NCBI GenBank assembly: GCA_903881315.1
Contig: CAIRSR010000113.1
Span: 4,693 to 68,692 of the forward strand
Length of the DNA: 64,000 nt
Direction: 5' to 3'
Source: an uncultured Thiotrichales bacterium
GTDB taxonomy: Bacteria > Pseudomonadota > Gammaproteobacteria > CAIRSR01
Part shown: positions 1-64,000 of the stretch, in pieces
Layout: each line of letters opens with the position of its first letter
How positions within the stretch are numbered: position 1 is the first letter of the stretch
Notes under the pieces: generated by a model
What the model saw: the letters and a program-made list of their open reading frames with translations, nothing else
Told to the model about the DNA's origin: nothing
Databases searched by the model: none
Position numbers and translations under genes: made by a program

Positions 1-1
1 T

Positions 2-916
2 GAACTCTTGTTGTGCAGCGCCGATGTGGCTGACGAGGCGGCGATGAGTGACGTATTCAGCGCTGCCGAGGTGCGATTTGGTGCTATTCATGGCGTCATC
101 CATGCTGCCGGGCTGGTTGGTGAACACTCGTTTGTGACCCTAAGCGATGCCTTGAGCCGAGCGGATGCTAACGGGCGACAGTTCCCGGCGAAGGTAACCG
201 GCACCGAGGTGTTGGCGAACCTGCTTTTGCCGCGCTCCTTTGATTTTTGTCTCGTCTGTTCTTCGCTATCGCCGCTACTGGGTGGGCTAGGTTTTGCTGC
301 CTATGCCGCGACCAACCTCTATGTGGATGCGCGGGTGGCGGGGCTTAACCAGCGCCAACCCGGGCGTTGGCTCTCGGTCAACTGGGAAGGCTGGATGTTT
401 GCTGAGGAGGAACGGCCAAAAGGGCTTACCAGCAGTGCCGGTGCTCTGGAGCTGGGGATGACGCCACGCGAGGGGTGTGAAGCGTTCGCTCGTCTCATGG
501 CAAGCCCGTCATTAGAGCGAGTCGTTATCTCGAGTGGCGACCTACAGCGGCGGCTGGCCCAATGGGTGGAGCGCAAGACCGAGACGACCGCTGCTGCCCG
601 ACCAGCAAGCGGCCATAGCCGTCCTGATCTACTAGGGGAGTATACGGCTCCTCGTGGCGCGACCGAGCAGCGATTGGTAACGCTCTGGGAACAACTGCTG
701 GGTATCGACGGCATTGGTGTTGAGGATAGTTTCTTTGAACTTGGCGGTAACTCGTTGTTACTGACCCAATTGGTGGCAATGATGCGCCGTACCTTTCAGG
801 TCGAGTTGGCGCTGGGAGAACTCTTTGGGCAACCGACCGTGGCGGCCATTGCGACCCTGATCGAACGGGCCAGCGCCGGTGCGGCGGATGAGGAACGCGA
901 GGAAGGATTACTGTAA
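2..916 (+). CDS. 3' end of an upstream PKS/NRPS megasynthase (open at window edge): C-terminal part of a ketoreductase domain plus an NRPS-style carrier domain
   Basis: The frame is open from nt 2. SDR/KR-like strings are present: CSADVADEAAM..FGAIHGVIHAAG, FPAKV, CSSLSP, AAYAATN. Carrier motif FFELGGNSLLLTQLV lies at nt 731-775. The C-terminal tail is acidic (EEREEGLL). Same strand as the downstream PKS genes. Confidence 0.8.
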   Translation, partial: ELLLCSADVADEAAMSDVFSAAEVRFGAIHGVIHAAGLVGEHSFVTLSDALSRADANGRQFPAKVTGTEVLANLLLPRSFDFCLVCSSLSPLLGGLGFAAYAATNLYVDARVAGLNQRQPGRWLSVNWEGWMFAEEERPKGLTSSAGALELGMTPREGCEAFARLMASPSLERVVISSGDLQRRLAQWVERKTETTAAARPASGHSRPDLLGEYTAPRGATEQRLVTLWEQLLGIDGIGVEDSFFELGGNSLLLTQLVAMMRRTFQVELALGELFGQPTVAAIATLIERASAGAADEEREEGLL

Positions 917-1385
917 CAATTCTTTGTGGAAAAATTAACCGACGGCTTAGCAACCGGTCGTCGGTGTCTTCTCCGTAGCAAAATTGTCATACGGCGTGTT
1001 TTCTCGGGTTCCCAAATAGTAAATGCCTCTGTATCAACGTGTTACTGCTTGAGGGTGGAACCTTTGTGGAATATGTACAGAGAGGGAAATGATGGCGCAT
1101 AAAAAGGGTCGGATTGACAGGGTCTATTGATGAGAAGACAATGGGCGTGCCCTGGTGCAGGTTGTGTACCCTGTTGGTATGGGTTTTTACTACCGTATCT
1201 TTCTCTGGTTCTGGTTATTCTAATGTCGGCAGTGCGACACAAGATCGTGGTACAAAACGACGCTGGTTTGTCCCGGTAAGAATTGGGAAAACCCTATCAG
1301 AACAGCATGTTGCTGTGATGTTCTGCGAGGGGGTTGCCCCGGCGTTCCCTGTGTGGCACTACCCTAAATTTGAGGCGGGAAACTA

Positions 1386-1943
1386 ATGACTACTGACGTT
1401 CAAGATCAAGATATGAAACACCAAGAAGCTGATAGCATCATCCGTAATTATGCGATTGGTTCGATGGTGCCGAGTCTGTTGCCAGTTCCTATGCTCGATT
1501 TGGCCGTGGTGACTGGTGTGCAGTTGAAGATGATCCACAGCCTCACGCAGATCTACGGCGTTCCCTTCAAAAAGGAGCTGGCGCGTTCGGCGATGGCCTC
1601 GCTTTTGGGTGGGACGGTGGCGCTGTCGGTTGCGCGTGTGGCGTCGAGTGCTATCAAGGCATTTCCCATTGTTGGTTCGATGGTTGGTGCCTTGAGTATG
1701 CCGGTCGTTAATGGCGGTTCGACCTACGCCATTGGCAAGGTGTTTGAACAGCATTTTGAGGCGGGTGGCACCTTGCTGTCCTTCGATCCTATTCAGATGC
1801 GAGAGTATTTTAAGCAGCAGTTTGAGGAAGGGAAGAAGGTGGTTGCTGCTGCTGCTGCCGATGCCCCTGCCGCTGCTGCGCCGGCGGCCAACGATAAGGC
1901 CGCTCCGGTTGATGCGAAGGCTGCCAAGGTCGGTAAGGCATAG
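1386..1943 (+). CDS. Small DUF697-like (YcjF-type) membrane-associated protein with an Ala/Pro/Lys-rich C-terminal tail
   Basis: ATG follows GAGGCGGGA. The core VPMLDLAVVTGVQLKMIHSLTQIYGVPF..GGTVALSVARVASSAIKAFPIVG resembles the C-terminal regions of the two GTPases at 48328-51367. The tail is low-complexity (AAAAADAPAAAAPAANDKAAPVDAKAAKVGKA). Confidence 0.6.
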   Translation: MTTDVQDQDMKHQEADSIIRNYAIGSMVPSLLPVPMLDLAVVTGVQLKMIHSLTQIYGVPFKKELARSAMASLLGGTVALSVARVASSAIKAFPIVGSMVGALSMPVVNGGSTYAIGKVFEQHFEAGGTLLSFDPIQMREYFKQQFEEGKKVVAAAAADAPAAAAPAANDKAAPVDAKAAKVGKA

Positions 1944-2110
1944 TGGGATAATGATACGGTTTCTCGACCAGGATCCCTCTCCTCGGAGAGGTTCCTGCGA
2001 GAAATCGTATTATGGGTAGGGAGCATTCTGCCCTAACGGGTGGGTGCGGGATGGTGGAAGAGGGGCGTGATGAATGGACGACAACCTAAATTTGCTGTGT
2101 GTGGCAGTGT

Positions 2111-3787
2111 ATGAAAAAGCTGATTAATTTCTATATTAACGAGTCAGACGCGCCTAAGGGCAGAATATGGTTCATGGCGTCTATTTCGGGCGTTGCCAAT
2201 GCAGTACTGCTTGCGATTATCAATTTTGCCGCTTCGCAGATTGCTAATCGGGCGTTAGAAGAAAAATTTTTTATAATGTATTTGGTTGGTCTGCTATTGT
2301 TTGTCTATGCGCAACGCTACGCATTGACACAGACGACGATGGCGGTAGAGTCTCTGATCAGGAAGATCCGTTTGCGTCTTGTGAATAAGATCAGAAATGC
2401 TGATTTGCGGTTTATGGAAGCACAGGATCCGGCTTCTTTCTATCGACCGATTACTGAGGATAGTAATGCGATATCGTTTGCCGCTTTGGTGTTGGTGATA
2501 GGTTCGCAGTCTGTGATTATGCTGATCGCGGTGATTATCTACCTTAGTTTTCTTTCTACGGTGAGTTTGTTCGTTTGTTTTGGTTTTACTGTCATTGCTT
2601 TGTCGATCTATGCCGAGCACCACAAAAAGGTTAGGATGAAGCTTGAATCCGCCTATAAGAAGGAAACCGAGGTCTTTAGTGCTATTTCTTCGGTGCTGAA
2701 TGGTTTTAAAGAACTAAAGGTGAATCGTCGGAAAAGTGATAAGCTTTTTCAGTACATCAGTAATTCCTCTGATGAATATCGAAAAATGAAGGTTGATGCG
2801 AACTTGCATCTCATCTTCGATTCAATGTTTTCGCAGGTATCGTTCTATACCTTGCTGGTGGTTTTAGTTTTTATTGTGCCAATGTTTGATGAAGCCCAGT
2901 CGGGTAATGTCTTTAAGATATGCGCAACGATATTTTTCATCATGGGGCCGATCAACAGCCTCGTGAACGCATTTCCGATGTTGGCAAAGGTCAATGTCAC
3001 TGTCCAAGAGATCTATGCCTTAGAAGCGCGTCTGGATGAGATGGCAAAACATACCAAGGAGGTTGATCAGCAGGGAAAATTGCAGCCGCTTCCGCTGGCG
3101 AGTGAGATTGGCTTTAAGGACGTGAAGTTTTCATATCGAGACGATAGTGGTCGCGTGTTGTTTGGTGTTGGGCCGATTAATCTAACCCTGCACAAGGGTG
3201 AGACCATCTTTATCATTGGTGGGAATGGCAGTGGCAAGTCGACTTTGTTAAAGCTGTTGTGCGGGCTTTATCACCAAGATGAGGGGAGTATTACGGTAGA
3301 TGGGCGGCGGATAGATGAGTTGAACATTCAACGCTACCGAGAGATGTTTTCTATCATATTCACTGACTTTTACCTGTTCGATCGGTTGTACGGATTGGAG
3401 CATGTGGACGAGCAGCGACTCAACGAGTTGCTGCGGATGATGGAGTTAGATGAAAAAACCAGGTACATCAATGGTCGGTTTACTAACCGTAATCTATCAA
3501 CGGGACAACGGAAACGGCTTGCGTTTATTGTTGCGGTCTTAGAGAACAGGCCGGTTTGTATCTTTGACGAGCTAGCTGCCGATCAGGATCCGCAGTTCCG
3601 GAAGAATTTCTATCAAACCATTCTGCCGCAGTTGCGACAGGAGGGGCGCGTGATCGTGGCGGCTACTCATGATGATAAGTATTTCCACTGTGCTGACCGT
3701 GTATTAAAAATGGATCTGGGGCAGTTGGCACCATATGATGTTAGCGAAGGTGACGTGGTTCGAGAAAATCTTAAACGGGATACTTGA
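2111..3787 (+). CDS. ABC transporter, fused permease/ATPase, cyclic-peptide/siderophore exporter type (SyrD/PvdE/YojI-like)
   Basis: N-terminal multi-TM region. Walker A GGNGSGKST, signature LSTGQRKRLAF, Walker B IFDELAADQD, H-loop ATHDD. ATG at 2111 is preferred; GTG at 2099 is also in frame. Visibly AT-richer than the PKS genes. Confidence 0.85.
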   Translation: MKKLINFYINESDAPKGRIWFMASISGVANAVLLAIINFAASQIANRALEEKFFIMYLVGLLLFVYAQRYALTQTTMAVESLIRKIRLRLVNKIRNADLRFMEAQDPASFYRPITEDSNAISFAALVLVIGSQSVIMLIAVIIYLSFLSTVSLFVCFGFTVIALSIYAEHHKKVRMKLESAYKKETEVFSAISSVLNGFKELKVNRRKSDKLFQYISNSSDEYRKMKVDANLHLIFDSMFSQVSFYTLLVVLVFIVPMFDEAQSGNVFKICATIFFIMGPINSLVNAFPMLAKVNVTVQEIYALEARLDEMAKHTKEVDQQGKLQPLPLASEIGFKDVKFSYRDDSGRVLFGVGPINLTLHKGETIFIIGGNGSGKSTLLKLLCGLYHQDEGSITVDGRRIDELNIQRYREMFSIIFTDFYLFDRLYGLEHVDEQRLNELLRMMELDEKTRYINGRFTNRNLSTGQRKRLAFIVAVLENRPVCIFDELAADQDPQFRKNFYQTILPQLRQEGRVIVAATHDDKYFHCADRVLKMDLGQLAPYDVSEGDVVRENLKRDT

Positions 3788-4509
3788 CGGTGAATGGTAT
3801 TGGTACCACTCTTTTTGCGTTGCCGTATGCTGGTGGTCATTCGCTGGTCTACCGTAATCTGCAGCCGCTATTGAGTCCCGTCGTGACCCTGAAGGCGATC
3901 GATCCGCCGGGTCGTGGTCGGCGTAGCCGCGAGCCTTTGATTACGGATATGGAGGAAATGGCTGATGATATATTTCTGCAGGTCAAGGATGAATTAGTCG
4001 ATAAACCGTATGCGGTGTTTGGTCATAGCATGGGTTCGCTGCTGGCCTATCTGTTGACGAGGCGGATAGCTGCGGCTGCATTACCGCTGCCAAAGCAGTT
4101 GTTCTGTAGTGGTCGTGGGGCACCGTCGGTGCCGGCGGCGGAGATCCTGACGCCGCCGCCGAAACACACCCTGCCATCGGCAGCTTTCTGGGCCTACATC
4201 GACAGTCTTGGTGGGGTGCCCCCTGAGTTAAAAGAACATCGTGAACTCATGGACTATTTTGAGCCGGTGTTGCGGGCTGACATCAAGGCGCTGGAGTGTT
4301 ATCAATACCGTGAGGCGGCGCAAACGCTGGGGGTTCCGCTGACGGTGTTCTACGGCCTGGATGACAAAGAGATTAGTAGCGCATCGCTGTTGCCGTGGCG
4401 ATATGAGAGCGCGTCGGGCGTGACGTTTATTCCATTGTCAGGTGGTCACTTCGGAATCTTTGATCAGTTGCCGATGGTGGCGCAGTTGCTTTTGAAGAGA
4501 TTGGCGTGA
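3784..4509 (+). CDS. Type II (editing) thioesterase, GrsT/TEII family
   Basis: LFALPYAGGHSLVYRNL, nucleophile elbow GHSMGS, C-terminal GGHFGIF. The start (TTG 3784 or GTG 3790) overlaps the ABC stop codon, which implies an operon. Confidence 0.85.
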   Translation: MTVNGIGTTLFALPYAGGHSLVYRNLQPLLSPVVTLKAIDPPGRGRRSREPLITDMEEMADDIFLQVKDELVDKPYAVFGHSMGSLLAYLLTRRIAAAALPLPKQLFCSGRGAPSVPAAEILTPPPKHTLPSAAFWAYIDSLGGVPPELKEHRELMDYFEPVLRADIKALECYQYREAAQTLGVPLTVFYGLDDKEISSASLLPWRYESASGVTFIPLSGGHFGIFDQLPMVAQLLLKRLA

Positions 4510-4840
4510 TACCAAGGTTGTTTGGCGATTTAGGATTGGCCTGACAGTGAGAGTTTCAGTCCGGTACTGTGGGTTTACTCACGGATGTCGAGATCGTTTG
4601 AGTACCGTTGTGGGAGAACTTTGCAAATTAAATTTTGTAATGCCATTGTGGCGACTTTTGGGTGCTGTAATCGGCGCGTTGGCCGGAAGAAAGGCGTTAG
4701 GGTTTGGTAAACACCAGTGTTCTCATTGGTGGTTCGCATACAGTACCCTCGGCCTTTTCCAATTAGCAGAACCCCATGGGTGAGCGGTGGCTAACGTAAC
4801 ATCCCGAGAACTTTCACCCTTTTACTCACAGGAGAGGGAA

Positions 4841-5407
4841 ATGGTTGTAGGTAATAAGATTCCAAATCAGCGTGGAGCAACACTGTGGTTTACTGGATTG
4901 TCCGGTGCAGGGAAGAGCACAATTGCCATGCATCTTGAGCAACAGTTGGCGGATCGCAATCATCTGGTGCGCGTGTTAGACGGTGATCATGTGCGTAATG
5001 GTTTGAATAAGGGGCTCGGGTTTTCTGCGCAGGATCGTGCGGAAAACATTCGTCGTATTTCAGAGGTAGCGAAACTCTTTGCGGATACCGGATTGATTAC
5101 TGTCGTGAGTGTCATTTCGCCCTATCGGGCCGATCGGGCAGCCGCACGAGTGATACATAATGAGGGGAAACTGCCTTTCCTGGAGGTATATCTATCGACT
5201 CCGATTGAGACCTGTGAGCAGCGCGATCCAAAGGGTTTGTACCGAAAGGCCCGGGCAGGAGAGATCAAGAATTTCACGGGTATTGATGACCCCTATGAGG
5301 TTCCCGAGTCGCCCGACATTACCATCGATACTACATTCCTCTCTCTTAGCGAGTGCTCCCTTGTGCTCATTGATGTATTGGCGCAGCGTGGTGTGATTAC
5401 CTCCTGA
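4841..5407 (+). CDS. cysC: Adenylylsulfate (APS) kinase
   Basis: P-loop WFTGLSGAGKSTIA, LDGDHVRNGLNKGLGFS..DRAENIRR, ISPYR, KGLYRKARAGEIKNFTGIDDPYE. ATG 4841 is preceded by GGAGAGGG. The ORF track extends to GTG 4787. Confidence 0.9.
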   Translation: MVVGNKIPNQRGATLWFTGLSGAGKSTIAMHLEQQLADRNHLVRVLDGDHVRNGLNKGLGFSAQDRAENIRRISEVAKLFADTGLITVVSVISPYRADRAAARVIHNEGKLPFLEVYLSTPIETCEQRDPKGLYRKARAGEIKNFTGIDDPYEVPESPDITIDTTFLSLSECSLVLIDVLAQRGVITS

Positions 5408-5477
5408 GTGATAACTCGCCGTTCTGGGGGAGATCCCCCTAGGTATTGCTAACGATTTTTGCGTTAGCGTACCTGAT

Positions 5478-5509
5478 CGCCCCATCAAGCAGTAGTCCTT
5501 GATGGGGCG
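5478..5509. terminator. Strong hairpin between convergent cysC and the CPBP gene (candidate bidirectional terminator)
   Basis: Perfect 12-bp stem: cgccccatcaag (5478-5489), 8-nt loop, cttgatggggcg (5498-5509). A second 7-bp hairpin gctaacg/cgttagc lies at about 5447-5467. Confidence 0.5.
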
Positions 5510-5608
5510 GGATGACTCTAAGTAGTGGTTGCCGTCCCTTTGGGGTTGAAGAATTTGCTGTCGCGTCTGTCTCAATGAAATTGTGGGTAGTTGAGTGGCC
5601 ATCCATCG

Positions 5609-6031
5609 CTACCACAATAGTCCGAGATTGTAATAACTGTGTAGCAGTATGGCGGGTAATAGCAGGGAGTAACGCTCTCTGAAATATCCAAATACTAGGC
5701 CAGGAAAAAAGGTTAATAGATCGAATGCAGCACTGTGGTGGATCGCATGGGCACCGCCAAAAAGCGCGGCAGTGATCAGATTAGCAAGACTTATTGCGCC
5801 ATACTGGATTTTTCCAACGGTGGTGCGCAGTAGCGCCCCTTGTAGGGTGCCGCGAAAGGCGAACTCCTCGACAAGGGGAGCTACGAGCAATAACATCCAC
5901 CAAGATGTCGCAGGTCGTGAACCCAGCGCGGAAAGGATCAACCAAGCTGGCAGTGGTAGGAGCAGCGCTAGTCCGAATTGCGTATCCATCCACCAACAGA
6001 GTGGTTTTGCGGCTATTTGATGGGTGCTCAT
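5609..6031 (-). CDS. Short CPBP-family (CAAX/Abi) intramembrane glutamic protease
   Basis: 140 aa and hydrophobic. Motif 1 is EEFAFRG, motif 2 is FGGAHAIHH, and the distal motif is LLHSYYN. The small size resembles sorting-system-associated mini-CPBPs. No cognate substrate is visible. Confidence 0.75.
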   Translation of the reverse strand: MSTHQIAAKPLCWWMDTQFGLALLLPLPAWLILSALGSRPATSWWMLLLVAPLVEEFAFRGTLQGALLRTTVGKIQYGAISLANLITAALFGGAHAIHHSAAFDLLTFFPGLVFGYFRERYSLLLPAILLHSYYNLGLLW

Positions 6032-6247
6032 GGTTCGCTCATGATGACGAGGATTGGGTAGTTGCCGTTGCCTTGCCGGCGGGGATTCGTGGTAAAGCGC
6101 CGCATGTTACGCGATTACGCAGGGAACCAATCTTGTTGGTGGTGCAGAAGATGATTTACTATACTCTGTTGTTACTTTCGTCGTGCGCTGGTTGTGTGGT
6201 TCAGAAAAGATACTATGTTTCCGATGTATTAGGAATTCGAGTGGCTA

Positions 6248-7237
6248 TTGGGTATGACCAACGTAGAACCAATTCAAGATAACCAAATGACTAATGATAT
6301 CGCTGCCACGCAGGTAGATGTCCAGACCTCCGCTACGGCTGAGGGCGGAGAAACGTCTGAACAGGTGTCCGCGCCGAAAAAGGGCAGGTCGGGCTGGCAT
6401 CCGATCCGGCGTATGAAAAGCGCGTTTAGGGACAAAAAACCCCTGTTGATAGTTTTATTTCTTATCTTCATCATTGTATTTTTGTTCTTTTTTAATCGTA
6501 TCGTGATTACTGTGGGCCCAGGTCAGGTTGGCGTTTTGTATCACCGACTAACTACTGGTACGCAGACGGATTATGTATATCCAGAAAAGGTACACTTCAT
6601 TTGGCCGTGGGATAACATGTATGTCTACAATGTGCGGGTTCAGACGATTCCCCAGCAGCTTACCGTGCTGACGAATAAGGGACTACCCATTACGCTCAAT
6701 CTTTCTATACGCTTCCGTCCCGAATACGATATGGTGGGTGTTCTCCATCAGAGTGTCGGGCCTGATTATGTCAATCTGATTATTGTCCCGAAGATTGAGT
6801 CTGTGTTGCGTAGGAAAATTGGTCAACTGAATCCTGAAGACGTCTATACGAACAAAGAGGGCGTATTGACCAATATTTTGTCGTTGGCGATCGATGAAGT
6901 GATGCAAGATTATATCGTGGTTGAGGATATCATTATTCGGAGCATGACGTTACCCGATACTATCGCTCAGGCAATCGAAGCAAAATTGACCGAGGAGCAG
7001 TTGCTAGAGAAGTACGAATTCACTTTGCAGGTTGCCCAGAAGGAAGCAGAGCGGAAACGTATTGAAGCGGGTGGAATCAGAGATTATCAAACCGTTGTTA
7101 AGTCATCCCTGAACGATCAATTTATTCGTTGGCAGGGGGTACAGGCGACGCAAGAGATCGCGAAGTCTAATAACGCCAAGGTTGTCGTTATTGGTTCCGG
7201 TAAGGAAGGTATACCAGTTATCTTAGGTAATCAATAA
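6248..7237 (+). CDS. SPFH/band-7 (prohibitin-like) membrane protein
   Basis: One N-terminal TM (LLIVLFLIFIIVFLFFF), then a PHB-like core (VGPGQVGVLY..., IVPKIESVLRRKIG, IIIRSMTLPDTIAQAIEAK) and a coiled coil (QKEAERKRIEAGG). The true start may be an internal Met (e.g. 6287). Confidence 0.8.
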   Translation: MGMTNVEPIQDNQMTNDIAATQVDVQTSATAEGGETSEQVSAPKKGRSGWHPIRRMKSAFRDKKPLLIVLFLIFIIVFLFFFNRIVITVGPGQVGVLYHRLTTGTQTDYVYPEKVHFIWPWDNMYVYNVRVQTIPQQLTVLTNKGLPITLNLSIRFRPEYDMVGVLHQSVGPDYVNLIIVPKIESVLRRKIGQLNPEDVYTNKEGVLTNILSLAIDEVMQDYIVVEDIIIRSMTLPDTIAQAIEAKLTEEQLLEKYEFTLQVAQKEAERKRIEAGGIRDYQTVVKSSLNDQFIRWQGVQATQEIAKSNNAKVVVIGSGKEGIPVILGNQ

Positions 7238-8803
7238 ATGATACGCTGGATTCTTATTGGTATCGCTGTCGTGGTTGCTTACCAGGTTGTGATGGCGAGC
7301 TTTGATAATGTATACGTGGCCGCAACGAACCGTATGGAGTACAACCGATCTTCCAATTCCCTTGATAGATGTATTGCGATTAGCAAGAAACCGGACTTCT
7401 TGGAAACACTGAACCATTGCCAGACCTTTCTGAAAAACGCGAGCTGTAAACTATTGCCCGAGTCTAGTCCGGGCTGTATCGCCTTCCTCAGTGCGCCCTC
7501 TTACCAGAGTGATAATAATTTCTGTCTTAACTGGTCGTCACAGATGACGAAGTGCAGAAGGGCGGTGAGTGATAGCCTTGCGTATGGCCCGATCATGGAC
7601 GCATTGGATAGTGACTTCGTAAAAAATCTTTCAAAAATGACCGGCTATCCCCTTGGGTCGATCCTAGGGGATCTGTTCTCGTTTCATGGCGTAAAGGTTA
7701 GCGATCCCTGGTTTAAGCATATTGATCAGCTTGATCAGGATGTCGTCAAAAATATCTACATCGCTACCATTGGCCCTGCCAATCTCGAACTGGATTTCTT
7801 TCGTGGTGTCGAGCTAGCCAGTCAGCGGTTGAACAAGAACGGTGGTGTGCGCGGCCATCAGGTTAAACTCGTGCGGAACATTGATGATGGTACGCCAGGT
7901 TGGAACCGCGAAAAAGTAAATGAGATCATCAGAAACAAAAGGATAGTCGCGGTTATCAATCGCCAAAACTCTGAGACAACCAAACCATTGACGATGCTCT
8001 TTGAGAATGGCGGACTCCTTGATTTCATCGTCTCGGCATCTAATGTCAGTATCATCCTGCCGAATATGCAGTACAATTTCCGGACACATCCAGACAATGT
8101 TCAACTGTCAGTAGCGTTGGCTAAGTTTTGTCGGGATAGTGGCCGTAAATCCATGGCGATGGTAACTGCACTAGACCCCTATTCGAAGGAGGTTAGCCAT
8201 GCGTTTTATAATGCGGCGCTAGATGTTGGTATCCGCATACCCTACACCAAGGTGTTTTATGGCGAACAGGTGGATTTTACAAGTATCATCAACGACATTA
8301 AGCACAAGGGGGTTGAGGCCTTGTTTCTGGCGGGGACGCGCAACTCCAGCGTTGATTTCGTCAAACAGTGTCGGCGGTTTGGTCTAACGATCCCCATCTA
8401 TGGTTCTAAGACGCTTGAGAACAGTGACTTTGTCATTCGGACGGGTGCTGCCGCAAATGGTATTGTTGTTCCGTCTATCTACAATGAAACACTGACCCAC
8501 CAAGAAAATGTCGATTTTATCGCTGCCTATCGTAGACAATACGGCGAAGCGCCGACTACCTGGGCGATGCAAGGTTATGATGCGATGAATATTATTGCCC
8601 GTGCCATAAAAAATGCGGATTCAACCGAGCCACTGAAGGTTGCCTCGGTGATGCGCTACAAAGGCATGTGGTCGGGAGCGGGCGGTTCGTTCCATTTTGC
8701 TGAAGACGGTCAGGTGGAGGGGCGCCAGATCTTCTTCAAGGAGATTAGGAACGGAGACTTTGTGCTGGTCAAAAATGGGGATGCTGCCGTTGTGAAGAAT
8801 TAG
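7238..8803 (+). CDS. Membrane-anchored protein: Cys-rich N-terminal domain fused to a type-1 periplasmic binding (LivK/Peripla_BP_6-like) domain
   Basis: The ATG abuts the SPFH stop codon (TAAATG). N-terminal TM segment. About 170 aa carry 7 Cys. The C-terminal roughly 340 aa are LivK-like (GVELA..LNKNGGVRGHQVKLV..DDG; WAMQGYDAMNIIARAIK). Confidence 0.7.
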   Translation: MIRWILIGIAVVVAYQVVMASFDNVYVAATNRMEYNRSSNSLDRCIAISKKPDFLETLNHCQTFLKNASCKLLPESSPGCIAFLSAPSYQSDNNFCLNWSSQMTKCRRAVSDSLAYGPIMDALDSDFVKNLSKMTGYPLGSILGDLFSFHGVKVSDPWFKHIDQLDQDVVKNIYIATIGPANLELDFFRGVELASQRLNKNGGVRGHQVKLVRNIDDGTPGWNREKVNEIIRNKRIVAVINRQNSETTKPLTMLFENGGLLDFIVSASNVSIILPNMQYNFRTHPDNVQLSVALAKFCRDSGRKSMAMVTALDPYSKEVSHAFYNAALDVGIRIPYTKVFYGEQVDFTSIINDIKHKGVEALFLAGTRNSSVDFVKQCRRFGLTIPIYGSKTLENSDFVIRTGAAANGIVVPSIYNETLTHQENVDFIAAYRRQYGEAPTTWAMQGYDAMNIIARAIKNADSTEPLKVASVMRYKGMWSGAGGSFHFAEDGQVEGRQIFFKEIRNGDFVLVKNGDAAVVKN

Positions 8804-9072
8804 ACCGATGATGGGTCTCGGTCGGTTCTAGAGAATGCAGGTTGGGCGCTGATTTTGGGTTGTGTGTTCGGTAGCTTTCATCGCTGTTCACCCAGAAATC
8901 AGCGAGTCGAATGATTGCGATTAGGAAGATGTAATGGCAACGGGGGTTTCCTCTTGGTAAGGCCCTCTCTTTTTCTTAAATTCTTTCGCTGCCTTGGGGG
9001 TTCGTAGCATCTGGGTGCATCATGTGCTGATTGCTACGGTACGTTTCCTATAGATACCAGAGATCGCCGGAG

Positions 9073-9168
9073 TTGTCGGGCGCAAATACGGCAGGCATAG
9101 GGACAATGGTTCTCGGCGTCCTCACTTCGGGTATGTCTTGCCAATAAGGTAGGCACTGCGCCCGACAA
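9073..9168 (+). promoter_or_regulatory. 12-bp perfect inverted repeat in the leader just upstream of PKS1
   Basis: ttgtcgggcgca (9073-9084) and tgcgcccgacaa (9157-9168), 72-nt spacer, ending 36 nt before the ATG at 9204. Function unknown. Confidence 0.3.
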
Positions 9169-9203
9169 ACCACGCAAACTACTTTCACGGTATTGTTGAA
9201 GTC

Positions 9204-12200
9204 ATGGATTCAGTCAACGGTTCTTGTAATAACCTGGTTCGGCTGTTACGTCATTGGGCAACAACGACCCCAGAGGCGCTGGCCTATACCTTTCTGAAGG
9301 ATGGCCGCGATGAGGGGCTACGGTTTACCTTTCAGGAACTCGACCGACAGGCACGCGCTATTGCGGTTTCCCTAAGTGGCGCACAAGGAGAGCGGGCGCT
9401 ACTGCTCTATCCGCCGGGTATTGAATTCCTCGCTGGGTTCTTCGGTGCCCTCTATGCTGGGGTGATCGCAATCCCTGCCCCCCCTCCCGATGCGGCGCGT
9501 CTAAAGCGCACCTTGCCGCGCCTTCATGCCATCATCCATGACGCCGAGGCGTCGTTGGTGTTGGCGACGCACGATATTGTCGAGGCACTGGCGAAGGAGA
9601 TGGTGCCAGAGGAGGGGGCACCTTCGATGCGTTGGTTCGCCACCGATCGAGCTGACACGACGCGAGCAGACGAGTGGTCGGGTGCTCCGCCCATTGATGA
9701 CACCACCATCGCCTATCTGCAGTACACCTCGGGTTCAACCTCGACCCCCAAGGGGGTGATGCTGACCCATCGCAACATCATGGCGCAGAGTGCGACCCTC
9801 AAGGCTGGCTTTGGTTATGACCGGAACTCGATAGCCGTAACCTGGATGCCGTATTTCCATGATTACGGTCTGGTCGATGGCCTGTTGCAGCCGCTCTACA
9901 ATGGCATACCCTGTTATGTGTTGTCGCCGTTGACCTTTCTGCGGCGTCCCGAGCGCTGGCTAGAGGCCATTTCGCGCTTCCGTGGCACCCATACCCAGGC
10001 CCCCAATTTTGCCTACGAACAATGTATCCAGAAGGTAAGTGCGGCGAAACGCGCCACACTCGATCTAAGCTGTTTGCGCGAGGCGAGTAATGGGGCAGAA
10101 CCGATCCGGCGTGACACCGTAGAGGGGTTTATCAATGCCTTTGCTGAGTGCGGCCTTCACTCCGAGGCCATCTATCCCGCTTATGGTCTGGCCGAAGCAA
10201 CCTTGCAGGTGACGGCCAAGCCCCACCGGACGCTGCCCCGTTATTGCTATGCCGATGCTGCCGCGCTAGAGCGTAACCGGATAGTCGTGGTCTCGCCCGA
10301 CACGGCCAAGGCCAATTACCGCGCTATCGTGAGTTGTGGGGCACCGGCACCTGGCGTGGAGGTGGTGATTGCCGATTTGCTTACGCAGCGCCCTTTGCCC
10401 GATGGCATGGTCGGCGAGATCTGGGCTGCCGGCGAGAGTATCGGGGCTGGCTACTGGCGTCGCCCCGAGGAGAGTGAGGCGACCTTCGCCGCACGGCTTG
10501 CCGGAGACACCGAGCGTGGGCCATTCTTGCGCACCGGTGATCTCGGTTTCATGCTCAATGGTGAACTCTACATGACGGGTCGGGAGAAGGATCTCCTCAT
10601 TGTGGCGGGTGTGAACCACTACCCGCAGGACATCGAATGGACGGTACAAAACGTCGATAGCGCCTTTCGGCAGGATCACTGCGCTGCCTTTTCGATCGAG
10701 GTCGAGGGTGAGGAGCGCGTGGTGGTGGTGGCCGAGATGGAACGGAGGCTCGATGACTGGGGCGAGCTGCTGGTGCGGGTGCGACGCGCCCTCTCCGAGA
10801 ACCATGAACTCGATCTGTATGGGCTTTGTCTCATCAAAAAGGGTGAGGTGCTAAAGACCTCAAGCGGCAAGTTGCAGCGGCGTGGTTGTCGCGACGCCTA
10901 TCTCCAGAACAGCCTAGAGGCATTCTTTCGTTGGCAACGGGATGCTGCTCTGCCCGCTCCGCATCAGCAAGGGGTCGGCCTGGCCACAACCAGCACACGA
11001 AGCGCTTTGGCTATTGAGCAATGGTTGTTGGCTGAGCTTGCGCGCGTCCTTGCCTTGCCGCTGGGCTCCATTCAGCGTACCACGCCGTTTGCGGAGTATG
11101 GCCTTAGCTCGCGTGGGGCGGTGGCCTTGGTGGGGGCGCTGGAGGAGTGGCTCGGCGTTGCCGAACTGCCGGCAACGCTCCTCTGGGAGTATCCCACTGT
11201 TGCTGCGTTACGCGACTATCTCCTGCATGGCGCGAGTACCGTGGCGAGTAGTGCGCTTGCGCCCGAAGCGACGAGTGATGAGGCGCTTGCCATCGTTGGC
11301 GTTGCCTGTCGTTTTCCGGGGGCTGCGGACACGGAAGAATTTTGGGATCTGTTGGTGAATGGGCGTGACGCCATCCGCGAGGTGCCGCCAACGCGCTGGT
11401 CGGTCGCGGAGTTTTACGCAGAGGAAGCAGCAACGCCCGGACACATCAATAATCGCTTTGGTGGTTTTCTCGACGAGGTGGCGGGCTTTGATGCGGCCTT
11501 CTTTGGTATTGCGCCGCCCGAGGCAACGGTCATGGATCCTCAGCAGCGCTTGTTGTTGGAGCTATGCCTTGAGGCGCTAGAGGCGGCTAACATCAATCCG
11601 CACACGCTGGCCGGTAGCGATGCTGGTGTGTTCATCGGCATTAGCACCGACGACTATACCGAGTGGCAGTTTTCCGAGCGGAACCGCATCAGTCCCTATG
11701 CCGGGACGGGTAAGGCGCTGTCTATCGCGGCGAATCGTATCTCCTACCAGTTCGACCTGCATGGCCCGAGCATGGCCATCGATACGGCCTGCTCGTCGTC
11801 GCTGGTGGCCTTGCACCAGGCCGCCCAGGCGTTGCGCCGCAATGATTGCACGCTGGCTTTGGTGGGTGGCGTCAATCTGTTGTTGTCACCGAAGATGAGC
11901 GTTGCGCTTTCGCAGGCGCAGATGCTCTCACCGGATGGTCGCTGCAAGGCCTTTGATGCGGCGGCGAATGGCTATGTGCGTAGCGAAGGCGGGGGTATGC
12001 TGGTCATGAAGCGCCTCGCTGATGCGCGACGTGACGGGGATACTGTCCTTGCCCTGCTGCGCGGCAGTGCGGTCAACCAGGATGGGCGCAGCAATGGTCT
12101 GACCGCGCCGAATGGTCTTGCCCAACAGGCGGTTATTCGCCGAGCGCTACAGGATGCTCGCGTGGCGGCCAGCGCAATTCGTGTCGTCGAGGCGCATGGT

Positions 12201-15200
12201 ACGGGTACGGCGCTTGGTGACCCGATCGAGGTACGATCTCTACAGGCGGTGCTTGGCGAGGGACGCAGCGCTGACCAGCCCTGTCTCATCGGTTCGGTGA
12301 AGAGCAACATCGGCCACCTCGAGGCAGCGGCTGGGATGGCTGGCCTCATCAAGCTGGTTCTCTGTATTCGTCATGGTCAGGTGGTGCCGACGCTGCACTT
12401 CAAGACCCTAAACCCGCAGATTGCCTTGCACGGGACGCCGTTTGCGATCGCCTCGCAGTTGCAGGCGTGGCCGAACGGGGAGCGGCTTGCGTCGATCAGC
12501 TCCTTTGGCTTTGGTGGCACCAACGCGCACGCCATTCTGTCCGCGCCACCCGATGACGGCAATGGTGGTCTCACGCCTCAAGGCATGGCTGAAGTGCGCA
12601 CGGATCACCACCTGTTGCTGCTCTCGGCCCACACGCGCCCAGCGCTGGCTACCCTCGCCAAGCGCTACCTGGGTCGTCTGAAACAGCACGAGGTGGCGCT
12701 GCCCTCTTTTTGTGCGAGTGCTGCGTTGGGGCGTGCTGCATGGAGTGAGCGGTTAGCGCTCGTTGCTGCGGATGGTGAGGCCCTCGCAGCCGGGCTCACA
12801 GACTTTGTGGTGCAAGGCGCGACACCTGTGGTGCGCGCCCTTGATCAAAGGCCGAAGGTTGCCTGGCTCTTTACTGGCCAGGGTTCGCAGTACAGCGGTA
12901 TGGGAAAGGCGCTGTATCGGGGCGAGCCCGTCTTTCGCGCCGAGATCGAGCGCTGCAACCAAGTGTTGGCACCGCTCATCGGGGTGTCGCTGACTGAACT
13001 GCTGTGGGATGAGCACTTTGCCAAGCAGCTTGATAACACCCGTTATACCCAGCCCGCGCTGTTTGCCTTGCAGGTCGCCTTGGCGCGAACCTTGTTGCAC
13101 TGGGGGGTTCAGCCTGACGCCGTGATGGGACACAGCGTTGGCGAGTATGCTGCCGCCTGCATCGCGGGCCTATTCACGGTGGAGGAGGGGCTGCACCTCA
13201 CGGCGGCGCGTGGGCGACTGGTGGATGAACTCGGTGGTGCGGGTGGGATGGTTGCGGTGCTTGGTGATGAGTCTCGGGTACGTGCGGCCCTTGTTGGCAT
13301 CGAAGGGGTTGAACTCGCTACCCTAAACGGCCCGGCGGGTCAGGTGATTGCGGGTAGCCACGAGGCTTTGGCGCGGGCGACCCTCCACCTTGAGGGGCTT
13401 GGTCTTGAGGTGCGCCCCCTTGTGGTTTCTCACCCCTTCCACTCGGTTGGCATGGAGCCACTAGAGGCACCCTTCGCGGAGGTGGCGCGTGGTGTTCGTT
13501 TTCAGCCACCACAGATTGCCCTTATCTCTAACCTGACCGCCGATTTTGCAAGCGCCGAGATGGCCGGTGCGGACTACTGGGTTGCCCATCTTCGTCAACC
13601 GGTGCGCTTTGCCGCGAGTATCGAGCGCCTCATCGCGCACGACTTCGATACCTTCATTGAGATTGGCCCGAAGCCCACCCTGCTCGGTATGGCGGAACGC
13701 ATTGCGCACCCCGAGGGTGTTTTGTGGCTCCCGACCTTGCGTCCCGCTGAACCGGATTGGCAGCGCCTACTTACGACCCTTGGCCGCTTTTGGCAGCGGG
13801 GTGGTGCTGTCAATTGGGGGGCGTTTTATGGGCGCACACCGCGCCTTCTGCTCCCCCATTACCCGTTCGAGCGGCGTCGTTTCTGGCTCGACAGGCCGCG
13901 AGAGCGGGTCGCTCATGAGGCCACGTCATTGCTGGGTGAGAAGATCCAGTCACCGTTGTTTGCCGGGACACTCTTCCAGAATGATTTTAGTCTCGAGCGA
14001 TTGCCGTTTTACGGGGAGCATCGGGTCTTCGGTGAGGTGGTGGTGCCGGCGGCGGGTCATCTCTCGTTGTTACTAGAGGCGGCCCTTGCCCTGCATGGTG
14101 AGCCAGCCTGTGAGCTTTCTAATATCATCTTTCCGCAACCACTGATCCTGCCGGAGGCGGGTGGGCGGCGGGTGCAATTGTTGGTCGAAAAGGGAGCCAA
14201 TGATGCTGCCCAACTACGCCCGTTCCGGCTCATCTCGAGTACGCCGGAGGGGATGGCGACGGATGCCTATGAGACCCACGCAAGTGGTGTACTCGGTCGT
14301 GCCACGACCACCCCCTTGCTCGGCGTGACCGCGTTTGCCGCCGTGTCGCGGGATGATGGTTCTGTGGATGATTTCTATACGTCCATCTGGCAGCCCCAGA
14401 TCGAGTTGGGGCAGACCTTTCGCTGCATAGAGACGCTGGCGCGTCGCGGGAGTACGGCGCAGGCACGGTTACGTGTGCCGGTGGAGCGCGGCCCGTGGAG
14501 TGACTTACAACTCTATCCAGGACTGCTCGACTCGGCCTTACAGGTATTGGCGGCACTCGTCACCCTAGACGCGAGTGAGGCCATGATCCCGTTTAGCATC
14601 GAGCGACTGGTCTACCACGGCCATGGTGTACAGCGGCCTCGGTGTTTTTGGAGCGAGGTCATGCTCCAGGCGAGCGATGACCCGACCATTGCGCTCGCCA
14701 ATGTGCGCCTGTGGGCGGAGTTGGCGGACGGTAGTCACCACTTGGCGGCGGAGTTGCAGGGTTTTCGGGCGCGGCGGGTAGAGCGCGATCGGCTGCTGCG
14801 GGAATTACGGCGCGGCTACCAAGAGCACCTGTACCGCGTGGAGTGGGAGACGGTGACGGTTTCCGTCGCGCCTCTGGCGGGTCGTTGGCTTATCTTTGAT
14901 GACCATGCCGGTCGCACCAGCGCCTTGGTGGCGCGGCATTCCCGAGGCGTCGTCGTGCAGACCCGCGAGGAACTGGCTGCCCATCTTACCGCCGAGGGGG
15001 GTGACTGGTGTGGGGTGGTGTTTGGCGCGGGCCTTGACCTGGTGGGTGCACCCGATGCGGCTGCGCTTGAGCCGCTGCTGACCCTGCTGCTTGCGGTGGT
15101 GGAGATACTTGCTGCAGAACCGCTACCGCTCCTGGTCTTGACGGCAGGCGGACAGACGTTGCTCGGTCGCTCTGGCGAGCCACTCCAACGTGCGTTGTGG

Positions 15201-16568
15201 GCGCTCGCGCGGGTGGTGCGCCGTGAACTACCGGCGTTGCGCTGTCAGCTCCTTGACCTTGAGGCAACCGAGGCGCGTGATGGCGACCTCCCATCGCTTG
15301 GGGACTATCCCGCCGAATTGGCCTGGCGTGATGGCCAGTTCTATCGGCCACTTCTGACACCCTATCGCCTCGCGCAAGGGGGGAAACTGTCCGCGCCGAT
15401 TTGCGCCGATCGCGGCTACCTCGTCACTGGTGGCCTCGGAACACTCGGGCTCTCGTGTGCGCAGTGGTTGGTTCAGCAGGGGGCGGGCATGGTGACGTTA
15501 CTGGGTCGTCGCCCCCCGAATGCCGAGCAGCAGGCGCAGCTTGCGCGGCTCGGTGAGGCGAAAACCATTATCCGGGTCGTTGCTGGGGACGTAACCGATG
15601 GTGTGGCGCTTCGAGCGCTCTGGCCTTCCTTGACTGGGGGAGTATTGCCGCTTGCGGGGGTCTTTCACCTGGCCGGTGTGCTGGATGATGGCCCGATCCT
15701 GCAGCAGACGTGGCAGCGCTTTCTGCCGGTGCTGGCACCGAAGGTTATCGGCAGTTGGCATCTGCACCAGTTGAGTCAGTCGCTTGCGCTGGATTATTTC
15801 GTTGCCTTTTCTTCGATAGCGCCCGTTGTTGGTTCTGCTGGTCAGGCGAGCTATGCCTTTGCCAATGGCTATCTGGATGGGCTGATGGCGAGCCGAAGTG
15901 GCGACGGGCTTGCGGGTCTCACTATCAACTGGGGGCCGTGGCGGGGTGGCATGGCGGCCTCGCTGACCCAGCGCTTTAGCGAGTGGGGCATAGAACTCCT
16001 CGACCCGATGCGGTCGTTTACCACCCTTGCGTCTCTCTCTGCAGCACCACCCGAGGGGGGAGAGGTCGCGGTCTTTCCGGTAGATTGGGGGCGGTTTATC
16101 AGCCGCAGTGGCGCGAATCCGCTCTACGACCACCTGAAGCCTGAGAGTGCTGCGGTAAGTGCCAGCACCACGACCCGCAGTTGGATGGATAGCCTCGCGG
16201 CAGCGGAGGGTGAGCAACGCTGGACAATGCTCGAGCAGTATCTTCGCGAGACGATTGCAACGACCGTTGGGCTCGCTGACGCCGACTCGTTTGCAGCACG
16301 GAAACGCTTGTTTGAGTTAGGGCTTGATTCCCTCGGTGCGGTAGAGCTGCGCAACCGCTTGGTGCAGATGCTTGGGCGTGATCTGCGCTCCACCCTGCTC
16401 TTCGACTACCCAACCCTCGCAGCACTCCTCGGCCACATCGGCAATGAGGTATTGGGCTGGCCGCACCAAGGGGCTGAGCCCGTAGCAGAGGTGGTGGCGC
16501 AAGTGGAGGCGTTGGATGCCCTCTCGGATGAGGCGTTAGCGGCCCTTTTGGCAGCAGAATTGGGTTAA
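9204..16568 (+). CDS. Type I PKS, loading plus module 1: FAAL-ACP-KS-AT-DH-KR-ACP
   Basis: FAAL: YLQYTSGSTSTPKGVMLTHRNI (9713-), GDLGF..GELYMTGREKDLLIVAGVNHYPQDIE. ACP0 Ser in FAEYGLSSRG (about 11094). KS: DTACSSSL (11781), HGTGT, NIGH. AT: GQGSQYSGMG (12883), GHSVGE (13127), SHPFHS. DH: HRVFGEVVVPAAGH (14019), LLDSALQ. KR: TGGLGTLG (15426), LDD motif, SSIA..YAFAN. ACP: LGLDSLG (16317). Confidence 0.95.
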   Translation: MDSVNGSCNNLVRLLRHWATTTPEALAYTFLKDGRDEGLRFTFQELDRQARAIAVSLSGAQGERALLLYPPGIEFLAGFFGALYAGVIAIPAPPPDAARLKRTLPRLHAIIHDAEASLVLATHDIVEALAKEMVPEEGAPSMRWFATDRADTTRADEWSGAPPIDDTTIAYLQYTSGSTSTPKGVMLTHRNIMAQSATLKAGFGYDRNSIAVTWMPYFHDYGLVDGLLQPLYNGIPCYVLSPLTFLRRPERWLEAISRFRGTHTQAPNFAYEQCIQKVSAAKRATLDLSCLREASNGAEPIRRDTVEGFINAFAECGLHSEAIYPAYGLAEATLQVTAKPHRTLPRYCYADAAALERNRIVVVSPDTAKANYRAIVSCGAPAPGVEVVIADLLTQRPLPDGMVGEIWAAGESIGAGYWRRPEESEATFAARLAGDTERGPFLRTGDLGFMLNGELYMTGREKDLLIVAGVNHYPQDIEWTVQNVDSAFRQDHCAAFSIEVEGEERVVVVAEMERRLDDWGELLVRVRRALSENHELDLYGLCLIKKGEVLKTSSGKLQRRGCRDAYLQNSLEAFFRWQRDAALPAPHQQGVGLATTSTRSALAIEQWLLAELARVLALPLGSIQRTTPFAEYGLSSRGAVALVGALEEWLGVAELPATLLWEYPTVAALRDYLLHGASTVASSALAPEATSDEALAIVGVACRFPGAADTEEFWDLLVNGRDAIREVPPTRWSVAEFYAEEAATPGHINNRFGGFLDEVAGFDAAFFGIAPPEATVMDPQQRLLLELCLEALEAANINPHTLAGSDAGVFIGISTDDYTEWQFSERNRISPYAGTGKALSIAANRISYQFDLHGPSMAIDTACSSSLVALHQAAQALRRNDCTLALVGGVNLLLSPKMSVALSQAQMLSPDGRCKAFDAAANGYVRSEGGGMLVMKRLADARRDGDTVLALLRGSAVNQDGRSNGLTAPNGLAQQAVIRRALQDARVAASAIRVVEAHGTGTALGDPIEVRSLQAVLGEGRSADQPCLIGSVKSNIGHLEAAAGMAGLIKLVLCIRHGQVVPTLHFKTLNPQIALHGTPFAIASQLQAWPNGERLASISSFGFGGTNAHAILSAPPDDGNGGLTPQGMAEVRTDHHLLLLSAHTRPALATLAKRYLGRLKQHEVALPSFCASAALGRAAWSERLALVAADGEALAAGLTDFVVQGATPVVRALDQRPKVAWLFTGQGSQYSGMGKALYRGEPVFRAEIERCNQVLAPLIGVSLTELLWDEHFAKQLDNTRYTQPALFALQVALARTLLHWGVQPDAVMGHSVGEYAAACIAGLFTVEEGLHLTAARGRLVDELGGAGGMVAVLGDESRVRAALVGIEGVELATLNGPAGQVIAGSHEALARATLHLEGLGLEVRPLVVSHPFHSVGMEPLEAPFAEVARGVRFQPPQIALISNLTADFASAEMAGADYWVAHLRQPVRFAASIERLIAHDFDTFIEIGPKPTLLGMAERIAHPEGVLWLPTLRPAEPDWQRLLTTLGRFWQRGGAVNWGAFYGRTPRLLLPHYPFERRRFWLDRPRERVAHEATSLLGEKIQSPLFAGTLFQNDFSLERLPFYGEHRVFGEVVVPAAGHLSLLLEAALALHGEPACELSNIIFPQPLILPEAGGRRVQLLVEKGANDAAQLRPFRLISSTPEGMATDAYETHASGVLGRATTTPLLGVTAFAAVSRDDGSVDDFYTSIWQPQIELGQTFRCIETLARRGSTAQARLRVPVERGPWSDLQLYPGLLDSALQVLAALVTLDASEAMIPFSIERLVYHGHGVQRPRCFWSEVMLQASDDPTIALANVRLWAELADGSHHLAAELQGFRARRVERDRLLRELRRGYQEHLYRVEWETVTVSVAPLAGRWLIFDDHAGRTSALVARHSRGVVVQTREELAAHLTAEGGDWCGVVFGAGLDLVGAPDAAALEPLLTLLLAVVEILAAEPLPLLVLTAGGQTLLGRSGEPLQRALWALARVVRRELPALRCQLLDLEATEARDGDLPSLGDYPAELAWRDGQFYRPLLTPYRLAQGGKLSAPICADRGYLVTGGLGTLGLSCAQWLVQQGAGMVTLLGRRPPNAEQQAQLARLGEAKTIIRVVAGDVTDGVALRALWPSLTGGVLPLAGVFHLAGVLDDGPILQQTWQRFLPVLAPKVIGSWHLHQLSQSLALDYFVAFSSIAPVVGSAGQASYAFANGYLDGLMASRSGDGLAGLTINWGPWRGGMAASLTQRFSEWGIELLDPMRSFTTLASLSAAPPEGGEVAVFPVDWGRFISRSGANPLYDHLKPESAAVSASTTTRSWMDSLAAAEGEQRWTMLEQYLRETIATTVGLADADSFAARKRLFELGLDSLGAVELRNRLVQMLGRDLRSTLLFDYPTLAALLGHIGNEVLGWPHQGAEPVAEVVAQVEALDALSDEALAALLAAELG

Positions 16569-16577
16569 TCTAGTGAC

Positions 16578-19500
16578 ATGAGCGCAACCAGTCCTGACTA
16601 CCGCGCCTTGATGACCAAGGCGCTGCTTGAGATCAAAGAACTAAAGTCGCAGTTGCAACAGGCGCGGATGCGCGATGGTGAGGCCATCGCGATCGTGGGT
16701 GCCGCCTGTCGTTTTCCCGGGGGCGCGAATACGCTTGCAGGCTATTGGGAACTACTGGTCAATGGCCGCGACGGGATTGTCCCGGTGCCTCCCGAGCGCT
16801 GGCCGGTGGACGCCCACTACGACCCCGACCCGGACGCCCCAGGCAAGATCTGCTCCCGAGAGGGGGGCTTTATCGACCAGCCGGTTGGGCATTTTGACGC
16901 CGCGTTCTTTTCTATCTCGCCGCGTGAGGCGGAAAGCATGGATCCGCAGCAGCGGCTCCTGCTCGAACTCTGCTGGGAGGCGTTGGAACACGCCAACTAT
17001 GTGCCAGAAAAACTCTTCCAGAGTAATAGTGGTGTTTTTATCGGCGCGAGCAGTCAAGACCACGCGACGCGCATTCTGGGGGAGGCACCTTTCACCGACA
17101 TTGATGGCTACTATGGGACGGGCAGCGCGGCCTCACCGATTGCTGGTCGCATCTCGTATCTCTTTGGGTTTACCGGCCCGAGTTTTGTTGTTGATACCGC
17201 TTGCTCCTCTTCGCTCCTGTCGTTGCATTTGGCCTGCGAGAGTCTGCGCCGCCGCGAGTGTGACCTCGCCCTTGGTGGTGGTATCCAGTTGCTCACGCAC
17301 CCGGGTATCTCGATTGCGTTTACCAAGGCGCATATGCTTTCGGTCGATGGTCGCTGCAAGACCTTTGATGCGGCGGCCAATGGCTATGCGCGCGGGGAGG
17401 GCGGCGGCATCGTTGTGCTCAAACGGCTAAGCGACGCCGTGCGCGACGGTGACACCATCCTCGCACTCATCAAAGGCTCAGCGGTCAACCAAGATGGCCC
17501 GAGCGGCGGTCTTACGGTGCCAAGCGGCCCCTCGCAAGAGGCGGTGATCCGCGAGGCCTTGCGGCGTGGCGCAGTAGACCCGTCGCAGGTCAATTTCATC
17601 GAGGCGCATGGTACTGGCACCCCCCTTGGTGACCCCATTGAGGTGGGCGCACTCCAAGGGGTGTTTGGCAACCACCGGAGCAGTATAAGCCCGCTCTGGA
17701 TGGCTTCGGTCAAGACCAACATCGGCCACCTTGAGGCCGGGGCTGGGATTGCGAGCGTCATCAAGGTGATGTTGTCGCTACGCGAGCGCACCCTGGCACC
17801 GCATCTCCATTTCAAAAACCCGAACCCGATGATCCCGTGGCAGCAGTTGCCGATTCGGGTGTTGACCGGGGCAGCGCCATGGCAGCCGGTGGCGGCGGGT
17901 GTGCCGCTGACGGCGGGGGTCAGTTCGTTTGGTTTTAGCGGCACCAATGTGCATGTGGTGATGAGCGAGGCCCCAATGGCGGCGTCTGTGACGCCACCAT
18001 TGCCGGTGGCGGAACCCCAGGCGGGTGGTGCGGTGGCCGAAGCGCCCACGCCAACTGGCGCACCGCTGCCCACCGACCAATTGCTGGTGTTGGCAGCCCG
18101 TAGCGAACCAGCGCTTCACGAGTTGGTGCAGCGCTACATCGTGCGTCTTGCGGACGCAGACGAGAGTACGTGGGCCTCTATTGCGCACACGGCGGCGGTG
18201 GGGCGCACCCATTTCGCGGAACGTCTGGCGCTTGCGGCAGCGAGTGCGAGCGAGGCGCGCCTGAGGTTGCAGGCGTTTGCAGAGAGTCGCGCCGAGGGGA
18301 GTATGCTCTGGCGGGGCACGGCACTAGAGGGGCGCTACCCCAAGGTGGCCTTGCTGTTTAGTGGTCAAGGCTCGCAGTACAGTGGGATGGGTGAGGCGCT
18401 CTATCGAACCGGGCCTATCTTTCGCGAGGTGATTGACCGCCTTTCGCGGGTGCTCGAACCGCTGCTCGGGCAATCTCTGCCCGCGCTATTGTTTGCGGGT
18501 GGCGCAACGCTTGATGAGACGGGTAATACCCAGCCCGCGTTGTACGCACTAGAGGTAGCGCTTGCGGCCCAGTGGCAGGCGTGGGGCGGTAAGATTGCGG
18601 CAGTCCTGGGTCACAGCGTTGGTGAATACGCCGCAGCCGCCGTGGCGGGGGTGTTCTCCCTAGAGGACGGCGCACGATTGATCGCCGAGCGGGCGCGTCT
18701 CATGCAGGCCTTGCCAGCGGGTGGCGGTATGGTCGCGGTGTTGACGGCCAGGGCCGAGGTAGAGGCGGTGCTTGGTTCTCTGGCGTTGCATGGGCTTGGT
18801 ATTGCTGCCGACAACGGCCCCCGCAGTGTCGTGGTCTCGGGTGGTGCCGGGGAACTTTCGCGCCTGCAAGGCCACTTTGCCGCGCTTGGCGTTGAGTGCC
18901 GACCCTTGGCGGTCTCACATGCCTTTCACTCCCCCTTGATGACGCCGATGTTGGCACCGTTTCGGGCGCGGGCAGAGACGATCGCGTATCACGCGCCGAG
19001 AATACCCATCTATAGCAATGTCACCGGACGATGTGAGCGCACGGAGCGGTTTTGCTCTGCCGATTACTGGGTAGAGCATATCCAAAGGCCGGTGTTGTTC
19101 CAGGAGGCGCTACGTGCCTTGCTTGCGGATGGTTGCAACCTGCTGGTGGAGGCCGGGCCACGGCCTACCCTTCTTGGTATGGGGCGGACGATCGCCGAGG
19201 CTCTGGGTCTGCCGCTTGCTGCCGATGCGGGTGCCTGGTTGCCGCTCCTGCGCCACGGGGAGCCTCCTTTGCAGCAGGCCCTCTCGACCCTGGGCGGCTA
19301 TTGGTGTCGCGGTGGTGCGCCGGACTGGTCGCGCCTCCGTGGTGTGCCGAGTGGTCGCGTGGAGTTGCCCACCTATCCTTTCCAGCGCCGTCGTCATTGG
19401 CGCGAGGTGGCCCTGAACGGCCAGCAGGGGGTGGGAGGTTTTCATGGCGAGCAGACAGTAAACCATCCTTTGTTGGCGCGTCGTTTCGCCTCGCCACTCA

Positions 19501-22181
19501 TCAGCGAGCGCCTCTACGAGACGCCGTTTAGTAAGAGCGCCTTACCACTCCTTGAGGATCACCGCATCTTTGGTGCGTTGGTGGTTGCGGGTGCCTCGCA
19601 CCTCTCGTTAATAATTGGCGCGGTACTGGTCGAGGATGCGGCCCTGCCGCTGCAACTGCAACGGGTGGTCTTTCCCCAGGCGTTGGTAGTCACTGAGGAC
19701 GGCGAGCGACGGGTGCAATTGCTCCTGACCCCAAAGGCAGAAGGTGGGCTAAGCCTTCGCCTGGTGAGCTTTGGTGAGGAGACAGAACCTGCAGTACACG
19801 CCATCGGTGAGCTGGTGCGGCAAACGTCGCTGCCCTTTACCCCCCTCGACTGGGCAGGGTTGGCCCGCCGCTGTAACGAGGCGATGGTCGCCGAGGAACT
19901 TTACCTGGCCCAAGCGCGGCGTCAGATCGTGGTGGGCTCGAGTTATCGCTGGTTGCGTGAGGTCTGGCGTGGTTCGGGTGAGGCGATTGCGACCCTAGCG
20001 GCCCCGCAAGAGAGTGCTGCCCGCTTCGAGTTGCACCCGGGGCTTATCGATAGTTGTTTTGGTCTGCTCGTGACAACGGCAACCCTTGCCGCAGAAGAAA
20101 CGGTCATCCCGTTTTCGCTTGAGTCACTCACCCTCTACCAGCGTGTGCCCAATGAACCGCTGCGTGCCCATGCGAGATTGCGCGAGGGTAGTCCCGAGGG
20201 GCAACGCCTGGTGGGTGACATCTGGTTGGAAACCCTGAGTGGCGAGCCGGTTGCGAGTTTTATTGGCCTAGAGGGGCGGAAGGCAAGCCGAATGGCGCTG
20301 ACGGCCCTCATCGACCCCAGTAGTCGCTGGTTGTATCGGCGCGAGTGGCAGGCGCTCACCTTGCCGGGGGTGCTGACCGGCTCGGGGGTGTGGCTTTTGT
20401 GTTGCGATGCTGGCGGTTGTGGTGCTGCCTTGGCGGAACTCTGGCGGGCGCTCGGGCGGCAGGTGATTACCGTGGTTGCGGGTGGCGCGTTGGCGCGCCT
20501 GGACGCCAATCACTATCAGGTAGATGCAAGCGATGTAGCGCAATTGTCGGGATTGTTTCAGCAGATCAATAGGCCGCTTGCTGGGGTCATCAACCTCTGG
20601 CCGTTGGATGGCGCGACCATCGACTGGGAGGCCGTCGAGGCGCAACAGCAATCGATCCTTGGCACCAGTCTTGCGCTGCTGCGGGCGATGGCGGCAGCGC
20701 GGGTAGTGTCGCCGCTTATCCTGGTCGGCAGCCAGGGCTGTGCGGTGGGCGCAATCGACGCCTTGCCTGCGCCGCAGATGTCAACATTGATGGGACTTGT
20801 GCGGAGTGCGGTTGCCGAATATCCCGAGTGGCGCGTAGCGGTCGTTGATCTTGATCGGTGTGGCGCGGGGGCCGCTCGGCAGTTGAGTGATGGGGTGGCC
20901 TCTGTCCTGGGGGGTAGTGAGTTGTTGGTCGCGTGTCGCGACGGGCGGTTCTATGGGGAGCGACTGCAGCCCTATCGGCTGGCCTCTTCGGCCACCAAGA
21001 CACTCGCCGCCGATCAAACCTATCTGATTACTGGTGGCACGGGTGCTTTGGGGCTCGCGGTCGCGGAATGGCTGGTCGAGCGGGGCGTGCGCTTTCTTTT
21101 GTTGCTGGCGCGTCGTGCCCCAGACTCATCGGCGCTGACGGCTATGCTGCGCTTGCGTGCGCTTGGCGCACGGGTTGAGGTTCGCCTGGTTGATGTCGGT
21201 GATTTCGCGGCCCTTAGTCAAATCTGGGCCGAGGTTGGCGCAATACTCCCGCCCCTCTGTGGTGTGGTGCATCTCGCGGGCCAACTGGATGATGCGCCGC
21301 TTGCCGAGATGGATTGGTCGCGGCTCTATCGGCCCTTGTCGGCGAAGCTTGCGGGTGCTTGGAACCTGCATCGTTTGACCAGGGGAATGCCGCTTGATCT
21401 GTTTGTGTTATTTTCCTCCATGACCGCACTGCTCGGCAGTCCGGCGCAGGGTAACTATGCGGCGGCCAATGCCGCGCTGGGTGCCCTGGCTGTACATCGC
21501 CATCGTGCGGGTCTTCCGGCGCTTGCGGTGCATTGGGGGCCGTGGGCGGAGATCGGCATGGCGGCGCGATTGGCTGCCCACAACCAAGAGCGTCTTGTGG
21601 CGCTTGGGATCGACTCCTTGCTACCCGCCCATGCGCTCCGTGTGCTGGGTGGATTGCTTGAGCAGCCGCATGTCGCAGAGGTCGCGGTCATGGCGATTGA
21701 CTGGGATCGCTACCCGGCTGCGGTAGCCCCCCTGACTGCCCATCTCTGCGAGCGCTCACCCGTCGTTGCGAGTGGCGGCGGTTTGCTACAGACCTTGAGT
21801 GATTTGCCGCTGGCGCGTCGTCGTCCCGAGTTGTTGCGTTACCTCGGCAATCTGTTGAAAGAGGTGTTGCGCATGGAGGCGGGTAGTCGTATCGACCCAC
21901 GGGAGCGGTTGTTTGACATCGGTGTCGATTCGCTAATGGCGTTGGAGCTAAAAAATCGTCTCCAGCGTGATCTCGCGCTGACGCTACGGGTAACGCTCCT
22001 GTTTGACTATCCAAGCCTTGAGGCGTTGACCAATTATCTGCTCGATGATCTACTGGCGGCAACATTGCGCCAAGATACTGGTGTGGCCGGGGCAGGGGAG
22101 ACCACCATCGAGGAGATGACGGACGAGGATGCCGAGGCAGAACTGCTGGCACAACTTGCGCAGTTGGAGGGGCTTTCGTAG
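16578..22181 (+). CDS. Type I PKS, module 2: KS-AT-DH-KR-ACP
   Basis: N-terminal docking-like helix LLEIKELKSQLQQ. KS: DTACSSSL (17204), HGTGT, NIGH. AT: GQGSQYSGMG, GHSVGE (18609), SHAFHS. DH: HRIFGALVVAGASH (19560), LIDSCFG. KR: TGGTGALG (21026), LDD, YAAAN. ACP: IGVDSLM (21918). Confidence 0.95.
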   Translation: MSATSPDYRALMTKALLEIKELKSQLQQARMRDGEAIAIVGAACRFPGGANTLAGYWELLVNGRDGIVPVPPERWPVDAHYDPDPDAPGKICSREGGFIDQPVGHFDAAFFSISPREAESMDPQQRLLLELCWEALEHANYVPEKLFQSNSGVFIGASSQDHATRILGEAPFTDIDGYYGTGSAASPIAGRISYLFGFTGPSFVVDTACSSSLLSLHLACESLRRRECDLALGGGIQLLTHPGISIAFTKAHMLSVDGRCKTFDAAANGYARGEGGGIVVLKRLSDAVRDGDTILALIKGSAVNQDGPSGGLTVPSGPSQEAVIREALRRGAVDPSQVNFIEAHGTGTPLGDPIEVGALQGVFGNHRSSISPLWMASVKTNIGHLEAGAGIASVIKVMLSLRERTLAPHLHFKNPNPMIPWQQLPIRVLTGAAPWQPVAAGVPLTAGVSSFGFSGTNVHVVMSEAPMAASVTPPLPVAEPQAGGAVAEAPTPTGAPLPTDQLLVLAARSEPALHELVQRYIVRLADADESTWASIAHTAAVGRTHFAERLALAAASASEARLRLQAFAESRAEGSMLWRGTALEGRYPKVALLFSGQGSQYSGMGEALYRTGPIFREVIDRLSRVLEPLLGQSLPALLFAGGATLDETGNTQPALYALEVALAAQWQAWGGKIAAVLGHSVGEYAAAAVAGVFSLEDGARLIAERARLMQALPAGGGMVAVLTARAEVEAVLGSLALHGLGIAADNGPRSVVVSGGAGELSRLQGHFAALGVECRPLAVSHAFHSPLMTPMLAPFRARAETIAYHAPRIPIYSNVTGRCERTERFCSADYWVEHIQRPVLFQEALRALLADGCNLLVEAGPRPTLLGMGRTIAEALGLPLAADAGAWLPLLRHGEPPLQQALSTLGGYWCRGGAPDWSRLRGVPSGRVELPTYPFQRRRHWREVALNGQQGVGGFHGEQTVNHPLLARRFASPLISERLYETPFSKSALPLLEDHRIFGALVVAGASHLSLIIGAVLVEDAALPLQLQRVVFPQALVVTEDGERRVQLLLTPKAEGGLSLRLVSFGEETEPAVHAIGELVRQTSLPFTPLDWAGLARRCNEAMVAEELYLAQARRQIVVGSSYRWLREVWRGSGEAIATLAAPQESAARFELHPGLIDSCFGLLVTTATLAAEETVIPFSLESLTLYQRVPNEPLRAHARLREGSPEGQRLVGDIWLETLSGEPVASFIGLEGRKASRMALTALIDPSSRWLYRREWQALTLPGVLTGSGVWLLCCDAGGCGAALAELWRALGRQVITVVAGGALARLDANHYQVDASDVAQLSGLFQQINRPLAGVINLWPLDGATIDWEAVEAQQQSILGTSLALLRAMAAARVVSPLILVGSQGCAVGAIDALPAPQMSTLMGLVRSAVAEYPEWRVAVVDLDRCGAGAARQLSDGVASVLGGSELLVACRDGRFYGERLQPYRLASSATKTLAADQTYLITGGTGALGLAVAEWLVERGVRFLLLLARRAPDSSALTAMLRLRALGARVEVRLVDVGDFAALSQIWAEVGAILPPLCGVVHLAGQLDDAPLAEMDWSRLYRPLSAKLAGAWNLHRLTRGMPLDLFVLFSSMTALLGSPAQGNYAAANAALGALAVHRHRAGLPALAVHWGPWAEIGMAARLAAHNQERLVALGIDSLLPAHALRVLGGLLEQPHVAEVAVMAIDWDRYPAAVAPLTAHLCERSPVVASGGGLLQTLSDLPLARRRPELLRYLGNLLKEVLRMEAGSRIDPRERLFDIGVDSLMALELKNRLQRDLALTLRVTLLFDYPSLEALTNYLLDDLLAATLRQDTGVAGAGETTIEEMTDEDAEAELLAQLAQLEGLS

Positions 22182-22232
22182 TTTGGTGAATTGCAGTCGT
22201 CGCGTCGCTCTCTGAATGGTTGGAGGTTGGCT

Positions 22233-24203
22233 ATGAAAAAAGCTCTGGTTGTTGTGGCCGTGATCGTGGCTATCGTGGTGGTCGGCGTTCTTGCGGTGCC
22301 GGTGTTGTTTTCGGCGGAGCGGGTCAAGACGGAACTGGTCGCCAAGGTGAAGGAAATGACCGGGCGCGACCTCACCATCGGTGGCAGGTTTGCGTTCTCG
22401 CTGCTGCCGACGCTTGGCGTACAGGCAGAGGGTCTGACGCTGGCTAATCCACCTGGCTATCGTTCGCCCGCCCTTCTTCAGCTCCGCGAACTGGATGCGC
22501 ACCTTAAGCTCTGGCCGTTGTTGATGGGCCGCTTCGAGCTGGATGGCGTTGTCCTGCGCGCCCCGACCATCTCCCTTGAGGTTGACGGGAACGGTCGCGG
22601 CAACTGGCTACTGACCAAAGCGGCGGTTGCACGAGCGGCAGAAACAAGTCCTCTGGCACCAGCAGCGCTCCCCCCCGTGCCCGCAAGTGCTGGCAAAGGG
22701 GCTGGTGGCGTGAAAGGGGTATCCGACGTTCGCTTGGGTGACGTTCGCATTGAGGCTGGTACACTCACCTACCTTGGCGATAAGGGCGTTACCGAGACCG
22801 CCGAGGGTGTGGATTTTGATCTCATCATGAATAGCCTGGACGAACCGCTGACGGTTAAGGGTGGGCTCATCTGGCATGGTCAGGCCCTCGCGGTGGACAT
22901 GACGTTTGCGAGGCCCCGTGCCCTTCTCGAAGGCCGCGACAGTGCGGGGAGTGTGAATCTCGCGTCCCAGTCGTTGCGCTTGGCCTTTGCTGGCTCTTTC
23001 GGTGGCGCGAGTACTGGGACGCTTGAGGTTACGTCACCGTCGTTGCGCTCGCTCGCCGCGTGGGTGGAGGGTAGGCCCGTGGCGAGTAGTGGCCTGGGCC
23101 CGTTCGCAATGAAGGCGCATGTGGCGGCGGATGCGGGGCTGCTTGCGCTTACGGATGTGATGCTTTCACTGGATGCAAGCAAGGCCACGGGCAGATTGTC
23201 GGCTGCACTGGGAGGCGCACGGCCCGCGATGAAGGGCCAGCTTGACCTCGAAACCCTTGATCTCACTCCCTATTCGACTCCAGAGGACAAGGCGGCTAGC
23301 AACGTGCCTGCTGCGCCGTCGGACGATCAGGCAATCATTAAGTCTCATTCAGACTGGAGTGATGACGCAATTGACGCCTCGCTGCTGCGCTCGGTCGATG
23401 CGGATGTCGCGCTCCATGCGGCCTCAATCCGCTTGCGGCAAGAAGAGGTGGGGCATAGCGCACTACAGGTCGCCCTCCATGACGGGAAGCTCACCGCTGT
23501 TCTTGCCGATACCGTGTTCTTTCAGGGCAAGGGCGCGGGACAGATTGCGTTGGATGGCACGGGGGTAGGCGTTCTGGCGGATGTCCAATTCGCGCTGACC
23601 GACGTACAGGCGGGGCATTTGCTTGCTGCTTTTGGCATTGGTTGGCTAGAGGGCGAGGCCAATACCGAGTGGCAACTCGCCCTGCACGGCGCGAGTCCGC
23701 GTCAGTTGGTCTCATCCCTTAGCGGAAAGGGGACGCTCATCTGTGAGAATGGCGCGGTTCGGGGCATCAATCTTGGCGCAGCGGGGCGCAATGCCGCGTC
23801 TGGCCGCTTACCGGATGGGCAAGACGCGCCAAAAACCGCCTTCTCTGATCTATCGGGTTCGTTCTCGATTGCGGATGGGGTAGTGACCAACCGTGATCTA
23901 AAGCTGAACGCGCCGCTGTTGCGGGTGACTGGTGCGGGGAGTGTTGACCTACCCAAACGCACGGTGCAGTACCGCATTGAGCCGACACTCCTCGCCAATC
24001 AGGAAGGGCAAGGTAAACCGAAGGGTGACGGTGGACTCACGGTGCCGATCATCGTCGATGGTTCACTAGATGAGGTGCATTTCCGCCCCGACCTCGAGAG
24101 CCTTGCGAAGAGCAAGGCCGTATCTGGCGTGAGAGACTTTCTAAAGCACCAGACCTTGCCGAAGGGTTTGCCGTTCGATCCAGCCAAGTTGTTTGGCCAA
24201 TGA
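22233..24203 (+). CDS. asmA: AsmA-family envelope protein
   Basis: GGAGG lies 6 nt before ATG 22233. N-terminal anchor MKKALVVVAVIVAIVVVGVLAV. AsmA-like N-terminus (VKEMTGRDLTIGG..LLPTLGVQAEGLTLANPPG...LKLWPLL.GRFELDGVVL) and C-terminus (GSFSIADGVVTNRDLKLNAPLLRVTGAGSVDL). Same strand and same high GC as the flanking PKS genes. Confidence 0.8.
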   Translation: MKKALVVVAVIVAIVVVGVLAVPVLFSAERVKTELVAKVKEMTGRDLTIGGRFAFSLLPTLGVQAEGLTLANPPGYRSPALLQLRELDAHLKLWPLLMGRFELDGVVLRAPTISLEVDGNGRGNWLLTKAAVARAAETSPLAPAALPPVPASAGKGAGGVKGVSDVRLGDVRIEAGTLTYLGDKGVTETAEGVDFDLIMNSLDEPLTVKGGLIWHGQALAVDMTFARPRALLEGRDSAGSVNLASQSLRLAFAGSFGGASTGTLEVTSPSLRSLAAWVEGRPVASSGLGPFAMKAHVAADAGLLALTDVMLSLDASKATGRLSAALGGARPAMKGQLDLETLDLTPYSTPEDKAASNVPAAPSDDQAIIKSHSDWSDDAIDASLLRSVDADVALHAASIRLRQEEVGHSALQVALHDGKLTAVLADTVFFQGKGAGQIALDGTGVGVLADVQFALTDVQAGHLLAAFGIGWLEGEANTEWQLALHGASPRQLVSSLSGKGTLICENGAVRGINLGAAGRNAASGRLPDGQDAPKTAFSDLSGSFSIADGVVTNRDLKLNAPLLRVTGAGSVDLPKRTVQYRIEPTLLANQEGQGKPKGDGGLTVPIIVDGSLDEVHFRPDLESLAKSKAVSGVRDFLKHQTLPKGLPFDPAKLFGQ

Positions 24204-24305
24204 TCGGTCGAAAAGGGCAGTAGGGAAACTACGCCGACACCGCTGCCTGGGGCGATGCTTGCGGCGCACTGATTCAACCAGAGAAAAAGGCAGAAGCCAA
24301 CCAAT

Positions 24306-27300
24306 ATGACGCAGAAACCGGAACTTTCTCCGACCAAACGGGCGTTGCTGGCGCTACAAGAAATGCAGGCAAAGGTGGCGCGGTTGGAGAGCCAGCAGCG
24401 CGAACCGATCGCTGTGGTGGCGATGGCGTGCCGTTTTCCTGGGGGTGCCAATACCCCGGAGGCGTTTTGGCAGATGCTCTGCGAGGCGCGTGATGCGATC
24501 ACCGAGATACCCCCCGAGCGTTGGGACGTGGAGGCCTACTATGACAAAGACCCCAATGTCCCAGGCAAGATGTACACCCGCTTTGGTAGTTTCTTAAGCG
24601 CGATTGATGCGTTTGACCCGATCTTTTTTGGCATTACCCCGCGTGAGGCGCACTCCATCGACCCCCAGCACCGCTTGTTGCTACCGGTGACCTGGGAGGC
24701 GCTAGAGAATGGTGGTTTTGATGTCAACGCCTTGTACGGTAGTCGCACCGGCGTCTATGTCGGGATTAGTAATTTCGAGTATGGCGCGGCCCTCTGGTCG
24801 GATAGCCCGGAGCGGATCAGCGCCTATTCTGGCACCGGTGGTTCGCTCGGGGTGGCTGCGGGTCGTTTGTCCTATACGTTTGGGTTCACCGGCCCGAGCA
24901 TGATCATCGATACCGCCTGTTCCTCGTCGCTCGTCACCACCCACCTCGCGATGCAGGCATTGCGGCTTGGGGAGTGTGATCTCGCGATCAGTGCTGGCGT
25001 CAATCTCATCTACGGCCCAGAGACCCATATCAATTTCTGTAAGGCGCGGATGCTGGCTGCCGATGGCCACTGCAAGACCTTCTCTGCCGCCGCCGATGGC
25101 TACGCCCGAGGGGAAGGGGTCGGGGTCTTGGTGTTGAAGCGTCTAAGCGACGCTAAACGCGATGGCGATACGGTGCTTGCCTTATTGCGGGGTTCGGCAG
25201 TCAATCAGGATGGGCCGAGTGGCGGCCTTACCGTGCCGAACGGGCCGTCGCAGGTCAAGGTGATCCGCGCTGCCCTGGCGAGTGGCGAGATTCACCCTGA
25301 TCAAGTGGGCTACCTAGAGGCCCACGGTACGGGTACAGCACTCGGCGATCCGATCGAGATGGGGGCGCTTGCGACTGTCTTTGGGTTGCGCAAGACGCCG
25401 CTCCGTGTTGCCTCGGTGAAGACCAATGTGGGGCATTTGGAGTCGGCGGCGGGTATCGCGGGGTTGATCAAGGCCGTCCTTTCGGTGCAACACGGGGCGA
25501 TTGCGCCGCATCGCAATTTCGAGCAACCAAGCCCGCATATCGACTGGGCGTCAATCTCGGTTGCAATCCCTACGGCCCTCACCGAGTGGCCAGATCCGGT
25601 GCGGATTGTCGGGGTTAGCTCCTTTAGTTTTAGTGGCACCAATGCCCATGTGGTGGTGTCGAATGATGTTCCCGTGGGCGCGACCGTTGAAGCGCTTACA
25701 CACGAGCCGTCCCCGCTGGTTGCGCCAACGACCTGGCCCGCAACGCGCCTGCTCGCGTTGTCGGCGAAGAGTAGTGCTGGGCTACAGGCGTTGGCTGCGC
25801 GGGTCGCAGATGACCTGGAGCGTCGCCCGAGCAACGCCTGGCATGGCTACTGTGTCGCGGCTGCCCGTGGGCGCGGTCACTATAGCCATCGTCTCACGTT
25901 ACTCGCCGACACCCCAGCGGCTGCCGCCACACGGTTGCGAGTGGGTGAGGCGCAGACCAGTCGCCGTCCGGTGAATCCGCCGCGCATCGCCTTTCTGTTT
26001 ACTGGACAGGGTGCGCAGTATCTCCAGATGGGGCGAGAACTCTATGAACAAGAGCCTTATTTTCGGTCGATTTTAGAACAATGCGAGGCCATCGCGAGTC
26101 CGCTGATTGGGCGTTCGTTGCTCGGGCTGTTGTATCCCGCGCCCGAGGCGGCGACACCCGAGGCGGAGGCCCTACTGGCCGCGACCGAGTATACCCAGCC
26201 TTTGCTGTTCGCAATCGAATATGGGTTGGCACAGTTGTGGCGGCATTGGGGTATCGAGCCGGAGGCGCTGATTGGTCATAGTGTCGGCGAGTTGGTGGCG
26301 GCGACGGTTGCGGGTCTCTGGACGCTAGAAACCGGGTTGACCTTAACCTGTGCGCGGGGTCGTCTGCTCGCAGCCTTGTGTTCGCCGGGTGCGATGGCCT
26401 CTGTCCCGTTAAGCTCGGCGGCGGTCAGTGCCCGTTTGGCGACCTATCGCGAGCGGGCGAGCGGGGTGGTGCTTGCGAGCATCAACGGCCCTGAGAGTGT
26501 CGCGGTCGCGGGAAGTGCCGCTTCTCTCAACGCGCTCATTGCGGCGCTTGCCGCCGAGGGGATTGAGGCTAAGCCATTACGGGTCTCCCACGCCTTTCAT
26601 TCGCCGCTCGTTGAGCCCATGATCGCGGCGTTTCGGGCGGAACTTGGCTCGGTGAGGTTTGCGACCCCAACCATCCCGATTCTCTCTAACCTCAATGGTG
26701 AGTTTGCTGACCCGCAGGTGCTTGCTACTCCCGCTTACTGGTGCCGACATCTCCGTGAACCGGTGCGTTTTGCCGATGGGTTGGCGCGACTGTTGGCGGA
26801 GGGTTTCGATACCTTTATTGAAGTAGGCCCAAAGCCAACCCTCTGTGCCTTTGGGATGGCGCAAGCGGAGGCTCTTGGGATGACGGCGAGCTGGTTGCCG
26901 AGCTTGCGCTATCGCGTCGAACCCTGGCGGCAGTTGTTGCTTAGTCTTGGCGAACTCTATCGTCTTGGTCTGGATGTGGCCGCCTCGGCGCTGGCGCAGG
27001 GGGGGCCGCGCTATCCGCTCAGATTGCCGAATATGCCGTTCCAGACCGATCACTACTGGCTAGAGAAACCAGCAGAGCGGGTGCGCCTGCGTGGTGGTCA
27101 TCCGCTGCTGGGCGAGCGGCTTGAGACGCCGTTGCTTGCAGCGGGTGGGGTATTGTTTGTCAATGAACTCTCCGCCGAGAGTTTTCTTGCCCACCACCAG
27201 ATCTTTGGCCAGGTCGTGTTGCCTGCAGCGGGGCATATGGAGATGGCGTTGGCGGCGGCGGGGGCGTTGCTGCCGAACGGCGCGTGGCTCCGCGAGGTCA

Positions 27301-30300
27301 CTATCCAGCGGGCGCTCGTCCTGCCAGTCGCGGCTGCGCTGCCCGTGCAGATGGTGTTGCAAGCGAGCGCGGATGGCTACCGCTTTACCATCTATGCGCC
27401 GACCGAGGGCGTTCCCGGGGCTACTTGGCAGCCGTATTCCGCAGGCGAGTTGGTCGCGGGGGTCTTGCCGCTTCGCCCCATGATTACGCTGGATGAGATG
27501 CGAGCGCACTGTGATGAGGCGTTTCCGGTTAGCGAATACTATCGGCTGGCGCACTCGGTGGGGATTGCCCACAGCGCAGACTTCCAGGCGCTGACCGGTC
27601 TCTGGCGTGCGCCGGATGCGGTGCTGGCGAGGATTGAACTGCCGCCTGCGCTGGCGGGGGAGGCGGGCGCGTTTCGGTTGCATCCGGTGCTCTTGGATGC
27701 GGCCTTTCAGGCGGCGAGTGTGTTGCTGCTCGCGCGCGGTGTTACCTACCTGCCGGTCGGTCTTGCCGAGTTACAGACTACCCGCCCGTTGCCCAAACAG
27801 TTGTGGTGCTGGGTCACGGCGCAGGCGGGCGCGGAGGACGCACGGTTGTTTCTGGCTGACCTGCAATTGTTCGATGATGAGGGTGAGCAGATTGCTGAGG
27901 TGCGCGGGCTTTGCTTCCAGCAGGTTGATGTCCACGTCCTCACCGACGCCAGGCGGCGCTATGGGTCGTGGCTCTACCAGATTGCCTGGGAGACGCAACC
28001 GCTCTTTGGTGTGCAGCCACCGTGCTCACCGCCACAATTGGGTGTCGCGCTCGCCGAGGCAACGCGCGAACTGGTGCCGCAGTGCGCGTTTTATCAGCCG
28101 TTTTTGGCGGGTCTTGAGCAGTTGGCGGGCGGCTATATCCAACAAGCGCTACAGCAGTGTGGTTGGCAGCCAGCGCCGAACAGTGTCTTTACTACCCCTG
28201 CCTTGGCCAAACAACTCGGTGTGCAAGAGTCCTTTGCTGCGTTGTTTGAGCGCTGTCTCGCCATCCTCGCCGAGGACGGTGTTCTCCGCCGCGAGGCCGA
28301 CCAGTGGCGGGTAGTGACGCCCCTTGTGGCGTTGTCTCCTGCTGTGGTCGAGGCATTGCGTCTGCAGTATCCGGCGGCGCTGCCGGAGATTACGCTCTTG
28401 GAGCGTTGCGCGAGCGTTCTTGCTGGTGTGTGGCGTGGTGAGGTCAATCCACTGCATCTCTTGTTCCCAGAAGGTTCGCTTTCGGTCACGACGTTGCTCT
28501 ACCAGCATTCGGTGGGGGCGCGGATCATCAATGATCTGCTGGCGTCTGCGGTGCAACGAGCGGTTGCGGGTCTGCCGACAACCCAGGGCATTCGCATCCT
28601 AGAGATCGGCGGCGGCACCGGTGGCACCACGACGCGCTTGTTGCCACTGCTTCCGGTGGGGCGTAGCGATTATCTGTTTACTGACATCTCGACCTACTTT
28701 ACCAACCATGCCAAGCAGCAGTTTGGCGGCGAGTATGGCTTTGTCCGTTACGGATTGCTCGATATTGAGAAATCACCACCGGCGGAACTGTGCGGCCAGT
28801 TTGACCTTGTCGTTGCCGCGAATGTGGTACACGCCACCCGTGTGCTTGGCGAGACCCTGGCCCATTGCGCGGAACTGCTGGCCCCAGGCGGGATGTTGGT
28901 GCTCCTCGAGGCAGAGGCCCGCCAACGCTGGCTCGATCTCACTTTTGGCATGACCGACGGTTGGTGGCGCTTTATCGGTAGCGACCCGTTCCGCGCTGAT
29001 TATCCCCTCTTGACGACCGAGCAATGGCGTACATTACTGCCAACCTGTGGGTTTGATGGGGTGACGATACTCGGGCCCGATCAATACAGCGAAGCGGCAC
29101 AGTTACGCCAAAACATCGTTCTCGCACGACGCGCTCTGCGGGAGGTTGCTCTCCCGCCCCGTCTTGCGCTGGGTCGTTGGTTGATTGTTGGCGACAGTGG
29201 GCCCGGGGGGGTTGGCGCACTCTTGGCCGAGCGCTGTGTCGGACGCGCAACGCTGGTTGCCCGTGACGCTTTTCTTAGCAACAGTGCCGCATTGTTGGCA
29301 GAACCGCTCGCGGGGGTTGTGTTGGTGTATGCCCTCGAAGAAGACACGCCCCTCGAAGCGCCCCAAGCACTGCTTCATGCACAAGAGCGTATCAGTACGC
29401 CGTTGTTGCGGTTGTTGCAGGGTTTGGGGAATGAGCGGACGTGCGCATTGTGGGTGGTCACCCGTGCGGCGATAGCCGTACCGTCCGATCCGTCTTGCGA
29501 GGCTTCCGACTTGGCGCGTGACGCACAAGGTCTGGTGCAGACCGTGCTGCATGGCCTGATGCGCAGTGCCGTTGTCGAATATCCGCAATTACAAACGGTG
29601 GTTCTCGACCTCCCCGCCGCTGAAAGCAAGGCCGCGAGCGCCGAGCGCGTCTGGCGCGAGTTTGCCGCAGCGCAACAACCCGAGGAGGTGGTGGTGCTGC
29701 GCGATGCGGGTCGGTTCGTGCGTCGGCTGCAACGCGATGACGCCCAACCCGTCGCGAAACGCTTGAGTCTTAGCGCCGAGGCTTCTTATCTCATTACGGG
29801 TGGTCTTGGTGACCTTGGGCTGCTCGTGGCGCACTACCTAGTAGAGCAGGGGGCACGCTACCTGGTCTTGCTCGGGCGGAATGGGCCGCGTGAGAGTGCG
29901 AAGGCAAGTCTCGCGGCACTCGAAGCGGCTGGGGCTGTGGTCGAGATTGCAACGCTTGATATTACCGATGACCTCGCGCTTCAGGCCTTGCTCGCATTGC
30001 CTCGGCCACCCCTGCGTGGGGTTGTCCATGCGGTTGGTGCGCTTAGCAACGGCGCTTTGGCGACAATGGACTGGCCGAGGCTTGCGTCCGTCTTGAGCGC
30101 CAAGGTGTTGGGTGGCTGGAACTTACACCAGGCAACCGAGACGTTGCCGCTTGATTTCTTTATCCTATTTTCTTCGATCAGCTCAGTATTCTGGTCGGAG
30201 GCGCAAGGCAACTATGCTGCCGCCAATGCCTTTCTTGATGAGCTGGCGGGATTCCGAGAGCAACGACAACTGCCCGCACTCGTGATCAACTGGGGCGCTT

Positions 30301-30965
30301 GGTCGGAGATTGGTCTTGCGGCCCGCACCGGCGCGTTGGCCCACGCGACGGGGCAGGGTGTCGCGGCGATTCGGCCAGACGACGGCATCGCCCTTTTCGA
30401 CCTGCTCTGGCAGCGGCAAGGGCAGGTGATAGTAACGTCGGTGGACTGGCCGAACCTGCTCCGGCAACTACCAAAGCCAATGCCGTTGGTAGAGCACTTT
30501 AGGGACAAGCAGGCAGCGGCGGTTGTTGCGGCAATGGGAGGTAGCGCTTGGCTTACGCAGTTGCGTACACTGCCAACGAACGAACAGCGTGCGGTATTGC
30601 TCGATCGCGTGCGCGAAGAGGTTGCGCGGGTGATTGGTGGTAGCGCCTCCCAGCTCGACGATCAGACCGGGTTTTTCGATCTAGGGGTTGATTCTCTGAC
30701 CGCAGTAGAGTTACGCAATGCCTTGCAGGCGGCTTTACCAGTAAACTTACCGGCAACGCTGTTGTTTAAGTATCCGAACATTGCTGCGCTGGCTGCCTTC
30801 TTGGCGACCGAACTGCTAAGTGAGGGGTCGCCTCCGGTGGCTCCTCCCCAAGTTGCTGTTGCTTCCGCAGCGCCGACGACTGCCGCGCTTGAGGTTGGCA
30901 GCATGTCGGAGGCGGAGCTAGAGGCCTTGATCAATGATGAATTCGCTAATCTCAACGAGTATTGA
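24306..30965 (+). CDS. Type I PKS, module 3: KS-AT-DH-cMT-KR-ACP
   Basis: Docking-like LLALQEMQAKVARLE. KS: DTACSSSL (24909), HGTGT, NVGH. AT: GQGAQYLQMG, GHSVGE (26274), SHAFHS. DH: HQIFGQVVLPAAGH (27193), LLDAAFQ. C-methyltransferase SAM motif ILEIGGGTGGTT (28596). KR: TGGLGDLG (29793), no LDD. ACP: LGVDSLT (30680). Confidence 0.95.
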   Translation: MTQKPELSPTKRALLALQEMQAKVARLESQQREPIAVVAMACRFPGGANTPEAFWQMLCEARDAITEIPPERWDVEAYYDKDPNVPGKMYTRFGSFLSAIDAFDPIFFGITPREAHSIDPQHRLLLPVTWEALENGGFDVNALYGSRTGVYVGISNFEYGAALWSDSPERISAYSGTGGSLGVAAGRLSYTFGFTGPSMIIDTACSSSLVTTHLAMQALRLGECDLAISAGVNLIYGPETHINFCKARMLAADGHCKTFSAAADGYARGEGVGVLVLKRLSDAKRDGDTVLALLRGSAVNQDGPSGGLTVPNGPSQVKVIRAALASGEIHPDQVGYLEAHGTGTALGDPIEMGALATVFGLRKTPLRVASVKTNVGHLESAAGIAGLIKAVLSVQHGAIAPHRNFEQPSPHIDWASISVAIPTALTEWPDPVRIVGVSSFSFSGTNAHVVVSNDVPVGATVEALTHEPSPLVAPTTWPATRLLALSAKSSAGLQALAARVADDLERRPSNAWHGYCVAAARGRGHYSHRLTLLADTPAAAATRLRVGEAQTSRRPVNPPRIAFLFTGQGAQYLQMGRELYEQEPYFRSILEQCEAIASPLIGRSLLGLLYPAPEAATPEAEALLAATEYTQPLLFAIEYGLAQLWRHWGIEPEALIGHSVGELVAATVAGLWTLETGLTLTCARGRLLAALCSPGAMASVPLSSAAVSARLATYRERASGVVLASINGPESVAVAGSAASLNALIAALAAEGIEAKPLRVSHAFHSPLVEPMIAAFRAELGSVRFATPTIPILSNLNGEFADPQVLATPAYWCRHLREPVRFADGLARLLAEGFDTFIEVGPKPTLCAFGMAQAEALGMTASWLPSLRYRVEPWRQLLLSLGELYRLGLDVAASALAQGGPRYPLRLPNMPFQTDHYWLEKPAERVRLRGGHPLLGERLETPLLAAGGVLFVNELSAESFLAHHQIFGQVVLPAAGHMEMALAAAGALLPNGAWLREVTIQRALVLPVAAALPVQMVLQASADGYRFTIYAPTEGVPGATWQPYSAGELVAGVLPLRPMITLDEMRAHCDEAFPVSEYYRLAHSVGIAHSADFQALTGLWRAPDAVLARIELPPALAGEAGAFRLHPVLLDAAFQAASVLLLARGVTYLPVGLAELQTTRPLPKQLWCWVTAQAGAEDARLFLADLQLFDDEGEQIAEVRGLCFQQVDVHVLTDARRRYGSWLYQIAWETQPLFGVQPPCSPPQLGVALAEATRELVPQCAFYQPFLAGLEQLAGGYIQQALQQCGWQPAPNSVFTTPALAKQLGVQESFAALFERCLAILAEDGVLRREADQWRVVTPLVALSPAVVEALRLQYPAALPEITLLERCASVLAGVWRGEVNPLHLLFPEGSLSVTTLLYQHSVGARIINDLLASAVQRAVAGLPTTQGIRILEIGGGTGGTTTRLLPLLPVGRSDYLFTDISTYFTNHAKQQFGGEYGFVRYGLLDIEKSPPAELCGQFDLVVAANVVHATRVLGETLAHCAELLAPGGMLVLLEAEARQRWLDLTFGMTDGWWRFIGSDPFRADYPLLTTEQWRTLLPTCGFDGVTILGPDQYSEAAQLRQNIVLARRALREVALPPRLALGRWLIVGDSGPGGVGALLAERCVGRATLVARDAFLSNSAALLAEPLAGVVLVYALEEDTPLEAPQALLHAQERISTPLLRLLQGLGNERTCALWVVTRAAIAVPSDPSCEASDLARDAQGLVQTVLHGLMRSAVVEYPQLQTVVLDLPAAESKAASAERVWREFAAAQQPEEVVVLRDAGRFVRRLQRDDAQPVAKRLSLSAEASYLITGGLGDLGLLVAHYLVEQGARYLVLLGRNGPRESAKASLAALEAAGAVVEIATLDITDDLALQALLALPRPPLRGVVHAVGALSNGALATMDWPRLASVLSAKVLGGWNLHQATETLPLDFFILFSSISSVFWSEAQGNYAAANAFLDELAGFREQRQLPALVINWGAWSEIGLAARTGALAHATGQGVAAIRPDDGIALFDLLWQRQGQVIVTSVDWPNLLRQLPKPMPLVEHFRDKQAAAVVAAMGGSAWLTQLRTLPTNEQRAVLLDRVREEVARVIGGSASQLDDQTGFFDLGVDSLTAVELRNALQAALPVNLPATLLFKYPNIAALAAFLATELLSEGSPPVAPPQVAVASAAPTTAALEVGSMSEAELEALINDEFANLNEY
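28390..29085 (+). other. C-methyltransferase domain inside PKS3 (approximate bounds)
   Basis: Class I SAM fold: ILEIGGGTGGTT, DYLFTDIS, FDLVVAANVVHAT, LLAPGGMLVLLE. Located between DH and KR. Confidence 0.8.
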
Positions 30966-33900
30966 GCGTGACTGTAGCCAGTAGCCGTGGTGTTGCAACA
31001 CCGGATGACATGAGCCCCCTCCAGCGGGCGGCGCTAACGATTCGCGAGCTAAAGAGTAAGCTTGAGGACAGTCGCCAATCCCAGTTTGAGCCGATAGCCG
31101 TTGTCGGCATGGATTGTCGTTTTCCCGGGGCGTCTTCGCTTGATGAGTTTTGGGCGTTACTGCGCGATGGGGTGGATGCGGTGCGTGAGGTGCCGCTGGA
31201 TCGTTGGGATCTGTCGGAGTGGTTTGACGCAAACCCGAACGCTGCCGGTAAGATCAATACCCGTCATGGCGCTTTTATCGAGGATGTCGCGGGTTTTGAT
31301 GCTGCGTTCTTTGGCATCCCGCCCCGTGAGGCTATGCAGATGGATCCTGGCCAACGCCTGTTGTTGCAGATCACCTGGAGCGCACTCGAGCGGGCGATGA
31401 TCCCGCCGGAGTCGTTGCGCGGCAGTCGTAGCGGTTTTTTTGTCGGCATGAGCCAGAATGATTATGGCTCCCTCCAGATCAATGGCGACCCGAGTGCAAT
31501 TACCGCCTACAGTGGTACCGGGAATGGCTGGTGTTTTGCGTGTGGGCGCATTGCCTTTCAGTATGGTTTCAACGGCCCGGCCCTGACCACCGATACGGCC
31601 TGTTCTTCGTCGCTGGTGGCCATGCACCAGGCGGTCAATGCCCTGCGTATGCGCGAGTGTGATGTAGCCATGGCGGCGGGTGTGCAGCTCAACCTAACGC
31701 CGCCGATGCAGGTGTTTTTCGCCCGTACCCAATCCTTTTCGCCAGACGGTCGCTGCTTTACCTTTGATGCACGGGCGAACGGTCTGGTGCTCGGGGAAGG
31801 CGTGGCGGTGGTGGTGTTGCGACGCTTGAGCGATGCGTTACGCGATGGGCAGCCTGTCCTGGCGGTGATTCGCTCGACCAGCCTCAACCATGATGGTGCC
31901 TCGGGTGGGCTGACCGTGCCGAATGAGAGCGCCCAAGAGGCGCTGATCCGTGACGCATTGCAACGTGCGCGGGTCGCCCCAGACAGTATCGATTATATCG
32001 AGACCCACGGCACTGCCACCCCGCTTGGCGATCCTATCGAGGTCGGCGCATTACGCGCCGTGTTTGGCAAGCGCCCCGCGAGTCAGCCGCTTACCATCGG
32101 CTCGGTCAAGACCAACATCGGTCATCTGAACGCCTCGGCGGCGATTGCGGGTTTTATCAAGACCGTGTTAATGCTGCAACACCAGCAGATGGTTCCGCAT
32201 CTGCACTACCGCGAACCGAATCCCAAGATACCCTGGCAGGGTTTTGCGGTACAAGTGCCGACTGCGTTGCAACCTTGGCCGGCACCGCCGTTAGGTCAGC
32301 CGCGCCGTGCGGGTCTCAGTTCCTTTGGTTTGAGCGGCACCAATGGTCATCTCGTGTTAGAGGAATGGCCGATAGCGGTTGCAACCCCGCAAACCGAGCC
32401 CCCAGTGGTGGAGCGCCCACTGCACCTGTTCGCCCTTTCGGCGCGGAGTGAAGTGGCGCTACGGGCGTTGGCCGCGAGTCATCGGCAACGGCTTAGTGCA
32501 GATCAGGGGCTATCGTTGGCTGACTATTGTTATAGCGCCAATGCCGGTAGGAGCCATCTTGGTTGGCGCGCCATTGTGTGTTGTGCCACCATTCTTGAGT
32601 TGCAGGAGGCCCTGGGTGCGCTGGCTGTGGGTAGCGAGCATCCGTGTTTGCGTGGCCCACAGCGAAACCGTGGCGCAGCGCCTAAGGTGTTGATGACGCT
32701 CGCGCACGACCCTGCACCGTGGCTGATAACGCATCCGGTCTCTCGCAAATGGCTTGCCCACTATGCTCGTGTGAGCGGATTGCTGCTTGATACAGCAGTG
32801 CTTGACGCCAACCGCACACCCGCCACAGAACTTGCAGGCTACCTGGTGCTCGCCGCGCTGTGGCAGGCGTGGGGGGTACAACCAACCGCCGTGCAGGGGG
32901 TTGGCGGTGGTCGCTATGCGGCGGCGGTGCTCGCTGGTGCGCTTACTGCCGAGGAGGCCTTTGCGGCTCTTCTGCAAGGTCGAGCGCCCGTCCTCGCGGC
33001 CCCACAGCGCACCCTGCTGGAGGGGGATGGCAGTCGCCTGGTGTCCCTCCAAGGGGGGGGGCAGCCTTTGGCGGCGCTAGCGGGCTACGATGTGCGGTTG
33101 TCTCTCGGCAGAGAGGACGCGCCGGAAGAGGGCTCTTCTTTGCCCTGGACGAGTGTGCTCGAGGAGCTGGTGGCCTTCTATCTGGAGGGAGGCGCGGTTG
33201 ACTGGCGTGGTTTCGATGCGGGTTACGGGCGGCATTGGTTGGTTCTGCCTACCTATCCCTTTGCCCGCGACCGTTACTGGCGCGACAATCAGGTTGTAGC
33301 TCCGCCGACAAAGGTGGTGGCAGCGCCTGTGGTGGCAATGGAGCGAGACAACCCGCCCGCTCTGGCGGCGGAGCCGGAAAAGGGCGCACCGTCTGTTGCA
33401 CCGGAGGGTGAGCCACCGGTGTCGGTAGCGCCAGTGGTGTCAGCGCCGACGGAACCGGTATCGGCCCGAGCGTCGTTAGTCCCCGAACCAACAACTGCAG
33501 TGGTTTCGTCCTCGTGGTCGTTGGCGCAATTGATGGAGCGCCAGTTGCAACTGGTCGCTGAGGCCATCAGTAGTGTGACGCTGCAGCAATTGACGGCGCT
33601 GCAGGTCATTACTGCGGCAGGGGCTAAGGTGGCGGCGGTTGGGCCCGCTTGCGACGCTCCTTCCCAGGTGCCACCTCTTGCGCCCAATCCGCTAATTGCA
33701 GAGGGGACGCAGGGGCAGTCCCTCCCCGAGGGGGAGTCTTTCACCGAACAATCAGAGAAAGAGAGACCTTCTCAACCGGAAGAAACGAGTGGGGGAGCAG
33801 CGCACGGGACGGGTGAGTGCCACATGACAACGGATGGTTGTGGTGGCGCTGCTGAAGACCCTCCGGTTTCTCCAGTAATCCCTGTGGCCAGCGTAATCGA

Positions 33901-35245
33901 TCCGCTGCGTTGTGGTGATTGGCGCTTGTTGCTCTGCCACGCTGCCGACCCGGATGCGCTCTTGGCCGAGCGGCAGTTGCTTGCGGCGCAAATTATCGAT
34001 GCCCCCGATGCGGTGCTGGCCGCGAGTCGCAAGGCCTTGCAGCAGCCCCCTGCCGTTGGTCGGCGATTGATGCTGAGTTATCAGGATGTTCAAGAGGCCG
34101 CCCTGGCGCTCGGCACCCAAGGCAGTAAGCGAGTAATCAGCGCCGCTAGTCATGAACAGGCACCAGCGGTTGTCTTTATGTTTCCAGGCGTGGGGGATCA
34201 CTACCTCAATATGGGGCAGGGTCTGTATCGGGCAGAGCCGTTATTCCGCGCGATCGTTGATCATTGTTGTGACTATCTGTTGCCGGTAATCCATGTTGAT
34301 CTGCGCACGGTGCTCTATCCGCTGGAACCAGTGAATACAAATCCTGAGGCCGCAGCACCGAAATTCGATCTGCGTGCTATGTTGGGGCGTGGGTCTTCTC
34401 CACCCAATCCGCAATTAGAGCGCCTGAATCAGACGCTGCATAGTCAACCGCTGTTGTTTATTATCGAATATGCGTTGGCGCGGTTGTGGTTGGCGCGGGG
34501 TGTGCAGCCGCTTGCGATGATTGGTTACAGCATTGGCGAATACACTGCGGCGGTTTTAAGTGATGTGATGGCGCTGGATGATGCCCTGCGACTGATTGCC
34601 CGTCGCGCCGAGCTGATTGAGGGGGTTGCCCCGGGCGCAATGTTGGCGATACCGTTGGGTCTAGATGCCTTGCAATCACGACTTGGTGGGGGGCTTTCTT
34701 TGGCGATTAGCAGTACGCCGAATCAGTCGGTGGTTGCCGGGCCCGTTCTGGCTATTGAGGCATTGCAAGAGCAGCTCAAGGCGCAAGAGGTGGTGTGTCG
34801 AAGGCTGCAAAGCAGTCACGCATTCCATTCGACCATGCTACAACCCTTGCACCAGCCATTGCGGAAACTCGTGAGTGAGTTTCGTTTGCAAGCGCCGCGC
34901 ATCCCCTATATTTCTAATGTGACGGGGGATTGGATTCGAGATGCCGAGGCGACCGACCCCGACTATTGGGCACGTCATACCTGGCAGACGGTGCGTTTTG
35001 CCGATGGCCTAGGGCGGCTGCTGGCGCCGGACGCATTTGCTGGCGCGAGTAATCGGCTATTTCTAGAGGTGGGCCCGGGGGTAAGCCTTGGTAGTTTCAT
35101 GCTGCAGCACCCGGCGTCGGCGCAATTGGCGCGGAAAGTGAGTCTGCCAACACTTCGCACGATGTATGAGCGAACCCCCGACGAGCAATTCTTGCTAAAC
35201 ACCCTGGGTAAACTCTATCTGGCTGGTGTCCAATTATCTCTGTAA
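30962..35245 (+). CDS. Type I PKS, terminal protein: KS - degenerate AT-like region - about 290-aa low-complexity linker - intact AT; no ACP, no release domain
   Basis: The start (TTG 30962 or GTG 30968) overlaps the PKS3 stop codon. Docking-like LTIRELKSKLEDS. KS: DTACSSSL (31592), HGTAT, NIGH. See the domain sub-features below. Confidence 0.9.
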   Translation: MSVTVASSRGVATPDDMSPLQRAALTIRELKSKLEDSRQSQFEPIAVVGMDCRFPGASSLDEFWALLRDGVDAVREVPLDRWDLSEWFDANPNAAGKINTRHGAFIEDVAGFDAAFFGIPPREAMQMDPGQRLLLQITWSALERAMIPPESLRGSRSGFFVGMSQNDYGSLQINGDPSAITAYSGTGNGWCFACGRIAFQYGFNGPALTTDTACSSSLVAMHQAVNALRMRECDVAMAAGVQLNLTPPMQVFFARTQSFSPDGRCFTFDARANGLVLGEGVAVVVLRRLSDALRDGQPVLAVIRSTSLNHDGASGGLTVPNESAQEALIRDALQRARVAPDSIDYIETHGTATPLGDPIEVGALRAVFGKRPASQPLTIGSVKTNIGHLNASAAIAGFIKTVLMLQHQQMVPHLHYREPNPKIPWQGFAVQVPTALQPWPAPPLGQPRRAGLSSFGLSGTNGHLVLEEWPIAVATPQTEPPVVERPLHLFALSARSEVALRALAASHRQRLSADQGLSLADYCYSANAGRSHLGWRAIVCCATILELQEALGALAVGSEHPCLRGPQRNRGAAPKVLMTLAHDPAPWLITHPVSRKWLAHYARVSGLLLDTAVLDANRTPATELAGYLVLAALWQAWGVQPTAVQGVGGGRYAAAVLAGALTAEEAFAALLQGRAPVLAAPQRTLLEGDGSRLVSLQGGGQPLAALAGYDVRLSLGREDAPEEGSSLPWTSVLEELVAFYLEGGAVDWRGFDAGYGRHWLVLPTYPFARDRYWRDNQVVAPPTKVVAAPVVAMERDNPPALAAEPEKGAPSVAPEGEPPVSVAPVVSAPTEPVSARASLVPEPTTAVVSSSWSLAQLMERQLQLVAEAISSVTLQQLTALQVITAAGAKVAAVGPACDAPSQVPPLAPNPLIAEGTQGQSLPEGESFTEQSEKERPSQPEETSGGAAHGTGECHMTTDGCGGAAEDPPVSPVIPVASVIDPLRCGDWRLLLCHAADPDALLAERQLLAAQIIDAPDAVLAASRKALQQPPAVGRRLMLSYQDVQEAALALGTQGSKRVISAASHEQAPAVVFMFPGVGDHYLNMGQGLYRAEPLFRAIVDHCCDYLLPVIHVDLRTVLYPLEPVNTNPEAAAPKFDLRAMLGRGSSPPNPQLERLNQTLHSQPLLFIIEYALARLWLARGVQPLAMIGYSIGEYTAAVLSDVMALDDALRLIARRAELIEGVAPGAMLAIPLGLDALQSRLGGGLSLAISSTPNQSVVAGPVLAIEALQEQLKAQEVVCRRLQSSHAFHSTMLQPLHQPLRKLVSEFRLQAPRIPYISNVTGDWIRDAEATDPDYWARHTWQTVRFADGLGRLLAPDAFAGASNRLFLEVGPGVSLGSFMLQHPASAQLARKVSLPTLRTMYERTPDEQFLLNTLGKLYLAGVQLSL
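32414..33286 (+). other. Degenerate (catalytically dead) AT-like / KS-AT linker region of PKS4
   Basis: GQGxQ is replaced by KVLMTLAHDPAPW. The GHSxG nucleophile is replaced by GVGGGRY (32897-32917). The region is shorter than the ATs of modules 1-3, but the post-AT motif YPFARDRYW is kept. Confidence 0.7.
34157..35245 (+). other. Intact C-terminal acyltransferase domain of PKS4 with variant nucleophile elbow
   Basis: VVFMFPGVGDHYLNMG, GYSIGE (34523-34540) instead of GHSxGE, SSHAFHS, EVGPG. It lies at the extreme C-terminus with no carrier domain after it. Confidence 0.8.
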
Positions 35246-35265
35246 CGTACCTTGGGAGTGATAGG

Positions 35266-36123
35266 ATGAATAATAACACCGTGGGTGTTGTTGGTGCTGG
35301 GGTTATGGGTAGTGGTGTTGCGCAGAATCTGGCGCAGAGCGGTTTTACTGTCGTACTGATCGATATTAATGAGAAGGTATTGCAACGTACCGAGGCAGAG
35401 ATTCGTAAGAATGTTCGCTTCTCGGCGTTTTATGCAAAGGATAAAACGAAGGTTGAATCAGTGGAGACGGTCTTAGGTCGCATCGAGTTTACGACGGATT
35501 ACAGTAAACTCGCGACTGCCTATTTTATTGTTGAGAATGCCTCGGAGATATGGGAGGTAAAGCAGGCGGTCTATCCGTTGATTGATAAATATGCGCCGCC
35601 CGAGGCGCGCGTTGCTGCTGATACCTCGTGTTTTTCGATTACTCGTTTGGCCTCATTGACCGCACGGCCCGACAAGATCATCGGTATGCACTTTATGAAT
35701 CCGGTGCCAATGAAGACCACCGTCGAGGTGATCAAGGGGTATCACACCAGTCCTGAGACCATTACGATTGGTCTTGATTTTCTGGCGCGGATGGGTAAGG
35801 ACGGGATTGTTGTTAATGATGCTCCGGGTTTTGTTTCTAATCGGGTGCTGATGCTTACGGTGAATGAGGCAGTCTTTGTGGTTCATGATGGGGTTGCGAC
35901 GGCGGCCCAGGTCGATGAAATACACCGCAAATGTTTTGGGCATAAAATGGGGCCCCTAGAGACAGCCGACCTGATCGGCCTAGATACGATCCTTTATTCA
36001 GTGGAAGTGCTTTGGGAGAGTTATAATGATAGCAAATATCGTCCGTGTCCATTGCTAAAGAAAATGGTTGCCGCCGGTTTACTGGGGCGTAAGAGTGGCG
36101 AAGGTTTCTACAAATACAAGTGA
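35266..36123 (+). CDS. 3-hydroxyacyl-CoA/ACP dehydrogenase (FkbK/ZmaG-like)
   Basis: GGGAG RBS. Rossmann motif VGVVGAGVMGSGVAQNLA. HFMNPVP, DAPGFVSNRV, GPLETADLIGLD. Confidence 0.85.
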   Translation: MNNNTVGVVGAGVMGSGVAQNLAQSGFTVVLIDINEKVLQRTEAEIRKNVRFSAFYAKDKTKVESVETVLGRIEFTTDYSKLATAYFIVENASEIWEVKQAVYPLIDKYAPPEARVAADTSCFSITRLASLTARPDKIIGMHFMNPVPMKTTVEVIKGYHTSPETITIGLDFLARMGKDGIVVNDAPGFVSNRVLMLTVNEAVFVVHDGVATAAQVDEIHRKCFGHKMGPLETADLIGLDTILYSVEVLWESYNDSKYRPCPLLKKMVAAGLLGRKSGEGFYKYK

Positions 36124-36134
36124 AAGAGTGAAAC

Positions 36135-36368
36135 ATGAGTACAATTGAAGACGCGGTGCGGAGTTTTCTCGGGCAGTTCGTCAGTGATCCGGATGTCGAG
36201 GGCGATCACGATCTGTTTAGTTCCGGCATGGTAAATTCTCTGTTTGCCATGCAGTTGGTGCTATTCGTTGAGAAGCAATATGGTATCACGGTGGCAAACG
36301 AGGATCTTGATTACGAGAATTTTAAATCAGTGAATGCCATTGTCGGTTTTATCCAGTCAAAGCAGTAA
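36135..36368 (+). CDS. Discrete acyl carrier protein (FkbJ/ZmaD-like)
   Basis: 77 aa and acidic. Helix II motif SSGMVNSLFAMQLVLFVE (Ser in NSL as the putative phosphopantetheine site). Sits between the two dehydrogenase genes. Confidence 0.75.
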   Translation: MSTIEDAVRSFLGQFVSDPDVEGDHDLFSSGMVNSLFAMQLVLFVEKQYGITVANEDLDYENFKSVNAIVGFIQSKQ

Positions 36369-36381
36369 TGGGAGTAGCGTG

Positions 36382-37569
36382 ATGGACTTTGATCTAACCA
36401 CCGAGCAGTCTCGTGCCAAGAGTGAATTTCGCCAGTGGGTGGAACAATGCGTGGTGCCGGTAGCTGATGCCAATGACAATCGTGAACAAACCCCACCGGA
36501 GTTGATTGCCGAGATTGCGGCAAACGGTTATCTCGGTGCATTGGTTGCAAAGGAATACGGTGGGAGGGGCATGGATGCGTTGACTTGGGGGCTTTTGTGC
36601 GAAGAGGTGGGGCGCGGTAGTGCCTCGTTGCTGAGTTTGCTTACTGTGCATGGCATGGTCATCCAATCCCTAGCGAAATGGGGCACACTTGCGCAGCGTG
36701 AGCGGTGGTTACCAAAATTGGCAACGGGTGCCACGGTTGGTGCGTTTGGGCTTACCGAGCCGAATATTGGCAGTGACGCGAAGAATATTGAGAGCACGGC
36801 AGTGTTACAAGCGGATGGAACCTATCTGCTGAATGCCGAGAAACGCTGGATATCCTTTGGCGCATCGGCTGACCTGGTGCTCGTCATTGCCAAGGTTGGC
36901 GATAAGGCGACTGCCTTTTTGGTAGAACGCGGTATGCCAGGGTTTTCGATAGAGCCAATTCGTGGGATGCTTGGTTTTCGTTCGGCAAATATTGCGCGCC
37001 TTTTGATGCGTGATGTGATTATTCCTGCTCAGAATATCGTCGGGAAGGTTGGTTTTGGTTTCTCACATATTGCTGGGACTGCGCTTGATCATGGTCGCTA
37101 CTGTGTCGGTTGGGGCTGTGTTGGGCTTGCCCAGGCGGCATTGGATGCAGCGCTCTCTTATTCCGGCGAGCGCTATCAGTTTGAAGTGACATTAAATAAA
37201 CACCAACTGATCCAAGAGATGTTGGCCGAGATGATCGTCAACGTCAAAGCGGCGCGGATGCTGAATTACCATGCGGCCTTCCTCAAGGATCGAGGCGATC
37301 CGTCATTGATTATGGAAACATCAATGGCAAAATATTTTGCGTCGCGGGTTGCCAGTCAGGCTGCAAATGCTGCCGTGCAGATCCATGGTGCCAATGGTTG
37401 TTCTAGCGATTATCCGGTGCAGCGTTATTTTCGTGACGCCAAGATTATGGAGATCATCGAGGGCAGCAACCAGATGCAGCAGATCATCATTGCCAAATCA
37501 GGTTATCAACAACATTTGGTGAACAAACGGGCAGCACGGCGCTCAGCGGCAGAAGGGGAGGGGCGGTGA
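36382..37569 (+). CDS. Acyl-CoA/ACP dehydrogenase family flavoprotein (FkbI/ZmaE-like)
   Basis: GGGAG lies before ATG 36382. FGLTEPNIGSDA, RWISFG, QIHGANGCSSDYPVQRYFRDAKIMEIIEGSNQMQ. The ORF track's earlier start overlaps the ACP gene and was not used. Confidence 0.85.
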   Translation: MDFDLTTEQSRAKSEFRQWVEQCVVPVADANDNREQTPPELIAEIAANGYLGALVAKEYGGRGMDALTWGLLCEEVGRGSASLLSLLTVHGMVIQSLAKWGTLAQRERWLPKLATGATVGAFGLTEPNIGSDAKNIESTAVLQADGTYLLNAEKRWISFGASADLVLVIAKVGDKATAFLVERGMPGFSIEPIRGMLGFRSANIARLLMRDVIIPAQNIVGKVGFGFSHIAGTALDHGRYCVGWGCVGLAQAALDAALSYSGERYQFEVTLNKHQLIQEMLAEMIVNVKAARMLNYHAAFLKDRGDPSLIMETSMAKYFASRVASQAANAAVQIHGANGCSSDYPVQRYFRDAKIMEIIEGSNQMQQIIIAKSGYQQHLVNKRAARRSAAEGEGR

Positions 37570-38621
37570 TGGCTGGGAAGCAGAAGGAAAAGGATCATAA
37601 AGTAAAATGCCTGGTCTGGGATCTCGATAACACCCTATGGCGCGGCACACTGCTAGAAGACAAAGAGGTAATGCTGATCCCCGAGGCGGTTGAGTTAATC
37701 AAGACGCTGGATGATCGCGGTATTCTGCAATCCATTGCGAGCAAGAATGATCATCCGCTGGCGGAAAAGAAACTGCGCGAACTCGGATTATTCGATTACT
37801 TTCTCTATCCGCAGATCAACTGGGATGCCAAGTCGCAGTCTATCCAGAAGATTGCAACGCTCATTAATATTGGTATTGATACCCTAGCGTTTATTGACGA
37901 TCAAGCGTTTGAGCGCGAGGAAGTGAGCTTTAGTCATCCGCAGGTACTTACCATTGATGCGGCTCTCGTGGCGCAAGTGGCCGAGTTAGCGGTAATGCGT
38001 CCGCAGTTTATCACCGAGGATTCGCGGCGGCGGCGGGAGATGTACCAGAGCGACCTGAGGCGGAAAGAGGTCGAGGAGGGTTTTAGTGGCCCGCAGGATG
38101 CGTTCCTAGAAACGCTGGGTATGGTGCTGACGATTAGCCAGGCCAAGCAGGACGACTTGAAAAGGGCGGAGGAACTAACCCAGCGTACCAATCAGCTCAA
38201 CACTACTGCATATACCTACGATTATGATGAACTCGCAGTCTTTAGTACGTCTTCCGATTATCTGCTATTGGTTGCGGGGCTCGATGACAAATATGGGACG
38301 TACGGTAAGATTGGCCTAGTTCTGGTCGAGAAGCGTGGGCAAACCTGGTTGATTAAGCTGCTGCTCATGTCTTGCCGGGTAATGTCGCGCGGTGTTGGGA
38401 CGGTGATGATTAACTATTTGCGGAACATGGCGCGTGCTGCTGGGGTGGCATTAGAGGCCGAGTTTGTTCAGAATGACAGAAATCGCATGATGTATATGAC
38501 GTATAAGTTTAATCATTTCCGTGAGAAGGAAAAGCGCGATAATTGGATCTTGCTTGAGAATGATCTAAGCAGGGTACAGGTGTATCCTCCTTATATGAAA
38601 CTGATAACCGATGAGATGTAA
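37569..38621 (+). CDS. FkbH-like HAD-superfamily phosphatase/glyceryl-ACP loading enzyme
   Basis: The start overlaps the upstream stop codon (GTGATG). HAD motif I VWDLDNTLW, SKN, FIDDQ. C-terminal LLLMSCRVMSRGVG is Cys-containing and resembles the FkbH/OzmB catalytic region as I recall it. About 350 aa. Confidence 0.8.
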   Translation: MAGKQKEKDHKVKCLVWDLDNTLWRGTLLEDKEVMLIPEAVELIKTLDDRGILQSIASKNDHPLAEKKLRELGLFDYFLYPQINWDAKSQSIQKIATLINIGIDTLAFIDDQAFEREEVSFSHPQVLTIDAALVAQVAELAVMRPQFITEDSRRRREMYQSDLRRKEVEEGFSGPQDAFLETLGMVLTISQAKQDDLKRAEELTQRTNQLNTTAYTYDYDELAVFSTSSDYLLLVAGLDDKYGTYGKIGLVLVEKRGQTWLIKLLLMSCRVMSRGVGTVMINYLRNMARAAGVALEAEFVQNDRNRMMYMTYKFNHFREKEKRDNWILLENDLSRVQVYPPYMKLITDEM

Positions 38622-38645
38622 GCCTTGTGGTAAAGGTGTTCTGGT

Positions 38646-39821
38646 ATGACGCAAGCAGTGGAATTTTTCGATAGCACAGCGGTTGATCAGGGAAGCCAAG
38701 GATTCTCTGGTGCAGTTAGTGATGGGCGCTATCTGTATTTTGTGCCGATGGCAAATGGGCCGGGTCGGTTTTCTGGTCAGGTGACCCGTTATGACAGTCA
38801 TGGCGACTTTCAGGATCCGACCAGTTGGACGGTGTTCGATACTGCGGTTGTTAATTCGGCGAGTCGCGGTTTTGCGAATGGTCTGTTTGATGGTCGCTAT
38901 CTGTATATGATTCCGTATCACAATGATCAGCACCATGGTCAGGTCACTCGTTACGATACCCGAGGGGAATTTGATAGTCCCGCCTCGTGGGATTTCTTTG
39001 ATGTACAGATCCTCATTGACACTGGACGTGGTTTTGTGAGTGGTTGTTTCGACGGTCGTTATCTGTATCTTACGCCGTATCAAATTTCATGGACGCTGTA
39101 TAACGGTACGATGGTTCGTTACGACACAACCAGAGACTTTGCTGATAGAGATAGCTGGGAGGTGTTTGACAGCACATCGCTATCAAGCATGAGTTGTGGT
39201 TTTCATTCGGCAGTGGATACTCGGGATTTTATCTATTTTGTGCCATTTGTCCGTGCGCAGCGTGATTATCATGGGCTATTGGTGCGTTTTCGGCGTAGTG
39301 GTGGCTTTGCTGATCCAAATAGTTGGGAGATGGTTGACATCAAGGGATTCAACCCGCGTGGCTGCGGTTTCATTGGTGGCTGTTTTGATAGCCAATACCT
39401 ATATCTCGCTCCCTATTTTGATGGAAAGGGTCGATTTGGGCAGGTGGCTCGCTATGACAATTTGCAGCCACTTAACGAGGATGCTAGCTGGCAATTCTTT
39501 GACACTGAATTGGTGCACAGCGAAAGTCGTGGATTCTTTGGGACGTTACTTCACAACGAGTTTATTTATTTTATCCCGCACTGTAAGGCGGAAGGAATAT
39601 ATAACGGTCAGATCACTCGTTACGATCGAAGAGAGTCTTTTATGAGTCCATCTGCCTGGTCTGTGTTGGATACTGCCGCTTATCACCCGATGAGTAAGGG
39701 CTATATTGGGGGAGCGGTGATAAATAATTATCTTTATATGGCACCCTACGAAACAGCGCCAGCAGCGCATAGTGGATTAATTGCAAGGATTGATTTGGCT
39801 GTGCGTACCGTTTGGAAATGA
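38646..39821 (+). CDS. Seven-repeat (beta-propeller-like) protein of unknown function
   Basis: Seven tandem units of about 55 aa with consensus SW..FD......GF.G..FDGRYLY..PY......G.V.RYD....F: DGRYLYFVP, DGRYLYMIPY, DGRYLYLTPY, RDFIYFVPF, DSQYLYLAPY, NEFIYFIPH, NNYLYMAPY. No signal peptide and no catalytic motif that I recognise. Confidence 0.7.
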   Translation: MTQAVEFFDSTAVDQGSQGFSGAVSDGRYLYFVPMANGPGRFSGQVTRYDSHGDFQDPTSWTVFDTAVVNSASRGFANGLFDGRYLYMIPYHNDQHHGQVTRYDTRGEFDSPASWDFFDVQILIDTGRGFVSGCFDGRYLYLTPYQISWTLYNGTMVRYDTTRDFADRDSWEVFDSTSLSSMSCGFHSAVDTRDFIYFVPFVRAQRDYHGLLVRFRRSGGFADPNSWEMVDIKGFNPRGCGFIGGCFDSQYLYLAPYFDGKGRFGQVARYDNLQPLNEDASWQFFDTELVHSESRGFFGTLLHNEFIYFIPHCKAEGIYNGQITRYDRRESFMSPSAWSVLDTAAYHPMSKGYIGGAVINNYLYMAPYETAPAAHSGLIARIDLAVRTVWK

Positions 39822-40320
39822 CGTTCTCTGTGCTGCGAGTAACGAAAGAATTTCCAGGGTATAGGCTGCCAGAGAAAACTCGCGATCGAATCTAGAACGG
39901 TTTTCCCTCACCGATAAGCGGTTCTTACGGGTTGGTCTGCTCTGGTTTTCTTGAGATGAGTGGCTTTTTGCGTCCGAATCTGCGGTGTTAGAGCGCCACA
40001 ATGCCAACGATCTGCTGCTAAGAGAAGCGTTTACGTGCTGTTCTCTGCGCTCATGGACATGAGCGAAGGGGGTAGCTCGATCGCCAGGCCAAACCTTGTT
40101 CTTTAGGTTCTTTCCCAATGCGCCTCGCAGTTTTTCGTTACAATTCATAATTTCTGGTACGCTATCGGTCTCCGGTCAGCATGATGTGCATACTGAGTTC
40201 GCTCGTGTCGACGCTAAGCCTGCTGATCCGCATGAATACAAAACTGATGTTTTCCTCTAACCACGGCAGGGAGCGATTTTGCCCCTGTGCTTGCGATCTA
40301 TTGTCGGAGTTTGTAAAACA

Positions 40321-42894
40321 ATGGGATACCAACCTCTACGCAGCAGTGTTCACGCGCTCCACGCGCCGCTGCTAACCGATCTTCCTGCGCTGGGTATGGA
40401 TGCAGCAAGTCTTGCTGCCGATTTCCGGCGACACTTTACCCATACCTTGGGTCGCGATCGGCATTGCACGGCGGTTCGTTATTATTACGAATCGTTGGTG
40501 TTGACCTTGCGTGATCGATTGATGGAACGCTGGAAGAATACCCAATACACCTATGAGGAAGCCGATTGTCGCTTTGCTTATTACCTCTCTATGGAATTTC
40601 TCATGGGTAGGGCGCTCGGAAACGCTGTTCTCAATCTTGGGCTCCTGGATAATGTGGGTCGCGCCATGAATAATCTCGGCGTCTCCCTAGAGGAGGTTGC
40701 TGAGAATGAGCACGACGCTGGTCTTGGAAATGGTGGTTTGGGTAGGCTTGCTGCCTGTTTCCTGGATTCTTGCGCGACACTGCAGTTGCCAGTAATGGGC
40801 TATGGTATTCGCTATGTCTACGGGATGTTTCGGCAACGTATCGAAAATGGGCGACAAGTAGAGGAACCGGATCATTGGATGCGTAATGGTAATCCTTGGG
40901 AATTGGAACGGTCTGAGTTTGCGCAGCGCGTTCGTTTCGGTGGGCGGAGTGAGATCTATCGCGATGGCAGTGGGCGATTGTGTGCACGTTGGTTAGATAC
41001 CCAGGATGTATTAGCTGTGCCCTACGATATTCCCATTCCTGGTTATCAAAATGGAACCATTAATACGCTACGTCTGTGGTCAGCGGCGGCAACCGATGAG
41101 TTTGATCTTAGCGAATTCAACGCAGGTTCTTATACCGAATCGGTGCGGGATAAGAATGCGGCTGAGCATATTACCATGGTGCTCTATCCAAACGATGCAA
41201 GCGAGAATGGCAAGGAATTGCGTCTGCGTCAGCAGTATTTCCTGGCTTCCGCGAGCCTGCAAGACGTATTGCGTCAGTGGGTGCAGTGGCATGGACGAGA
41301 CTTTAGTGAATTCTCCGCTAAGAATTGCTTCCAGTTAAATGATACCCATCCTAGCTGCGCCATTCCAGAATTGATGCGACTATTGATGGATGAGCACGAA
41401 TTGGGATGGGACGAGGCGTGGGCAATCACCTCGCGCAGTATGGCGTATACCAACCATACTTTACTGCCGGAGGCATTAGATCGCTGGTCGGTGCGTATGT
41501 TCCGCCAGCTTCTGCCAAGGTTGTTAGATATTATTTTTGAGATCAATGCCCGTTTCCTGACCGAAGTGGCGCAACGCTGGCCTGGTGATACTGATCGGCA
41601 GCGTCGGATGTCCTTGATTGAGGAATCGCCTGTTCCGATGGTGCGGATGGCCTATTTAGCGATTGTGGGTAGTTTCTCGGTCAACGGTGTGGCGGAGCTT
41701 CATTCCCGATTGTTGGTCTGTGGTTTGTTGCGTGACTTCCATGATCTGTGGCCACGGAAGTTTAACAATAAGACCAATGGCGTAACCCAGCGGCGTTGGC
41801 TTGCAGGATGCAATCCGGCACTGGCGGGTCTGATTACCAGTACCATTGGTCGGGGCTGGGTAAAGGATCTAGAACAGCTCGCGCAATTGGTTCCTATGGC
41901 GGATAACGCCGAGTTTCGTGAACATTGGCGTGCCGTTCGGCGGATTGGTAAGACGCGCCTGGCCAATCTGGTGCAAGCGGAGTGTGGGGTCTCATTTGAT
42001 ACGGCTGCGCTCTTTGATGTTCAGGTAAAACGCATCCACGAATATAAGCGCCAGTTGCTAAATTGTCTGCACGTAATTCATCTCTATGACCGGATTAAAC
42101 GGGGCGATACTAATGATTGGACGCCGCGTTGCGTTTTATTTGGTGGTAAAGCGGCCCCTGGCTATCGTCTGGCCAAGCGCATCATTAAGCTTATCAATAA
42201 TGTGGCAGCGGTTATCAATGCTGATCCAGATGTAGGTAATCTATTGCGGGTAGCCTTCTTACCGGATTACCGGGTTTCGGCAATGGAGATAATCTGTCCG
42301 GGCACCGATTTGTCTGAGCAGATATCGACGGCTGGTAAAGAAGCCTCTGGCACGGGTAATATGAAGTTCATGATGAATGGAGCAGTAACCATTGGTACGC
42401 TAGATGGTGCCAATATTGAGATTCGCGATGCAGTGGGTGCGGAGAATTTCTTTCTTTTCGGGATGACGGCTGAGGCGGTAGAAGGACGGCGTCGATCGTA
42501 TCATCCAGAGGTCATTATTGCGGCGGATGAGAACCTATCCCGCGTGATGAGGTTGCTGGAGAGTGGGCACTTTAGCCAATTTGAGTCAGGGATTTTCCAA
42601 GAGATTACTGATTCCCTGCGCAGCCCACACGATTCATGGATGACCATTGCCGATTTCCGTAGTTTCGTAGAGGCGCAATGTCGGGCTGCTGCTGCGTATC
42701 GTGATCAAGAGGCTTGGACGCGCATGAGTATCTACAATACCGCTGCAAGTGGTCGCTTCTCTACGGATCGTACTATCTCTGAATATAATCGAGATATCTG
42801 GCGATTGACCCCGATTCCGGCCAATGGATCTAATAACCTCCAGGGATATTTGGGATCAGCGTTGGGAGAGGAAGAGGGATCTAAACCCTCGTAA
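40321..42894 (+). CDS. glgP: Glycogen/maltodextrin phosphorylase
   Basis: AYYLSMEFLMGR, GLGNGGLGRLAACFLDS, NDTHP, RRWL..CNP, PLP-Lys motif EASGTGNMKFMMNGA. ATG 40321 was chosen over the upstream alternative start. Confidence 0.92.
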   Translation: MGYQPLRSSVHALHAPLLTDLPALGMDAASLAADFRRHFTHTLGRDRHCTAVRYYYESLVLTLRDRLMERWKNTQYTYEEADCRFAYYLSMEFLMGRALGNAVLNLGLLDNVGRAMNNLGVSLEEVAENEHDAGLGNGGLGRLAACFLDSCATLQLPVMGYGIRYVYGMFRQRIENGRQVEEPDHWMRNGNPWELERSEFAQRVRFGGRSEIYRDGSGRLCARWLDTQDVLAVPYDIPIPGYQNGTINTLRLWSAAATDEFDLSEFNAGSYTESVRDKNAAEHITMVLYPNDASENGKELRLRQQYFLASASLQDVLRQWVQWHGRDFSEFSAKNCFQLNDTHPSCAIPELMRLLMDEHELGWDEAWAITSRSMAYTNHTLLPEALDRWSVRMFRQLLPRLLDIIFEINARFLTEVAQRWPGDTDRQRRMSLIEESPVPMVRMAYLAIVGSFSVNGVAELHSRLLVCGLLRDFHDLWPRKFNNKTNGVTQRRWLAGCNPALAGLITSTIGRGWVKDLEQLAQLVPMADNAEFREHWRAVRRIGKTRLANLVQAECGVSFDTAALFDVQVKRIHEYKRQLLNCLHVIHLYDRIKRGDTNDWTPRCVLFGGKAAPGYRLAKRIIKLINNVAAVINADPDVGNLLRVAFLPDYRVSAMEIICPGTDLSEQISTAGKEASGTGNMKFMMNGAVTIGTLDGANIEIRDAVGAENFFLFGMTAEAVEGRRRSYHPEVIIAADENLSRVMRLLESGHFSQFESGIFQEITDSLRSPHDSWMTIADFRSFVEAQCRAAAAYRDQEAWTRMSIYNTAASGRFSTDRTISEYNRDIWRLTPIPANGSNNLQGYLGSALGEEEGSKPS

Positions 42895-42921
42895 GGTGAT
42901 CGAGAGAGTTGTTAGACAAAC

Positions 42922-42944
42922 GCGGACGTACCACGTACGTCCGC
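42922..42944 (+). terminator. Hairpin terminator candidate after glgP
   Basis: gcggacgtac (42922-42931), loop cac, gtacgtccgc (42935-42944). Perfect 10-bp stem followed by a T-containing tract atgttgtgtg. Confidence 0.55.
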
Positions 42945-43081
42945 ATGTTGTGTGCGTGCAGAAAGATGGCGCTATTGATGCGGCGTTGATGAATGGCATT
43001 AAGGTAGGGCGGTTTTGTTATATCTCTAGATGTTGGTGCGGCACTCGCCTTTGAGGTAGCGGAGGGGGAGGAAACGATTTA

Positions 43082-44872
43082 ATGATTGATGTGTTCAACG
43101 CTGATGGCCAGCGAGTACCCCTTGGAAAGAAGATCGGTACTGGCGGAGAAGGTGTCGTCTATGATGCGCCGTTCTACGGATCAGATTTTGTTGCTAAGGT
43201 GTACCACCAGCCACTGTCTCAGGCGCGACGCTCTAAACTCTTGGCGATGGTTGAGGGGGGTAGTGAATATCTGCGCAAGATTGCGGCGTGGCCGGTTGAT
43301 ACGATCTACACCTCATCGCGGGGATCGATGTGTGGTTTTGTCATGCCAAAGGTCTTTGGTCATGAGCCAATTCACCATCTCTATGGGCCAGGGCACCGTA
43401 AACAGCAATTTCCAAATGCGGACTGGGCATTTCTGGTAAACACTGCGCGCAATGTGGCTGCGGCATTTGATGTCATTCATTCGCACCACCATGTAATTGG
43501 CGATGTGAATCAGAATAATATTGTGGTAGCGCGTGATAGCATTGTTAAGTTGATTGATTGTGATTCCTTCCAGATTACCACGACAAATAGAGATTATTTG
43601 TGTGAGGTTGGCGTTGGTCATTTTACGCCTCCCGAGTTACAAGGGAGGGCTTTTCATGGGATTCGCCGCGATCAGAACAACGATAACTTTGGGCTGGCTG
43701 TTCTCATCTTCCATCTATTATTGATGGGGCGTCATCCCTATTGTGGCGTATATTCTGGGGAAGGAGAGATGCCTATTGAGAAGGCAATAAAGGAATTTCG
43801 GTTTGCGTTTGGCAGTAACTCGGCGGCGAAAAAAATGGCTGCGCCGCCAAACAGTGTGCCGATTACGATACTGCCAAGCACAATCGTTAGGTTATTTGAG
43901 CGGGCGTTTTCTGAGGAGGGTGTATATGATAACCATCGTCCTGGCGCAAAGGAATGGATTACCGCACTAGAATCCTTAAGGGTACGTTTGCAGACCTGTG
44001 GTCGCGTGACGGGCCACCAGTATTTTGATGCGCTGGATACTTGTCCCTGGTGTAGAATTGAGCAACGATCGGGGGTTTTCTTTTTTAATACCCCCCGAGA
44101 GATTAACAATGCCGCTACGATAGATCTTAATGCTATTAATCTACAGATTGTAAGAGTTTGGGAAGAGATTAGTGCAATCCCGTCACCTGGTGCGGCAATC
44201 TCGATAAGCCCAGCGACGATGCGGGTGCATCCTACACCGCTTTCTCGTGAATTGGGTGGCTCTTTCGCTTTATTTAAGAGCCGACAATATCGTGCGGAAC
44301 TGAAGAGGCGTGAGGCAGCCCTTGAAGCTGCGCGTGACCTGTTTAATGTGCGTCTCGCCAAATGGAGAGTAGAGGCGAGTGACGAGGCGTTTAACAAAAG
44401 ATTCCGGGAATTATTCTACATCCGTCTTGAATATGAGCAGTTAGTTCGTGACTTTGAAATGGCGCGCGGGTATTGTCGCCCAGAGATGTCGGGTAATCCC
44501 ATCCTGTGGTCACTGAGGGCTATCAAGCGCCTGTTTAAGGGTGTCTTTGGTATATCTTCGACCGGAACGGCAATTGACCTAACGTCTTCGACCAATGTTG
44601 TTCGGAACAGGTATATCCTGGTTAATAGACACCAAGATGGGCGTCGGTTTGGGAGCGACGGTGATAGGGCATTGGAAGAGCTTGCTGAGTTAGTACAACG
44701 CTTCACGCAGCACCGCAGTCAGCTTGATGCGGAATTAGAGGAGGGGATTAGGGAGTTGCGCCAATTGCACGAGCAGATAGTATTCTCGCGTCAAGCAATG
44801 TATCCGCTCCTGATGGAGGCGGCGCAGGCGCTCGCACAGGCGGAAGCGGATCTGCGGCTGATGTGTGAATAA
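43082..44872 (+). CDS. Atypical Ser/Thr protein-kinase-like protein (YegI-like) with a Cys/His zinc-ribbon-like motif and a long coiled-coil C-terminus
   Basis: Gly-rich loop IGTGGEGVVYDA, VAKVYH (Lys), catalytic loop HVIGDVNQNNIVV, LIDCDSF (DFG-like), FTPPELQ, FGLAVLIFHLLLMGRHPY. Then CGRVTGHQYFDALDTCPWC. The C-terminal roughly 220 aa are heptad-rich. Confidence 0.75.
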   Translation: MIDVFNADGQRVPLGKKIGTGGEGVVYDAPFYGSDFVAKVYHQPLSQARRSKLLAMVEGGSEYLRKIAAWPVDTIYTSSRGSMCGFVMPKVFGHEPIHHLYGPGHRKQQFPNADWAFLVNTARNVAAAFDVIHSHHHVIGDVNQNNIVVARDSIVKLIDCDSFQITTTNRDYLCEVGVGHFTPPELQGRAFHGIRRDQNNDNFGLAVLIFHLLLMGRHPYCGVYSGEGEMPIEKAIKEFRFAFGSNSAAKKMAAPPNSVPITILPSTIVRLFERAFSEEGVYDNHRPGAKEWITALESLRVRLQTCGRVTGHQYFDALDTCPWCRIEQRSGVFFFNTPREINNAATIDLNAINLQIVRVWEEISAIPSPGAAISISPATMRVHPTPLSRELGGSFALFKSRQYRAELKRREAALEAARDLFNVRLAKWRVEASDEAFNKRFRELFYIRLEYEQLVRDFEMARGYCRPEMSGNPILWSLRAIKRLFKGVFGISSTGTAIDLTSSTNVVRNRYILVNRHQDGRRFGSDGDRALEELAELVQRFTQHRSQLDAELEEGIRELRQLHEQIVFSRQAMYPLLMEAAQALAQAEADLRLMCE

Positions 44873-44953
44873 GATCTGCCGATTGTCCCTCTTTGTTTTC
44901 TATACGATGGCTGCACCGTGTTTAGATTGGTAGGGGGACGTTGTGAAACCAAT

Positions 44954-45125
44954 TCATCCAGAGTGTGGGTCGCCATTTAGGCGATAACCGACCTCTTCTA
45001 TGAAACCGGTGGGAACAAACACCCGGCTCTTCGCGCAGCGGCCATGTGTCGGTTGCCCCTGTGGGTGCATACCAACCTTGCGGTTACGGGGCGACGGGAG
45101 AGCCGGGGAAAGAATCCTCCGGCGA
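44954..45125 (-). pseudogene. soxZ: Decayed, 3'-truncated soxZ paralogue fragment
   Basis: The translated relic ..MHPQG......VFVPTGFIEEVGYRLNGD* compares with the intact SoxZ ..NHPMENGLRKDQKTGELVPAHFIEEVVCSLNG. A DNA stretch aligned by eye gives 35/45 identical nt. Further upstream, similarity continues only after an indel/frameshift. The C-terminal roughly 45 codons of soxZ are absent. Confidence 0.5.
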
Positions 45126-45140
45126 TTTCTATCCGCAGGA

Positions 45141-45722
45141 TTAATCCGTGTGGTAAACCTTTTCCTTGACCAAACTATAGCCCCAGGGCAGGCCGGCATT
45201 CTTCCAGCCGTTCTCATCGCGCCGCCCGGTTGTTTTGCTGAGATCGCCTTCAAAGCCTTCTACCGCCGAGTATACCTTGGTATATCCAACCGTTGCCAGG
45301 AGATTGGCGGCAGCCGCACTGCGATCACCAGAACGACACATCAAAACAATGGTGCTGTCCTTATTGCCCCCCTTAAGTTCCACCAACTTGGTAAGCGCGA
45401 GTTGGAAATTGCTGTTTGCTTCAAGCTGGAATGCCTTGGTTTTGTCGTCAAATTTAACATCGTCTAGGGTGGGAAATACCTTGTAGGGGATATTTGCGTC
45501 AACCATATCGGTCATGCCGACAAACATGGTCTCCTCCGGGGTGCGGATATCTATAAAGATGACCTTGCTGTCCTGCATCTTCATATCGTACGCCTCTTTC
45601 GGCGTTACATAAAGTTTCAGCGTCGTTTGTTTCTTTGGATTGGTGACTTGGGCGGCGTCTAGGGCATAGGCTGGTGTGCCCATGGCAACAATAACAGCAA
45701 GAGCGATCTTCGCAAGTTTCAT
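45141..45722 (-). CDS. Periplasmic single-domain rhodanese (SoxL-like sulfurtransferase)
   Basis: Signal peptide MKLAKIALAVIVAMGTPAYA. Rhodanese active-site loop MCRSGDRSAAAANLL. It is the last gene of the sox string on the minus strand. Confidence 0.8.
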   Translation of the reverse strand: MKLAKIALAVIVAMGTPAYALDAAQVTNPKKQTTLKLYVTPKEAYDMKMQDSKVIFIDIRTPEETMFVGMTDMVDANIPYKVFPTLDDVKFDDKTKAFQLEANSNFQLALTKLVELKGGNKDSTIVLMCRSGDRSAAAANLLATVGYTKVYSAVEGFEGDLSKTTGRRDENGWKNAGLPWGYSLVKEKVYHTD

Positions 45723-45847
45723 TATCTTTATCCTAAGCGAGTTGTGAGAATGCTTGAGCCTGTAATTTCTTGTTTGGCGCACTACGCGATCCATGATGCG
45801 CCGGGCGTTTTGCCATCCTGTTCCTGATTATTCCTATGGGACACCGC

Positions 45848-46675
45848 CTACTTTCTGGCACTCGGCCCAGAGACCGGAATGCCGGTATTCATATAGGCCT
45901 CGAAATATTCAAGGTCGCGGTATTCCTCGCTTTGGTATGCGAAGGGCTTGGCGCGAACCTGCTCGTTACAGCCTCGGTAGCGGTGATGCAGGGTGCCAAG
46001 AAATCCCCAGGCGGAACGATAGGTTGGGAAACCGACGCCGTGGCCGAGCGCGGGGCTCAGGGTCTCGGAACGTATCTTTTTGCCGGCATTGTTGACATGG
46101 CAATCGGCGCAGGCAAAATTTAATTGGCCACGTTTGGTGTAGAAGAAGTGTTTACCCTTTTCGTAGGCTGCCAGGGCGCGGGGGTCATCCGGGATCGTCA
46201 CTGCCATTGGTTTTCCCCGTGAGGTAAAGGCCAGGTACGCAACCACATCAGCAATATTGCCCTTGCTGAGTTCTTCGTAGGGCTTCTCGTTATTTTCTGT
46301 GCGGCATTGGTTGATTACCACCTCCATGGTTTGTACCTGACCGCTAGCAGCATCGAAACGAGGGAAGGTTTGACGGATACCAATTCCACGATTGGGGAAA
46401 CAATCGGCGAGGCTTTTGCCGTTGGCGAAAGGTTTCTCGAAGATCTTCTTGCCGTTGTCGACATTCGGGTCGTACGGCGGGAATTCTTCGATGGCCTTCC
46501 AATTCTCACGACCTTCCTGATCTAAGGCGTAGGCCCCATTGGCGAACTCGGCGTTTGGAATATTCGGAAACGCATTGTGAAATAAGCCCTGAAACTGTGC
46601 CAAATCCTCCGCTGGACTGGCGAAGACCGTCGGTGCAATCCAGAAGGTAAGCAGCAATAGTATCGTTTTACGCAT
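45848..46675 (-). CDS. soxA: SoxA, monohaem c-type cytochrome subunit of SoxAX
   Basis: Signal peptide. A single CxxCH (FACADCH). Cys axial-ligand region HHRYRGCNEQVRA. The usual N-terminal second haem site is absent (DCFPNRG). Confidence 0.9.
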   Translation of the reverse strand: MRKTILLLLTFWIAPTVFASPAEDLAQFQGLFHNAFPNIPNAEFANGAYALDQEGRENWKAIEEFPPYDPNVDNGKKIFEKPFANGKSLADCFPNRGIGIRQTFPRFDAASGQVQTMEVVINQCRTENNEKPYEELSKGNIADVVAYLAFTSRGKPMAVTIPDDPRALAAYEKGKHFFYTKRGQLNFACADCHVNNAGKKIRSETLSPALGHGVGFPTYRSAWGFLGTLHHRYRGCNEQVRAKPFAYQSEEYRDLEYFEAYMNTGIPVSGPSARK

Positions 46676-46699
46676 GGTGACCTCGGGAGGCAAAGGGTT

Positions 46700-47020
46700 T
46701 TAGCTCGCTACCTTGGTTGTAAAGGAGTCGCTGTCGCCGGTATTGTCTTTCCAGGTGAGGGTGACACTATCGCCTATTTTGGCACCCTGGACATTGAACG
46801 CGAGATACGGATTTTTGGAGACCGATCCGCTCCAGAGGGCGGTGAGGATGGTGGTGCCATTCAGACTACAAACGACCTCTTCGATGAAATGGGCGGGGAC
46901 GAGTTCGCCGGTTTTCTGGTCTTTGCGCAGCCCATTCTCCATTGGGTGATTGATGAGCGCCTTGATGGTGGCAACATCGCCATTCAGTTGGATACGAATC
47001 TTAATAGTATTGCTGGCCAT
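46700..47020 (-). CDS. soxZ: SoxZ, sulfur carrier complex subunit
   Basis: 106 aa. IKIRIQLNGDVATIKALINHPMENGLRKD..VPAHFIEEV..LNG. Immediately downstream of soxY. Confidence 0.9.
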   Translation of the reverse strand: MASNTIKIRIQLNGDVATIKALINHPMENGLRKDQKTGELVPAHFIEEVVCSLNGTTILTALWSGSVSKNPYLAFNVQGAKIGDSVTLTWKDNTGDSDSFTTKVAS

Positions 47021-47069
47021 GGTGAATAAGTTCCTCGTGAATCACTAGAATTGGATAGTAGGGGCGCTA

Positions 47070-47534
47070 TTAACCGCCGCAGCCGCCGATGGTTACTTTT
47101 ACTTCCTTTGCGGTGGAGAGGCGTTTATCACCAACCTTTACCACGGCGATCACATTCGATGTCTTAGACATTTTTAGGCGGGTGGAGATGTTCGGCTGCA
47201 CGCCCGGGCCAAGGATAAAAACAGCGGAGAGCGGGCGCGGGTTATCCTTCACGAGGAGGGAGATAGATTCGACATTGGTCAGGGTGCTTTCTACGGTTAC
47301 GGGTACTACGGCACCATTTTCGGCGATGTCAGGGGTTTTGAGGGATACTTCATTCGACGCACTGCCTTCGTTACCGCTGAGTGCGGTATGTACGTCTTTG
47401 GCATCAAAGAGGTCAGCGGGCCAGGTGGCTGCCAATACCTCGCGTGGGTTTAGGAGGCCACTGCCGGTTGCGATTCCGACTAGGGTAGTCGCCAGGGTGT
47501 TTCTTAGGAAGTTTCTGCGATTAGCGGTAGTCAC
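47070..47534 (-). CDS. soxY: SoxY, sulfur carrier protein
   Basis: Tat signal RRNFLRNTLA. Diagnostic C-terminal swinging-arm motif VKVTIGGCGG. Confidence 0.92.
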   Translation of the reverse strand: MTTANRRNFLRNTLATTLVGIATGSGLLNPREVLAATWPADLFDAKDVHTALSGNEGSASNEVSLKTPDIAENGAVVPVTVESTLTNVESISLLVKDNPRPLSAVFILGPGVQPNISTRLKMSKTSNVIAVVKVGDKRLSTAKEVKVTIGGCGG

Positions 47535-47575
47535 TGGGGTTTCCTTTACGGTTCATGGAAATTTTATGGTGGTTA

Positions 47576-47953
47576 TTATAAGGTAATCAGGTAATCAACA
47601 ATGAGATTGATCTCTTTCTCGGTGAGAATACCGTGGCGTCCGAAGGGTGGCATCACGGTGAGGGGGTTGATTACCGTGGGGTCATAGATCTGTGCGTATA
47701 AAGCGGCACGGTCGGGAAACAACTGCCGGATATTTTGTAGGGCGGGGCCAATGTTGCCAGGAAAAACGCCACCGGCTACCTTGTGACAAGCAAGACAATT
47801 CCCCTTGAGGGGGTCGGACATCAATTGTTTGGCTTGTTCTTGGGGGGGTGGTTCTGCCGCTAGGGTGGCAGTTAGGGCGAGCCCAACGATAATGCCTGTC
47901 ATCCAAGCGGATAGGTTTATGCCAGTATTCATGCTGGTGTCCTCCAGGTTCAT
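47576..47953 (-). CDS. soxX: SoxX, monohaem cytochrome c subunit of SoxAX
   Basis: Signal/TM segment, CLACHKV haem site, distal MPPFG Met-ligand region. First gene of the soxXYZA string. The start could instead be the internal Met at 47932. Confidence 0.8.
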   Translation of the reverse strand: MNLEDTSMNTGINLSAWMTGIIVGLALTATLAAEPPPQEQAKQLMSDPLKGNCLACHKVAGGVFPGNIGPALQNIRQLFPDRAALYAQIYDPTVINPLTVMPPFGRHGILTEKEINLIVDYLITL

Positions 47954-48327
47954 AGAATCACGGATAAATGAAGAGCGGGTTTCTCAGAAATGCGGCGATC
48001 GGTCAACACGTTTATGTCCTGGCTAGCACGAGACAGCATCGGCAATAATGGGGCAGGAGGCCGTTCTCCGTGAATAGCGAGGATTGAACTTGCCCATGTC
48101 GTTGCGGACGGGTTATTGTGGTGCGATTGGGTGTGCTCATAATCCCTGTTGCGAAAGCCGATGTAACGGTATCATCATTCTGCGCGTACGCATCGTGTGC
48201 GAAGCTGGGGGCGGAGAAGACGCAACCGAGCCCCGCTGATCGCATAGATGGAACCTGTCTGAAGACACGTAGTAGCAGATCACGCAAACAGCCTACCATT
48301 AGTATGGCTGCTGCGTAAAGCGTCCAT

Positions 48328-49932
48328 TTAGGTGATACGCAACCTCTCCAGGATATCGTCACGGGCTTGGGCGAGGAGGGAGTCGCGGTCTAGGCTTCTC
48401 AGGATCTCCTCCACCACCTGTTTTGGCCCGCCCTCGCCCCATGACCGGCCTTGGGCGAAGAAACGCTCCGCCGCTTGGCCGACAATGTAGGTGGCGTAGT
48501 AGGCGACCGCACCCTGCGTTGCGGCGGTGAGCGCAGTCGAGAGCCCACCGGTGCTCGCCTTGAAGGCAGACGACACCAGATTAACCGTCCACACCGTTCC
48601 CATAAGCAGTGCTGTTTGGGTGGCGATGGTCTTGATAAGCCCACTTGCCTCGCCCTTGGTGACAGCAAAACCGTAGATCTGGGAGAGGTGTAGGATCATG
48701 GAGATATCGACCATCGCGGCAGCCACCAAGTCCACCACCGGAATGGGATTGACCGCGACCGCTATCCCTTTGGAGATGCAGTAGGTACGAACCACCCGCT
48801 CTGCCAGTCCGCGCTTGGCTGCGAGGATGCGTAGCGATACTTGGTCGGACAGTCGGCCCGCGAACAGACTGGCGTTGAGTGCGGCCAAGGTCTTGCCTTC
48901 TGCCTCGAGCAGGGCCCACAGTCGATCGCGTAGTGCCGCGACATCGGGCGGGGGGCGACGGCGTAGCTCGTACTCGCGTCCTTGGGGGTCGATGTGGACA
49001 TAGATGCGATCGCTCGGCGCTGCCGATGAGCACACCAGGTACTCAGGGCGTACTAGGGTCTGGGTGCGCTCAGTGAGGGTTGCCAAGAGCAGTTCGCGTT
49101 CTGCGCTGGTGTAGCGGTCGGATTTATTGAGAACCAAGATGAGCGGACGCACCTCGCTTGAGAGAACCCGTAATGCGCTGAGTTCGGTCTCGGTAATGTC
49201 GCCGTCGACCACGAACAGCACTACATCGGAACGGCTCGCAACCTCGTGCGCGAGGCGCTCACGGGACTCGCCCTCGACCTCGTTGATGCCGGGGGTGTCG
49301 ATGAGGAACACGCCACCGGTTTGCACCTCGTCCCATGCGGTTATCTCGTGGGTGCGGGTTTCGCCGTGCAGGGGGCTCGTGCGAAAGCGGTTTTCGCCGA
49401 GCAATGCGTTTAGCAGCGCTGACTTGCCAACGCTGACCCGACCAAAGACGGCAATGTGGACATGACCATGTTCGATCTTGTCGAGCATGGCGCGTACCTG
49501 ACGATAGTCCTCGGCTAAAGATGCCCGTACCCCTGGAGGTACCCGTGGATCGTCGACGAGTTCGCGCAGACTCTCACGGGCGAGTGCGAGGTGGGTGTCG
49601 CCTGCTGGAGGCAGTGGTGTGCCCTCTTTGGGTTCTTCCTCGCTATTCTCCAGGCGTGCCTCCAACGCCGCCAGTGCATGGCGGGTTGCGCTCAACGCCT
49701 CCTTTGCGGTTTCGCGGGTAGTGAGGGTGGCTTCTTTGACAATATCCCGCCCGAGGTCTGCCGCTTCTTGGGAGACCTCCCGCGCCGCCTCATGAGTGAT
49801 TCTAAGGGTTGTCGCGAGTTGGGACGTGGCGTGTGAGAGCCATTCGGGCAAATTTTCGCGCACGCGATTCCAGATCTTCACCAAGTTTTTCCTCGAAGAG
49901 CAGCACGGCTGGTGCCGGTTGAAGCTCGCCAC
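48328..49932 (-). CDS. GTPase (Era/EngA-like G domain) fused to a C-terminal DUF697-like membrane region; amphipathic-helix N-terminus
   Basis: G1 FGRVSVGKSALLNALLG, G3 DTPGINE, G4 NKSD. C-terminal KGIAVAVNPIPVVDLVAAAMVDISMILHLSQIYGF. The longest ORF (GTG 49932) overlaps the upstream paralogue by 131 nt. In-frame GTG/TTG codons further in are possible starts, so the start is unresolved. Confidence 0.75.
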   Translation of the reverse strand: MASFNRHQPCCSSRKNLVKIWNRVRENLPEWLSHATSQLATTLRITHEAAREVSQEAADLGRDIVKEATLTTRETAKEALSATRHALAALEARLENSEEEPKEGTPLPPAGDTHLALARESLRELVDDPRVPPGVRASLAEDYRQVRAMLDKIEHGHVHIAVFGRVSVGKSALLNALLGENRFRTSPLHGETRTHEITAWDEVQTGGVFLIDTPGINEVEGESRERLAHEVASRSDVVLFVVDGDITETELSALRVLSSEVRPLILVLNKSDRYTSAERELLLATLTERTQTLVRPEYLVCSSAAPSDRIYVHIDPQGREYELRRRPPPDVAALRDRLWALLEAEGKTLAALNASLFAGRLSDQVSLRILAAKRGLAERVVRTYCISKGIAVAVNPIPVVDLVAAAMVDISMILHLSQIYGFAVTKGEASGLIKTIATQTALLMGTVWTVNLVSSAFKASTGGLSTALTAATQGAVAYYATYIVGQAAERFFAQGRSWGEGGPKQVVEEILRSLDRDSLLAQARDDILERLRIT

Positions 49933-51292
49933 GGGTTTCTAGGGTGTGGGCTACGGCCTTACCTAGGCTATCGAAAATCAAGCCATAAGCAACTGCGTGC
50001 AACATGCCACCAGCCACCGTGCCGAGTCCAGGGAACGCCTTTAGGCCGTTTCCTGCCACTGCGAGCATAATCGGTAGGGTCTTGGCTACATGGCGTCCGG
50101 AGTGTTCTAGTAGTCGCTGGAGTTCAATCTGTCGTACGGGAACCTCGTAGAGTGCACACATCTCTTTGAGGAGACTGATCCCAAGGTAGCCTTGGATTAA
50201 GAGGTCACTGCCTGGTGCCACTGCGGCTACCGCGCCCACGACGGCCTTGCGCGCATACTGGCCGACCAGTTCTTCTGCCTTGGCGCGACGATGAGTGGTG
50301 AGCGCCTCGTCTAGCTTCTGCGACGCGAGGACAAACACCGTGCTGTCGCGCAATTTTTCTAGGGTAGCCAGATCGCTATCGATGCAACGCTGGAGAGCTG
50401 CTGCGAGAGGTGCTACGTGTGGCGGTAACTCCCGTACCACACGTTCCTCTCGGCCATCTGGGAAAACCCGCACGAGTTCTTGGGTGCCCCCGGCTGTGAT
50501 GGCCACGATGTCAATACGGGCAGACCCTTCTACTCGTTCGCGTAGGCGCTCGCGTATCAGTTGCAATTCCTCGCTGGTGTATTGATCCATCTTGTTTAAG
50601 ACCAATACCATGGGCTTGTTTAACGCGAGTAGGGCTTGTAATTCGCGGTATTGGTCGCGGGTAAGATCGCCATCGCAGACGTAGACCACCACATGAGAGC
50701 GCATTGCCTCCTCACGCGCCATGGTGTCTAGTGTGCCATCTGCCTCGTTGAGACCGGGTAGATCAGTCAGGATGAGGCGGTCGTGCGCAGTACTCATCCA
50801 GGTGTGGCGCGTCACCTCGCGGGTGGTGCCCCCGCGAACCGAGACATCGACCTCGGCGTTTGGGAGTAGTGCGCGCACCAAGGAGGATTTGCCGGTACTA
50901 ATCTCTCCGAACAAGGCGATGTGTACCTCGCCGGTGGCGCGGCGATTCTTGAGTTCGGCAAGCTCTTGGCGCACCAAGGAGACATCGACCCCCAATTGCT
51001 CGCCTGCGGTAATGCGTTTTTCTACCTCTTCTTGGGTGGGCGGAGGTGGGGGCGGGGCAGATGAGGCGCGTTTCTGTGGGGTTAACAGTCGCCAGACGAT
51101 CCAGGCACCACCACCGGTGAGCGTGAGCAGGACGCTTGCATACAGTATAATGAACCAGGTGGGTGCGTCATGTAGTTGGTTCAGTACCTTGAAGGCCCAG
51201 TCGGTGAGTGCGAGTAAGACAGACAACACCACCGTCACCCCGACGGTGATTGCTACGGCAAGAAAGGCACGCCAAGGAGAGAGGGAACGCAT
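49802..51292 (-). CDS. Membrane-anchored GTPase fused to a C-terminal DUF697-like region (paralogue of the downstream gene)
   Basis: Two N-terminal TM helices and a PPPPP linker. G1 FGEISTGKSSLVRALL, G3 DLPGLNE, G4 NKMD. C-terminal AVVGAVAAVAPGSDLLIQGYLGISLLKEMCALYEV. ATG 51292 was chosen; the ORF track start is 51367. Confidence 0.75.
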   Translation of the reverse strand: MRSLSPWRAFLAVAITVGVTVVLSVLLALTDWAFKVLNQLHDAPTWFIILYASVLLTLTGGGAWIVWRLLTPQKRASSAPPPPPPTQEEVEKRITAGEQLGVDVSLVRQELAELKNRRATGEVHIALFGEISTGKSSLVRALLPNAEVDVSVRGGTTREVTRHTWMSTAHDRLILTDLPGLNEADGTLDTMAREEAMRSHVVVYVCDGDLTRDQYRELQALLALNKPMVLVLNKMDQYTSEELQLIRERLRERVEGSARIDIVAITAGGTQELVRVFPDGREERVVRELPPHVAPLAAALQRCIDSDLATLEKLRDSTVFVLASQKLDEALTTHRRAKAEELVGQYARKAVVGAVAAVAPGSDLLIQGYLGISLLKEMCALYEVPVRQIELQRLLEHSGRHVAKTLPIMLAVAGNGLKAFPGLGTVAGGMLHAVAYGLIFDSLGKAVAHTLETRGELQPAPAVLLFEEKLGEDLESRARKFARMALTRHVPTRDNP

Positions 51293-51560
51293 GATTTGAT
51301 TTCCGATATTTTGACCATAAATTATAGCAGCATTCGGAAGGGTGCCAATTTTTGCAGAACGAAACACGAGAATGGATTATGATACAGCGACTCGCTTTGC
51401 TGGGCCAGAACGTGTTGGTGCTGGTGTGGGCGGTGTTCCGCCGGTTACTTCTCCTGTGTGTGATGGTCGTCATCTATGATGATAACCTTTCTCCGTCCTC
51501 ACGCGGGATTGCGGGTACTACTGAGGGTTGGGTCATCTGTTAGGGCAGAGTGTTACGACC

Positions 51561-52649
51561 ATGATTACAGACAAGACAGTCATAGAGCGGTTGCGCTCCT
51601 GTGTGCCCCTGAACAGCCTGAGTCAGGAAAATTTCCAGCGCCTGTGTGGCGAGATCTCGGTTGAGGATATCCCGCCGGGGGCTAAGTTGTTCAGTGTTGG
51701 TGATGAGGATACCTCTTCTATCTACTTGCTCTCGGGTGGGCTGGAATTGCTTTCGAGTGACGGCCTTAAAAGCATGATCCAGGGTGGCAAGGACAATGCC
51801 CGCTACGCTCTGGCGAATCTTAAGCCACGGCGCTATACCGGCATTGTCCGCACACCGGCTCGGGTAGTGCGGATAGATGGTCGCTTGGTGGATAAGTTGA
51901 TGGTGTGGGACAGCACAGCCAAGGACAACGGTGGTGGTGGCGGGCTCGTGGTGGATGAATTCGACACCGACAATGGTGACGCCGCCTGGGTCATGCGATT
52001 GCTCCAGAAACGGGTGTTTTTGGATCTGCCTGCTGCGCATATCCAAGAAGTCCTAAAGCGTATGCAGGAAGTGGTTGTGCGTGCGGGTGATGTCATCATT
52101 CGCCAGGGCGATCCCGGGGATTACTACTACGTGATCAGCGAAGGTCGTTGTCGGGTCATCCGTGAAATCTCGACAACGGCGCAGCCGCAGGTGCTCGCTG
52201 AACTCGCGTTGGGGGATGGTTTTGGCGAGGAGGCTTTGGTTTCGCGCAATCCGCGCAACGCCACAGTGACCATGCTGACCGATGGGCGCTTGATGCGTCT
52301 CGCGGGTGCGGATTTCATCGAGCTACTAGAGCAACCGGTGTTGCGTTGGGTGTCACCCAAAGAGGCGGCTCAATCCGCCAAAGAGGGCGCGGTATTGCTG
52401 GACGTGCGTACTGAGCAGGAGCATACCAACAGCAAGATTCGCGGTAGCATCAACATCCCCGTCCAACGTATGCGTGAGAGTACCAGTAAATTGGTTCCTA
52501 ACACCCGCTATATCTGTTATTGCGACTCAGGCGAACGCAGCTCGGCGGCGGTGTTTATCCTCCGCGAACTGGGTTATGACGCGAGTGTTATGCGCGGCGG
52601 GCTGTCGCGCCTCATGGATCTTTTTCGTGAACGGCGTCACGCCACTTAA
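51561..52649 (+). CDS. Two cyclic-nucleotide-binding (CAP-effector) domains fused to a C-terminal rhodanese domain
   Basis: cNMP-1 is degenerate (GAKLFSVGDEDTSSIYLLSGG). cNMP-2 is canonical (GDVIIRQGDPGDYYYVISEG...GFGEEALVSRNPRNATV). Rhodanese: LLDVRTEQEH...YCDSGERSSAAVFILRELGY. Confidence 0.8.
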   Translation: MITDKTVIERLRSCVPLNSLSQENFQRLCGEISVEDIPPGAKLFSVGDEDTSSIYLLSGGLELLSSDGLKSMIQGGKDNARYALANLKPRRYTGIVRTPARVVRIDGRLVDKLMVWDSTAKDNGGGGGLVVDEFDTDNGDAAWVMRLLQKRVFLDLPAAHIQEVLKRMQEVVVRAGDVIIRQGDPGDYYYVISEGRCRVIREISTTAQPQVLAELALGDGFGEEALVSRNPRNATVTMLTDGRLMRLAGADFIELLEQPVLRWVSPKEAAQSAKEGAVLLDVRTEQEHTNSKIRGSINIPVQRMRESTSKLVPNTRYICYCDSGERSSAAVFILRELGYDASVMRGGLSRLMDLFRERRHAT

Positions 52650-53487
52650 CACGATCAATCACAGCCGTGACAGTGCCGGGTTACGCTATATCTATCCAGT
52701 GTTCTCCAGGCGCTCTGGGGGGTTGTCGGTTGGGGTTAATCTCAATCCGAATAATGCTTGCAACTGGCGCTGCGTGTATTGTCAGGTGCCAGGTCTGGTG
52801 CGCGGTGCATCACCTGCCATTGAACTCACGCTACTAGAAAAAGAATTGAGCAGCCTCCTGACCGATATTCAGTCGGGAGAGTTCCATAAACGCTACTGGT
52901 TGCCCGAGAACAATACGCTGATCCGTGACATTGCCATCTCAGGCAATGGCGAACCGACCAGTTGTCGCGAATTCGGCGAGGTTCTGGCCATTGTTGGTAG
53001 GGTCTGTGCTCGGTTTGGCTCGTTAGCCTCGCTCAAAAAGATACTCATCACCAACGGCAGTTTGATAATGCGGGTTCCTGTGCAGCGTGGTCTGAGTGAC
53101 TGGTCGGCGCAGGGTGGCGAGGTCTGGTTTAAACTCGACAGCGCGACAACGAGTGGCATCCGCCGCATTAACAACGTGAATCTGTCTGTCCCAAAGATGC
53201 TGCGCAACCTCGAAACCTGTGCGCGGCTCTGTCCGACCTGGATCCAGACCTGCCTGTTCGCTATGGACGGTAATCCACCGGATGAAACAGAACTGGCGGC
53301 CTATCTGGATCTACTCGCTACGGTGCGCCGATGGGACGCGCCAGTGAAGGGCGTACTGCTTTATGGTCTAGCGCGTCCGTCCCTGCAACGGGAGGCAGAC
53401 CGACTCTCCGCCCTACCAAGAGCATGGCTGGATGATCTGGGGGATAGGGTCAAGGCGATTGGTTTTCCGGTGCAGGTTCACGCTTAG
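52627..53487 (+). CDS. Radical SAM enzyme (subfamily not assignable by eye)
   Basis: YIYPVFSRRSGGLSVGVNLNP..NACNWRCVYCQV (CX3CX2C) and ISGNGEPT. The start is uncertain. GTG 52627 gives a 23-nt overlap with the upstream gene; the ORF track start 52474 would overlap by 176 nt. Confidence 0.7.
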   Translation: MNGVTPLNTINHSRDSAGLRYIYPVFSRRSGGLSVGVNLNPNNACNWRCVYCQVPGLVRGASPAIELTLLEKELSSLLTDIQSGEFHKRYWLPENNTLIRDIAISGNGEPTSCREFGEVLAIVGRVCARFGSLASLKKILITNGSLIMRVPVQRGLSDWSAQGGEVWFKLDSATTSGIRRINNVNLSVPKMLRNLETCARLCPTWIQTCLFAMDGNPPDETELAAYLDLLATVRRWDAPVKGVLLYGLARPSLQREADRLSALPRAWLDDLGDRVKAIGFPVQVHA

Positions 53488-53511
53488 TGGCGCTGTCTTC
53501 ATGGTGTCGTG

Positions 53512-53784
53512 TTATTGATGTATAAACGTGAATCCTTCAGATGTGATCTCGTTCTTTTTTGAGTCTACATTCTGATACCATCGCCAAACCTCTCCTGATT
53601 GTTTATTATATAAAAATATATGCAGATCACGAGTCTCTACAATGGCATACCGGTTGGAATATGCCTCGAATGATATGGTCGCACACCATAAAATTACCGA
53701 GAGCAACATGGTAGTGCAATAAATAAGCGCCTTCTTTATCTCGTCTTTCTGGTTTGCGAATGCTTCTGAGATATTGCTAATCAT
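53512..53784 (-). CDS. Hypothetical small single-TM protein in a strongly AT-rich segment
   Basis: 90 aa with one TM (ALIYCTTMLLSVILWCATISF). No recognisable motif. The ATG lies 2 nt after the stop codon of the truncated toxin relic. Local GC is far below that of its neighbours. Confidence 0.4.
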   Translation of the reverse strand: MISNISEAFANQKDEIKKALIYCTTMLLSVILWCATISFEAYSNRYAIVETRDLHIFLYNKQSGEVWRWYQNVDSKKNEITSEGFTFIHQ

Positions 53785-53786
53785 CG

Positions 53787-53903
53787 CTAGTTCCCATCAT
53801 CTGCCAGCGCGTCAATTGTCGCGCCAATACGTTCCCGTACCTGGTGTGGAAGGGTCAACAGTGTCTTGCGTGCGCTACTCTTGACCTCTATCCGGTAGGT
53901 CAT
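53787..53903 (-). pseudogene. Truncated RelE/ParE-type toxin (N-terminal 38 codons only)
   Basis: MTYRIEVKSSARKTLLTLPHQVRERIGATIDALADDGN* matches the usual N-terminal helices of RelE/ParE toxins (normally about 85-95 aa). ATGA overlap with the upstream antitoxin-like ORF. Not listed in the ORF track (below its cutoff). Confidence 0.45.
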
Positions 53904-54064
53904 CCTATCCCCATCTCTCCCTTGACAGTTTCCCAAGGGATGGTTGGTTCGCCATCTGCGAGGTGTGCGTCTTCCAAGTCTTCGGCGTCCTCTAGCGAGG
54001 CTACGAGAGCCTCGTACTCCTCAAGAGGGAGCACGACCGATCGCTTACCGCTAGGGTCGGTCAC
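53900..54064 (-). pseudogene. Phd/YefM- or RelB-like antitoxin remnant (C-terminal part)
   Basis: V(TDPSGKRSVVLPLEEYEALVASLEDAEDLEDAHLADGEPTIPWETVKGE..) has the typical ..VVL.LEEYE.L.. antitoxin core and an acidic tail. An in-frame stop lies immediately upstream of GTG 54064, so the usual N-terminal roughly 25 aa appear to be missing. Confidence 0.45.
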
Positions 54065-54081
54065 GTACTATGGGTGGAGTA

Positions 54082-54201
54082 CTAGCAGCCTGTCGGACTT
54101 TACGGATAGCTTGTTGATTACGAAAGAGATTTAAAACCGATAGGTGTTAGCAAAAGCACAACAAATCAAGAGGTTGCAAAACAAGTCCGACAGGCTGCTA
54201 G
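54082..54201. repeat. 19-bp perfect inverted repeat with 82-nt AT-rich spacer (MITE-like or structured-RNA-like element)
   Basis: ctagcagcctgtcggactt (54082-54100) and aagtccgacaggctgctag (54183-54201), checked base by base. Located exactly where the 5' end and promoter of the antitoxin relic would be. Confidence 0.8.
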
Positions 54202-54298
54202 CATTGTTTTCTTCTCTATTGGCTCCCGTCACTATGGTGTCCGCTGGCGATGGTTGTCAATAGTCGCTATGCTGTACACCCTGACCGGGGAAGGCTCA

Positions 54299-54607
54299 AT
54301 GGCCGCTATTACCTTTGATACCCTAAGATTTGTAGAACGCCTTACCGCTGCTGGCGTCCCTGAGGCGCACGCCCGGGCAGAGGCGGGGGCGTTCCGCGAC
54401 ATACTCTCCGAATCGTTGGACAACGCCCTGGCGACCAAGGTAGACGTGCGCGAGGTGAAGGCCGAGCTGAAGGCCGATATTGCGCGATTGGAGAACAATA
54501 TAGAAAAAATGGAACTGCGCCTAATCGTCAAGCTCGGTGCCATCATGGCGACCAGCGTGGGCATCGGTGTTGCTGTGCTGGTCGCCATCTTGCGGGCGTC
54601 ACACTGA
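54299..54607 (+). CDS. DUF1640-like coiled-coil protein with C-terminal TM anchor
   Basis: MAAITFDTLRFVERLTAAGVPEAHARAEAGAFRDIL...VKAELKADIARLE...KLGAIMATSVGIGVAVLVAIL. GGAAGG upstream of the ATG. Preferred over the antisense ORF 54232-54588. Confidence 0.65.
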   Translation: MAAITFDTLRFVERLTAAGVPEAHARAEAGAFRDILSESLDNALATKVDVREVKAELKADIARLENNIEKMELRLIVKLGAIMATSVGIGVAVLVAILRASH

Positions 54608-54638
54608 GCCTTCGTTTATTGCGTATACCAGCTATTCC

Positions 54639-55187
54639 CTAGCGTTTCGTTCGCCACCACCATACGCCGAGTACGACCACCACCAGGAGTGCTAAGAGGA
54701 TCTCTTCTGCCGCCTGTACATGATCGAGTAGGGTGTGGATTGCGGCACCGAAGCTGTATCCAGCGCCGGCGATAAGAATAGCCCAGATAACCGCGCCGAT
54801 GCTGTTGAACAGAGCAAAGCGAACTATCGGTATCCGACTGGTTCCGAGTACCACTGGGCCCGCAATCCGTAGTCCATAGATAAAGCGAATCGAGAGGATT
54901 AACAGGGCGTCGTAGCGCTCTAAAAGAGCGTGTACCTGTTGTTTCCGCTCCGAGAGGAGGGCAAAGCGACTAATTAGGGCCTCGCCTTTCCAACGGCCTA
55001 ACAGAAAGGCTAGTTGATCGCCCAGAGTGCCACCAACAATGGCCACCAGAATAACGTAGTGCAGATCAAGCAGACCTTGATGGGCAGCGAGGCCAGCAGC
55101 GACGAGAACGGTTTCCCCCTCCAGCAAGGTGCCCGCAAAGACCGCAAGGTAACCATAGGTTGCTACAAAAGACTCAATTTCGGTCAT
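54639..55187 (-). CDS. DedA-family inner membrane protein
   Basis: YGYLAVFAGTLLEGETVLVAAG, GGTLGDQLAFLLGR, RFIYGLRIAGPVVLG. About 180 aa and multi-TM. Confidence 0.85.
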   Translation of the reverse strand: MTEIESFVATYGYLAVFAGTLLEGETVLVAAGLAAHQGLLDLHYVILVAIVGGTLGDQLAFLLGRWKGEALISRFALLSERKQQVHALLERYDALLILSIRFIYGLRIAGPVVLGTSRIPIVRFALFNSIGAVIWAILIAGAGYSFGAAIHTLLDHVQAAEEILLALLVVVVLGVWWWRTKR

Positions 55188-55238
55188 CTCTTAGATACTC
55201 GTTTCAGTAAAAATATAGGGGAGTCACCAATCATCGGT

Positions 55239-58200
55239 TTATGCGATTGGATACGCGAGTAGTACCGCATCTTCTTGACCCACGCCCTGCGCCAGTGATT
55301 GGTAGCCCCGGGTCTCTAGCGATGCGATGAGGCTCATGGAGACCTCGTACCGATAGCGCCCGAGTCCCAGCAATGGGCGGTGGCGGCTCAATGTCTGCCA
55401 GGCACCCGAGAGAACCTCGGTTTCACGCCCTTCTGAATCCACGATCAACAGATCGCAAGCGGGTAGCTCAAGGCTATCTAGGGTTCGGCAGGGTACTGGT
55501 TCATTCATCCGCAGGGAATCCGTCTCTACGTCGTTGCTGATGGGTAGATCCCAGGGGTAGGCACGCCAGGCGGGCAACTCTTCTGGTCTCGCCCCGATTC
55601 GTTCGCCACCATAATGTACGCAACTGAAACCCTGTTGCAGGATGGATGCCTGTAAGCGGTGCATGGGCTCGGGGCGTTCGTCGAAAACAATCACGAGCCC
55701 GCTATCGCCTACGGCCTTGGCGAGTGCTGATGTGACTGCGTCGCCATGGGTGCCTATTTGTACCACAACCGCCCCGGGTTTGACTAATTGCGCAAAGAGT
55801 TGGCCGGTGATTAGCCGTGCTTCGTGTTGCGCTTGAGAGAGAGTATGCCCTATCCAGCGGTTCAGGGCTGCTCGAGAGGCGCGTGTGGCAAGGGTATTGG
55901 CAACGGTTTTTAATACGCCTGCCCAGTCTCCTAGGCGTTCTTGGCGAAAGAGCCGCATCAACGGATGCCAGGGCATCGTATTGGTTCCGAGTGAGAGCCA
56001 ATTCGGTAGGGCCGCGTCCAAACGCCAGACCTCGCAACCAACCGCTGCTGCTATTTCTGCGACACTGTTGGGCGGGGCGATAACCAGATCTAGGGCGCTA
56101 GACAGGGCGGCGACACCTTCTAGGTCATTGAGTAGGTCTAACTCTCGGAGCTGGATTACCTGAACCCCGAACTGTGTGCTGACTGCGGCCAATTCCTCAG
56201 TACAGTCATCGTATTGAAGATTTACAAACGTCACATCCGCGACCGAGAATAGCGCACCCCATGCGGTGAGTTGCGAATAGAAACGTGCTCGCCCCCCTCC
56301 GACCAAACGGCTTCGCCAAGAAATACCAACCGTTAATCGACCGCCACCCAATTCTGCGAGGCGTTTACGCCATAGGGTGCGTTGTTCCGGGCAGGGTAGC
56401 AAATAACCGGGTTGACGCGGGAAACTGTTGAGGTGACGCCGGAGATAGGTCGCTATGCTCCCGATGGGGCACTGGAAATCGATCTTTCCTACGGTTGCGA
56501 GCCATTCCCTATTGTCGCGCGCCACCGCGTATACCTCTACACTGGGAAAGGAACGGGCGAGCAGGGCACCCAGTCGTGGTTCGCACTCGACGATGCAACG
56601 CCCAACCCACGGCAATAGATCGGGCAGACACGAGGCGAAGAGGATCTCGTCCCCTATCCCTTGCTCGGCATAGACGAGCAGGGTGGCGTTTGGTGCGTAA
56701 CGCCCATCCCAGCGCGGAAAGTCAAAACCGCGCAAGGCCAGGCGCATCTTGTCGTGACCGGCCTCGTAACCGTTCCATCCGGGGGCTAGCTCGCCGCGCA
56801 TCAGGTGGGTTAGGCCAGTATTCCAGCGAATACGCACATCCTCGGAGGCGCGACGCTCGGCCTCGGCAAAACAGGAAAGCGCCTCTTCTGTTCTCCCTTG
56901 GTCACGCACGCTTAATCCCAAGCCATTCCATAATAAAGCGCTGTCTACCCCTTGTTGTAAGGCAATCCGGAAATGCGTCTCGGCGCTGACCGGATCCCCT
57001 TCTTCTTGGAGCATATTGGCCAGGTTATAGCGGGCCTCGAACAGATCCGAGCGCAATTCTAAGGCTGTTTGGTAGCAGGTGCTGGCTTCATTGATCTGTC
57101 TGCGCTTACCGTATAATACGCCAAGGTTGTTCCATGCTTCTACGTAGTCTGGTCGCACCCGCAACGCTTGTTGGTAGCACCCTTCGGCTGCCGTGAGTTC
57201 GCCACGCTTTAGGTGCAGATTACCAAGATTGTTGTGTGCCTCTGCCTGGTCTGGGTCAAGACGTAGCGATTCTTGGTAGCAAAGGGCGGCTTCCTCTAGT
57301 TCGTTTCTTTCCTGTAGTACCAAGCCACGCCGATACTGCTCTTGTGAGGAACAGGTGATTGCCGATGGCTGTGGTGAAGGCACAAAATTTGCCAGTGCAA
57401 GGGCAATCCGCGCCAATACCTCCCGCCAATTGTCGGGTTGTGCTTGACGAAATAACTGCACTCGTGGATGCCAGGGGAAGGCGTCAGTGCCCAAAGAAGT
57501 CCAATGACGACCAAAGGTCTCGATGCGCCATACCGGCAAACCTAGGGCAGCAGCAAGCTCGCCGGCGGCGTTTCCTGCGCTAATCACCAGATCGAGATTG
57601 GCGGTTAGAGCAGCCGCTTCGTCGAGATCGTTCATCAGATCTATTTCTGGGAAGCCGGTAATCTCGACGCCAAAACGCTTTTGTGCCGCCGCGAGTTCTG
57701 CTGAACAATCATCGTACTGGAGATTGACAAAGTGTATGCCGGGTACCGCGAATATCGCCCCCCAATCGGCTAAACGACTATAATGACGGTCGCGTATCGC
57801 ATTGCGCAGGCGGCTGCGCCAGGTAATGCCGACCTTGATGTTGTGCCCAGCCAGTCGTTCGCGCCAATAGGCCACCCGTGCTGGGTCTGCCACGAGATAG
57901 GCGGGATTGCTCGGAAAGTCCGTGAGATTCCGCCGTAAAAAGCGTGGCAAACTCCCGATGGGAATCTCTTTGTCTACCGCATCAACCGCCACGAGTTCGG
58001 TGAGCCACTCTTGTCGATCCCGCTCGATGCCCGCTATCGTTGCCTTGGGAAAGGAGCGGCGGTAGAGCGGTGCTAGGCGGCGGTCACACTCGATAATGCA
58101 ATGTCCCACTTGTTTTAATAGATCAGGCAGACAAGAGGCAAACAGGATCTCATCGCCCACGCCTTGTTCGGCATAGACCAATACGGTTTGCCCGCTGAGG

Positions 58201-61200
58201 TTGCTGCCATCCCATTCCGTGAAGTGATGAAAGCCCTGTCGTCTGCCTTCATTACGGGGCAGAAAACGTCCGGCCTCGTAGGCCTCCCAGCCAGCCTCTA
58301 GATCGCCGAGGGCGAGCAGCGGGATCGCGAGGTTCCAGCGCATCTCTTGGTTGTCTGGGTAACGCTGCACCCACTCGCTCATGCACTCGACCGCAGCGCC
58401 TGGGCGTCCTTGTTCGTGGCGCACCCTGCCGATGCTGAGTATGGCAACCTCCATCCCCAGATCCAACGCCTGTTGGAAACAGCTTTCCGCCTCCATGAGG
58501 TTGCCGGCGGCCTGTAGGGTATTCCCCAGATTGAGCCAGGTGCCGGCGAGATCCGGGCGTAGCTCCACTGCACGTCGGTCGTGGGTGGCGGCTTCACTGA
58601 GGAGCCCCTCCTCACGCAAGGCGTTGCCAAGGTTGCTGTGGGCGAAGGCCATGTTTGGATCGAGTGCGATTGCCTCGCGGAAGGCCGCCTTTCCTTCTTC
58701 GGAGCGGCCCAACGAACGCAGTGCATTGCCGAGATTGTTCCAAGCTGGCGCATAGCTTGGTGCGAGGCGAATTGCCTCGCGGCAGACGGTCTCTGCTTCC
58801 ATGAAACGCTCTTGGAGCTGTAGGCAGTTGCCAAGATTGCCTAGCAGTTCGGGGCTGGTTGGCGTTACCGCGAGGGCCTCTCGATAGAAGGCTTCTGCCT
58901 CAAGCCAGCGCCCTTGTTCGGTGACGAGGTTCGCCAACATATTGAGCGCTTCGGGCCAACCGGTTGGGTGCAGGGCCAATGCGGCGCGGTAGGCAGTTTC
59001 GGCGGCAGCCACCTGGTTGTCACGAGCGAGGGTCGCGCCAAGGTAGAACTGCGCCTGGGGGTAGTGGGGACGCAGGGCGAGCGCCTCTCGATAGGCGGTG
59101 ATCGCTTCTGCAAGGCGACCGAGGTCGCCGAGGCAGTTGCCGAGGTTATACCACCCTTCTGGGAAATGGGGGCGGAGGCGTAACGCGCCACGGTACGCTG
59201 CCTCGGCATCCGCAATGCGTCCTTGTAGTTCCAGGACTGTGCCGAGGTTGTTGTGTGCCTCCACCAGATCGGGTTGATAACGTAGCGCACTGAGGTAACA
59301 GCGCTCGGCCTCGGGGATACGTCCCTGTGCGCGCAGCAGGTTGCCAAGGTCGTTGTGGGCATGCGCCCAGGTGGGGACTAAGCGCAGTGCCGCACGGTAA
59401 GCGGCTTCGCCCTCAATGGGTTGTCCAATAGCCGCGAGCGTTCCGGCGAGGTGTCCGTGATAGAGCGCGACCTGGGGGGCGGCGGCAACGGCTTGCCGCA
59501 ACGCCGCCAGTGCTGCCAGCGGATTGCCTTCGGCATTGGCGATTGTGGCGGAAAGGTCAAGGGCAACTGGGTCGTTCGGGTAGGTTGCGAGGTGGGCGTC
59601 GCAGTGATGGCGCGCTTCGGCTAAGTGACCCGCCCGTAGGTATTCGCGGACGATGGTGAGCGTATCGGTGCCTGGTAGCGCGGCTATGCTCTGTTCAATG
59701 GGGGTGAGAGGGGTTGTGGTCTCTGGTTGGGTGCGGAGGGTATCCAGCGCCTCAGCCACTCGCTGTAGTACGGTCTCCCAATCGCCGAGGGTTGTTTGGC
59801 GGAACACCCGCATCATCGGATGCCAAGGGAAGCCATCGGTGCCAAGAGAGGTCCAGGCCCGCCCGAAGGGTTCCAGTCGCCAAACCGGTACGCCGAGGGT
59901 GGCGGCTATCTCTCCGGCTGCGTTTCCGGCAGCGATGACGAGGTCGAGAACCGAGGTGAGGGCAGCCGTGCCATCGAGATCATTGAAGAGATCCAGCTCG
60001 GGGAAGGCATGGATCTCCACGCCGAACAGACGCCGCGCCGTTGCGAGTTCGTCGGCACAGTCGTCGTACTGCAGATTAACAAACTGAACGGATGGAATCT
60101 TGAAGCAGTCTCCCCATTCATTCAAACGGCTGTAATTGCGGTGTCTTCCTTCGCGGAGTGAGCCGCTACGCCAAGTAATGCCGACCTTCAGACCAGGCCC
60201 TAATGCGTTGAGTCGTTCTCGCCAATGGTTGGCCGCGACCGGATCGGCCACCAAATACCCAGCGCGAGGTGGGAAATCCGTGACCCTGGCGCGTAGGTAG
60301 CGGGCAATACTCCCGGCTGGGATCTGTGCGTCGATGTGCGGGAGGTCTGCTAACCAGGCGCGGTTGGTGCGCCGTACCCCGACCACAGTCGCCGCGGGGA
60401 ATGAACGCTGATATAGAGGGGCGAGTCGTGGGTCACACTCAAACAGGCAGTGTCCGGCCCTTTCAAGAAGATCGGGAAAACAAGACGCGAACAACAGCTC
60501 GTCGCCGAGCCCCTGTTCGGCGAAAACCAGCAGGGTTTTTCCGGTGAGCGAGCTGCCATCCCACTCAGGGAAGGGTAGCGGCTGCCATTGAAAGACCGGG
60601 CGGCGCCACTCGTAGGCCTGCCAGCCCTCGGTCAGTTGGCCAAGTGCTAGGAAGATGAAGGCCCGATTCCAGTGTCCGAGTGGTTCGTCGGGGCACAAGG
60701 TAATCGCGTGATGGTATGTTTCCAGGGCTTCCTCTAAGCGGTCTTGTGCTTGGAGGACTGCGGCCAGGTTATTGTGTGCGCTGTAGTAAGAGGGTTGCAG
60801 CTTGAGGGCGCGGCGCAGCCAATGCTCGGCCTCGGTCAATCGATCGAGGGTCTTTAGGATAGTGGCGAGGGTGTTGGCGGACTCGACGTGGTTGGGATCG
60901 ATGGCCAGTGCGCGCTCGAAGCAGAGTGCCGATTCCTCTAGGCGGGTCAATCGACGCAACAGGAGGCCCTGGTTGTAGTGGATCTTGACGTCGTTTGGCT
61001 TGAGGGCCACGGTCTGCTGGTACAAGGCCATGGCGTCTTCTAGCTGGCCTTTTTTCTCGAGGACTCCAGCGAGATTATTGAGGGCGTCGGCGTAGTCCGG
61101 GTGGAGGTTCAGCGCTCGACGGAGGATGTCTTCCGCATCGTCTAATTGATTCAGGTTAAATGCGGCTAGGCCGAGGTTGTTCAATGCCTCTGGCCAGTCG

Positions 61201-61442
61201 TGGCGCAACTCGAGAGCCCGGTTTAGGTAGAGCTGCGCGTCGCTAAAGTGGCCACGCTGGCTCGCAAGGGTGCCCAATAGATACAGTACCTGGGCGTGGT
61301 TGGGCTGGGTTGCTAGGATTTTCCGGTAGATAACCTCCGCGCCCGCCAAATCGCCCTTTTCGTGGAGTTTAAATGCCTTTTGGAAACGTCGTTCGTCTTC
61401 TCGGGCACGGTGGGTGCTGTGCATCGGTCTCTCCTGCGTCAC
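55239..61442 (-). CDS. Giant multidomain protein: three tandem [TPR array + GT-B/heptosyltransferase(GT9)-like domain] modules followed by an FkbM-family methyltransferase domain
   Basis: 2067 aa with many 34-aa TPR units (..A...Y..AL.L.P....A..NLG..). Three near-identical cores: WDGSSLTGKTLLVFAEQGLGDELLFASCFPDLL, WDGSNLSGQTVLVYAEQGVGDEILFASCLPDLL, WDGRYAPNATLLVYAEQGIGDEILFASCLPDLL. Each is followed by VGI(T/S)WRS, FVNLQYDDC, DLVI(A/S)(A/P)(G/P)N, PWHP. C-terminal FkbM-like: VVVQIGTHGDAV...TLDSLELPACDLLIVDSEGRETEVLSGA. Confidence 0.85.
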   Translation of the reverse strand: MTQERPMHSTHRAREDERRFQKAFKLHEKGDLAGAEVIYRKILATQPNHAQVLYLLGTLASQRGHFSDAQLYLNRALELRHDWPEALNNLGLAAFNLNQLDDAEDILRRALNLHPDYADALNNLAGVLEKKGQLEDAMALYQQTVALKPNDVKIHYNQGLLLRRLTRLEESALCFERALAIDPNHVESANTLATILKTLDRLTEAEHWLRRALKLQPSYYSAHNNLAAVLQAQDRLEEALETYHHAITLCPDEPLGHWNRAFIFLALGQLTEGWQAYEWRRPVFQWQPLPFPEWDGSSLTGKTLLVFAEQGLGDELLFASCFPDLLERAGHCLFECDPRLAPLYQRSFPAATVVGVRRTNRAWLADLPHIDAQIPAGSIARYLRARVTDFPPRAGYLVADPVAANHWRERLNALGPGLKVGITWRSGSLREGRHRNYSRLNEWGDCFKIPSVQFVNLQYDDCADELATARRLFGVEIHAFPELDLFNDLDGTAALTSVLDLVIAAGNAAGEIAATLGVPVWRLEPFGRAWTSLGTDGFPWHPMMRVFRQTTLGDWETVLQRVAEALDTLRTQPETTTPLTPIEQSIAALPGTDTLTIVREYLRAGHLAEARHHCDAHLATYPNDPVALDLSATIANAEGNPLAALAALRQAVAAAPQVALYHGHLAGTLAAIGQPIEGEAAYRAALRLVPTWAHAHNDLGNLLRAQGRIPEAERCYLSALRYQPDLVEAHNNLGTVLELQGRIADAEAAYRGALRLRPHFPEGWYNLGNCLGDLGRLAEAITAYREALALRPHYPQAQFYLGATLARDNQVAAAETAYRAALALHPTGWPEALNMLANLVTEQGRWLEAEAFYREALAVTPTSPELLGNLGNCLQLQERFMEAETVCREAIRLAPSYAPAWNNLGNALRSLGRSEEGKAAFREAIALDPNMAFAHSNLGNALREEGLLSEAATHDRRAVELRPDLAGTWLNLGNTLQAAGNLMEAESCFQQALDLGMEVAILSIGRVRHEQGRPGAAVECMSEWVQRYPDNQEMRWNLAIPLLALGDLEAGWEAYEAGRFLPRNEGRRQGFHHFTEWDGSNLSGQTVLVYAEQGVGDEILFASCLPDLLKQVGHCIIECDRRLAPLYRRSFPKATIAGIERDRQEWLTELVAVDAVDKEIPIGSLPRFLRRNLTDFPSNPAYLVADPARVAYWRERLAGHNIKVGITWRSRLRNAIRDRHYSRLADWGAIFAVPGIHFVNLQYDDCSAELAAAQKRFGVEITGFPEIDLMNDLDEAAALTANLDLVISAGNAAGELAAALGLPVWRIETFGRHWTSLGTDAFPWHPRVQLFRQAQPDNWREVLARIALALANFVPSPQPSAITCSSQEQYRRGLVLQERNELEEAALCYQESLRLDPDQAEAHNNLGNLHLKRGELTAAEGCYQQALRVRPDYVEAWNNLGVLYGKRRQINEASTCYQTALELRSDLFEARYNLANMLQEEGDPVSAETHFRIALQQGVDSALLWNGLGLSVRDQGRTEEALSCFAEAERRASEDVRIRWNTGLTHLMRGELAPGWNGYEAGHDKMRLALRGFDFPRWDGRYAPNATLLVYAEQGIGDEILFASCLPDLLPWVGRCIVECEPRLGALLARSFPSVEVYAVARDNREWLATVGKIDFQCPIGSIATYLRRHLNSFPRQPGYLLPCPEQRTLWRKRLAELGGGRLTVGISWRSRLVGGGRARFYSQLTAWGALFSVADVTFVNLQYDDCTEELAAVSTQFGVQVIQLRELDLLNDLEGVAALSSALDLVIAPPNSVAEIAAAVGCEVWRLDAALPNWLSLGTNTMPWHPLMRLFRQERLGDWAGVLKTVANTLATRASRAALNRWIGHTLSQAQHEARLITGQLFAQLVKPGAVVVQIGTHGDAVTSALAKAVGDSGLVIVFDERPEPMHRLQASILQQGFSCVHYGGERIGARPEELPAWRAYPWDLPISNDVETDSLRMNEPVPCRTLDSLELPACDLLIVDSEGRETEVLSGAWQTLSRHRPLLGLGRYRYEVSMSLIASLETRGYQSLAQGVGQEDAVLLAYPIA
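55878..60575 (-). repeat. Internal triplication of the GT-like domain (and its preceding TPR arrays) within the giant ORF
   Basis: Approximate GT-like copies: 59733-60575, 57393-58220, 55878-56720. A 35-nt core of copies 2 and 3 compared by eye gave 29/35 identical nt. Confidence 0.8.
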
Positions 61443-61537
61443 GATAAATCCGCTACGATACCATGGATAACTATCATCCCGCTTTTTGCGGCAACTTGGT
61501 AGACTATCTCTTCCATGACATTAAGGGTAAGGTGGGA

Positions 61538-62002
61538 ATGATAGTGAAACGTTTTATGGAATTAGTAGAAGAGGCGCGGCCTTGGGTCAAAGAGGTGTTG
61601 CCCTGGGATTTGGTGCCGGAATTGGACGCGGGCGAGCCGCTCTTGCTGCTTGATATCCGCGAGCCCTACGAATTTGATGTCGTGCATATCCCGAACTCGC
61701 TCAATGTGCCTCGCGGTATCTTGGAGCAGGCCTGCGAGACCGGTTATGAAGAGACGGTAGCACGCCTCGCGGCGGCTCGCGAGGAGAACGTCGTTATCAT
61801 CTGTCGTTCCGGGCACCGGAGTGTTTTGGCGGGTTATGTGATGCAGTTGATGGGGTTTCGTCAGGTGCGTTCGCTCAAACTCGGTCTGCGCGGTTGGAAC
61901 GACTTCGAGCTGCCGCTGCTTGATGGTCGGCAGCAGCGTGTCGATACGGACGACGCCGATCGTTATTTTAATCCGCGTCAGCCGGTGAGACCGGCCGGGT
62001 GA
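61538..62002 (+). CDS. Cytoplasmic single-domain rhodanese
   Basis: AAGGTGGG lies before ATG 61538. LLLLDIREPYEF, active-site loop ICRSGHRSVLAGYVM. The stop codon overlaps the next gene's GTG (GTGA). Confidence 0.8.
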   Translation: MIVKRFMELVEEARPWVKEVLPWDLVPELDAGEPLLLLDIREPYEFDVVHIPNSLNVPRGILEQACETGYEETVARLAAAREENVVIICRSGHRSVLAGYVMQLMGFRQVRSLKLGLRGWNDFELPLLDGRQQRVDTDDADRYFNPRQPVRPAG

Positions 62003-62997
62003 CGGCAACCGAACCGGGTGTAGCGAACACCGCGCCCCTCTATCACTTCCTCCCCGATAAGGATGAGGTGAGGCGTTCCTTTGACCGTGTCGCGGCTGGC
62101 TATGACGAGGTTGCAGTGTTGCAACGGGTCGTTGGGCAGCGCCTCGTGGAGCGTCTCCTGGAAGTCCGCGTGACACCAGACCGGGTGTTAGACGTAGGCG
62201 CAGGAACCGGTAGTGGGACGGCAGCGCTTGCCGAGCGTTATCCCGAGGCGCTGGTGGTGGCGGTTGATATTGCGCCTGCAATGCTGCGACAGGCCCGTCA
62301 GCGGGCCTATGGATGGGCCAGTAGCCTTGCGGCGTGGGGGAGGGGTAGGGCGTTACTGCAACGCATGGTCTCTGTCCTTCGGCGCAACAGTGGGGGACAG
62401 CGTTTTGTCTGTGCCGATGCGGATGCCTTGCCCTTTGCGCACGAGAGTGTCGCCCTCGTCCACTCGAACCTCACCTTGCAGTGGTGCCAAGACCTTGAGC
62501 GGACGTTTGGAGAAGTGCGCCGCGTCTTGCGCCCCGAAGGGCTGCTCGTCTTCACCACCTTTGGCCCCGATACCCTGAAGGAGCTGCGTGCTGCCTGGCG
62601 AACGGTAGACGACTACAGTCATGTCAACGCCTTTCTGGATATGCACGATGTTGGGGATGCCCTTACCCGGGCGGGTTTCAGTGGTATCGTGATGGATGTC
62701 GAGCGCATCACCCTGACCTATCCCGATGTGGCCGGGCTAATGCGTGACCTCAAGGCGCTTGGTGCGCACAATGTTACCCACGGTCGGCCCCGTGGTCTCA
62801 CCGGGCGCGGACACCTCAAACAACTCGTCACCGCCTACGAGACCTTTCGCCACGGTGGGCGTCTACCCGCCACCTACGAGGTCATCTATGGTCATGCCTG
62901 GGTGGCTACTCCTGCCACCCAACGACCCGTGATGCCAGCAACCGTACCTGTGGCAGAGATAAAACGGGCGAATGTTTTGCGGAAGGATGGTGATTGA
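61999..62997 (+). CDS. bioC: BioC-like class I SAM-dependent methyltransferase (malonyl-ACP O-methyltransferase family) with an internal insert
   Basis: FDRVAAGYDE.AVLQR, VLDVGAGTGSGT, DADALPFAHESVALVHSNLTLQWC.DL, VLRPEGLLVFTTFGPDTLKELR, LKALGA, YEVIYGHAW. An extra roughly 35 aa (WASSLAAWGRGRALLQRMVSVLRRNSGG) lies after motif II. No other bio genes in the window. Confidence 0.7.
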   Translation: MTATEPGVANTAPLYHFLPDKDEVRRSFDRVAAGYDEVAVLQRVVGQRLVERLLEVRVTPDRVLDVGAGTGSGTAALAERYPEALVVAVDIAPAMLRQARQRAYGWASSLAAWGRGRALLQRMVSVLRRNSGGQRFVCADADALPFAHESVALVHSNLTLQWCQDLERTFGEVRRVLRPEGLLVFTTFGPDTLKELRAAWRTVDDYSHVNAFLDMHDVGDALTRAGFSGIVMDVERITLTYPDVAGLMRDLKALGAHNVTHGRPRGLTGRGHLKQLVTAYETFRHGGRLPATYEVIYGHAWVATPATQRPVMPATVPVAEIKRANVLRKDGD

Positions 62998-63134
62998 GGT
63001 TGCGTGGGTAGCGTTACTGCGTTTCGTTCCTGATGAGGAGGGCTTGTGTGGAGTCGTGTGTTGCCCCCCACGAAGAAGGTAGGGGTCTGCGCTGCCCCAC
63101 ACCACTGCCGTAGTCGATGGGCTGTTCGCCCTCT

Positions 63135-64000
63135 TCACGGATTGCCGAGCCGTGCCCGCGCCCTCGCGATTGCCGCTCGCACCTGGCGTGGGGCGGTGCC
63201 GCCAAAGTGATCACGCGCCGCAACCGACCCTTCTAACGTGAGCACCGCATAGACATCCTCCCCAATCACGGGGGAAAAGGTTTGTAGTTCTGTAAGCGAG
63301 AGTTCGGCGAGATCGCGCCTTGTCTCTACACCAAGACGCACTGCCCGCCCCACCGCCTCGTGGGCGTCACGGAAGGGGATACCGCGCCGCACCAGGTAGT
63401 CCGCCAGATCAGTTGCGGTTGCAAAGCCCTGACGCGCTGCCTCCCGCAGATGGTCGCTCTTGACGCGCAATACCGCCACCATGTCCGCATAGACCCGCAG
63501 CGACCCACGCACCGTATCCACAGTATCGAATAACGGTTCTTTGTCCTCTTGGTTGTCCTTGTTATAGGCGAGCGGTTGCGCCTTCATCAAGGTGAGGAGT
63601 GCGACCAAGTGACCATTCACTCGTCCGGTCTTGCCGCGCACCAATTCTGGGACATCGGGGTTTTTCTTCTGGGGCATGATGGAAGAACCGGTGCAAAAGG
63701 CGTCGGTGAGGTCTACAAAATCAAACGCAGGCGACGACCATAACACCAGCTCCTCAGAGAAGCGCGATAGGTGCGTCATCAAGAGGGCGGCACACGCAGT
63801 AAACTCGATCGCAAAATCCCGATCGGACACAGCATCCAGCGAGTTTTCAGCAACCGAGGCAAAGCCCAACAGCTCGGCAACGTAGGCCCGATCGATGGGG
63901 TAGCTCGTGCCAGCAAGCGCTGCTGCACCGAGCGGCAGGACGTTCAGCCGAGATCGGCAGTCAGAGAGGCGCCCTCGGTCGCGTTGCAGCATCTCAAACC
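63135..64000 (-). CDS. argH: Argininosuccinate lyase, C-terminal two-thirds (gene continues beyond the window edge)
   Basis: Fumarate-lyase signature [53 protein letters not shown]. The frame is open to nt 64000. Confidence 0.92.

Follow-up and report, generated by a model that had tools for sequence, protein, structure and literature searches.

The four polyketide synthase proteins PKS1-PKS4 encoded in this Thiotrichales DNA are best read as the half that builds the lipid in a hybrid PKS-NRPS pathway, widespread and uncharacterised, and not as a self-contained, release-less line, with the remaining parts of the pathway located upstream within the window (the whole stretch of 64,000 nt that was analysed) or elsewhere in the genome. 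We put at roughly 0.55 the probability that the locus is a dispersed member of an orphan PKS-NRPS family making an alpha-hydroxy-beta-amino polyene lipopeptide, and that its aminotransferase/NRPS (AmT/NRPS) gene lies elsewhere in the same genome. A preliminary description had taken PKS4 for the end of the line and the product for a lipid with one unreduced extension. Only part of that interpretation holds: in its family PKS4 is not the last protein of the line, and a lipopeptide-type alpha-hydroxy-beta-amino acyl compound is now considered more likely.

An assembly line that stops at a carrier-less half-module

From PKS1 to the propeller gene, all genes are on the + strand, at the positions given before, and tightly packed, with intergenic gaps of -4 to 102 nt (Table 1). 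The domain strings previously assigned to PKS1-PKS4 were reproduced in full with Pfam and NCBIfam, and the proteins do have the helical heads (N-terminal) and acidic tails (C-terminal) that had been described. The proposed FAAL-primed, colinear line with docking-type termini is supported. PKS1 opens with a FAAL-ACP loading didomain of the MycA/Puw/Rmy type, as judged from its AMP-binding and PP-binding domains and from the NCBIfam fatty-acid--AMP ligase families (E=4e-127 to 6e-121, below the full-length cut-offs because this domain was scored alone). Modules 1-3 are complete for a modular cis-AT type I PKS, with the KS Cys-His-His residues, an integrated AT with GHSxG and the ACP DSL serine. 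The PKS1 motifs are DTACSS, GHSVG, HPFH and LDD, and the DH of PKS2 carries the variants HxxxGxxxxA and DSCFG. The three integrated ATs have the malonyl-type motifs HPFH, HAFH and HAFH, as had been described. Pfam detected neither ER nor TE, R, C or sulfotransferase domains in the four PKS proteins, so that the absence of ER and in-line off-loading domains from PKS1-PKS4 holds.

Table 1. Position of the pathway genes, PKS4 regions and neighbouring genes in the window
Feature	Position	Strand	Domains and evidence
UpPKS, 3' end	8-916	+	KR + PCP-like carrier (GGNSL); Pfam KR, PP-binding
Small DUF697 protein, pathway membership uncertain	1386-1943	+	Pfam PF05128; between UpPKS and ABC exporter
ABC exporter, cyclic-peptide-exporter type	2099-3787	+	Fused permease/ATPase; Pfam ABC_tran, ABC_membrane
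Discrete thioesterase, type II-like	3784-4509	+	GHSMG nucleophile elbow; Pfam PF00975 2e-36
APS kinase (CysC), pathway membership uncertain	4787-5407	+	Pfam PF01583 1.1e-67
PKS1	9204-16568	+	FAAL-ACP loading + module 1 KS-AT-DH-KR-ACP; Pfam AMP-binding, two PP-binding stretches, KS, AT, DH, KR
PKS2	16578-22181	+	Module 2 KS-AT-DH-KR-ACP; Pfam, motifs
AsmA-like envelope protein	22191-24203	+	Pfam PF05170 2.7e-42; N-terminal membrane anchor
PKS3	24306-30965	+	Module 3 KS-AT-DH-cMT-KR-ACP; Pfam incl. Methyltransf_12 7e-18; motifs
PKS4	30962-35245	+	KS-degenerate AT-linker-AT, no carrier; Pfam, motifs
PKS4 KS	~31088-32209	+	Pfam
PKS4 degenerate AT	~32640-33540	+	GVGGG at 32897-32911
PKS4 disordered linker	~33540-34140	+	No domain
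PKS4 active ZmaA-like AT (AT2)	~34170-35242	+	Pfam, motifs
FkbK-like 3-hydroxyacyl-CoA dehydrogenase homologue	35266-36123	+	Pfam 3HCDH_N 1.4e-52, 3HCDH 1e-32
Free-standing ACP, FkbJ-like, 77 aa	36135-36368	+	Pfam PP-binding 1.7e-7; called gene in L044
FkbI-like acyl-CoA/ACP dehydrogenase homologue	36334-37569	+	Pfam Acyl-CoA_dh N, M, C domains
FkbH-like glyceryl-ACP synthase/phosphatase	37566-38621	+	NCBIfam TIGR01686 277.8 bits (cut-off 146.65)
Kelch-like propeller, 391 aa	38646-39821	+	AlphaFold2 pLDDT 96.7, 7 blades

An AsmA-like protein is encoded between PKS2 and PKS3 (NCBIfam AsmA 3.1e-24; inner-membrane anchor MKKALVVVAVIVAIVVVGVLAV). Its translation probably begins at the Met near 22233, and the GC content of the gene (61%) is in line with the PKS block. 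The order AsmA-PKS3-PKS4 is also found in a related locus, L001, with 48% identity.

PKS4 includes an active-type KS and one active-type AT, but no ACP or other PP-binding domain by Pfam. The first AT has GVGGG instead of GHSxG and reaches only 22 bits against Acyl_transf_1, and the linker of ~200 aa that follows has no Pfam match even at E<=10. AT2 carries GYSIGE and HAFH; among PDB structures it matches best the SpnD-type AT (5yda, 6.4e-59) and the ZmaA AT (4qbu, 1.7e-58), with which it shares GYSxGEY. Because its specificity motif is the malonyl-type HAFH and not the GAAH of ZmaA, the hydroxymalonyl specificity that we predict for AT2 comes from context only. The PKS4 KS prefers non-hybrid KS structures, with CurL as its second-best solved match. 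There are at least 65 carrier-less KS-AT(dead)-AT proteins like PKS4 (65 among the best 120 matches, length 1150-1500 aa). DTACSS is kept in all 65 and the C-terminal GYS[IVLM]GEY in 64, and wherever the first-AT site is detectable it reads GxG[VI]G, with the Ser replaced by Gly.

The missing NRPS gene

What follows PKS4 in other genomes? The PKS4-FkbKJIH-propeller block was recovered in four independent relatives: Thalassomonas (L050), a Comamonadaceae MAG (L002) and two metagenomes (L053 and L056/57). In all four the conserved order is PKS3, PKS4, FkbK, ACP, FkbI, FkbH, propeller and a protein with the string ACP-AmT-C-A-PCP, which opens with the ACP that PKS4 lacks. PKS4 as the end of the line is thereby not supported. 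Two of the loci, L050 and L053, are long enough to show what comes after this protein, and in both it is a KS-(AT)-KR-carrier module.

A module of this kind ends at the beginning of the window. The full gene of this upstream PKS (UpPKS) lies at 1142-5737 of L046, which extends the window by 4.8 kb, and encodes a 1531-aa KS-AT-KR-carrier module. Among 119 loci its best match is the Thalassomonas post-NRPS module (1289 bits; second-best match 1077 bits), but orthology is not proven, because its identity to the canonical module (48.8%) is only a little above that to generic hybrid modules (43%). In contrast to that of PKS4, the UpPKS KS prefers hybrid NRPS/PKS structures (4wky, 4oqj, 8xjy, ClbC and ClbK, 362-503 bits) over CurL (322 bits) and DEBS (about 290 bits), and its active Cys motif is NTACSTS. 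Both this hybrid-type KS and the carrier, which is PCP-like, may be taken as indirect signs of an NRPS partner. Downstream are an ABC exporter (TIGR01194 cyc_pep_trnsptr, 323.9 bits, cut-off 286.2) and, overlapping it by 4 nt, a discrete thioesterase, which is a candidate release or editing enzyme. The earlier statement that the line has no release domain stands for PKS1-PKS4, but this TE lies outside the stretch then described; since a later-module homologue, a TE and an ABC exporter all lie in the window, the missing release was largely an effect of the coordinates chosen. By Pfam, no TE or R domain is fused to the last module in PKS1-PKS4 or UpPKS.

Where, then, is the AmT/NRPS gene? By tblastn no aminotransferase, C or A domain, and no ACP-linked class III aminotransferase, was found in the window and the additional 4.8 kb of L046 (about 69 kb), and the gene upstream of UpPKS in L046 is not an NRPS. 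Our inference is that another part of this genome carries the AmT/NRPS gene. In the nearest relatives, L001 and L055, the block stops after PKS4 and housekeeping genes follow; in one of them, a sister genome, the propeller stands alone on another contig (L052, 74% identical). The closest relatives of this lineage therefore have pathway parts scattered across the genome. One sequence, P0317, was considered as a same-organism copy of the missing gene and rejected, as it comes from another sample.

The same absences can be read as loss. The AmT/NRPS step might have disappeared in the Thiotrichales-like lineage, leaving a self-contained, NRPS-free variant, the alternative closest to the preliminary description and one that we find somewhat unlikely. 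The PKS4 KS would then condense the trienoyl chain directly onto hydroxymalonyl on the free 77-aa ACP, and the 2-hydroxy-3-oxoacyl-ACP would be extended by UpPKS, or hydrolysed by the TE and possibly decarboxylated to an alpha-hydroxyketone; the product would be a true lipid, and the embedded AsmA-like protein would traffic it. In agreement with such a loss, AmT, C and A domains are absent over the about 69 kb covered, the NRPS after PKS4 is missing in three of three related genomes, an embedded AsmA is confined to this lineage (the window and L001), a free ACP is encoded immediately downstream of PKS4, and the closest relatives of the FkbH cassette are in a PKS-free locus (L048), which suggests that the cassette was recruited independently. 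However, both the KS and the carrier of UpPKS belong to the hybrid type that interacts with NRPSs, PKS4 retains a C-terminal AT that would be superfluous if its KS used the free ACP directly, and the propeller of the sister genome is retained but scattered, so that absence from one contig is weak evidence of loss.

Two further explanations are less likely still. UpPKS, the TE and the exporter could form another small hybrid system, with the partners of PKS1-PKS4 all elsewhere; such KS-AT-KR modules are common in many hybrid clusters, and between the TE and PKS1 lie 8.3 kb of genes with no obvious relation to the pathway (APS kinase, Rce1-like, SPFH, periplasmic binding protein). This is hardly probable, given that UpPKS matches best the equivalent module of the canonical family, lies on the same strand as PKS1-PKS4 and has no adjacent NRPS partner either. 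A decaying remnant, broken by rearrangement and making no product, would fit the disrupted order (UpPKS upstream instead of downstream, AmT-NRPS missing) and the split in GC content between the PKS block (60-63%) and the cassette (45-53%), but it is very unlikely with reading frames of 2.0 to 7.4 kb all intact, the catalytic motifs of KS, AT, KR and ACP preserved, and PKS3 and PKS4 67-72% identical without frameshifts in two other genomes.

The hydroxymalonyl cassette, the propeller and a possible pathway

The FkbK, ACP and FkbI genes form one operon, with gaps of 11 to 20 nt or overlaps; the gene caller (L044 model) starts FkbI at 36382. No methyltransferase, and hence no FkbG-type O-methyltransferase, is encoded between 35266 and 39821, and therefore the predicted unit is hydroxymalonyl rather than methoxymalonyl. 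In tetronate pathways FkbH serves to make glyceryl-ACP for a FabH-like, ring-forming KS III encoded beside the FkbH/ACP genes. No such KS III appeared in Pfam scans of the main ORFs of the window, and FkbK and FkbI, both of them present, speak for oxidation to hydroxymalonyl.

The last gene of the block encodes a propeller whose sequence has no Pfam, NCBIfam or PDB match. Kelch-repeat propellers are recognised by their sequence motif and by a fold of six blades. The seven-bladed model gave generic Kelch domains as best Foldseek hits, at a TM of about 0.5 and 13-17% identity, and some of its 984 homologues have a faint PF24681 match. Being syntenic in L002, L050, L053 and L056, the propeller is a conserved companion of the cluster family.

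On our preferred reading, that of a dispersed PKS-NRPS pathway, the domains predict that the FAAL adenylates a fatty acid and loads it on the first ACP, that modules 1-3 extend it with malonate to a 2-methyl-2,4,6-trienoyl thioester, and that FkbH, the ACP, FkbK and FkbI build hydroxymalonyl on the free ACP. The PKS4 KS would take over the trienoyl chain while its ZmaA-like AT transfers hydroxymalonyl from the free ACP to the module ACP in trans, the first AT probably serving as a dead scaffold. That trans ACP would be, as in the relatives, the N-terminus of the ACP-AmT-C-A-PCP protein, which would convert the beta-keto group to an amine and join the 3-amino-2-hydroxy-4-methyl-polyenoyl unit to an amino acid. 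A KS-AT-KR-carrier module, whose copy in the window would be the gene ending at 916, may then add a reduced C2 unit; the discrete TE may release or edit the chain, the ABC exporter may export the product and the AsmA-like protein may help move it across the envelope. PAPS supply is a possible role for the APS kinase, and in L053 a sulfotransferase domain lies within the NRPS.

A farther-reaching reading, which we regard as unlikely, joins an NRPS-free envelope-lipid pathway in a sulfur-oxidising Thiotrichales lineage to a family-level route to alpha-hydroxy-beta-amino acids. If it were true, the PKS4 KS would condense the methyl-branched trienoyl chain with hydroxymalonyl on the free ACP, assisted by the Kelch-like propeller, and an alpha-hydroxy-beta-oxo (or further extended) lipid would reach the outer membrane through the AsmA-like protein encoded in the PKS operon. 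The family as a whole would use a route not described before, in which hydroxymalonyl-ACP feeds a module split as KS-dead AT-AT // ACP-aminotransferase, and the propeller would be a new obligatory accessory protein.

Comparison with known systems

The carrier-less PKS4, the embedded asmA and the downstream FkbH hydroxymalonyl cassette were all borne out and, as the preliminary description had suspected, no characterised cluster was found that combines them with a FAAL start. CurL-like linker domains (PF22621), helical heads and acidic tails recall the curacin CurL-type cis-AT PKS with class 2 docking, but priming and tailoring are different, and a Sulfotransfer domain or CurM-type sulfotransferase-TE didomain for off-loading is absent from the window, which has the APS kinase only. 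The functions of zwittermicin ZmaN/D/G/E and the ZmaA AT, and of the FK506/FK520 FkbH-K-J-I methoxymalonyl cassette, are established. Like both cassettes, the present one has an FkbH-type loader, a free ACP and 3-hydroxyacyl-CoA-DH-like and acyl-CoA-DH-like oxidoreductases, and it shares with zwittermicin a dedicated AT resembling that of ZmaA. Unlike FK506/FK520 it lacks the O-methyltransferase; unlike ZmaA its AT is fused after a dead AT in a KS protein that has no carrier, and its specificity motif is a different one; and unlike either it has the Kelch-like propeller as an extra conserved member.

FAAL-primed beta-amino fatty acid lipopeptide synthetases include those of mycosubtilin (MycA)/iturin, puwainaphycin (Puw), ralsolamycin (RmyA) and the microginin type, and in RmyA luciferase-like monooxygenase domains are taken to supply the alpha-hydroxyl, which here is predicted to come from the hydroxymalonyl extender. 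An ACP-linked aminotransferase acting on a PKS-extended, FAAL-loaded chain has been described for RmyA/MycA, with the aminotransferase domains of RmyA beside luciferase-like monooxygenase domains (PMC4989320), and a FAAL-primed beta-amino logic for puwainaphycin (PMC4219810). The same succession of FAAL, ACP, PKS, class III AmT and C-A-PCP is seen in the relatives L050, L002, L053 and L056. The AmT/NRPS protein with C-A-PCP is absent from the window itself. The locus differs from these synthetases also in having three reducing PKS modules, one with a cMT, before the amination module, and in splitting that module over two proteins, with a dead AT followed by a second AT.

Domain organisation of the PKS line

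Domains were read from the ORF listing together with Pfam and NCBIfam scans, and the domain strings assigned to the four PKS proteins in the preliminary description were borne out almost exactly. The helical heads and acidic tails that it quoted were also found, PKS4 having no C-terminal tail, and it was right that the line has no in-line release: ER, TE, R, C and sulfotransferase domains are all absent from it by Pfam and NCBIfam. The adenylation domain of PKS1 matches fatty-acid–AMP ligase families best (NCBIfam, E=4e-127), the integrated ATs of the three modules carry HPFH, HAFH and HAFH motifs, and LDD is present in the KRs of modules 1 and 2. In PKS2 the DH (module 2, residues ~990-1160) reads HxxxGxxxxA and DSCFG instead of the usual HxxxGxxxxP and DxxxQ/H. 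Judging from these residues, its activity may be lower, and the hydroxyl would then be kept where the middle double bond is expected. The AsmA-family gene between PKS2 and PKS3 also occurs in a Thiotrichales MAG (L001, 48% identity) and is absent from the clusters of canonical layout.

Features of the window and of comparison loci (L046, metagenome contig overlapping the window; L001, Thiotrichales MAG; L048, Ectothiorhodospiraceae bacterium BW-2, CP032507.1; L053, metagenome contig; L058, ERZ28626359 scaffold_61)
Locus	Feature	Coordinates	Strand	Domains and remarks
Window	UpPKS, 3′ end	8-916		KR and carrier; window opens inside gene
Window	81-aa ORF			No Pfam match
Window	Short DUF697 protein	1386-1943	+	Third DUF697 protein of the window; adjoins ABC exporter and TE
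Window	ABC exporter			Cyclic-peptide-exporter type
Window	Discrete thioesterase (TE)	3784-4509		PF00975, 2e-36; 4-nt overlap with ABC exporter
Window	APS kinase	4787-5407		Adjoins TE
Window	Rce1-like gene		opposite	
Window	SPFH protein, periplasmic binding protein			
Window	PKS1	9204-16568	+	FAAL-ACP-KS-AT-DH-KR-ACP
Window	PKS2	16578-22181	+	KS-AT-DH-KR-ACP
Window	AsmA-family gene	22191-24203		9-nt gap after PKS2; N-terminal membrane anchor
Window	PKS3	24306-30965	+	KS-AT-DH-cMT-KR-ACP
Window	PKS4	30962-35245	+	KS-degenerate AT-linker-active AT; carrier domain absent
Window	FkbK-like, 77-aa ACP, FkbI-like, FkbH			In this order after PKS4; FkbH matches TIGR01686, well over cut-off
Window	Propeller			391-aa repeat protein at 3′ end of cassette
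Window	Glycogen phosphorylase, kinase, sox genes, GTPases, TPR protein			3′ of propeller; housekeeping-like
Window	SoxA/TsdA-type cytochrome c, SoxY, several rhodaneses, cNMP-binding-rhodanese fusion	45141-47534; 51528-52649; 61463-62002	-; +; +	
Window	Two tandem GTPase-DUF697 proteins	48328-51367	-	
Window	TPR protein	55239-61442	-	2067 aa, nearly all TPR repeats; C-terminal FkbM-type methyltransferase (PF05050)
L046	Gene before UpPKS	2-982		At least 326 aa, contig ends within gene; fragment has no match in Pfam, NCBIfam, PDB
L001	Polyamine-synthesis set	14232-17945	-	After PKS4; Orn/Arg-decarboxylase-, saccharopine-dehydrogenase-, carboxynorspermidine-decarboxylase-like
L048	Cassette-like run with propeller	3278-11212		Methyltransferase, ACP, FkbI, FkbH, 280-aa unknown protein, P-type-ATPase-like, propeller
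L053	Sulfotransfer_3 domain	20682-21278 and beyond		In NRPS after KS-KR-ACP module
L058	FkbH and AmT genes	3019-17798		FkbI, ETF alpha/beta, FkbK, ACP, FkbH, stand-alone AT (445 aa, 33% identical to AT2), then ACP-AmT-C, KS-AT, ACP, A domain

By their motifs, both the N-terminal KS of PKS4 (DTACSS, HGTAT, NIGHL) and its C-terminal AT, here AT2 (GYSIGE, HAFH), are active. The first AT has a GVGGG nucleophile elbow and scores 22 bits, under the Pfam cut-off. An Ala/Pro-rich linker of ~200 aa separates the two ATs; a hidden carrier inside it was ruled out, Pfam giving no match even at E≤10. We searched 5.8 billion proteins for the PKS4 family and examined the best 120 matches, among which 65 proteins are 1150-1500 aa long; their precomputed Pfam annotation is KS and AT, with a carrier listed in a single one. 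DTACSS is kept in 65/65 and a C-terminal GYS[IVLM]GEY acyltransferase in 64/65, and the first AT site of PKS4 relatives reads GxG[VI]G (Ser to Gly) wherever it is recognisable. Given this conservation of motifs across the family, the pairing of a dead with a live AT is an old, selected design and no local accident. The nearest solved structures to AT2 are a SpnD-type AT (5yda, 6.4e-59) and the AT of ZmaA (4qbu, 1.7e-58), which has the same unusual GYSxGEY elbow. ZmaA is reportedly the acyltransferase that takes hydroxymalonyl off a free ACP in zwittermicin biosynthesis.

Gene order in relatives and scattering of the cluster

Does the line end with PKS4? The block of PKS4, FkbKJIH cassette and propeller was sought in other genomes and found, with one common gene order, in four independent relatives: Thalassomonas sp. 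RHCl1 (L050), a Comamonadaceae MAG (L002) and two unrelated metagenome contigs (L053 and L056/57). This canonical order is PKS3 (with cMT), PKS4, FkbK, ACP, FkbI, FkbH, propeller and a protein of ~1800 aa with PP-binding, class III aminotransferase (AmT), C, A and PCP domains. PKS4, which the preliminary description had taken as terminal, thus belongs to a conserved carrier-less family whose clusters, in these four relatives, continue with an ACP-AmT-C-A-PCP protein, and the gene order indicates that the absent carrier is supplied by this next, AmT-fused megasynthase. In L051, a Magnetococcus MAG, the propeller also lies directly 5′ of an ACP-AmT-C-A-PCP protein. A KS-(AT)-KR-carrier module after the AmT protein is visible only in Thalassomonas and L053; L002 and L056 stop within the AmT protein. 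In L053 an NRPS of 2955 aa that includes a sulfotransferase domain comes after the module; together with the window APS kinase, this domain gives a hint of sulfation. By its predicted gene content, L058 is a case of equal chemical logic (hydroxymalonyl plus aminotransferase) with other wiring.

The genes 3′ of PKS4 are separated by gaps of at most 24 nt. The window ACP, FkbI and FkbH are nearest to those of L048 (85, 74 and 73%), a locus with the propeller at its end too and no PKS within 10 kb, so that the FkbH/propeller unit also occurs outside PKS clusters. The propeller is seven-bladed in an AlphaFold2 model (pLDDT 96.7); its assignment to a known enzyme is unsupported, with no Pfam, NCBIfam or PDB sequence match and only generic Kelch domains as Foldseek structural matches. 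GC content is 60-63% from PKS1 to PKS4, AsmA included, and 45-53% in the cassette, but this is no clear signal of transfer because other window genes cover the same range.

In the lineage of the window the cluster is scattered. The two nearest relatives, GCA_963575715.1 (L055, PKS4 identity 70%) and the Thiotrichales MAG L001 (67%), have unrelated genes directly after PKS3-PKS4, including htpG and polyamine genes, and in GCA_963575715.1 a 74%-identical propeller stands alone on a separate contig (L052). The polyamine set beside PKS4 in L001 may be a coincidence. In the window, the best homologue of the relatives' post-NRPS module is UpPKS, which lies upstream; its whole sequence (1531 aa, KS-AT-KR-carrier) is contained in L046, which extends 4.8 kb further upstream. 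When 1-9400 and 35000-40400 were scanned for promoters and terminators, the counts did not exceed those in shuffled sequence, and no site was informative. The sox and rhodanese genes mark the host as a putative sulfur oxidiser, and the sox genes and nearest genomes point to an uncultured Thiotrichales-like organism of this kind.

A proposed dispersed pathway and its alternatives

A dispersed pathway is the most likely reading, and we give its mechanism as a whole a probability of about 55%. As read from the domains, a FAAL-activated fatty acid would prime the line, three reducing malonate extensions would yield a 2-methyl-2,4,6-trienoyl chain, and hydroxymalonyl would be synthesised on the free ACP. 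The KS of PKS4 would accept the trienoyl chain, and the ZmaA-like AT would pass hydroxymalonyl on to an ACP in trans. Amination of C3 and addition of an amino acid would then fall to an aminotransferase-NRPS protein with its gene elsewhere, and UpPKS would add a reduced C2 unit. Finishing and export of the product would be the task of the discrete TE and ABC exporter, and AsmA might aid envelope crossing.

When the ACP-AmT and C-A segments of Thalassomonas were compared with the window and L046 by tblastn, only carrier domains were matched. The missing gene was also sought with a profile built on five ACP-AmT sequences; P0317, whose layout is related and includes an AT as a separate protein, was ruled out as the AmT gene of this organism, being from a different sample. 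An NRPS-free variant using the free ACP directly would agree with the tblastn result, and we consider it possible though rather unlikely. UpPKS points the other way. Its KS (NTACSTS) scores 362-503 bits against the KS of hybrid NRPS/PKS systems (4wky, 4oqj, 8xjy, ClbC, ClbK), 322 against CurL and ~290 against DEBS, whereas the KS of PKS4 prefers the reverse (CurL 511, PikA/DEBS ~415, 4oqj 327). These scores, with a PCP-like GGNSL in the carrier and GYSLGE in the AT, suggest an aminoacyl or peptidyl donor for UpPKS and hence the existence of an NRPS partner somewhere.

UpPKS, TE and exporter might instead be part of another pathway. Generic hybrid KS-AT-KR modules resembling UpPKS are indeed common: they make up the 61 of our 119 loci that a metagenome scan recruited through similarity to it. 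None of these 61 has a propeller or an AmT match or lies nearer to UpPKS than the Thalassomonas post-NRPS module, its best match among all 119 (1289 bits, 48.8%; next best 1077 bits), and we hold a separate pathway to be improbable. That the line is a non-functional remnant is equally doubtful, with frames and motifs intact and 67-72% conservation in sister genomes. Tetronate and olefin-synthase readings were ruled out by the absence, in the Pfam scans, of a FabH-like KS and of an ST-TE didomain, respectively.

Implications and comparison with known systems

If the dispersed-pathway model holds, hydroxymalonyl extension and on-line transamination would yield alpha-hydroxy-beta-amino polyene acyl units and reach by a new route a pharmacophore that is already known, that of the bestatin and microginin type. 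The family would be widespread and unstudied; its members occur in Thalassomonas, Comamonadaceae, Magnetococcales, Sulfuricellaceae, Thiotrichales and many metagenomes. Its module would be split in an unusual design: a dead AT would serve as scaffold beside a fused AT specific for the extender, the carrier would sit on the protein that follows, and a Kelch-like propeller is conserved as well. For genome mining, a PKS line that seems to have no release could then be one piece of a pathway that is dispersed. A complete contiguous copy (CANDNZ010000013.1, ~35-75 kb) is present in Thalassomonas sp. RHCl1, which its record names as a strain and not as a MAG, and access to the product through this organism may be tractable.

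The preliminary description could not match the combination to a characterised cluster, and we likewise found none in the literature that joins a FAAL-PKS, an FkbH cassette and an aminotransferase. The carrier-AmT arrangement of the relatives resembles in its logic the aminotransferase-type modules for beta-amino fatty acids of mycosubtilin, puwainaphycin and ralsolamycin (PMC4989320, PMC4219810). In RmyA of ralsolamycin, monooxygenase domains are coupled to the aminotransferase domains, and FkbH is not mentioned (PMC4989320). The family described here differs in that its extender would come from the FkbH cassette. Monooxygenase domains such as those of RmyA are presumably the usual source of the alpha-hydroxyl. 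The system therefore fits three known kinds, modular cis-AT PKSs, FAAL-primed beta-amino lipopeptide lines and FkbH extender cassettes, whose joining is undescribed; the family is one orphan among very many, yet one with a clear, testable biochemical peculiarity.

Follow-up and report, generated by a model that had tools for sequence, protein, structure and literature searches.

An intact AsmA-family gene between two polyketide synthase genes of an uncultured Thiotrichales bacterium and its absence from readable junctions of related clusters

The AsmA-like proteins TamB, YhdP and YdbH are modelled as bridges that are anchored in the inner membrane and that carry a hydrophobic groove; they are redundant and are jointly required for outer-membrane lipid homeostasis (PMC8593681, PMC8912898, PMC10345924). 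Diffusion of lipid acyl chains through the hydrophobic groove has been proposed as the mechanism by which the three proteins act (PMC8593681, PMC8912898). The short AsmA-type paralogues of E. coli, including AsmA (617 aa), YhjG and YicH (clan CL0401), begin with a helix in the inner membrane, after which come a beta-groove in the periplasm and a YhdP-like C-terminal tail, and the function of E. coli AsmA itself is undetermined (PMC10345924). A functional analogy for the coupling of polyketide-lipid synthesis to export is provided by the mycobacterial PpsE-MmpL7 system, in which the transporter of a lipidic polyketide is encoded with, and acts with, the synthase (PMC1238737). A literature search for asmA within polyketide or other biosynthetic clusters found no such case, with the matches consisting of ansamitocin asm genes and unrelated items.

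We analyzed a 64,000-nucleotide stretch of DNA (the window) from contig CAIRSR010000113.1 of an uncultured Thiotrichales bacterium, in which an asmA gene lies between the second and third of four large polyketide synthase (PKS) genes (Table 1). The initial annotation had placed an intact asmA reading frame 52 nt after PKS2 and 102 nt before PKS3; the frame and the second distance were confirmed, whereas the first distance was measured as 51 nt. A TTG start codon at 22191, which would extend the protein by 14 residues, was rejected, having no backing from homologues. An independent contig of 44.6 kb, belonging to a different assembly, repeats the gene order PKS1-PKS2-asmA-PKS3-PKS4, which rules out an assembly chimera or artefact. 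The insertion of asmA is cleanly intergenic, with both PKS frames and their docking tails intact: the acidic COOH-terminal tail of PKS2 is retained despite the insertion, as is the NH2-terminal helix of PKS3 (ALLALQEMQAKVARLE), which aligns with its counterparts in the related clusters L090 and L091. Scrutiny of the surroundings of asmA for target-site duplications, inverted repeats and mobile-element remnants yielded only matches of chance length (10–24 nt).

Table 1 Features of the PKS cluster and of the asmA gene in the window.
Feature	Position	Strand	Basis
PKS1: FAAL-ACP-KS-AT-DH-KR-ACP	9204..16568	+	Pfam
PKS2: KS-AT-DH-KR-ACP, docking tail at C-terminus intact	16578..22181	+	Pfam
PKS2-asmA spacer, 51 nt, contains GGAGG	22182..22232	+	sequence
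Shine-Dalgarno GGAGG, six nt 5' of the asmA ATG	22222-22226
asmA: ATG at 22233, TGA at 24203, 656 aa, intact	22233..24203	+
N-terminal hydrophobic helix of AsmA, residues 2-25, KKALVVVAVIVAIVVVGVLAVPVLF	22236..22307	+	sequence; AF2 helix
asmA-PKS3 spacer, 102 nt	24204..24305	+	sequence
PKS3: KS-AT-DH-cMT-KR-ACP, docking helix at N-terminus intact	24306..30965	+	Pfam
PKS4: KS, ~500 aa without Pfam match (Ala/Pro-rich), AT, no ACP	30962..35245	+	Pfam
Accessory genes: 3-hydroxyacyl-CoA dehydrogenase, ACP, acyl-CoA dehydrogenase, FkbH-like HAD, 391-aa protein	35266..39821	+	Pfam, ORF list
77-aa ACP among the accessory genes	36135-36368	+	Pfam/ORF list

The asmA protein matched the Pfam family AsmA (PF05170) with an E value of 2.6e-42 and 145.9 bits, against a gathering cutoff of 29.8, and the match fell into two stretches that correspond to the N- and C-terminal parts of the protein. 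DUF748 gave a weak match below the Pfam threshold, and the YhdP C-terminal model a below-cutoff match over approximately the 50 last residues. The best NCBIfam model was that of the AsmA equivalog (NF008091), with a score of 85.6 bits that lies below its cutoff of 412, and TIGR02099 (YhdP), which covered about 50 C-terminal residues, reached 16 of the 519 bits required. Judged by these profile matches, the protein is a member of the AsmA family (PF05170, clan CL0401) but not an equivalog of E. coli AsmA, to which it is similar in length and in its layout of helix, groove and tail, and from which it also differs in being encoded inside a PKS operon.

A structure model of the asmA protein was obtained with AlphaFold2 (AF2) on an alignment of homologues (mean pLDDT of 75, pTM of 0.63). 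It consists of a helix at residues 2 to 25, which is the predicted inner-membrane anchor, followed almost entirely by beta-strand. In a Foldseek search of the PDB with this model, the bridge-like lipid transfer protein LPD-3 (9cap) ranked first (E of 6.3e-07, probability of 1.00) and was the sole match below an E value of 0.001, with the TamB chains of TamAB (9xdc, 9xdd) ranking second and third. The TM-scores were low, at 0.13 to 0.26, which fits long flexible models without proving them. An elongated beta fold of the groove type is supported by the model. The N- and C-terminal AsmA motifs described in the initial annotation were recovered by Pfam and its anchor by the AF2 model, and in the comparison with TamB that it had proposed, the predicted fold resembled those of LPD-3 and TamB. 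The window protein has its superfamily and predicted groove fold in common with TamB, YhdP and YdbH. TamB and YhdP, however, are roughly 1260 aa long, about twice the length of the window protein, which has no TamA or YnbE partner nearby; a gene for a TamA, YnbE or OmpA-type partner was not found in the window. The gene product falls outside the envelope-spanning TamB/YhdP class, for which either a size of at least some 1200 aa or an adjacent gene for a known outer-membrane partner would be expected.

In a full-length alignment with 19 homologues, the asmA protein retained all 53 of 53 invariant columns. Private changes at otherwise invariant columns numbered three, compared with zero to two in close relatives and five to eight in distant ones. 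Clustering at 90% identity grouped three strain variants, each set apart by one residue. The M333 variant (P0086) is the one encoded in the window, and three contigs, all of different length, carry members of this protein cluster. On these sequence grounds, asmA is free of decay and probably functional. The full-length reading frame with all invariant residues kept, the confident AF2 model, the independent contig with the same gene order and the recovery of the protein cluster on three contigs all speak against a non-functional passenger or an assembly artefact, an explanation in whose favor the arrangement is known from one species only and which we consider highly improbable.

All five genes lie on the + strand and, as the initial annotation had stated, they are similar in composition: asmA has a GC content of 0.61 and a GC3 of 0.66, compared with a GC3 of 0.68 to 0.69 for PKS1 to PKS3. 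This likeness in GC3 would be accounted for equally by a long stay next to the PKS genes and by a GC-rich donor, and is not decisive. Taken together, PKS1 to PKS4 and asmA have GC values of 0.60 to 0.63 and GC3 values of 0.63 to 0.69, and the adjoining downstream accessory genes have values of 0.47 to 0.52 and 0.44 to 0.59, respectively; this compositional step falls inside one cluster (9204-39821), the accessory genes being syntenic in relatives. A consensus scan of positions 21500-25000 revealed no promoter-like site on the + strand and no terminator in either of the spacers that flank asmA, and the two + strand terminator-like matches within the asmA coding sequence did not exceed the number found in shuffled sequences. 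Folding z-scores relative to shuffled sequence were -0.93 for the 51-nt spacer and +0.85 for the 102-nt spacer, with neither being stable. Given that the spacers contain no terminator, promoter or stable structure, co-transcription of asmA with the PKS genes, which the initial annotation had taken as almost certain, is plausible.

Searches with PKS2 and PKS3 identified orthologues at 69–72% and 50–55% identity overall, those of PKS2 at 72% (P0088, P0089) and 53–54% (P0094, P0095) and those of PKS3 at 72%, 69% and 53–55%. The asmA gene was found at none of the five readable PKS2/PKS3 junctions (L090, L091, L092, L093 and L094), a count that omits the two closest relatives (69–72% PKS identity), whose contigs break 88 to 180 nt from the junction. 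Three of the five (L090, L091 and L093) are located in otherwise syntenic clusters. Full synteny, comprising PKS1 to PKS4 and the accessory genes, was observed for L090 (Logan SRR33871321) and in the same order for L091 (Logan SRR33123890), and in both of these clusters PKS2 and PKS3 overlap at the sequence TAATG. L093, from a JGI metagenome, contains PKS2, PKS3, PKS4 and the dehydrogenase, with a gap of 2 nt at the junction. At the remaining two junctions, a PKS2-like gene is followed by a PKS3-like gene after about 36 nt (L094, JGI metagenome) or 49 nt (L092, complete genome CP032507 of Ectothiorhodospiraceae bacterium BW-2). In addition, tblastn analysis with six diverse queries (E ≤ 1e-3) detected no AsmA-family homologue in any of 86 related PKS loci, amounting to 1.2 Mb. 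A further PKS2-like gene with 72% identity (P0089) was not counted as a syntenic junction, being followed by OsmC and an RND pump and not by PKS3. This second KS-AT-DH-KR-ACP gene (L086, L087; ERZ1426612) originates from the sample of the window's contig, and its locus may represent a paralogous cluster or a different organism.

The absence of asmA from all readable related clusters suggests that the gene was inserted in one lineage and does not belong to the pathway as an inherent means of export. We therefore lean, by a little more than an even chance, toward an ordinary short AsmA-type gene for lipid handling that entered the PKS operon in a single lineage, where it would now be expressed along with the PKS genes. 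The gene would have entered the intergenic point between PKS2 and PKS3 in this lineage only and would have separated a pair that, in the homologous clusters with a readable junction, abut or overlap. It would then ride on the PKS transcript. Its product most likely still acts as short AsmA-family proteins would, with an inner-membrane anchor and a periplasmic beta-groove that carries lipid acyl chains, and would contribute to outer-membrane lipid homeostasis. On this reading, the link between asmA and the polyketide is positional and recent, and it is neither ancestral nor conserved in this type of cluster.

Dating of the insertion narrowly to one species is made less secure by the two closest PKS relatives, both of which break at the junction. 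In the first of these, the metagenome-assembled genome (MAG) GCA_963575715.1, the PKS2 orthologue stops 88 nt short of a contig end and the PKS3 orthologue begins 137 nt into another contig. The tail of the former contig (L088) and the head of the latter (L089) do not overlap and are AT-rich and non-coding, which indicates that the tight junction is not kept in this genome and that sequence could lie between its PKS2 and PKS3 orthologues. The same contig ends carry a repeated element: a 31-nt sequence (TAGGAGTTACGCAGTTGAACTTGTAACTCTA) with a second, partial copy nearby is present just 3' of the PKS2 orthologue (L088, 10093-10150), and a copy of approximately 87% identity is present just 5' of the PKS3 orthologue (L089, 70-100), so that the element sits exactly where both contigs end. 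This element is absent from the window. In the other close relative (ERZ1426842), a 48-codon gene fragment at the start of the contig precedes the PKS3 orthologue. The insertion could thus be somewhat older than one species.

A search of 5.8 billion clustered proteins found nothing closer to the window AsmA than 53–54% identity beyond its own cluster, and no AsmA protein with 55–90% identity to that of the window was found, a result that argues against, without excluding, a hidden orthologue in the sampled PKS relatives. The nearest homologues, of 50–54% identity, have non-PKS genes as neighbours. One of them (P0002, 54%) is encoded by the same MAG, GCA_963575715.1 (labelled Gammaproteobacteria bacterium), in the order FliI-like ATPase, asmA, histidine kinase. 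It is the only close asmA detected in that genome, and its 30-kb contig is free of PKS genes; the orthologues of PKS2 (72%) and PKS3 (69%) are located on other contigs. A neighbour-joining tree placed the window AsmA as sister to P0002, with the window branch somewhat longer; a longer branch would fit a changed function of asmA. An alignment scan of 185,579 species genomes returned 80 asmA loci, mainly from Rhodospirillales and other Alphaproteobacteria, with both of its search motifs being ones from which the window AsmA (AFSDLSGSF, NGAVRGINL) departs. P0002 and the alphaproteobacterial, Rhodospirillales-type proteins P0003 to P0014 share 40–54% full-length identity and the invariant residues with the window protein, from which they differ in that their genes have non-PKS neighbourhoods. 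More broadly, tblastn with the window KS and AT domains (E ≤ 1e-10) found such domains at none of 85 loci of asmA relatives, within up to 10 kb on each side. Three loci with relatives of 48–53% identity have the order epimerase, Lgt, asmA, 190-aa protein, OmpA. This order was rejected as a conserved housekeeping neighbourhood, being present at only five to six of the 85 loci, with OmpA at 22 of them. The neighbourhood of the asmA subfamily is variable and is without PKS genes throughout these 85 loci.

The sister relation of the window AsmA to P0002 could also mean that the window gene is the sole housekeeping asmA of its host, relocated as the vertical counterpart of P0002, so that its position would have no meaning for the pathway. 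The MAG that encodes P0002 also holds the 69–72% PKS orthologues, and the protein search gave no further close asmA that shares the source of the window, both of which fit such a relocation. The identity of 54% is, however, low compared with 69–72% for the PKS orthologues, a divergence that is uncalibrated by housekeeping pairs, and we judge this explanation to be quite improbable. It is in any case a sub-case of insertion in one lineage and not a true alternative to it.

Two observations weigh against the insertion reading: all three strain variants retain an intact asmA preceded by a good Shine-Dalgarno sequence, and the GC3 of the gene is PKS-like. A gene of neutral effect that uncoupled the translation of PKS3 from that of PKS2 might have been expected to be lost. 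These features can be read instead as recent recruitment, in which the AsmA-type protein would serve as a periplasmic conduit through which the fatty-acyl polyketide leaves the inner membrane and reaches the outer one; we regard this as unlikely, although less so than relocation. That co-transcription would match conduit supply to polyketide production is a part of the same proposal and is similarly doubtful. Retention of a conserved, intact frame in the three strain variants, even though its insertion interrupted translational coupling, is in keeping with recruitment, as are the tight placement of asmA on the same strand without a terminator, the agreement of its GC3 with that of the PKS genes and the longer branch of the window AsmA relative to its sister P0002. 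The FAAL loading domain points to a lipid-like product, proteins of the family move lipids through a hydrophobic groove (PMC8593681, PMC10345924), and PpsE-MmpL7 is a precedent for coupling of polyketide-lipid synthesis to export (PMC1238737). MmpL7, on the other hand, is an RND transporter with another fold and with an experimentally shown role, whereas the association of asmA with PKS genes in the window is non-conserved and its functional meaning putative. The absence of asmA from the readable junctions and from all 86 PKS loci weighs against recruitment, given that the pathway works elsewhere without asmA, and so does the absence of PKS genes near the 85 asmA relatives. The length of 656 aa places the protein in the short class, and the cluster already contains an ABC transporter (2099-3787). 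The initial annotation had viewed asmA as a dedicated part of the assembly line and had suggested that homologous PKS operons be inspected for its retention; its absence from all five readable junctions, and the lack of any such pairing at the 86 PKS loci and the 85 asmA loci, run counter to that view.

Its suggestion of a fatty-acyl product fared better: because PKS1 opens with a loading domain of the fatty-acyl-AMP-ligase type, a lipid-like polyketide product is reasonable as judged from domain content. The KR-ACP end of a further PKS is present at 8-916, upstream of PKS1, and the PKS cluster reaches past the start of the window. The region upstream of PKS1 (1-8803) also encodes a DUF697 protein, the ABC transporter mentioned above, a type II thioesterase (3784-4509), an APS kinase (4787-5407), an SPFH/Band 7 protein and a periplasmic binding protein; sulfation of the polyketide and its export through the ABC transporter are possible. 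Downstream of PKS3, the PKS4 protein of the window, at 1427 aa, is longer than its orthologues (1232 to 1388 aa), the genes for which come after PKS3 in every case (L089, L090, L091 and L093). The accessory genes showed 55–81% identity by tblastn to those of L090 and L091, with the order kept and with a counterpart of about 390 aa for the 391-aa protein. The cassette at 35266-38621 (dehydrogenase, ACP, acyl-CoA dehydrogenase, FkbH-like HAD) occurs in the same order in L090, L091, L133 and L147. We take this cassette to be a gene set for hydroxymalonyl- or methoxymalonyl-ACP extender units (FkbH/I/J/K); an O-methyltransferase gene is absent beside it.

Elsewhere in the window, positions 55239-61442 (– strand) encode a 2067-aa protein that consists almost entirely of TPR repeats and that has a weak match to an FkbM-type methyltransferase at its COOH-terminus. 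Two adjacent genes for GTPase and DUF697 proteins, the listed frames of which overlap by approximately 130 nt, are located at 48328-51367 (– strand), and a third, small DUF697 protein is encoded near the PKS cluster at 1386-1943 (+ strand).

We class the asmA gene of the window as a new member of a known family, found in a position that is unusual and non-conserved, and position in a biosynthetic operon does not by itself show a role in the pathway. If the polyketide were carried by this protein, no AsmA-like protein before it would have been dedicated to a secondary metabolite in place of a phospholipid. Such a role would mean that AsmA-like grooves can specialise beyond bulk phospholipid, and the locus, with cargo and conduit expressed together, would be a natural model that bears on the role of short AsmA paralogues. 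On present evidence, the main value of the locus is as an example of a clean gene insertion between two formerly coupled PKS genes, neither of which was damaged.

Follow-up and report, generated by a model that had tools for sequence, protein, structure and literature searches.

The window, by which we mean the whole 64-kb stretch of DNA that was analysed, carries polyketide synthase (PKS) genes whose features all lie on the forward strand. Judging by domain content, the assembly line starts with FAAL-ACP-KS-AT-DH-KR-ACP and KS-AT-DH-KR-ACP (9204–22181) and continues with a KS-AT-DH-cMT-KR-ACP module (24306–30965), whose stop overlaps the start of the open reading frame considered here (30962–35245). 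This frame encodes a ketosynthase (KS), a pseudo-acyltransferase (AT0), a linker and a second acyltransferase (AT2), comprising 1427 codons when read from TTG, although its probable ATG start is at 31010 (MSPLQ). Downstream lie a cassette of extender-unit genes (35266–38621) and a gene for a 391-aa protein (38646–39821). At the opposite end of the window, positions 2–916 encode the C-terminal KR-ACP tail of PKS5, a 1531-aa KS-AT-KR-ACP protein whose start lies outside the window on its upstream side. It is followed by genes for a DUF697 protein, an ABC transporter and a free-standing thioesterase (1386–4509, the thioesterase at 3784–4509), a trio conserved in related clusters; at one locus (L143) the ABC transporter and thioesterase genes are paired without DUF697.

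The KS-AT0-AT2 fusion is genuine, being neither a frameshift nor an assembly artefact, because approximately 65 homologues of 1180–1500 aa share its architecture (at least 65 public proteins, from several phyla) and an identical protein, P0001, is present on four public contigs from independent assemblies. An earlier note on this DNA had conceded that its reading would be undermined if sequencing or assembly error had joined two genes within the linker. The low complexity of the linker would favour such an error, as would the fall in G+C content from 0.62–0.63 before AT2 to 0.58 in AT2 and 0.45–0.52 in the cassette; against it, unrelated assemblies and isolates give one continuous frame throughout these homologues, and the linker contains a conserved helix. 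With the architecture recurring so often, the artefact is ruled out. We also asked whether the shift in G+C proves a chimeric origin; the value does step down at AT2, yet gradually and not decisively.

The ketosynthase (aa 43–416; 31088–32209) matches PF00109 (289 bits) and PF02801 (139 bits) and retains Cys214, His349 and His388 within the motifs DTACSSS (aa 211–217), HGTAT (349–353) and NIGH (385–388); judged by these residues, it is catalytically complete. It is followed by a KS-AT linker subdomain, LD1 (aa 419–555; 32216–32626; PF16197 and PF22621; model pLDDT 80–96), and then by AT0 (aa ~556–761; 32627–33244), which an AT profile, sequence comparison and a pLDDT of ~90 identify as the folded remnant of an AT. 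Our own AT profile gives only 32 bits across aa 608–721, while the sole strong Pfam AT match in the frame (aa 1071–1357) lies outside AT0. The GQG motif is lost, GVGGGRY (aa 646–652) stands at the GHSxG position and, in comparison with intact ATs and family members, the small subdomain bearing the catalytic His is missing; all 11 AT0 nucleophile sites read across the family have Gly in place of Ser. Since the Ser has become Gly and the subdomain with the catalytic His is gone, AT0 is by its sequence catalytically dead, and it is predicted from the model still to fold. That it has been retained as a scaffold for the KS is a speculative explanation. The post-AT linker (33245–33286) keeps YPFARDRYW (aa 765–773), in which W and Y/F are invariant in the family alignment.

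Between AT0 and AT2 the earlier note saw about 290 aa of low complexity. Disorder is indeed predicted, over ~195 aa (aa ~774–968), where a Pro/Ala/Ser/Val-rich stretch (aa 776–852; 33287–33517; pLDDT <50, composition taken from aa 796–853) and a second disordered stretch (aa 893–968; 33638–33865; pLDDT <50) enclose a conserved amphipathic helix of ~30–40 aa (SLAQLMERQLQLVAEAISSVTLQQLTALQVI..., about aa 853–892; 33518–33637; modelled as a helix over aa 854–892 with pLDDT 53–72). The remaining ~100 aa are, however, a well-folded (pLDDT >90) subdomain of AT2 resembling a KS-AT linker. This subdomain, LD2 (aa ~969–1070; 33866–34171), aligns with the N-terminal KS-AT linker in the crystal structures of ZmaA-AT and SpnD-AT. 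The idea of an ACP hidden in the linker was rejected: Pfam gave no PP-binding match in the frame at E≤1, six carrier queries run through unfiltered phmmer gave no carrier match inside it at E<1, the AlphaFold model has one long helix in the linker and no four-helix bundle, and PF00550 is found in none of the short (≤1500-aa) family proteins examined through precomputed Pfam lists.

AT2 itself (aa 1071–1427; 34172–35242; PF00698, 143 bits) has the motifs FMFPGVGDHY (aa 1072–1081), GYSIGE (1188–1193) and HAFH (1286–1289). Its fold, its Ser-His dyad and its carboxylate-binding Arg are those of an acyltransferase, and an alignment of 42 family members shows no variation at Ser1190, Arg1215 or His1289. 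Sequence comparison with PDB entries 5YDA and 4QBU gives E~1e-60, and Foldseek returns the same two structures at E~1e-35. Identity across the family is 50–81% for AT2 and 24–67% for the eroded AT0. From sequence, LD2 and AT2 together are a complete acyltransferase unit on a disordered tether. Hence the domain reading of the earlier note was right: a live KS with Cys/His/His, a dead AT remnant lacking GQGxQ and the nucleophile while keeping YPFARDRYW, a linker, a full second AT with VGDHY, GYSIGE and HAFH, and no carrier domain in cis are borne out by Pfam matches, the AT profile and phmmer, motif positions, sequence comparison, the invariance of the catalytic residues and the AlphaFold model. 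Measured against a cis-AT module, the protein has the KS with its Cys-His-His; the active AT is the second, tethered one and not one directly after the KS-AT linker, and there is no ACP in the same polypeptide.

The cassette directly downstream of AT2 comprises genes for a 3-hydroxyacyl-CoA dehydrogenase family protein in the FkbK/ZmaG role (35266–36123; PF02737, PF00725), a free-standing 77-aa ACP in the FkbJ/ZmaD role (36135–36368; PF00550, 31.8 bits), an acyl-CoA dehydrogenase family protein in the FkbI/ZmaE role (36334–37569; PF00441/PF02771/PF02770; the call on the public contig begins ~48 nt later, giving 395 aa) and an FkbH-family, glyceryl-ACP-forming protein (37566–38621; TIGR01686, 277.8 bits against a cut-off of 146.65). 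An FkbH-type pathway (FkbH/J/K/I, ZmaN/D/G/E) is therefore represented in full, with FkbH, a discrete ACP and both dehydrogenase homologues together, and the ACP keeps its position in the cassette in ~40 loci. An FkbG-type O-methyltransferase would give methoxymalonyl; there is no methyltransferase in or next to the cassette, and for this reason hydroxymalonyl is the predicted product. The 391-aa protein beyond it has ~55-aa, beta-propeller-like repeats and no Pfam or NCBIfam match; its gene travels with the cassette and with a partner gene described below, and copies in eight related loci are 40–49% identical. At L144 a 395-aa gene with a faint Kelch match occupies the equivalent position, and is likened to it by position alone.

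HAFH is the classical malonyl signature, and the earlier note, while leaving the substrate assignment open, remarked that it would normally predict malonyl. This rule fails in the clade of AT2, where 21 of 22 GYS-type ATs adjoining an FkbH cassette carry HAFH; cassette-linked GYS ATs have HAFH and [AV]CR, just as AT2 does. ATs that take ACP-bound extenders have hydrophobic residues (MXW/MXM) in place of the RXR found five residues before the YASH motif (PMC4207774), and the corresponding region of AT2, VCR(X)5HAFH, is hydrophobic at its first position with Arg still at the third. Of 29 loci with ATs lacking the GQG glutamine, 11 have a cassette no more than 10 kb away, compared with 1 of 36 GQG-only loci (Fisher p = 3e-4). 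The Tyr of GYS was set aside as a marker of cassette use, its association being modest (p = 0.005) and many cassette-linked ATs being GHS; on these sequence counts, cassette use is better marked by the missing GQG glutamine.

It is conceivable that AT2 is an ordinary malonyl-CoA AT that replaced the dead AT0, and that the cassette serves PKS5, whose unusual AT has GYSLGE and LPFH, close to the GYSLG and GPFH of ZmaF, an AT that uses an ACP-bound extender (PMC4207774). HAFH itself would agree with this, as would the finding that roughly half of GYS-type ATs have no cassette within 10 kb. We nevertheless consider it unlikely, given that AT2 has lost the GQG glutamine and belongs to a clade enriched beside cassettes, that stand-alone or sole ATs of this clade sit directly beside cassettes which no other AT there could use (L013, L014, L134, L011, L020, L022 and L024), and that the cassette is inserted most often directly after AT2 in the KS-AT0-AT2 family. 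Going by its motifs, the PKS5 AT could still be a user of the cassette, instead of or besides AT2.

With no carrier in cis, the KS must condense onto a carrier in trans, as the earlier note correctly proposed. Related clusters suggest which. In 12 of them (L005, L006, L007, L008, L087, L088, L091, L094, L096, L097, the Magnetococcales contig L144/L004 and the P0243 locus) the assembly line continues with an ACP-aminotransferase-C-A-PCP protein, usually encoded after the same hydroxymalonyl-ACP cassette, and where a further protein is seen it is KS-AT-KR-ACP. Among 18 annotated family loci, 10 have a gene for ACP-(helix)-aminotransferase-C-A-PCP as the synthetase gene that follows; on the Magnetococcales contig it lies elsewhere in the same cluster. 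The designation of the KS-AT0-AT2 protein as terminal was probably wrong, considering this partner in the 12 clusters and the orthologous PKS5 tail at 2–916. By its sequence affinities, the PKS5 KS is of the type that receives its chain from NRPS carrier domains: among its 39 best matches, 33 are KSs that follow a PCP. No monooxygenase domain occurs in the partner proteins of L005 and L006.

The linker helix, whose motif is L..L...Q.....A...V..QQL..L and which is conserved in all 42 aligned family members, recurs between the ACP and the aminotransferase of partner proteins in related clusters. A profile search with the helix found matches only in these two contexts, the family linker and the ACP-aminotransferase partners; weak versions of the motif precede the aminotransferase domains of unsplit modules. 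Helices from cognate pairs are more alike than those from non-cognate pairs (0.52 vs 0.43, permutation p ~0.001). The helix, being present in both subunits, may speculatively be a docking element.

In the present organism, neither the 64 kb of the window nor the 4.8 kb that precede it contain an ACP-aminotransferase-C-A-PCP gene or a remnant of one, and tblastn with three partner proteins against the window and L085 returned generic carrier and adenylation similarities only. A database search with an ACP-aminotransferase query gave no match traceable to the same samples; P0123, the one candidate checked, came from another sample. Relatives have the partner gene directly before PKS5 or after the 391-aa gene, and both positions are occupied here by unrelated DNA. 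The arrangement that marks a beta-amino acyl module, an ACP followed by a class-III aminotransferase and an NRPS module, is accordingly absent from the window and the 4.8 kb upstream; the family belongs to this class, and the present genome may do so.

The partner gene presumably has another location in the genome, or else the 77-aa ACP may take its place here. The earlier note took this ACP for the obvious partner of the KS; hydroxymalonate would then be built, and condensation would then occur, on one and the same protein, the partner subunit having been lost. Among the carriers of the window this ACP alone is non-modular, neither the partner gene nor a remnant was found in the window and the 4.8 kb upstream, and in the nearest relative genome (GCA_963575715.1) the partner gene is likewise absent at both loci seen. 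However, loss of the partner would leave AT2 without an acceptor, and AT2 is still 78–81% identical to its closest relatives with all catalytic residues kept; the linker helix matching the partner protein is also retained, and the PKS5 KS is of the NRPS-fed kind. Moreover, a close relative (PKS5 72% identical), which probably encodes P0003 (67% identical), keeps the partner at a second locus, in the order ACP-aminotransferase-C-A-PCP, PKS5, DUF697, ABC transporter, thioesterase and cassette. Because the partner gene of that relative sits at a second locus, a pathway scattered over several loci is normal in this lineage. The N-terminal ACPs of partner proteins score 45–79 bits against PKS-module ACPs and 27–39 bits against cassette ACPs. 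One phmmer match in the window had hinted that the partner ACP is a copy of the cassette ACP, a notion abandoned when wider comparison placed it closer to PKS-module ACPs. A dual role for the 77-aa ACP is therefore a minority reading, worth keeping in view and probably wrong, given its place in a complete FkbH-type cassette and the resemblance of partner ACPs to PKS-module ACPs; sequence and context make it the probable donor of the hydroxymalonate extender unit.

We conclude, with a probability of roughly 0.6, that an elongation module of a FAAL-primed hybrid PKS-NRPS line is divided between subunits and that this protein represents its KS/AT half. The following steps derive from gene context and relatives. 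FkbH, the 3-hydroxyacyl dehydrogenase and the acyl-CoA dehydrogenase homologue would build hydroxymalonyl on the 77-aa ACP (36135), from which hydroxymalonate would pass to Ser1190 of AT2 and on to the real ACP of the module, in related clusters the N-terminal domain of the ACP-aminotransferase-C-A-PCP. An alpha-methyl-enoyl chain would be handed from the ACP of the preceding module (24306–30965) to the KS and condensed with hydroxymalonyl-ACP. The aminotransferase would then convert the 3-keto group to an amine, giving a 3-amino-2-hydroxy acyl unit, before C-A-PCP adds an amino acid, KS-AT-KR-ACP (tail at 2–916) extends the chain and the free thioesterase (3784–4509) releases it.

The earlier note also raised the possibility that AT2 is an off-loading transacylase, which would make this protein the last of the line. 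An AT at the C-terminus, with neither an ACP nor a thioesterase domain in cis, is what such a role would look like. The invariant Arg1215, which binds the malonyl-type extender carboxylate, argues against it, as do the nesting of AT2 among extender-loading ATs in a rough neighbour-joining tree, the existence of downstream subunits in relatives and the conservation of a free thioesterase gene in the cluster; we regard off-loading as very improbable. KS-AT0-AT2 is probably a recurring split-module variant of a known machine, and not a chain-terminating oddity.

Several known systems share parts of this design. Myxobacterial tandem-AT 'mixed' loading/first-extension modules (SorA, StiA) have both ATs active and side by side, with two ACPs in cis. 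The present protein, likewise from a cis-AT PKS, resembles them in that one KS is followed by two consecutive ATs, but its first AT is a fossil, a tether of ~195 aa carries its second and it lacks an ACP in cis. The KSs of trans-AT PKSs keep a vestigial AT-docking 'flanking subdomain'; here too a non-catalytic KS-AT linker and AT remnant are kept while another AT performs the acyl transfer, although more of the AT core, still recognisable as such, is left and the active AT belongs to the same polypeptide. Members of the AT2 clade also occur as stand-alone proteins beside the cassette (L013, L014, L134). Like the FkbA ATs, ZmaA-AT of zwittermicin (PDB 4QBU) is one of the ATs that accept ACP-bound hydroxymalonyl or methoxymalonyl units. 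It shares the AT fold of AT2, of which it is the joint-closest solved structure, the Tyr that replaces His before the catalytic Ser and a hydrophobic first residue in the RXR region (VCR in AT2, MCM in ZmaA), and the zwittermicin hydroxymalonyl pathway has the same adjacent FkbH/ACP/dehydrogenase cassette without an O-methyltransferase. The two ATs differ at the YASH motif (HAFH vs GAAH) and at GVGDHY (GNGSQY in ZmaA) and do not group together in the rough neighbour-joining tree, where ZmaA-AT, the sole reference, falls outside the AT2 clade and AT2 lies within an extender-AT clade. AT2 also stands behind a dead AT, not directly after the KS, and its acceptor ACP is on another protein.

Further parallels are the hybrid modules of lipopeptide synthetases that form beta-amino fatty acids: PuwB/PuwE of puwainaphycin (PMC4219810), MycA/ItuA of the iturins, cited in the same paper, and the aminotransferase-monooxygenase modules for Athmu-type residues (PMC13252402). 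Like these systems, the present one begins with FAAL priming and has a C-methylating PKS module, then a minimal KS-AT module and, next, ACP-aminotransferase-C-A-PCP, known here from relatives; the aminotransferase subunit itself was not found in the window. It differs in that the module is split after the AT, with the original AT dead and another one added behind it. Furthermore, unlike PuwE and the Athmu modules, the partner proteins have no monooxygenase domain, and the 2-hydroxyl is predicted to come from the hydroxymalonyl extender. The literature covered, which was incomplete, holds no description of a dead AT combined with a second AT, nor of hydroxymalonyl combined with an aminotransferase domain.

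One possible though doubtful origin of the architecture is an 'AT swap by addition': a hydroxymalonyl-specific AT that moves together with its cassette would have been fused behind an existing KS-AT, after which the old AT decayed to a conserved, non-catalytic scaffold. The module would also have been split, its two subunits being joined through their matching internal helices, a type of docking element new to PKS/NRPS assembly lines. In polyketide-synthase engineering no other move is tried as often as AT-domain replacement, and none is more prone to fail; the KS-AT0-AT2 family may serve as a natural template for it. In such a template the old AT would stay folded beside the KS as a scaffold, its successor would hang from a long, flexible tether and the ACP would belong to the following subunit. 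The candidate docking helix pair is directly testable, and experiments are feasible because two cultured bacteria, Algibacillus agarilyticus and Thalassomonas sp. RHCl1, carry the cluster. The 3-amino-2-hydroxy acyl pharmacophore occurs in compounds of the bestatin, microginin and puwainaphycin types. The described route to it uses an aminotransferase-monooxygenase pair; the family would, as predicted here, reach it through a hydroxymalonyl extender.

The open reading frame at 30962-35245 (+), overlapping at its start with the stop codon of the polyketide synthase (PKS) gene before it and with a probable ATG at 31010, is present as the earlier note described it, and that observation of the gene and its domains is confirmed. 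Pfam places a ketosynthase (KS) at aa 43-416, KS-AT linker families at aa 419-555 and a single strong acyltransferase (AT) match at aa 1071-1357. All motifs quoted in the note were found at their residues: DTACSSS (aa 211-217), HGTAT (aa 349-353), NIGH (aa 385-388), GVGGGRY (aa 646-652), YPFARDRYW (aa 765-773), FMFPGVGDHY (aa 1072-1081), GYSIGE (aa 1188-1193) and HAFH (aa 1286-1289). The protein, here called KS-AT0-AT2 for its dead first and intact second AT, lacks a carrier as claimed; Pfam found no phosphopantetheine-binding domain even at E<=1, and unfiltered phmmer with six kinds of carrier domain as queries found none inside the ORF.

Recurrence rules out an artefactual joining of two genes, which had been considered possible. 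In a search of 5.8 billion proteins an identical protein was found on four contigs, and about 65 of the best 120 matches share its architecture (1180-1500 aa, KS and AT families, no carrier family). Named sources of this family include Gammaproteobacteria, Magnetococcales, Sulfuricellaceae, Balneolaceae, Desulfobacterales, Algibacillus agarilyticus and Thalassomonas sp., and genome scanning added Propionivibrio and Parabeggiatoa/Thiotrichaceae. By segment-wise BLAST, identity to the window protein is 51-86% for the KS, 50-81% for AT2 and 24-67%, or undetectable, for AT0. GYS[IVLM]GE is found in 65/65 family proteins, and FMFPG[VI]GDHY and HAFH in nearly all. Decay of AT0, measured with an AT profile, is graded: in the best-preserved copies, profile positions 1-125 and 204-304 remain, and even these copies have lost 126-203, the small subdomain with the catalytic His; most members, the window protein included, retain only positions about 57-123, and in the shortest proteins AT0 is undetectable. 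Every AT0 read has Gly at the Ser position of GHSxG (GNGVGE, GHGVGE, GQGVGE, GCGVGE or GAGVGE; GVGGGR in the window protein); AT0 is thus an old pseudo-domain and AT2 the part under constraint.

An AlphaFold2 model of aa 470-1427, built from a 42-sequence family alignment (mean pLDDT 80), comprises a first linker subdomain with the AT remnant (aa 479-765, pLDDT about 80-97), a disordered stretch (aa 766-852, <50), a single long helix (aa 854-892, 53-72), further disorder (aa 891-963, <50) and a second linker subdomain with its AT (aa about 979-1427, 93-98). The 290 aa of low complexity previously described therefore stand in part: about 195 aa are disordered, but contain one conserved helix, and the remaining ~100 aa after this tether fold as a KS-AT-linker-like subdomain belonging to the AT2 unit, of which aa ~990-1070 align with the crystallised N-terminal KS-AT linker of 5YDA and 4QBU.

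The expectation that the KS is served by a carrier in trans is borne out in relatives, where the next synthetase gene in 10 of 18 annotated loci (L005-L008, L087, L088, L091, L094, L096 and L097) encodes an ACP, about 160 aa, a class-III aminotransferase (AMT) and C-A-PCP, an order verified by Pfam in L005 and L006. Between the two genes, 7 of the 10 loci carry the FkbH-type cassette and a conserved gene for a 391-aa protein. One Magnetococcales contig reads NRPS, 395-aa gene (in the position of the 391-aa gene), ACP-AMT-C-A-PCP, KS-AT-KR-ACP, FAAL-PKS, PKS, PKS, KS-AT0-AT2, cassette, DUF697, ABC and TE. The KS-AT0-AT2 protein is thus most likely not the terminal one, as had been supposed. The N-terminal ACPs of these partner proteins score 45-79 bits against PKS-module ACPs and 27-39 bits against cassette ACPs; on this comparison they are not copies of the latter, and they look like a detached module ACP. 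Accordingly the 77-aa cassette ACP, proposed earlier as condensation partner, is most likely the donor instead. An off-loading role of AT2 is unlikely, since Arg1215, for a carboxylated substrate, is invariant. Splits between KS-AT and ACP-aminotransferase also occur without a second AT (L064 8273-16538, L047 1328-9725, L142 7444-12229), and division at this junction is therefore a recurrent feature in itself; L064, from Argonema, has an FkbH cassette upstream.

The helix (aa 853-883) is the sole conserved part of the tether. Its ~30-aa motif, L..L...Q.....A...V..QQL.FL (window 33518-33610), has Q861, Q876 and flanking Leu invariant or nearly so in 42 sequences. In a search with its profile at E<0.01, covering all ORFs from 141 loci plus the window, matches were confined to two sites: the segment from AT0 to AT2, in every family protein, and the segment from N-terminal ACP to aminotransferase, in 10/10 partner proteins. 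In L097 a core of 22 residues is identical in both copies, and across eight clusters helix identity is 0.52 in cognate versus 0.43 in non-cognate pairs (permutation p about 0.001). Other modules, some of them unsplit, have short and weak forms of it (..QQLE.L) ahead of their aminotransferase domains; the helix therefore seems to belong originally to the ACP-aminotransferase linker and to have been copied into the KS-AT0-AT2 protein. Docking of that protein with its partner is a candidate role.

Among solved structures, the closest to AT2 in sequence are the ATs of SpnD (5YDA) and ZmaA (4QBU), each with E about 1e-60, and Foldseek with the model ranked these top and ClbI next. Ser1190, Arg1215 and His1289 are invariant across the family, and the Arg points to a carboxylated substrate of the malonyl type. 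ZmaA-AT is specific for hydroxymalonyl-ACP; it and ZmaF have Tyr for His before the serine and hydrophobic residues for RXR before the YASH motif (PMC4207774). AT2 shares the Tyr and has VCR at the RXR site, followed by HAFH. Directly downstream of its gene lies a 3-hydroxyacyl-CoA dehydrogenase homologue, in a cassette (35266-38621) with the 77-aa ACP (36135), an acyl-CoA dehydrogenase homologue and an FkbH-family protein, which scores 278 bits with TIGR01686 (cut-off 147), and with no O-methyltransferase; this is the predicted gene set for hydroxymalonyl-ACP. Domain queries derived from the window were used to annotate 79 loci of representative genomes and 55 metagenomic ones. AT2 has lost the GQG glutamine, and in the genome scan such non-GQG ATs have a cassette within 10 kb in 11/29 loci, against 1/36 loci with GQG ATs only (Fisher p = 3e-4); the Tyr of GYS is a weaker marker. 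HAFH, earlier taken to predict malonyl, occurs in 21/22 cassette-linked GYS ATs, mostly preceded by [AV]CR; among these ATs are stand-alone ones and some that are the only AT beside a cassette. Within this clade, then, HAFH does not speak for malonyl. In a rough neighbour-joining tree the family AT2 domains form one group within the non-GQG clade, with the in-module AT of L009 nested inside and ZmaA-AT outside. We therefore infer hydroxymalonyl-ACP as the substrate from cassette context and clade, not from membership of a 'ZmaA type'. A large protein of L099 (2-11038), with several KS domains lacking an AT directly after them, ends in an AT2-clade AT with GLS for GHS/GYS.

The window begins with the tail (2-916) of PKS5, a KS-AT-KR-ACP protein, followed by an 81-aa ORF without match (1141-1386) and a DUF697 protein, ABC transporter and free-standing thioesterase, in that order (1386-4509). 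This trio is also found in L004 and the P0243 locus; L143 has ABC-TE only. Unrelated-looking genes and an adenylylsulfate (APS) kinase gene (4787-5407), with no sulfotransferase among the genes scanned, precede FAAL-ACP-KS-AT-DH-KR-ACP, KS-AT-DH-KR-ACP and KS-AT-DH-cMT-KR-ACP genes, the last directly before the KS-AT0-AT2 gene. Between the second and third lies an AsmA-family, lipid-transport-like gene (22191-24203), placed likewise in the PKS operon of L003, which hints at a membrane or outer-membrane lipid as product. After the KS-AT0-AT2 gene come the cassette, the 391-aa gene and a glycogen phosphorylase gene. A 2067-aa protein of nearly all tetratricopeptide repeats (55239-61442, -) is seemingly unrelated to the cluster. 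A public contig adds 4.8 kb upstream, containing the full 1531-aa PKS5 preceded by a 326-aa fragment without family match. PKS5 lies at 1142-5734 on that contig (L085); its AT has GYSLGE and LPFH, near the GYSLG and GPFH of ZmaF, a user of an ACP-bound extender, and might likewise take an ACP-bound unit.

Neither an aminotransferase, a condensation domain nor a remnant of either was found in the window or these 4.8 kb, and the nearest relative genome, GCA_963575715.1, has neither partner nor cassette beside its two loci; the partner gene may have been lost in the window organism. Against such loss, the assembly line appears to continue: of 187 KSs, those most like the KS of PKS5 (55-60%) stand behind a PCP in 33 of the 39 best matches, and PKS5 orthologues share contigs with KS-AT0-AT2 proteins (P0317/P0041, P0351/P0059, P0328/P0038 and P0359/P0056). 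The contig bearing P0038 and P0328 equals in length that of L088, a locus with the partner gene. A relative with a 72%-identical PKS5, probably the organism of the family protein P0003, has a second locus reading ACP-AMT-C-A-PCP, PKS5, DUF697, ABC, TE and cassette, and the P0003 gene lies in its own locus without a cassette; the pathway is thus spread over several loci in this lineage. For these reasons we think that the partner gene lies elsewhere in the genome.

The 391-aa protein (38646-39821) has about seven ~55-aa repeats with the consensus GF..G..DGRYLYF.P...G.V.RYD...F....W..FD. It has no Pfam or NCBIfam match, and is conserved (40-49% identity) beside an FkbH or ACP-aminotransferase gene in eight related clusters; in L144 a 395-aa gene occupying the corresponding place gives a faint Kelch match, which suggests a beta-propeller.

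In cyanobacterial and metagenomic loci (L013 9686-11074, L014 9686-11095, L134 6509-8020, L111 2956-4452), FkbH cassettes have as immediate neighbours stand-alone proteins of about 460-500 aa, which consist of linker subdomain and AT2-type AT and may be free-living relatives of the AT2 unit. The cassette most often directly follows AT2, and G+C falls stepwise along 30962-39821 from 0.62-0.63 (PKS genes, KS to linker) to 0.58 (AT2) and 0.45-0.52 (cassette), the last range being the level of flanking housekeeping genes. These three observations are consistent with, though no proof of, a mobile unit of AT and cassette having fused behind an existing KS-AT, whose old AT then decayed.

The closest logic is that of the puwainaphycin pair PuwB (KS-AT-DH-cMT-ER-KR-ACP) and PuwE (KS-AT-ACP-AmT-Ox-C-A-PCP) (PMC4219810), and an aminotransferase and monooxygenase combination is likewise reported for Athmu-type residues (PMC13252402). 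The KS-AT0-AT2 family differs in having a hydroxymalonyl supply in place of the monooxygenase domain, which is absent from the partner proteins of L005 and L006. In the literature, incompletely covered, we met no account of a dead AT with a second AT behind it, or of hydroxymalonyl together with an aminotransferase module. To our knowledge the nearest structural precedents are the tandem active ATs of myxobacterial mixed loading modules and the vestigial AT-docking region of trans-AT ketosynthases. The family is relevant to PKS engineering, its linker helix being a testable candidate docking element, and is predicted to make alpha-hydroxy-beta-amino acyl units by an alternative route.
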